DNA of 20,000 nt from an uncultured virus (IMG/VR IMGVR_UViG_3300043961_000090) (IMGVR_UViG_3300043961_000090), one strand, 5' to 3'. Counted from the first letter of the stretch, positions 1 to 20,000 are shown. The notes: generated by a model not told the origin, from the letters alone. Numbers and translations are program-made.

Positions 1-3000
1 TACCACGATGCTATCTGAAGAGTAAAATGACCATGAGAAAGATCAAAGGACGGCATAGAATTGATTTTCTTCAGTTCAGGAAATTCATTATGACAGAATT
101 TATTACGAATTTCAAACAATAAATCCCAGTCCCCTTGATTAATATATCCCTTTCTTTTCAACCAATTCAAATAGGCTTCATGCTGGACATTAGGACCTTT
201 TACAGTGCCTTCATTAAATAACTTGGTTTTATCTTCTGGGGAGATGACTGACAAAATACTCTTTTCCAATTCAAAAACCTTGCTGAATACTCTTTCCCGG
301 TACTGTTCATAATCCTCCATTTCTGCAACTAATTTATCAAAATCAATTTTCTCTTCTTTAAAATACGGGAGAAGATTTTGCATTCTTTCGTCATGAAGGA
401 ATCGAATAAAGAAGGAATAATCTTTTCTTTTCCTATGTGCCACAATAGTCCGATCATATAGACGTGCTTCCATATCTTCTTCCTCTTTAAGTGGATTTTT
501 TGCAGAATTTGGATCTATATCATTAGGAGAGATTGTAAATGTTGAAATTCCTGAGTCAGAAGTAGATTTATTCTTTTTCGTGTTCATCTCCAAGAATACA
601 TGCCGTATCATCATCAACAAAATCCGGTCTTCCGTACAATAATAGCGGATTTTCTTTTCTTTCTCAGCTACAGCCTTTTTGAAAATTACTTTTAGCTGTT
701 TTTCTGAGATTCTCTCCTTTTCTTTTTTGCATTGCTCAATAACATCATCGAGTATTGATTCATAATAATATTTTATGGGCCTATCTTCTGTTGGATCCAC
801 ATTCACGACACACTCGTAAGGCCTATCCTTGAATATCGTATAATATCGTTTTTTATGATAAAATGGTTGTAGGTCTTTCAGCCACATTCCAAGCAATCGA
901 GAATAGTTATAGGTCTTTTCACCATCAGAAATAGTTACTTTTTCTTTCAATCTAGTGATTAAAGCACTATCAAATAAATTAGTTGGCAGATCCGCAGGTT
1001 TAGGAACTTGTTTTGTAGAAGTAGAATTTTGAGTTTGTACCGATTTCAACCAATTGTCGAAATCATGGACTAATTTCAAATTATTATCTAATTCCGAATT
1101 ATCGTCTGCTTTAATCCATTTTTGATAAGTTAGGGGTACTCCTATTTCAGGCATACGAATCTCCGTTTCATTCTTTTTTTTCTTTTCATCCCATTTTGTG
1201 AAATAGAATGTCTTATGTAGCCAGCCCTTCTTTAATGATAAGTATTCTTTATAAAAATCCAAGGTTGAATTTGTCCTTTGACGATCCAAATCTGCAAGGA
1301 ATGGGTGTCCCTTATCCTTATCCAATAAGTTCAAATCTCGCTTGCATAACTCCCAAAAGAGTTGCTTCTTTTCATTATTTGCATAAAGAGCTAGGCACTC
1401 CTGTAATAGGTCATAATAAAATGAAGTAATTTTAGTCTTTACATCACGATCTATCACTAGTTTGATAATATCACGAGCTAATTCTGACGCCATCTCGCCA
1501 ACCTTTAGTTGTCTTCCCTTTTCTATATCTTTTATCCGCTTCTTACAGTCTGTAGCAGCTTCCTTAATGCGCTCTTTGAAAGAGTAATTATTTCCAGTAT
1601 CCTCAACATTTAGCCAATAGTCAATAATACGACTCGGAATTTGTCGGCAATCCAATCCTTCAGGTTTCAATATAGTATCAAGATGAAGTTTTCTTTGATG
1701 GAATTCTGCCTGATATTCGTCATAGTCTTTTTTAGTTCTGTAATTTAGAGACTTTTTAGAATCAGTTGATATTCTTTTTAATAAACTGTAACAGGGTAAC
1801 TGTTCCTTAATCTTATCTATCCATTTTCTGTTCAGTAAGCAATACTTGTTTTTATTCAAATAATTTTTAATTAGATTATAAGCGGATCCAGGCGAGAGCA
1901 ACTCCAGTAATACAACCTTTGGTAATTCTGATATGCTCAAAAAAGCCTGTGGATTTTCCTTGTTAAAGGATATCTCTTGATTACTAAAAGCTAATGCAAT
2001 TTTATTTTCTACAATATTATAATGAGGAGCATACTGAGTGAATTTTACTTCCGTACCTTTAAATAATTCTATGAAATCCTTTTCTTCAATGATTTTCTTC
2101 TGTACATCATCATTATAAGTTGATAATTTCCCAAAAGTTTTAACATCTTTGACAATGCTTCTATTCTTTTCCTCAGGCATTTGCCCGAGCACACGTTTAG
2201 AATATGACTTTGTTTCAACTTTACCTAAATGAATTTGAAAATCATATTTAAAATTTTCTGAAGCATCAAGGAAGTTCAAAGCAAATTCTGGGAATCTGTC
2301 CCGACTTCGTTTTAATGTTGAAATGTCTTTCAAATAAGATTCATAGTCCTTGTCATCATATTTCGCATTCAAGGTTGGTTTGAATTGCTCCTGGTCATTT
2401 TTACCTAGGGTATTATATAATTCCTTCGGGGCACGTTGCAGATAGTTCAATGCATCCATAAGTACAGCCTGTTGAGGATTTTGGCTGTTCAGTTTATTAT
2501 GAGGAAGTTTTACGCATAACACGGAAAAGGTCTCTCTTGTAGCCTGAAAATCCGGAGTTTCGGAATTTTTGAATCCACTGATCTTATTAAAGAAATGAAA
2601 AGCATTTTCTTTATCCAGAAATAAGCAACAGAAGAATACCAAGCCTATTGTCGTCACTTGGTTCGTCTCGTCTACAAATAATTCCGGCCCGATTTTCTTT
2701 CTTACATTATCGAAACATTTATCTGAAATCACATCTTGAAATCTTTTTTGGGCAAGTTTTACTGCCACTTCAAACAACTCTCTAAGTTGAAGTACTAACT
2801 CATTTTTAATATTTACTTTTCGTTGAGTGCCTGTATCTATGGAAAAATAATGAGTATATTCATTCCTAAAATCACACAGTTCTTTAAAGGCCATTTTTAG
2901 GAAATCAGCCAACTTCCCGATATCCGTACCAGTGGCATCATCATCCATTCCTATATTTCTTCTGAAATCACTGGAAAAAGCATTTGCCAATGGAAGATAA

Positions 3001-3242
3001 CGGCATAGATTCAGGTAGATTATTCCACCAGGATCAGTAAAAGAAAAAGATTCCGTTAAGAAGGTATTACCTATATTACTATCATCACCCAATTTTGGTT
3101 TATTAAATTTTCTGGACATCTCTTGAGAAATCATAAAGACATTATGTCTCGCAATGTTCAGATATGCTCCAAAATATTCCGGAGTAGTTTTGATTGTATA
3201 GGTTTTTGATATCCTATGAAGTGTGTTTTTGTTTTTTATCAT
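1..3242 (-). CDS. cas13b: Type VI-B CRISPR effector Cas13b (RNA-guided RNase), >1080 aa, 3' end beyond the left window edge
   Basis: Hand translation from ATG at 3242 (MIKNKNTLHRISKTYTIKTTPEYFGAYLNIARHNVF...) stays open to position 3. N-terminal HEPN motif RNEYTH is at 2850-2867 (R126) and C-terminal HEPN motif RNKFCHNEFP at 90-107 (R1046). Cas13b-type motifs include YFGAYLNIARHN, GLVFFCCLFLDK, RSRDRFPEFALNFLD, FQIHLGK, QYAPHYNIVENKIAL, AFLSISELP, KVGEMASELARDII, HPFL, LPTNLFD, QPFY and EKKIRYY..EDRILLMM. It lies next to a VI-B-type array. Confidence 0.96.
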   Translation of the reverse strand, partial: MIKNKNTLHRISKTYTIKTTPEYFGAYLNIARHNVFMISQEMSRKFNKPKLGDDSNIGNTFLTESFSFTDPGGIIYLNLCRYLPLANAFSSDFRRNIGMDDDATGTDIGKLADFLKMAFKELCDFRNEYTHYFSIDTGTQRKVNIKNELVLQLRELFEVAVKLAQKRFQDVISDKCFDNVRKKIGPELFVDETNQVTTIGLVFFCCLFLDKENAFHFFNKISGFKNSETPDFQATRETFSVLCVKLPHNKLNSQNPQQAVLMDALNYLQRAPKELYNTLGKNDQEQFKPTLNAKYDDKDYESYLKDISTLKRSRDRFPEFALNFLDASENFKYDFQIHLGKVETKSYSKRVLGQMPEEKNRSIVKDVKTFGKLSTYNDDVQKKIIEEKDFIELFKGTEVKFTQYAPHYNIVENKIALAFSNQEISFNKENPQAFLSISELPKVVLLELLSPGSAYNLIKNYLNKNKYCLLNRKWIDKIKEQLPCYSLLKRISTDSKKSLNYRTKKDYDEYQAEFHQRKLHLDTILKPEGLDCRQIPSRIIDYWLNVEDTGNNYSFKERIKEAATDCKKRIKDIEKGRQLKVGEMASELARDIIKLVIDRDVKTKITSFYYDLLQECLALYANNEKKQLFWELCKRDLNLLDKDKGHPFLADLDRQRTNSTLDFYKEYLSLKKGWLHKTFYFTKWDEKKKKNETEIRMPEIGVPLTYQKWIKADDNSELDNNLKLVHDFDNWLKSVQTQNSTSTKQVPKPADLPTNLFDSALITRLKEKVTISDGEKTYNYSRLLGMWLKDLQPFYHKKRYYTIFKDRPYECVVNVDPTEDRPIKYYYESILDDVIEQCKKEKERISEKQLKVIFKKAVAEKEKKIRYYCTEDRILLMMIRHVFLEMNTKKNKSTSDSGISTFTISPNDIDPNSAKNPLKEEEDMEARLYDRTIVAHRKRKDYSFFIRFLHDERMQNLLPYFKEEKIDFDKLVAEMEDYEQYRERVFSKVFELEKSILSVISPEDKTKLFNEGTVKGPNVQHEAYLNWLKRKGYINQGDWDLLFEIRNKFCHNEFPELKKINSMPSFDLSHGHFTLQIASW

Positions 3243-3277
3243 TTTGTATTGCTTTTTTAGATCAACTAAGTTATCAC

Positions 3278-3285
3278 CAAAGATA
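3278..3285 (-). promoter_or_regulatory. Putative Bacteroidetes sigma-A -7 element (TATCTTTG) for cas13b
   Basis: The minus strand reads TATCTTTG, matching TAnnTTTG, 35 nt upstream of the cas13b ATG. No well-spaced -33 TTTG was found. Confidence 0.55.
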
Positions 3286-3427
3286 CAAAAATCAAAACAA
3301 ATTACATTATGAATTTTAGATTTTCTGATTAGTTCCTAATAAAATATATTGCTCGGTTTTGGAGTAGACATATTGTCTTCTGAAAAACTGGCAATATATG
3401 TTTTAAGCTTCTGCAGATCATTGAACA

Positions 3428-4123
3428 GTTGTTTATACCCTACAAAATTAAGGCAGCTACAACTTCAGTACGTGTATGATTCATATAAAAGCGGTTGTTT
3501 ATACCCTACAAAATTAAGGCAGCTACAACAATGACAACACTTTTTCTCATAGTTCCACCGTTGTTTATACCCTACAAAATTAAGGCAGCTACAACGGAAT
3601 GACGACATAATCAATATGCCTTTCGGTTGTTTATACCCTACAAAATTAAGGCAGCTACAACACTTTAATTCTCAGGATTCCACGACACCATGTTGTTTAT
3701 ACCCTACAAAATTAAGGCAGCTACAACGATGGAACATACAACATCATCGTAGACAACGTTGTTTATACCCTACAAAATTAAGGCAGCTACAACTGATCTG
3801 CATGAGGAGAAACGAACTCCGGAGTTGTTTATACCCTACAAAATTAAGGCAGCTACAACACTCTCGTAACCATTATACTGGATCTACAGGTTGTTTATAC
3901 CCTACAAAATTAAGGCAGCTACAACAAATTCGTATCTGACCAGATGATTCATTTCGTTGTTTATACCCTACAAAATTAAGGCAGCTACAACAAAGAATAT
4001 TGCAACAATGCAAGTAATCATGTTGTTTATACCCTACAAAATTAAGGCAGCTACAACGCAATCAAAAGAATTGCAAGAGTTAGGGGTGTTGTTTATACCC
4101 TACAAAATTAAGGCAGCTACAAC
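3428..4123 (-). CRISPR. Type VI-B CRISPR array: 11 identical 36-nt repeats and 10 spacers of 30 nt
   Basis: The plus-strand repeat GTTGTTTATACCCTACAAAATTAAGGCAGCTACAAC starts at 3428, 3494, 3560, 3626, 3692, 3758, 3824, 3890, 3956, 4022 and 4088 (66-nt period). The minus-strand form GTTGTAGCTGCCTTAATTTTGTAGGGTATAAACAAC folds like a Cas13b direct repeat: terminal GTTGT/ACAAC stem, inner TGCCTTA/TAGGGTA stem and a U-rich loop. Orientation is inferred from similarity to known VI-B repeats and from the promoter at 4333-4364. Confidence 0.98.
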
Positions 4124-4364
4124 TTACATGTCGTATCTTCCACATTATAAGGGTATTATCTTCTATTTTAGCATGATAAAATGCTATTAAATTATTTTTC
4201 TGGCACTGCTCAACTCGATAATTTCTTTTCTAATCCTGATATTACGTCCTCAATATTTTTCTACTTTTACAGTACTCTGTCGGTTTAATTCTTAAATCTT
4301 TGCCCATCCGTCTCATTGATAAGAATTACCTGCAAATATAAGATAAACTAAGCTGATATCCAAA
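4124..4364 (-). promoter_or_regulatory. CRISPR leader with consensus Bacteroidetes promoter (-33 TTTG at 4361-4364, -7 TATATTTG at 4333-4340)
   Basis: AT-rich non-coding stretch. The minus strand has TTTG-N20-TATATTTG, a full match to the Bacteroidetes TTTG/TAnnTTTG consensus, pointing into the array. Confidence 0.75.
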
Positions 4365-4376
4365 TATTTAAAAGCT

Positions 4377-4733
4377 TTATTTAGTCAGTTGACCATTTCT
4401 TGTGTCAAACTCACTGTCATCTGGTAGTTCAAAGTATTCCTTATTTGTGGTATTGACAAAGCTGACACTCCTCTTGTCGCCATTCGAAAGAATATAGAAA
4501 TCAGAAATATTAAAATCAGCCTTCTTTAACATCTGTATATAAAATTTCCTGCGGCGTGGATCCTTGTCAACGGATTGCAGTTGTGCCACAACACTATTGT
4601 CATCCGTGTGCATCACCCCGTGGACGTGATTTTTTATCCAATGACAGAGTGTTACTATCGGTTTGGCATCGTCCGAAAGTGATACCCTTTCTACAGTCTT
4701 TTCCCTATAGATTATAATATATAGTCTTATCAA
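4377..4733 (-). CDS. Hypothetical protein, 118 aa (TTG start, uncertain)
   Basis: From the ORF track. It has protein-like composition, is co-directional with the array and cas13b, and stops just before the leader promoter. No family recognised and no transmembrane segment. Confidence 0.45.
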   Translation of the reverse strand: MIRLYIIIYREKTVERVSLSDDAKPIVTLCHWIKNHVHGVMHTDDNSVVAQLQSVDKDPRRRKFYIQMLKKADFNISDFYILSNGDKRSVSFVNTTNKEYFELPDDSEFDTRNGQLTK

Positions 4734-4832
4734 TTATCAACTGATAGATTCCACAATTATACTATCTTTTGTCCATAAATCCGAATTTATCCTAAATATA
4801 GGATACGAATGCACGGATAAATAGATTTTTAC

Positions 4833-4840
4833 TATCTTTG
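4833..4840 (+). promoter_or_regulatory. Putative -7 promoter element (TATCTTTG) for the transfer region
   Basis: TAnnTTTG match about 175 nt upstream of the first plus-strand gene (ATG 5015). No clear -33 box. Confidence 0.45.
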
Positions 4841-5014
4841 CATGAGTTTTTCTACCCGAAAAACGCCAGAATGAAAAATACCTCATAAGCAGGAAATGAA
4901 GTGGCCGAGCACTCCGTCTATAGAAACAACTCATCATTCTTAAAATGGAAACTCCACGGTGCTGGCCTTCGGGTACAGACCGTGGGCTTTAATAAGAAAA
5001 AAGAACAGACAACT

Positions 5015-5515
5015 ATGGTTTACTATTTGATAATCGGCTTTTACCTTCTATTATATGCCTGGATGATTTTTCACGACCTTTTCCACAAGGAGCCGGTGGA
5101 AATTGCCTCCAGGACAGAAGAGGAAGAAATAGATATTTCTGAGGAAGCCAAGGCTTTTAAGCCCATAGAGGTCTCTAAGGAGATGTCAGCAGCTCAGCCT
5201 TTAAAAGGAGAAAATTCTGTGACTATGGAAAGAAAGGAGAAAGAGGAAGCAATGAAAGAAACTCCCTCTTTCGAATCTCAACCAATGGAGCAGGAAATCT
5301 CGGAGCAGGAATACCTTTCATCTGACGGTGAGGTTCCGGAGCAAACGACATCTCCTGAAGAAGGGCCTGTCCCGGAGATCCTCCCCTTCCAGAGCACTGA
5401 ATATTCCGGAGGTATCCTCATGAGCATCCTTCATAAACAGATTGAAGACCTTTCGCAAAAGGATCCGGAGATGGACGATGTGACTATCCATCTGATGAAA
5501 ATTGATCAGAAATAG
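5015..5515 (+). CDS. Membrane-anchored acidic hypothetical protein at the head of the tra region (166 aa)
   Basis: Likely start is ATG 5015 (MVYYLIIGFYLLLYAWMIFHDLF), not the GTG at 4901. It has an N-terminal TM helix followed by a Glu-rich low-complexity tail, a layout often seen upstream of Bacteroidales tra genes. Confidence 0.8.
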   Translation: MVYYLIIGFYLLLYAWMIFHDLFHKEPVEIASRTEEEEIDISEEAKAFKPIEVSKEMSAAQPLKGENSVTMERKEKEEAMKETPSFESQPMEQEISEQEYLSSDGEVPEQTTSPEEGPVPEILPFQSTEYSGGILMSILHKQIEDLSQKDPEMDDVTIHLMKIDQK

Positions 5516-5708
5516 CAGAATCAGTATCCGAGAATTTGGACTTATTTTTAATTTGGTGGAGCATTCGGTATGCTTCCATAAAAAACAGAGGTGACAGCCT
5601 GTTTCTTGGTTTGTAAGTACCAAGTTTATTTTCTTCCACTTATGGATGAAGATGTCCGCATTTGCGATTTAATTTGAAACGTAAAGTTTTACTCCATGAG
5701 AAAAATTT

Positions 5709-6068
5709 ATGCTTCGAGTAAACTTCAAAGTATTTCTTTGCAAAGTAAAGAACTCTTGCAAGAAAATTTCAGTAAAGCGTGTCGCCACAGTGGCTTGTAT
5801 GGTACTCTTCTGTACCCTTGATATTTGTGCCCAAAGTCATGGAGCGGGAGGCTTCACAAAGGCCACTTCAGAGATTTCTTCGTATCAGACTCCTGTCAGT
5901 AATCTGATGAAGGCTATTGCCGCCGTCATCGTACTTGTCGGAGCGTTCAATGTCTATTTTAAAATGCAAAACGGAGACCAGGATGTCAAGAAGACCATCA
6001 TGCTGACCATCGGCGGTTGCGTAGCATTCATCGCCATGTCAGAAGCCCTTCCATTGTTCTTTAAATAA
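5709..6068 (+). CDS. traE: TraE-like pilin (DUF4134 family, VirB2-like)
   Basis: Long signal/leader followed by two hydrophobic helices (AIAAVIVLVGAFNVYFKMQNGDQDVKK..IGGCVAFIAMSEALPLFF). Positioned before traF/traG. Confidence 0.85.
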   Translation: MLRVNFKVFLCKVKNSCKKISVKRVATVACMVLFCTLDICAQSHGAGGFTKATSEISSYQTPVSNLMKAIAAVIVLVGAFNVYFKMQNGDQDVKKTIMLTIGGCVAFIAMSEALPLFFK

Positions 6069-6145
6069 GGACATGGGAATCATACATTCAGGAGGGGGAC
6101 TCTTACAAAGTATGTGTCCTTTCCTGTCTTTTGAAATCACGATCA

Positions 6146-6433
6146 ATGGAGATGAATTTTAATGGTTATCCTGTTTTCAAGGGACTTCAGAAGCCTTTGG
6201 AGTTCATGGGTATCCGCGGACGTTTTCTGACTTATGCCGCCATGGTCATCGGTATCTCTTTTATCGGCTATATCCTCTTTTCTATCCTCGTTGGAAAACT
6301 TGCTGGATTCCTTGCCATGACAGGCATTACTGCCATGGGCATCCTCGGTATTTTCATCAGACAGAAGAGCGGACTGCACAATAGAAAACGGAGCCGGGGC
6401 ATCTTCGTCTACCATCACCTTTTCTCACGATAG
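6146..6433 (+). CDS. traF: TraF-like protein (DUF4133 family, VirB3-like)
   Basis: YPVFKGLQKPLEFMGIRGRF motif, two TM helices and a basic tail, directly upstream of traG. Start uncertain (6131 TTG, 6146 or 6152 ATG). Confidence 0.85.
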   Translation: MEMNFNGYPVFKGLQKPLEFMGIRGRFLTYAAMVIGISFIGYILFSILVGKLAGFLAMTGITAMGILGIFIRQKSGLHNRKRSRGIFVYHHLFSR

Positions 6434-6437
6434 AACA

Positions 6438-9341
6438 ATGTTTGGAAAAAAGAAAAGCAAAATCGACGGTATCTTTGCCGAACTGGAAGACATCAAGGAC
6501 GATAAGGGCAAGCTTCTCAATACGGTATTGTTCTCCTGTAGGGGTGATGCTTCGGTACTTATCGAGATGGAGAACCCCGTCCAGCAGTATTCGACGGATC
6601 CAGCTCTCTATATAGGTTACATGGATGTGTTGGGTAATATCGTGGAGACCCTTGGAGAAGGCTTTGCCTTGCAAAAGCAGGACATTTTCTGTCGCCAGCG
6701 TTATCACCACCCTGTTACCTCGGATATGGAATACCTGACAAAGAGCTATTTCCGCTATTTCGAGGGCCGGCCCTATACGGAGATCCGTACCTTCCTGATC
6801 CTCACGATGGAGGGACAGAAGAGCACTTTTGTTAAATATGACGAGAAGGCCTGGAAAGCGTTTCATGTCAAGGTCAGCAAGGTTATTGACATCCTCAAGG
6901 AGCATGAAATCCGGTACCATAAGCTCAGCAAGGAAGAGGTCAACGAATACCTTCATCGTTATATGGCCTGTCATTTTCGAAAGGGATCTTTTGCCATGCA
7001 GAACTTCAAGGCCTCTGATGAAAGTCTGCGGATGGGCGCTGATGCGGTCCAGTCCTTCAGTCTGGTTGATGTCGACGAGATCGACCTTCCTTCCTTTATC
7101 AAGCCCTATCTGACCGTTCCGGTCAACGGGTATACCATCGCCACTGACCTCCTGGCATTCCTGGCAGAGATTCCCGATACCCACTGCGTCATCTATAATC
7201 AGGTTCTTCAGGTTCCCCAGCAGCGGAAGCTGCTGAGAAAACTGCAGGGCAAGGCCAAGCGTCACGGCAGCATGCCTGATCCCAGCAATAAGATTGCCAA
7301 GTCTGATATTGAGCAAGTCCTCAATGTCCTTGCCACGGAGAGCAAGATGCTCGTCAATACCAACTTCAATATCCTGGTCTGTTGTCCGCAGGAGAAGCTC
7401 ACCTCAGTCAGCTCATACATTGAGACCCGTCTTTATGAGTGCGGTATCCTGCCCTCCCGGTCAGCCTATAACCAGCTGGAACTTTTCCTGGACTGTTTCC
7501 CCGGTAATGCCTATTCCTTCAATCCCGACTATGACTTGTTCCTGACCATGAACGATGCCGCTCTCTGCCTTTTCTATAAGGAGCATCTGAAACACAGTGA
7601 GGACACCCCGCTGAAAACATGGTACACCGACCGTCAGGGACTGCCGGTGTGCATCGACATTACCGGCAAGGAAGGGTCAGTGAGATATACGGACAACAGT
7701 AATTTTTTCTGCATCGGGCCAAGTGGCAGCGGAAAGAGTTTCCATATCAATTCCGTTGTCCGCCAGTTGCTGGAACAGGATACCGATGCCGTCATGGTCG
7801 ATACGGGAGATTCATACGAGGGTATCTGTGCCTATTTCAAGGGGACTTATATCACTTACAGCAGAGAGCATCCCATCTCCATGAATCCTTTCAAGATCAC
7901 AAAGGAGGAGTATGACCAGAATTTCGGAGAGAAGAAGAACTTCCTGAAAAGTCTCATTTTCCTTATTTTCAAGGGGAACGAGGCACCGACAAAGATAGAA
8001 GACAAGATTATCAACCAGACCATCGTGGAATACTACCAGGAATACTTCCATCCCTTCAGGGAATATACCGAAAAGGAAAGAGAACAGCTCCGGGAGCGGC
8101 TGCTGCTGGAAGATAAAAAGAATGGGGCATACGAACACTATGAAGAAAAAATTGAAGAGAAGTACGCAGATCCCTATCGTATTCCGGAACTTGAAAAGGG
8201 AACTGCTGGAGGAGATGCTCCTCAAAGCAGGGATCATGCGGTGGAAGAAGAATACACCTCTCAGGAGAAGAAGCACCATGCCAAGGTCGTCCGTCAGGTA
8301 AACAAACTGCACGGTCTGGCTAATGATGATGCTGCTACCGAAGGAGAGAAGGCTGCTGCCAGCAGACAGCTCCTCCGCCTGATGCCGGAGCTTATTGAAG
8401 GCAGGTATATGATGCGGATAGAGAAAAAGATAGACCGCATGGAGGAACAACGACGGAAGATGCATGTCGGGCGGCTGAACTTCAACAGCTATTATGAATT
8501 TGCCCTGGAGCGTATCCCTCAGATCATGAAGGACAGCAGTATCAGTTTCGACATCAATGATTTTTCTGCTATACTGGAACAGTTTTATAAAGGCGGCGAG
8601 CTGGAATCTACGCTGAACAACGATGCTGATGCCAGCCTTTTCAGTGAACGGTTCATCGTTTTTGAGATTGATAAGATCAAGGATGATCCTGTCCTGTTCC
8701 CCATCGTCGTGCTCATCATCATGGATGTCTTCCTCCAGAAGATGCGTCTGAAAAAAGGACGCAAGGCGCTCATCATCGAAGAGGCCTGGAAAGCCATCTC
8801 CTCACCTACCATGGCCGAATATATCAAGTACCTCTATAAAACCGTAAGGAAGTTCCATGGCATCGCCGGTGTCGTCACCCAGGAGTTGAATGACGTGATT
8901 GACTCCCCTATCGTGAAGGAAGCGATCATCAATAATTCAGACATCAAGATCCTTCTCGACCAGAGCAAGTTCAGGGACAGGTATGACGAGATTTCTGCCA
9001 TCCTCGGTCTCACGCCCGTACAGCGGCAGCAGATCTTCACCATCAATAATCTCCGGAACCATGAGGGGAGAAACTATTTCAAGGAAGTTTGGATTGCCCG
9101 GGGGCAGTATTCTGATGTCTATGGCGTGGAGGAACCGCCTGAATGCTACTGGGCCTATACCACGGAACGGGCGGAAAAGGAAGCCCTCAAAATTTATGAA
9201 GCCCGGTATGGCGGTATCCAGACGGCCATCACCAGGATAGAAGAAGACCGCAGGAAGTCAAAGACAGACACCTATCTCGACTTTGCGCGGCAAGTGAATG
9301 AACACGGAAAGGTTATGAGCTTATGGAAGCAAAACGATTAG
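6438..9341 (+). CDS. traG: TraG conjugation ATPase (VirB4 family), 967 aa
   Basis: Walker A GPSGSGKS, Walker B IIEEAWK, and motifs LYKTVRKF..GVVTQ, IINNSD, YTTERAEK and an N-terminal LQKQDIF. Confidence 0.95.
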   Translation: MFGKKKSKIDGIFAELEDIKDDKGKLLNTVLFSCRGDASVLIEMENPVQQYSTDPALYIGYMDVLGNIVETLGEGFALQKQDIFCRQRYHHPVTSDMEYLTKSYFRYFEGRPYTEIRTFLILTMEGQKSTFVKYDEKAWKAFHVKVSKVIDILKEHEIRYHKLSKEEVNEYLHRYMACHFRKGSFAMQNFKASDESLRMGADAVQSFSLVDVDEIDLPSFIKPYLTVPVNGYTIATDLLAFLAEIPDTHCVIYNQVLQVPQQRKLLRKLQGKAKRHGSMPDPSNKIAKSDIEQVLNVLATESKMLVNTNFNILVCCPQEKLTSVSSYIETRLYECGILPSRSAYNQLELFLDCFPGNAYSFNPDYDLFLTMNDAALCLFYKEHLKHSEDTPLKTWYTDRQGLPVCIDITGKEGSVRYTDNSNFFCIGPSGSGKSFHINSVVRQLLEQDTDAVMVDTGDSYEGICAYFKGTYITYSREHPISMNPFKITKEEYDQNFGEKKNFLKSLIFLIFKGNEAPTKIEDKIINQTIVEYYQEYFHPFREYTEKEREQLRERLLLEDKKNGAYEHYEEKIEEKYADPYRIPELEKGTAGGDAPQSRDHAVEEEYTSQEKKHHAKVVRQVNKLHGLANDDAATEGEKAAASRQLLRLMPELIEGRYMMRIEKKIDRMEEQRRKMHVGRLNFNSYYEFALERIPQIMKDSSISFDINDFSAILEQFYKGGELESTLNNDADASLFSERFIVFEIDKIKDDPVLFPIVVLIIMDVFLQKMRLKKGRKALIIEEAWKAISSPTMAEYIKYLYKTVRKFHGIAGVVTQELNDVIDSPIVKEAIINNSDIKILLDQSKFRDRYDEISAILGLTPVQRQQIFTINNLRNHEGRNYFKEVWIARGQYSDVYGVEEPPECYWAYTTERAEKEALKIYEARYGGIQTAITRIEEDRRKSKTDTYLDFARQVNEHGKVMSLWKQND

Positions 9342-10057
9342 TATTATTCCTGTTTGTCCTGTTGCTTACTCTGGGTACAAGGGCCGGATTCCGGGTTGTT
9401 ACAGATCCCTGGACGACAGCTGCCGTTACGGCCAATGCCGCAGCCCAGAAAGCCATCGAGAGCAAGCATAACCAGCGGTTGGACTCCATCTCAGCAAAAC
9501 AGAAGAAACTGATGGCTTATACTGCGGCAATGGCCAGCATCCGGGAGATGTATCAGTTTACGCTGCAAAATGTGGAAGGCTTCGGACCGGAAAGCCAGTA
9601 TTACAAGGAAATTTTCTCCTGTGCCGCAGACATCCTCACCGATGTGCCCACCGTGCTGAAAGCTATAGCTAATAAGCCTGTCAAGAACTATATCCTGTGC
9701 CTGAATGAGCTGGCCGATGTCACTGAGGAGACTGAAGGGCTCGTCCATGACTTCAAGGATATCGTCAACAATGGCAGGATACGGCTTCCCGACATCCCCG
9801 TCATCAAAAAGACCATTCCGGAGAAGGAAAAGAATGACGGCTACAACCTGCTGGACCGCTATGAGCGTCTGACCCTGGCCAACAAGATTTACTCCCATCT
9901 GCTGGAAATGAAGTACAAGATGGATGCTATGGTGATGATGTGCCACTACTGTGGATGGAGTACGGTCTTTTTTGACCTTGATCCGGAGACCTGGGCGAGC
10001 TGTTTCACCGGCGCGAATATGGTGAGCGGACTGATCAATGACTGGAACGGACTTTAA
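9323..10057 (+). CDS. Secreted helical transfer protein (candidate VirB5/TraI-like)
   Basis: Signal peptide, VVTDP motif after the cleavage site, predicted coiled helices, located between traG and traJ. Confidence 0.7.
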   Translation: MEAKRLVLFLFVLLLTLGTRAGFRVVTDPWTTAAVTANAAAQKAIESKHNQRLDSISAKQKKLMAYTAAMASIREMYQFTLQNVEGFGPESQYYKEIFSCAADILTDVPTVLKAIANKPVKNYILCLNELADVTEETEGLVHDFKDIVNNGRIRLPDIPVIKKTIPEKEKNDGYNLLDRYERLTLANKIYSHLLEMKYKMDAMVMMCHYCGWSTVFFDLDPETWASCFTGANMVSGLINDWNGL

Positions 10058-10060
10058 CGT

Positions 10061-10735
10061 ATGAAGGCAAGACTATTCTTTCTTTTAGTGGCAGTGACGG
10101 CCATCCTGCCCCTCCAGGCTTTTGATACGCCGCATGATCTTCCGACTATTGAGGCGCTCATCAGCCTTCACAAGCTCATCAAGGGTAATGAAGACCAGGC
10201 CCTGGTAAGGGTGACCGCCAGTTTCGGAGAGCAGAGCATTGTCACCAAAGGAGCCACAGAGTTCAATGCTGCCCGGTCAACCCTGGACAGCAAGCTCTCC
10301 AACGGTTACAGTGCCATACTCCTTGCCAGTGCGCTGGCCGGCACGGGCACCGACCTCTACAAGCTCATTGACGAGTATGCACGGTTTACCTCTTCCATGG
10401 CCCGGACCCTGTTCCACAAGCCTATGTGTGCCTGGTACTATACGGAGGCCGGTTATGCCTGTGCCCGGGAGATGAAAAATATCCGGAAGATGGCTGTCAC
10501 CCTTTCCGCCGGCAGCATCAACCTCATGAAAGCCTCCATGGATGAGAAGCTCGACCTTGTCAATCAACTCAGGGAGTATATTGACAACATGAAGGCGATC
10601 ATCGAAGAAGCATACGCCTGGTGCAGTGTCGTAATAGTCGGCGGTTTTCATTATGACTATATCTGGGACATCCTGAACTCCGATGTAACGGACGGCATTG
10701 TAAAAGGAGTGATCAGCAAATGGTATAACCTATAA
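10061..10735 (+). CDS. Secreted helical transfer-region protein
   Basis: Signal peptide, helical composition, tight operon spacing. Confidence 0.7.
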   Translation: MKARLFFLLVAVTAILPLQAFDTPHDLPTIEALISLHKLIKGNEDQALVRVTASFGEQSIVTKGATEFNAARSTLDSKLSNGYSAILLASALAGTGTDLYKLIDEYARFTSSMARTLFHKPMCAWYYTEAGYACAREMKNIRKMAVTLSAGSINLMKASMDEKLDLVNQLREYIDNMKAIIEEAYAWCSVVIVGGFHYDYIWDILNSDVTDGIVKGVISKWYNL

Positions 10736-10747
10736 AACAAGAAGAAT

Positions 10748-11422
10748 ATGAAACGATTTCTGATTTTAGCTCTGTTTTTACTTTCCCTGAAGGTAACCGG
10801 CAGGGCACAGTCCGTGCAGCATGACTCCCAGAAGGAGAAGCAGTGGCGGTCGATGGAGACCGGTCCGTGGGATTTTGATCCGGGATGGTATTACTATTTC
10901 CTCCACAAGGATTACAGTGGAGCTTATACCAAATGGAAATGGCACGGCTTCCACTCCGGACTGCGTGTGTATTTCAGGGAGAGCAAGTCTCATGTCAAGA
11001 CCATTATGCCCGACCGTGCCGCCGCCGAGGAGGAACAGAGAGCCGGTGAGAAGAAGGCGGAGGAAGAACGGCAGGAAATCAAACCCCTGTACCAGGAAGA
11101 GCTTGCCCGTGCAGCTGACCGTTCCGTGGACCTGGTCTATGCTGATTTCAAGGATGACTACAACCGGATGCAGGATGATATCGATGACGGTCTTGTCTAT
11201 TGCATGAAGAAAAGCAAGGGCCGTCTCAGCTATCAGGTCACCCAGCTCCAGAATCAGAATGAACTGATCTGCAACAGTATCGGATACATCCATAAGACCG
11301 GCCTCGCCTACGGACTGGAGAATGTCAGGAGGGAGAAAGCCTATATCGAATATCGGAAGCAGATGCAGGAGCTGGTCAGCCGTGTTGCCCATCTGGTCGG
11401 TATGGCACAGAGCTATTACTAA
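10748..11422 (+). CDS. Secreted transfer-region protein (possibly DUF5045-like)
   Basis: Signal peptide, HD..KEKQWRSMETGPWDF.P.WYYYFLHK.YSGA segment and a coiled-coil C-terminal half, immediately upstream of traJ. Family name tentative. Confidence 0.7.
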   Translation: MKRFLILALFLLSLKVTGRAQSVQHDSQKEKQWRSMETGPWDFDPGWYYYFLHKDYSGAYTKWKWHGFHSGLRVYFRESKSHVKTIMPDRAAAEEEQRAGEKKAEEERQEIKPLYQEELARAADRSVDLVYADFKDDYNRMQDDIDDGLVYCMKKSKGRLSYQVTQLQNQNELICNSIGYIHKTGLAYGLENVRREKAYIEYRKQMQELVSRVAHLVGMAQSYY

Positions 11423-11432
11423 AGGATACACT

Positions 11433-12758
11433 ATGATGGATTTGCTACTGGATATCTGTACCCGTCATCTGTTGACCATGGGCCTTCCGGCTATTGACCA
11501 GAGTCTGGACAAACTGCTTGTGACCATGGAGACCTTCCCAAGGTCTGCCGTTCTGGGCAGTGCCGTCGGCTATGCCCGGATCCTGGGGCTCTGCCTTGCC
11601 CTCTGTGTGGGTAGCTATGAGTGCTGGATGATGATGCTCGGCCGCAGGGCCATGGATGTGATGAAACTCCTCCGTATCATCGGGCTCAGTATGTGCATCT
11701 CCTCGAGTACCTGGATATGCAATGAGCTTGCCGTTCCGGGAAAGGCTCTGGAGAATACCACTAAGCAGATGGCTGTCAGCAAGAACAGGGAGGTGGCGGC
11801 CCTGGAGCTGAAAGTGGCGGAAAAACAAGACGGCTATCTCAGACGGCTGAGGGCCATACAGGACAGCCTTTCTACGGCTAAGCAGGTCCAGGCCATCGGC
11901 GAGGATGCTCACTGGTGGGACAAGCTCATCTACAATATGCAGAACCTGGGCAGTACCATCAATGACTATGCCCAGCGGGCAGCAGTCCTCACGGAGACCA
12001 AAGCCTCGGAATGGATCAATGACATCATCCGTTTTATCGGGGAGCTGATCTTCCAGATGTCCTATTACGGTATGCTGGTGGCCCAGCGCATCTTCCTGAC
12101 TATCCTGGCGACCTTTGCCCCTATCATGTTTGCCCTGAGCATCGTGCCGCCTTTCAGCAATGCCTGGTCACAATGGATGTCCAAGTACCTCAGCCTGACA
12201 CTATGGGGCTTTGTGGTCTATATCTGTCTTTACTATGTGGACTTCATCCTGATGTATAATCTTACGGAGGACATCACCGCCTATGACACCCTTCTCAAAG
12301 GACAGGTGACGAACTGGGGTTCTATCGGTGCGCTCGGCCTGCAGGGTATCGGCTCCAACTGTATGTATGCCATGGGCATGCTGGTCGGGGCATACGTCAT
12401 CCGATTCGTGCCGGAGGTCGCCTCATGGCTGATTCCGGGCGGTGTAAGCTCCAGTGCAGGGACGACGGCCGGAGCGGTATCTGCCGGTATCGTCAGCGGT
12501 GCCGTTTCAGGAGGCACAAGTGCCGCTGTAGGAGTTGGAGCTGCGGTAACCACAGGTTCGGCAACTGCCGTGGGGGCTGCCCAGCAGGCTCACAGTGACG
12601 GCGGCGGCCTGATCCGGGAAGCCGGAAGGACCATCGCCTCTCAGACCTTTGTCGGACAGGCCTACAGCCATGGGGCGGACAGTGCCCGCTCCATGCATAA
12701 TGTCGGTACCAGTGACTCGAACTATAAGCGGGGTGGAACTCCGGATGGCAAGAGTTGA
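11433..12758 (+). CDS. traJ: TraJ-like polytopic inner-membrane protein (VirB6-like)
   Basis: Multiple TM helices, a FAPIMFALSIVPPFSNAWSQWMSKYLSLTLWG motif, VPEVASWLIPGG and a Gly/Ala-rich tail. Likely start is ATG 11433 after the upstream stop. Confidence 0.88.
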   Translation: MMDLLLDICTRHLLTMGLPAIDQSLDKLLVTMETFPRSAVLGSAVGYARILGLCLALCVGSYECWMMMLGRRAMDVMKLLRIIGLSMCISSSTWICNELAVPGKALENTTKQMAVSKNREVAALELKVAEKQDGYLRRLRAIQDSLSTAKQVQAIGEDAHWWDKLIYNMQNLGSTINDYAQRAAVLTETKASEWINDIIRFIGELIFQMSYYGMLVAQRIFLTILATFAPIMFALSIVPPFSNAWSQWMSKYLSLTLWGFVVYICLYYVDFILMYNLTEDITAYDTLLKGQVTNWGSIGALGLQGIGSNCMYAMGMLVGAYVIRFVPEVASWLIPGGVSSSAGTTAGAVSAGIVSGAVSGGTSAAVGVGAAVTTGSATAVGAAQQAHSDGGGLIREAGRTIASQTFVGQAYSHGADSARSMHNVGTSDSNYKRGGTPDGKS

Positions 12759-12804
12759 TCCAAAGGAAGCCTCTTCAGAAAAGTAGATTTGAATTTTATA
12801 TTGT

Positions 12805-13404
12805 ATGATGTTGATACAAAGTTTGGAACAAAAGACAAGGCTTGCGCTGCTGACGGTCGTTCTTACCGTCTGCGGTTGTACGGTGATCTGTGCTTTCACC
12901 GTCTATTATGCCGCGAAGCTGATCACCGATGACCGCCGGCAGATCTACTGCATCGACGGTCAGATTCCCTTTCTGGCAGAACGCAGCAAGCAGGAAGCCA
13001 ACTTCGTGATGGAAGCCAAGGCGGACATCCAGCTCTTTCACCAGTATTTCTTCAACCTGCCACCGGATGATGATTATATCAAATGGACACTGGGCAAGGC
13101 GATGTATATGGCGGACGGCACGGCCATGAAACAGAAACAGGCCATGGAAGAGAACGGTTTCTATAGTGATATTGTCTCTTCCTCGGCTGTCTGTACCATT
13201 ATGTGTGACTCTATCCATCTCGATGAGCGTACGAGGAAGTTTACCTATTATGGCACGCAGTTGATCAAACGCCGCAGCCGGGATCTGAGACGCTCTATCA
13301 TCACCAGCGGTGAGCTGGTCAACGTACCCCGCACCCAGAACAATCCCCACGGACTGCTGATTACCCACTGGAGGACCCTGGAAGACAAGGACCTTGACCA
13401 TTAA
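12805..13404 (+). CDS. traK: TraK (VirB8-like)
   Basis: Single N-terminal TM, FHQYFFNLPPD, AMYMADGT and RTQNNPHGLLI motifs. Confidence 0.93.
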   Translation: MMLIQSLEQKTRLALLTVVLTVCGCTVICAFTVYYAAKLITDDRRQIYCIDGQIPFLAERSKQEANFVMEAKADIQLFHQYFFNLPPDDDYIKWTLGKAMYMADGTAMKQKQAMEENGFYSDIVSSSAVCTIMCDSIHLDERTRKFTYYGTQLIKRRSRDLRRSIITSGELVNVPRTQNNPHGLLITHWRTLEDKDLDH

Positions 13405-13422
13405 TCTCTAATCCATTCAAGT

Positions 13423-13926
13423 ATGAAGAAAAGATTCAGACAGGCAAAGACAGCCCGGGATGAAAAGATAGTCCGTCATGCCACTACACTCGTGGACAGA
13501 CTCGCGAAAAAGGTAAGACTCCGGGAGCGGATAGCCGTTGCCAACCGCCTGGCAAGGATGCATAAAAAGAGGACGTTCTGTTGGACGATAGGTCTGCTTT
13601 CCGTATCCCTCCTCATGGGTATCTTCCTGAGTATAGGAGATCTGACGAAGAGCGGTGATCAGGGCAGCAGTCCGGATGACCTTCAACTCAGTTCCATTGC
13701 CAATGTCCGTCCGATGTTCGACGGCCTGCACCAGATACAGAATGCCAGGGCCCTGCAGGGCGGACAGGTTGGCGCGATGATCTCCAGGGGTATCTGTCTC
13801 AAGGAGCAGCTGGATTCCCTGGTCCGGCTCCCCCATAATACCCACCGGGATTCTGCTGCCATTATCGTCAAGTACCATCAATTGGAATATCTGATCCAAT
13901 CCATAAAAACAAAAGAGAAACGATGA
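13423..13926 (+). CDS. TraL-like membrane protein
   Basis: Basic N-terminus, one TM helix and a LDSL....THRDS C-terminal segment. Lies between traK and traM and overlaps the traM start (ATGA). Confidence 0.7.
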   Translation: MKKRFRQAKTARDEKIVRHATTLVDRLAKKVRLRERIAVANRLARMHKKRTFCWTIGLLSVSLLMGIFLSIGDLTKSGDQGSSPDDLQLSSIANVRPMFDGLHQIQNARALQGGQVGAMISRGICLKEQLDSLVRLPHNTHRDSAAIIVKYHQLEYLIQSIKTKEKR

Positions 13927-15110
13927 ATAAGATCAATTTCAAACAGCCTAAATATATCCTCCCCCTGGTTACGCTCCTGCCAGTGCTCTTCCTCGCCCAC
14001 ACCATCATGAACTTTTCGGGAAAAGGAAGCGATACTCCTAAAAAGGGTGTCGCGACCGATTCCATCAGTATGTCCCTGCCGGCAGCGGAGAATGTGGGGA
14101 TTGGCGACAAGATGTCTGATATGAACCAGCGGATGAGTGAGGACGGAGCCTATACCGCTGTGGACGGCATAGGTGATGAGGATGAAAGCAAAGATTCCAC
14201 CACAAGCGGCTATAGTGAAAAGGAACTTGACAACATTGATGCGGCCAATGCTGACCGGAAACGCCAGCAGAAGCAGATGGAAGATATGGAACGCAGTCTT
14301 GCCGAAAGCCGGAAGCATATCAACTCCTATGCAGGAAGCGGTTCTTCGTCAGGCAGCAGCCAGCAGGAGGAGTATGGTGACTATGCCAGGGAGATAGCGG
14401 CTATCCAGCGCAGGAGCGTGGCCCGGCAGCGGGCTTATGAAAAATCCCTGGACGGGAATACAGGTGGGACTGTGGGCGGCAGCGATACTCCCGCTTCCCT
14501 TCCCGAAGGCAGGAGAAAGGGCAGGTCCAGGACTGCCAAGCCGGAGATTGCCATCCTGCATAAGGTGCAGAGCGCAAATGAAGACCAGTTCCATACGCTG
14601 GCCTCGCCATCCGCTGCCGATGAACCGCTGATCAGGGCGATGATCGACAAGACCACCAGGGCCCATGAAGGGACCCGTCTGCGTTTCAAGCTTCTCGATG
14701 ACGTCACCCTCAAGGGGACGGCTCTCCGCAAGGGTACCTACCTCTATGGTATCGTGACGGGCTTCGGGCAGCAGCGTGTCAAGGCCAGTATCACCAGTAT
14801 CCTCGTGAAGGACAAGTTTATCCGTGTCAGCCTTTCCGTCTATGACAACGACGGCATGGAAGGTTTCTATGTCCCCGAGTCAGCCTTCCGGGATATGATG
14901 AAGGAAGCCGGAGCTCAGGCCATGCAGAACAATGTCACCTTTGATAATGGCGGCGGATCAGAGCTCAGCGGCGAGTCCATTGCCCTTCAGACCCTGCAGA
15001 ATATGTACCAGAGCGCGTCGAATGCCGTGGCGAACAATATCCGTAAGAACAAGGCCCGTATCAAGTACAACACGATTGTCTATCTCATCAATACAGGAAA
15101 CAACGAATAA
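13923..15110 (+). CDS. traM: TraM (VirB10-like)
   Basis: KINFKQPKYILPL N-terminus with TM, coiled coil, and a C-terminal IRAMID...GTRLRFKLLDD...GFGQQRV...VYDNDGMEGFYVP domain. Confidence 0.93.
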   Translation: MNKINFKQPKYILPLVTLLPVLFLAHTIMNFSGKGSDTPKKGVATDSISMSLPAAENVGIGDKMSDMNQRMSEDGAYTAVDGIGDEDESKDSTTSGYSEKELDNIDAANADRKRQQKQMEDMERSLAESRKHINSYAGSGSSSGSSQQEEYGDYAREIAAIQRRSVARQRAYEKSLDGNTGGTVGGSDTPASLPEGRRKGRSRTAKPEIAILHKVQSANEDQFHTLASPSAADEPLIRAMIDKTTRAHEGTRLRFKLLDDVTLKGTALRKGTYLYGIVTGFGQQRVKASITSILVKDKFIRVSLSVYDNDGMEGFYVPESAFRDMMKEAGAQAMQNNVTFDNGGGSELSGESIALQTLQNMYQSASNAVANNIRKNKARIKYNTIVYLINTGNNE

Positions 15111-15128
15111 AGAATAACAAACAAAGAT

Positions 15129-16067
15129 ATGAAAAAGATTTTTGCATTGCTGGCTGCGGTGACCCTGTTTACACTCCCAGCCGGCGCACAGAAGAAGTAC
15201 ACTTCCATACTCCGGGACACCACCGTAAAGGCACGGTATATCCATACCCCTGTCTCTCAGGAGACTTCTGTCTTCCATGAGGATATCCGGCGGAGTAACA
15301 TCTATGTCAATGAGGAGGTCACCACGCATATCATCATGCCGGAGAATATCAAGCTCGTGGATATCTCTACGGCAAATATTGTCGGCAACCAGTGTGAGGA
15401 CAACATCGTCCGGATCAAACCGGCACACAGGATGTACGACAATGAACTGCTCGGCACCCTCACCCTTATCGGTGAGCGCCATCTGGCCCAGTTCAACGTC
15501 ATCTATACGCAGGGGCCGAACCGGGCAGATGCCATCTTCAAGGTCAGGCAGGAGGATATGAAACGCTATGACAATCCCGATGTGCTCATGCCCGAGGGAG
15601 AGATGGCCAGGTATGCCTGGGCGATCTATGGCAGTGGCCGGAAGTTTTATGGTCTCCACTCCTCCGCTAACGGGATCAAGGCTGTCATTAACAACATCTA
15701 TAGTATCAATGACTATTTCTTCATCGACTTCTCCCTCTATAACAAGACGAAAATCAAGTATGACATCAGTGAGATACGCGTCAAGCTCACCGATAAAAAA
15801 GAGACCAAGGCCACGAATACCCAGACGATCGAGCTGACTCCTGTCTATAGTCTGAACAAGGCGACCAGTTTTCAGAAAGGCTACCGCAATGTCCTGGTCC
15901 TGAACAAACTTACTTTCCCGGATGAAAAAGTCCTTATGCTGGAAATTTCAGAGAATCAGATTTCCGGAAGGGTCATCTGTATCCCCATCGAATATGAGGA
16001 CATCCTGCATGCCGACAGCTTCAGCGAGGAACTGATGAAATCGCTGGAAAAATCCTATAAACGGTAA
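15129..16067 (+). CDS. traN: TraN (DUF4138, VirB9-like)
   Basis: Signal peptide, TTHIIMPENIKLVDIS, NIVRIKP and KLTFPDEKVL.LEISENQISGR motifs. Confidence 0.92.
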   Translation: MKKIFALLAAVTLFTLPAGAQKKYTSILRDTTVKARYIHTPVSQETSVFHEDIRRSNIYVNEEVTTHIIMPENIKLVDISTANIVGNQCEDNIVRIKPAHRMYDNELLGTLTLIGERHLAQFNVIYTQGPNRADAIFKVRQEDMKRYDNPDVLMPEGEMARYAWAIYGSGRKFYGLHSSANGIKAVINNIYSINDYFFIDFSLYNKTKIKYDISEIRVKLTDKKETKATNTQTIELTPVYSLNKATSFQKGYRNVLVLNKLTFPDEKVLMLEISENQISGRVICIPIEYEDILHADSFSEELMKSLEKSYKR

Positions 16068-16071
16068 AATT

Positions 16072-16569
16072 ATGAAAAAGCCAGGTATGATGATCTGCGC
16101 CCTGATGCTGACGGCGTCAGTATGGGCGGGAGAAGGCGACCGGTATGTAAACATCAATTCCGGATTTCTTTTTAACTCCACGCTGAATGTCACTGCCGGC
16201 TATGAACGGCAACTGGAGTATGGCGATGCCGTGGAGCTCTTCGGCGAGGTTGGCGACCGCTGGCACAGAGACCCTGTCTGTGGCCGGGTATGCCGTAAAG
16301 TCTTCTGGAAAGACCACTATTGGGACGGCGGACTGCTCTATAAGAAGAGCGTCAGACGCTTCAAGAACTCCCGTCTGCGCCTGTGTGTCGGTCCCGTTTT
16401 CGGCTCCCACACCGGGGATTATTTCTTTGGCGTGGAGGGAGGACTGGAATATGACTGCATCTTCCCTTGTGGAATACAGTTTTCGGTCATCCAGAAGAAT
16501 GATGTGAGTTTCCTTCATGGTGACACGTTCCGCAACGGCGTGCTCATTGGTATCAAGGTTCCTTTTTAA
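16072..16569 (+). CDS. TraO-like small outer-membrane beta-barrel protein
   Basis: Signal peptide, alternating beta-strand pattern and C-terminal ...GVLIGIKVPF ending in Phe. Follows traN. Confidence 0.7.
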   Translation: MKKPGMMICALMLTASVWAGEGDRYVNINSGFLFNSTLNVTAGYERQLEYGDAVELFGEVGDRWHRDPVCGRVCRKVFWKDHYWDGGLLYKKSVRRFKNSRLRLCVGPVFGSHTGDYFFGVEGGLEYDCIFPCGIQFSVIQKNDVSFLHGDTFRNGVLIGIKVPF

Positions 16570-16579
16570 GAACAAGGTT

Positions 16580-17248
16580 ATGAAACAGGCAAAGAAAATC
16601 CTCTTTAAGATGAGCAGTATGATGATGCTGCCCCTGCTTGCGCTTGCTATTGGCATCCTGACTTCCTGTGAAGATCATGACGAAGCTTTTGACAGCAGCC
16701 TGCGTGTCGGCAATATTTATCTCTCTGATGACCGGGTGGTTAGCCCGGAAGGTTATGATCCTGAGACAGACGATGCTGCGGGTGTTATCTTTGCTGTTCA
16801 TGGGGATACAGCCCTTGTTGTGGCCCGGCAGGAAATGGGCAGTTATATCTATTCTGACTCGCTGGGCACCATCGGCAATGTCATCAATGATGCCGTGACG
16901 ATGTGCGGGCAGGAGAATACCGCGGCCATCCTTGCCTCGGATTTCGCCCGTCACTTCCCTGCCCTTGAAACTTTGGACGGCTATTCCTCCAAGATTACGG
17001 GATGGGTGCTTCCTTCTGCTGGAGATCTGAAGGCCTTGTCTACCTGTCTCGACCTGGTCAAACGTTCCATGACGCTCATCGGAGGTGATGGCTTCTCCCG
17101 GGGGCAGTATTTCAGTACATCCCAGGACGGGAGCTCCGGTGCCACCGGACAGGAATACTATTATACGGTAAGCCTGAACAGCGGTTATGTCACTTCAACG
17201 TATAAGAAAAGCAAGAGCCGGGTCCGCCTGATCCTCAATATCCGATAA
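16580..17248 (+). CDS. Lipoprotein with DUF1566/Lcl-like C-terminal domain
   Basis: Likely start ATG 16580. Lipobox LTSC followed by acidic residues; GWVLPSAGDL, YFSTSQ and a terminal RVRLI resemble DUF1566-type motifs. Confidence 0.7.
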   Translation: MKQAKKILFKMSSMMMLPLLALAIGILTSCEDHDEAFDSSLRVGNIYLSDDRVVSPEGYDPETDDAAGVIFAVHGDTALVVARQEMGSYIYSDSLGTIGNVINDAVTMCGQENTAAILASDFARHFPALETLDGYSSKITGWVLPSAGDLKALSTCLDLVKRSMTLIGGDGFSRGQYFSTSQDGSSGATGQEYYYTVSLNSGYVTSTYKKSKSRVRLILNIR

Positions 17249-17319
17249 CGTCAAGGCTGAGAAACATGAACCGAGCAGAATGCCTGAAGTTCTTCCCTAT
17301 CCATAAAAATTGATAAATT

Positions 17320-19644
17320 ATGCCAACAGAAGAGACCCGTGAGCAGCAACAGATGTACAACACCTTCCGCAGCTGCATCTATCTTTGCCTGATCATCGAA
17401 CTGGTGATGAACCTGCCGGTTACCACGGACAATAAACTTACCGCTTTTCTGCTGGAGCTGATTGCGAGGTTCAGGGTCTTCAACAGCGTAGTGAGCTGCA
17501 AGGTCATGGAACTGATCTGCATTGCCATCACCTGTATCGGTACAAGGGCAAGGAAAAGCCTGAGGTTCAATATAAAGACCATGGTGATTTATCCTGTCAT
17601 CATAGGCTTTGTGTTGATATTCCTCTGTATCTATCTGCATATCGGCAACTGGGGAGGCCGTTGGGCCGGGATTCCGGTCAACCGTTGTCTCTATGCCCTC
17701 TCGTCCATCCTCGGCACCATGCTCGTACACCAGGGGCTGGATGGCATCGCCCGCTATTATCAGATGAAAGTCGGTGATGACCGTTTCAACTTCGAGAATG
17801 AGAGTTTTGAACAAAGTGAGGAAAAGGTAGAGAACGGGTATTCCGTCAACATCCCCATGATCTATTATTTCAGGGGCAGGATGCACAAGGGATGGATCAA
17901 CATCATCAATCCTTTCCGGGCCACGATGGTCCTGGGTACTCCGGGATCGGGAAAGTCTTTTGGCATCATCGACCCTTTTATCCGCCAGCACAGTGCCAAG
18001 GGGTTTGCCATGATGGTGTATGACTATAAGTTTCCGACACTGGCCAGAAACCTGTTTTATCAGTACTGCAAGAACAAGCGTTATGGTCATCTGCCTGAAA
18101 ACTGTGATTTCAACATCGTCAATTTCACCGATGTTGAGTATTCCAACCGGGTAAATCCTATTCAGAGAAAATATATCCCGGACCTTGCTGCCGCTTCCGA
18201 GACTGCTGCCACGCTGATTGCTTCCTTAAATAAAGGAGGAGGCGACAAAAAAGGAGGCTCAGATGACTTCTTTACCCATTCGGCGGAGAACTTCCTGGCC
18301 AGCATCATCTATTTCTTCGTCAATTTCCATCCTACGGGTTTCCGAAAGGGAGAGAAACTGAGACACTATATCTCCTGCAACGGCAAGAAACTGCTGCTGG
18401 TCATCCGCAAGTGGTCAGACTATGAAGCCCTGGATGAAAAGGGCCATACGGTACTGGACTTTGTCGACAGCCAAAGCCGGAACCTCTCCACCGATACGGA
18501 TGGTATGTTTGTGGAGTTGAAAGGACTTGAATACACCTCGAAGGACGGACAGTCTGTCAGGATAGAGGATTCCTGGTACGAGAACAGCAAGGGAGAACGG
18601 GTTGAACCGGATTCCATCACTGGAGAATATTCCGATATGCCCCATGTCCTCAGTTTCCTGGGACACTCCTACGATGATGTTTTTGATATACTGATGCAGG
18701 ATGAAAAGATCATGTCCCTGATGGCGCCCTTCCAGAGTGCTTATCAGAACAAGGCCATGGACCAGTTGGAAGGAATGGTGGGTACGCTGCGGGTCAGTGC
18801 GGCAAGGCTTGTATCTCCTGAAGCTTACTGGGTGTTTACGGGTGATGACTTTGACCTGAAGATTTCAGACAGGGATCATCCCTCTTATCTGGTCATCGCC
18901 AATGATCCGGAAAAAGAGCAGGTGATCGGTTCCCTGAATGCACTGATTCTGAACCGTCTTGTTACCCGTGTCAACAGCAAGGGCAATCTTCCCGTAAGCA
19001 TCATCGTCGATGAGCTGCCCACCCTCTACTTCCATAAGATAGACCGTCTTATCGGCACCGCACGAAGCAATAAGGTTTCCGTCACTTTAGGTTTCCAGGA
19101 ACTTCCCCAACTAGAAGCCGACTACGGCAAGAACGGGATGCAGAAGATTATCACGACCTGCGGCAATATCTTTTTGGGAGCCGCACGTAACAAGGAAACA
19201 CTGGAATGGGCCCAGAATGATGTCTTCGGAAAAGTCAAGCAGACCAGCCGTTCCGTTACCATTAATGATCAGAAAGTATCTACTTCCCTCTCGGAAAAAA
19301 TGGATTATCTCGTGCCTGCCGCCAAGATAGCGGATATGGCCACCGGATGGCTGGCAGGACAGGCTGCCCGGGACTTCACCCCAACGGATATGAATGCCTT
19401 GAACAGCATTGATCTTGAAAACTCACCTGAATTCAAGACCACTAAATACTTCTGTAAAACCAATTTTGATATGGATAAAATCAAGAAAGAAGAAGGCTTT
19501 TACAAGGAATTGCCCAAGATGTATGCTTTTAAGGACAACCGGGAAAAGGAAACCATGCTTACCCGGAATTTTAAACGGGTAAATACAGAAGTGGACAATA
19601 TGATTGCAGGACTGCTGGGAGATAATTCTAATAATCTGAAGTAA
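17320..19644 (+). CDS. Type IV coupling protein (VirD4/TraD family, Bacteroidetes MobC/YWFCY-type), 774 aa
   Basis: N-terminal TM helices, DRFNFENESFEQ, Walker A GTPGSGKS, VYDYKFPTL, Walker B IIVDELPTL and TARSNKVSVTLGFQ. Confidence 0.93.
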   Translation: MPTEETREQQQMYNTFRSCIYLCLIIELVMNLPVTTDNKLTAFLLELIARFRVFNSVVSCKVMELICIAITCIGTRARKSLRFNIKTMVIYPVIIGFVLIFLCIYLHIGNWGGRWAGIPVNRCLYALSSILGTMLVHQGLDGIARYYQMKVGDDRFNFENESFEQSEEKVENGYSVNIPMIYYFRGRMHKGWINIINPFRATMVLGTPGSGKSFGIIDPFIRQHSAKGFAMMVYDYKFPTLARNLFYQYCKNKRYGHLPENCDFNIVNFTDVEYSNRVNPIQRKYIPDLAAASETAATLIASLNKGGGDKKGGSDDFFTHSAENFLASIIYFFVNFHPTGFRKGEKLRHYISCNGKKLLLVIRKWSDYEALDEKGHTVLDFVDSQSRNLSTDTDGMFVELKGLEYTSKDGQSVRIEDSWYENSKGERVEPDSITGEYSDMPHVLSFLGHSYDDVFDILMQDEKIMSLMAPFQSAYQNKAMDQLEGMVGTLRVSAARLVSPEAYWVFTGDDFDLKISDRDHPSYLVIANDPEKEQVIGSLNALILNRLVTRVNSKGNLPVSIIVDELPTLYFHKIDRLIGTARSNKVSVTLGFQELPQLEADYGKNGMQKIITTCGNIFLGAARNKETLEWAQNDVFGKVKQTSRSVTINDQKVSTSLSEKMDYLVPAAKIADMATGWLAGQAARDFTPTDMNALNSIDLENSPEFKTTKYFCKTNFDMDKIKKEEGFYKELPKMYAFKDNREKETMLTRNFKRVNTEVDNMIAGLLGDNSNNLK

Positions 19645-19911
19645 ACAAAGATCGGATAAAGTCTAAGACACTAGTGGCTAAATAATGTGAAAAAAGAAAA
19701 GTATACTATAGTTTTGTGATTTTTTATAAGCATGTTAATTGGCCCTGATTACTTATCAAAGTATGTATCGTCGACTAATACAAAGTAAAGGACCTATTAT
19801 AGGTCATTGCAAAATTAGTCCAAAAAGATAATTTTGTTTATGTTTTTAGCAAAATTAAAACAATCGTAACAATAAGTTTTTCAAATTGCAATAAAACTCG
19901 TTGATAATTTG

Positions 19912-19919
19912 TATATTTG
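19912..19919 (+). promoter_or_regulatory. Putative -7 promoter element (TATATTTG)
   Basis: TAnnTTTG match in the AT-rich region after the T4CP gene, directly upstream of a structured element. Confidence 0.5.
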
Positions 19920-19937
19920 CAAAATATTAAAAAAATA

Positions 19938-19991
19938 AGCAAGTACTCAGGTGGAGCAAATGCTTGCAGTTCGATACTGCTACTTGCTACA
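19938..19991 (+). ncRNA. Putative tRNA-like structured RNA lacking an anticodon arm
   Basis: AGCAAGTA (19938-19945) pairs with TACTTGCT (19981-19988). Internal elements are a CTC-AGGTG-GAG hairpin and a T-arm-like GCAG-TTCGATA-CTGC. Confidence 0.45.
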
Positions 19992-20000
19992 TTCTCTAGT

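What the first reader, a model, noticed from the sequence alone, without database searches (positions are those of the whole stretch)
1..19644. RNA-targeting CRISPR-Cas13b system back-to-back with a Bacteroidales conjugation operon
Seen: an apparently intact cas13b and an 11-repeat array lie under 1 kb from the start of a long tra operon, transcribed divergently from it. Known: CRISPR systems on conjugative elements are mostly described for types IV and I, and Cas13 confers phage defence through target-activated collateral RNA cleavage (dormancy/abortive infection). Inference: this is a self-transmissible Cas13b defence module. It could protect hosts from phage, act against competing elements, or help maintain the element.
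Basis: partly seen in the sequence, partly recalled or inferred. Interest (0 to 1): 0.85.

Follow-up and report, generated by a model that had tools for sequence, protein, structure and literature searches.

The report
Cas13b defence cassette inside Prevotella ICE
An intact RNA-targeting CRISPR-Cas13b system sits as one swappable defence cassette between the integrase end and the conjugation genes of a mobile element inserted next to the mnmE gene of digester Prevotella, so it probably travels with that element, although self-transfer is not shown.

Summary
The window holds cas13b (1080 of 1093 codons, both HEPN motifs), 11 identical 36-nt repeats with 10 spacers, and a divergent, intact Bacteroidota-type tra operon ending in a MobC coupling protein.

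The decisive question was whether cas13b lies inside the element. A metagenome contig 99.9% identical over window 1-3650 continues leftwards through hipBA, two excisionase-like genes and a tyrosine integrase to chromosomal mnmE. The nearest genome (G001) has the same layout, but an AbiL pair fills the cas13b slot. Identity to G001 jumps from about 78% in mnmE to 100% at the mnmE stop codon. The window keeps a 273-bp AbiLi remnant at 4413-4685.

In other metagenomes the identical cas13b module is joined to a tra backbone about 3-4% different, with the break at 4654-4685. So cas13b is an exchangeable cassette in a cargo hotspot.

- **Not shown:** no relaxase, oriT or right end was found for the window. 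G001 offers only a candidate attR beside its single relaxase, on another contig.
- **Rival:** a related integrase at mnmE in G023 leads a defence island without tra genes, so a separate island lying next to a tra element remains possible.

The parts
3..3242 (-). cas13b, residues 1-1080 of 1093; both HEPN R-N-x3-H motifs present
3428..4123 (-). CRISPR array: 11 identical 36-nt repeats and ten 30-nt spacers; read on the minus strand, upstream of cas13b
4124..4412 (-). AT-rich presumed leader. Positions 4294-4391 are 93% identical to the 5' region of an AAA_14/DUF4143 ATPase gene in G155, which looks like a recombination scar
4413..4685 (-). Internal fragment of an AbiLi (AAA_21 ATPase) gene. It is the remnant of the AbiL cassette that fills this slot intact in G001. 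The 118-aa ORF at 4377-4733 is this fragment
4683..4770 (.). Last 87 bp of a roughly 340-bp scaffold segment that lies upstream of AbiLi in G001. 823 bp of G001 sequence is missing here. The break in divergence between the cas13b module and the tra backbone lies at 4654-4685
4901..5515 (+). First ORF on the tra strand (204 aa from GTG; an internal ATG sits before a hydrophobic stretch followed by an acidic tail). No family hit
5709..17248 (+). Bacteroidota-type T4SS operon: TraE-like (DUF4134), TraF-like (DUF4133, below the Pfam cut-off), TraG/VirB4, two unknown ORFs, DUF5045, TraJ-like (below the NCBIfam cut-off), TraK, an unknown ORF, TraM, TraN, two unknown ORFs
17320..19644 (+). MobC-type type IV coupling protein (YWFCY, T4SS-DNA_transf and TraG-D_C domains)
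19645..20000 (.). AT-rich flank (29% GC) specific to the window's variant. G001, G182 and runs X16, X19 and X20 continue differently from 19645-19648 onward

Best explanation
The window shows the cargo hotspot and conjugation module of an integrative and conjugative element (ICE) of Prevotella that inserts at the 3' end of mnmE. The inferred order is: mnmE | HTH_17 gene, tyrosine integrase, 275-aa gene, two excisionase-like genes | 522-bp repeat | hipBA | 522-bp repeat | cas13b and CRISPR array | AbiLi remnant | tra operon, MobC | further cargo.

The type VI-B locus is one of several interchangeable defence cassettes. It moves between related element backbones by homologous recombination in the conserved scaffold on either side.

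Inferred mechanism:
- The array and cas13b are transcribed leftwards. Cas13b processes the crRNAs. A matching transcript activates the two HEPN sites, and cis and collateral RNA cleavage arrests the infected cell.
- With no cas1 or cas2 in the locus, the element delivers a fixed set of 10 spacers. New spacers would need an adaptation module supplied in trans.
- hipBA next door may help to retain the element.

Shown here: the gene content, the order, the left junction, the cassette replacement and the mosaic divergence. Inferred: that integrase and tra belong to one element, that the element transfers itself, and all of the activity.
For: 1. L040 equals window 1-3650 at 99.9% and continues through hipB/hipA, HTH_17 x2, a 275-aa gene, a tyrosine integrase (Arm-DNA-bind_5, SAM_5 and the catalytic domain) and an HTH_17 309-aa gene to MnmE and a PNP_UDP phosphorylase-family gene.
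2. G001 is collinear with this. Its identity to the locus is 64-87% per 100 bp in mnmE and 100% from about position -8240 for at least 4.4 kb. The window locus, G001 and G182 are identical from the last 14 nt of mnmE onward, whereas G155, which has no integrase there, differs.
3. The same slot holds an intact AbiLi/AbiLii pair in G001, with conserved sequence on both sides. The window keeps a 273-bp AbiLi fragment. The AbiL pair is a discrete 1,944-bp unit, 96.5% identical at a chromosomal site in G001's relative G155.
4. In runs X16 and X19, cas13b to position 4526 shows 0-2 differences. One contig spanning 4615-5185 is identical up to 4684 and then shows 14 differences, at the same depth as cas13b. 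The alternative right flank in those runs is the G001/G182 type.
5. G001 (99% complete) has one VirB4, one TraN and one PF03432 relaxase. A 15-16-nt copy of the mnmE-end core lies 5 kb from that relaxase, with element-like genes on its 5' side and a hairpin plus other DNA on its 3' side.
6. No copy of the core (up to 4 mismatches in 21 nt) lies near 4600-4800 or 19648.
7. In relatives, an integrase of this family lies upstream of tra on the same strand: G086 at 8 kb, G212 at 9 kb, G274, G190 and G368 at about 20 kb, G163 at 36 kb. G267 runs integrase, relaxase, ParA, tra, T4CP, then defence cargo.
8. The GC step (34% to 50%) is a property of the modules. The tra blocks are about 50% GC in G001 and G267, against flanks of about 40%.
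Against: - No relaxase, ParA or oriT lies between the integrase and tra, where G267 has them, nor in the window.
- G001's relaxase is on another contig, and no contig overlap links it to the tra contig.
- The candidate attR could not be confirmed by an empty site, and G182 lacks that DNA.
- The integrase module (100%) and tra (92-100% per 300 bp, mostly 94-98%) differ in divergence.
- G023's homologous integrase (57-73% identical by segment, tblastx) at mnmE leads a defence island with no tra genes in 37 kb.
- A 340-bp segment ending at window 4770 also abuts a chromosomal PGM gene elsewhere in G001, so 4770 could be an element end.
- The left flank is from another sample's contig. The run whose contig matches the window exactly extends only 219 bp further left.
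Confidence: 0.62

Rival explanations
1. Two elements lie side by side. One is an integrase-led, non-conjugative defence island (mnmE junction to about 4770) that carries hipBA and cas13b. The other is a separate tra element starting at about 4771. On this reading cas13b is not part of the conjugative element and would move only by mobilisation, co-transfer or recombination.
For: - G023 has the same kind of integrase module at mnmE, followed by at least 37 kb of defence genes and no tra.
- Divergence differs sharply on the two sides of 4654-4685.
- The 340-bp segment ending at 4770 abuts chromosomal DNA at another G001 locus.
- No relaxase lies on the integrase side.
Against: - No copy of the att core lies near 4600-4800, as tandem site-specific insertion would leave.
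- No second integrase or chromosomal DNA separates the two parts.
- The tra block has no integrase of its own in 15 kb of the window, nor in the 15 kb beyond MobC in G001.
- The two parts are linked in every case where context is visible: the window/X1, X16/X19 and G001.
- The break in divergence is what cassette exchange by flanking homology predicts.
Confidence: 0.25
2. The region is a decaying, immobile remnant of an ICE that has lost its relaxase and ParA module. On this reading cas13b is in effect a chromosomal defence-island gene inherited vertically.
For: - The relaxase/ParA module that relatives carry between the integrase and TraE is missing.
- Gene fragments and an 823-bp deletion lie at 4294-4685.
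Against: - The integrase module is 100% identical between hosts with about 78% mnmE identity.
- tra is 96% identical between the same hosts.
- All tra ORFs are open.
- The exact integrase protein is seen on 53 contigs and the exact TraG on 12.
- The stretch is held by runs of 17 studies.
Confidence: 0.08

Closest known systems
Type VI-B CRISPR-Cas (Cas13b) of Bacteroidota, as described by Smargon et al. 2017 (recalled; cited in passages of PMC5524643)
   Same: Single large effector with two HEPN motifs, a 36-nt repeat, 30-nt spacers, and no cas1 or cas2 in the locus.
   Different: No csx27 or csx28 was found next to it, as in Flavobacterium columnare (PMC5524643, passages read). Here the locus sits in a mobile-element cargo slot. 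The closest named relative found is only 40% identical, while 13 unnamed metagenomic proteins are 75-100% identical.
CTnDOT-type conjugative transposons / ICEs of Bacteroidales (recalled), and the related Prevotella element in G267
   Same: TraE-TraN gene set, MobC-type coupling protein, a tyrosine integrase with an arm-binding domain at one end, HTH_17 excisionase-like genes, and defence cargo.
   Different: The coupling protein lies at the end of the tra operon. The relaxase/ParA module between the integrase and TraE is replaced by defence cassettes. The insertion site is the mnmE 3' end.
ICE-borne CRISPR-Cas, for example the Campylobacter ICE with CRISPR-Cas9 (PMC8743540, listing and abstract only)
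   Same: A CRISPR-Cas system carried as cargo of an integrative conjugative element.
   Different: That system targets DNA (type II) and its spacers match competing plasmids. This one targets RNA and no spacer target was found.
Defence cargo islands of Porphyromonas gingivalis ICEs (bioRxiv 10.64898/2026.08.04.741601, passages read) and ICE cargo hotspots generally (SXT/R391, recalled)
   Same: Variable defence genes sit at fixed positions in a conserved backbone.
   Different: In the passages read, that study reports defence and anti-defence cargo but does not mention Cas13 (0 occurrences of 'Cas13' or 'type VI').

Membership tests
Type VI-B CRISPR-Cas | Effector matches the Cas13b family model over its full length | tested here: met
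   NF038190, 662.7 bits against a cut-off of 150, residues 19-1063; PADLOC Cas13b at 2.5e-172
Type VI-B CRISPR-Cas | Two HEPN R-x4-H catalytic motifs, one near each end | tested here: met
   R126..H131 and R1046..H1051 are invariant in 13 of 13 aligned clade members
Type VI-B CRISPR-Cas | Adjacent array with 36-nt repeats (GTTG...CAAC ends, hairpin) and spacers of about 30 nt (the expected form is recalled) | tested here: met
   11 exact repeats and 10 spacers of 30 nt; minus-strand hairpin at -9.7 kcal/mol
Type VI-B CRISPR-Cas | Accessory csx27 (B1) or csx28 (B2) | tested here: not met
   No such ORF or family hit within the window or in the 10 kb to the left. The subtype therefore cannot be assigned; some VI-B loci lack both (PMC5524643, passages)
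Type VI-B CRISPR-Cas | crRNA-guided RNase activity and phage defence | not testable with these tools
   No expression or activity data. No protospacer found
Integrative and conjugative element (Bacteroidota type) | Type IV secretion (tra) genes and a coupling protein | tested here: met
   TraG, TraK, TraM and TraN score above their curated cut-offs. TraJ and MobC score below cut-off but are clearly related. All ORFs are open
Integrative and conjugative element (Bacteroidota type) | Integrase and excisionase at an end that abuts host DNA | tested here: met
   Seen in L040, which is 99.9% identical over window 1-3650. Identity to G001 jumps at the mnmE stop codon. Not seen in the window's own assembly
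Integrative and conjugative element (Bacteroidota type) | Relaxase and oriT | tested here: inconclusive
   None in the window or the left flank. G001's only PF03432 relaxase is on an unlinked contig, C44
Integrative and conjugative element (Bacteroidota type) | Two att ends with a shared core that enclose the integrase, the cargo and tra | tested here: inconclusive
   The left end is placed at the mnmE 3' end. A 15-16-nt copy of the core occurs on G001:C44 with the right geometry, but no empty site was found, and the window's right end was not seen
Integrative and conjugative element (Bacteroidota type) | Excision and conjugative transfer | not testable with these tools
   The contig-level data show no circular joint
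AbiL (AbiLi/AbiLii) abortive infection system | Intact AbiLi ATPase and AbiLii (RloB-like) pair | tested here: not met
   The window holds only a 273-bp internal AbiLi fragment at 4413-4685. The intact pair is in G001 and G155

The most novel reading that the evidence does not exclude
The 522-bp, highly structured repeats that follow each cassette (hipBA, cas13b; the 420-aa cassette and AbiL in G001) form a dedicated cassette-exchange scaffold of this ICE. This would be an integron-like shuffling system that works through repeated structured spacers rather than attC sites. The ICE would use the pre-loaded, RNA-targeting Cas13b to shut down recipient cells that express transcripts of rival elements or phages, so that a dormancy-inducing CRISPR system acts as a weapon of the element rather than of the host.
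Probability: 0.1. Interest if true: 0.75.

Novelty: new member of a known kind. Interest (0 to 1): 0.45.

Why it matters
Cas13 systems are usually discussed as chromosomal, host-owned defences. This locus is physically embedded in a horizontally spreading integrative element with a full T4SS gene set. It is interchangeable with an abortive-infection system at the same slot and was detected in digester, sludge and fermentation metagenomes of 17 studies.

If the element transfers, recipients gain ready-made RNA-guided immunity without an adaptation module. A collateral-RNase system would then be under selection at the level of the element. The locus also gives a natural, closely matched pair (cas13b against AbiL in the same backbone) for testing how defence cargo is exchanged between ICEs.

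Four literature searches turned up no report of an ICE-borne type VI system. ICE-borne type II systems and ICE defence cargo are already in print.

Tried and rejected
- Megablast of the whole window against plasmids found nothing.
- A single-protein scan of genome contigs with Cas13b found nothing. The alignment scan gave only a 31% relative in a Prolixibacteraceae MAG.
- DNA of window 1-4400 in 201 genus genomes gave only short or weak matches, in 6 genomes.
- Spacers: the array against phages and plasmids gave best E-values of 9 and 0.2, on unrelated genes. Against 711 kb of fetched loci no match exceeded 16 nt.
- The idea that one composite element runs from mnmE to the PGM gene was rejected. 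The two genes are on different contigs in 5 of 5 genomes, including the 3-contig G019.
- G155 as an empty site was rejected. There hipBA is followed by an IS transposase and the contig ends.
- An empty attB for the candidate attR was not found. Only the adjacent IS-like part recurs (13 of 401 genomes).
- G182 holds no DNA like G001:C44.
- The 522-bp repeat was found only in G001 among 401 genus genomes, so it is not a widespread scaffold.
- Rfam gave no match at gathering score in the window or L040. Only chance-level hits appeared at E up to 1 in the repeat.
- The 78-aa ORF in the repeat, the 275-aa, 204-aa and 420-aa proteins and the 302-aa protein of G001 have no Pfam or PADLOC family.
- Contig-end overlaps in G001 link only C11 to C10.
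- No structure prediction or complex prediction was run.
Full report
**What is in the window**

The ORF at 3..3242 on the minus strand runs off the left edge. It is a Cas13b: NCBIfam NF038190 scores 662.7 bits against a cut-off of 150, and PADLOC Cas13b gives 2.5e-172. A 100% identical database protein has 1093 residues, so 13 residues are off the window. In an alignment of the 13 closest relatives (76-100% identical), both HEPN motifs are invariant: R126-N-x3-H131 and R1046-N-x3-H1051.

Eleven exact 36-nt repeats with ten 30-nt spacers occupy 3428-4123. The repeat forms a much better hairpin on the minus strand (-9.7 against -3.6 kcal/mol). The array is therefore read towards cas13b, with an AT-rich leader at 4124-4412. 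There are no cas1, cas2, csx27 or csx28 genes.

On the plus strand, an unbroken operon runs from 4901 or 5709 to 19644. It encodes:
- TraE-like and TraF-like proteins
- TraG/VirB4
- TraJ-like, TraK, TraM and TraN
- several unknown proteins
- a MobC-type coupling protein

GC content is 34% over 1-4412 and 50% over 4413-19648.

**What lies beyond the left edge**

The window's assembly is not held. A metagenome contig (L040) found with the Cas13b alignment matches window 1-3650 at 99.9% and starts inside the array. Past the cas13b stop codon it encodes, in order:
- a HipB-like and a HipA-like protein
- two HTH_17 excisionase-like proteins
- a 275-aa protein with no family
- a 385-aa tyrosine integrase (arm-binding, SAM-like and catalytic domains)
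- a 309-aa HTH_17 protein
- MnmE and a PNP_UDP phosphorylase-family gene, that is, chromosome

Members of the MnmE and TraG 90% clusters are named Prevotella sp..

**Comparison with the nearest genome**

G001 holds window 4683-19648 at 96% and 4413-4685 at 94%, but no cas13b or array. In that place it has a 418-aa AAA_21 ATPase and a 205-aa RloB-like protein, which PADLOC calls AbiLi and AbiLii. The window's 118-aa ORF at 4377-4733 is an internal fragment of that ATPase gene. 823 bp of G001 sequence, covering the gene's 5' part and its upstream region, is missing at window 4683-4685.

On the other side, G001 sequence resumes about 90 bp past the cas13b stop. G001 also carries the same integrase module next to its own mnmE.

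Identity between the two loci is 64-87% per 100 bp in mnmE and 100% from about 30 bp past the mnmE stop for the next 4.4 kb. The window locus, G001 and G182 are identical from the last 14 nt of mnmE onward. G155, which has no integrase there, is not. This places the left junction of a horizontally acquired element at the mnmE 3' end. G003 and G023 also have an integrase of this family beside mnmE.

**A cassette slot**

The AbiL pair is a discrete 1,944-bp unit, 96.5% identical between G001 and a purely chromosomal site in G155. Window 4294-4391 is 93% identical to the 5' region of an AAA_14/DUF4143 gene of G155. So 4124-4770 is a patchwork of recombination scars.

hipBA is bracketed by two 522-bp direct repeats (94.4% identical). 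One repeat follows the hipA stop codon and the other follows the cas13b stop codon. In G001 the same repeat follows RloB and an unknown 420-aa gene.

**Mosaic history**

Twenty runs from 17 studies hold window 1-10000, all from sludge, digester or fermentation metagenomes.
- In X1, a 21.5-kb contig equals the window exactly.
- In X16 and X19, cas13b to position 4526 shows 0-2 differences.
- One X19 contig spanning 4615-5185 is identical up to 4684 and then shows 14 differences. Its depth (162x) is like that of cas13b (169x).
- The tra contigs of those runs differ from the window by about 3-4%.
- Their flank after MobC is the G001/G182 type.

So one cas13b module is joined, at the same junction, to two tra backbones. 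Exchange by recombination in the first homologous DNA beside a non-homologous cassette predicts exactly this pattern.

**Is tra part of the same element?**

For:
- No att-core copy lies near 4600-4800 or at 19648.
- No second integrase lies in the 15 kb of tra, nor in the 15 kb beyond MobC in G001.
- G001 has a single VirB4, a single TraN and a single relaxase.
- A 15-16-nt copy of the mnmE-end core sits 5 kb from that relaxase, on a contig that also carries ParA, HigBA, McrBC and Rep3. Element-like genes lie on its 5' side and a hairpin on its 3' side.
- In six genomes an integrase of this family lies 8-36 kb upstream of tra on the same strand, while in others on the truncated lists the two are far apart or on different contigs.
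- G267 has the order integrase, relaxase, ParA, tra, T4CP, cargo.

Against:
- The relaxase contig is not linked to the tra contig.
- No empty site confirms the attR.
- G023's island at mnmE has no tra genes in 37 kb.
- A 340-bp segment ending at window 4770 also abuts a chromosomal PGM gene in G001. mnmE and PGM are not neighbours in 5 of 5 genomes.

**Function**

No spacer matched phage or plasmid records or the fetched loci. The mechanism given is that established for Cas13b; it is recalled, and partly supported by passages of PMC5524643. It was not tested here.

**Literature**

Searches found no report of a type VI system on an ICE. They did find an ICE-borne Cas9 (PMC8743540, listing and abstract only) and defence cargo in P. 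gingivalis ICEs (preprint passages; no mention of Cas13).

**Verdict**

cas13b is very likely inside a mobile integrative element (about 0.85). It is probably in the same ICE as the tra operon (about 0.62). Self-transfer is unproven.

Noticed in passing
L040:6624-7144 and L040:3782-4303 (left of the window, just past the hipA and cas13b stop codons): Two 522-bp direct repeats, 94.4% identical, bracket hipBA. Their GC-rich core, including a dubious 78-aa ORF, is 100% identical between the two copies. It folds far better than shuffles on both strands (z = -8.2 and -8.0) and matches no Rfam family. It could be a terminator or insulator block, a recombination scaffold or an unknown RNA. Found only in G001 among 401 genus genomes.
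   Followed up: partly
G155:C2 (L058:7294-9237) compared with G001:C52: The AbiLi/AbiLii pair is a sharply bounded 1,944-bp unit, 96.5% identical between an ICE slot and a chromosomal site lying between a metallo-beta-lactamase-fold gene and a GH3 gene. The HigBA pair of G001:C44 likewise recurs at 91% in G155. Small defence and toxin-antitoxin cassettes appear to move as units.
   Followed up: partly
G023:C9 (L075:2891 to the end of L076): A related integrase module at mnmE leads an island of at least 37 kb. It holds a DUF5906/VapE-like protein, a 784-aa adenosine-deaminase-domain protein next to a 946-aa protein (RADAR-like pairing, recalled), ResIII and SNF2 helicases, a PLD protein and a GmrSD fragment. 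No tra genes.
   Followed up: partly
G001:C67:15409-15744 (L080) and window 4704-4770: A roughly 340-bp segment, which in G001:C52 lies upstream of AbiLi and ends at window 4770, recurs next to a chromosomal phosphoglucomutase gene, again just upstream of a leftward-reading gene. Its role (element end or mobile promoter piece) is unexplained.
   Followed up: partly
G155:C17 (L054:8109-12518): In G155, hipBA (82% identical to the locus) lies 185 bp after mnmE with no integrase module, followed by a DDE transposase and the contig end. This may be a remnant of an island or an independent capture of the cassette.
   Followed up: partly
window 19645-20000; G001:C52:1-14950 (L011): The DNA after MobC is a second variable region. 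The window has an AT-rich stretch. G001 has a 302-aa unknown gene, an AAA_14/DUF4143 ATPase, an ISL3 transposase, an HATPase protein, a polyvalent-protein kinase and an OLD-family ATPase plus UvrD helicase pair (Gabija-like).
   Followed up: partly
window 6500-19500; L034; L012: The tra block is about 50% GC in hosts whose flanks are about 40% GC (window, G001, G267). The module keeps its own composition across hosts.
   Followed up: no
table: Twelve of the 13 closest Cas13b relatives (P0001-P0013) sit on contigs of only 3.5-4.8 kb; the other is on a 14.4-kb contig. This suggests the gene is generally flanked by repeats on both sides that break assemblies.
   Followed up: no
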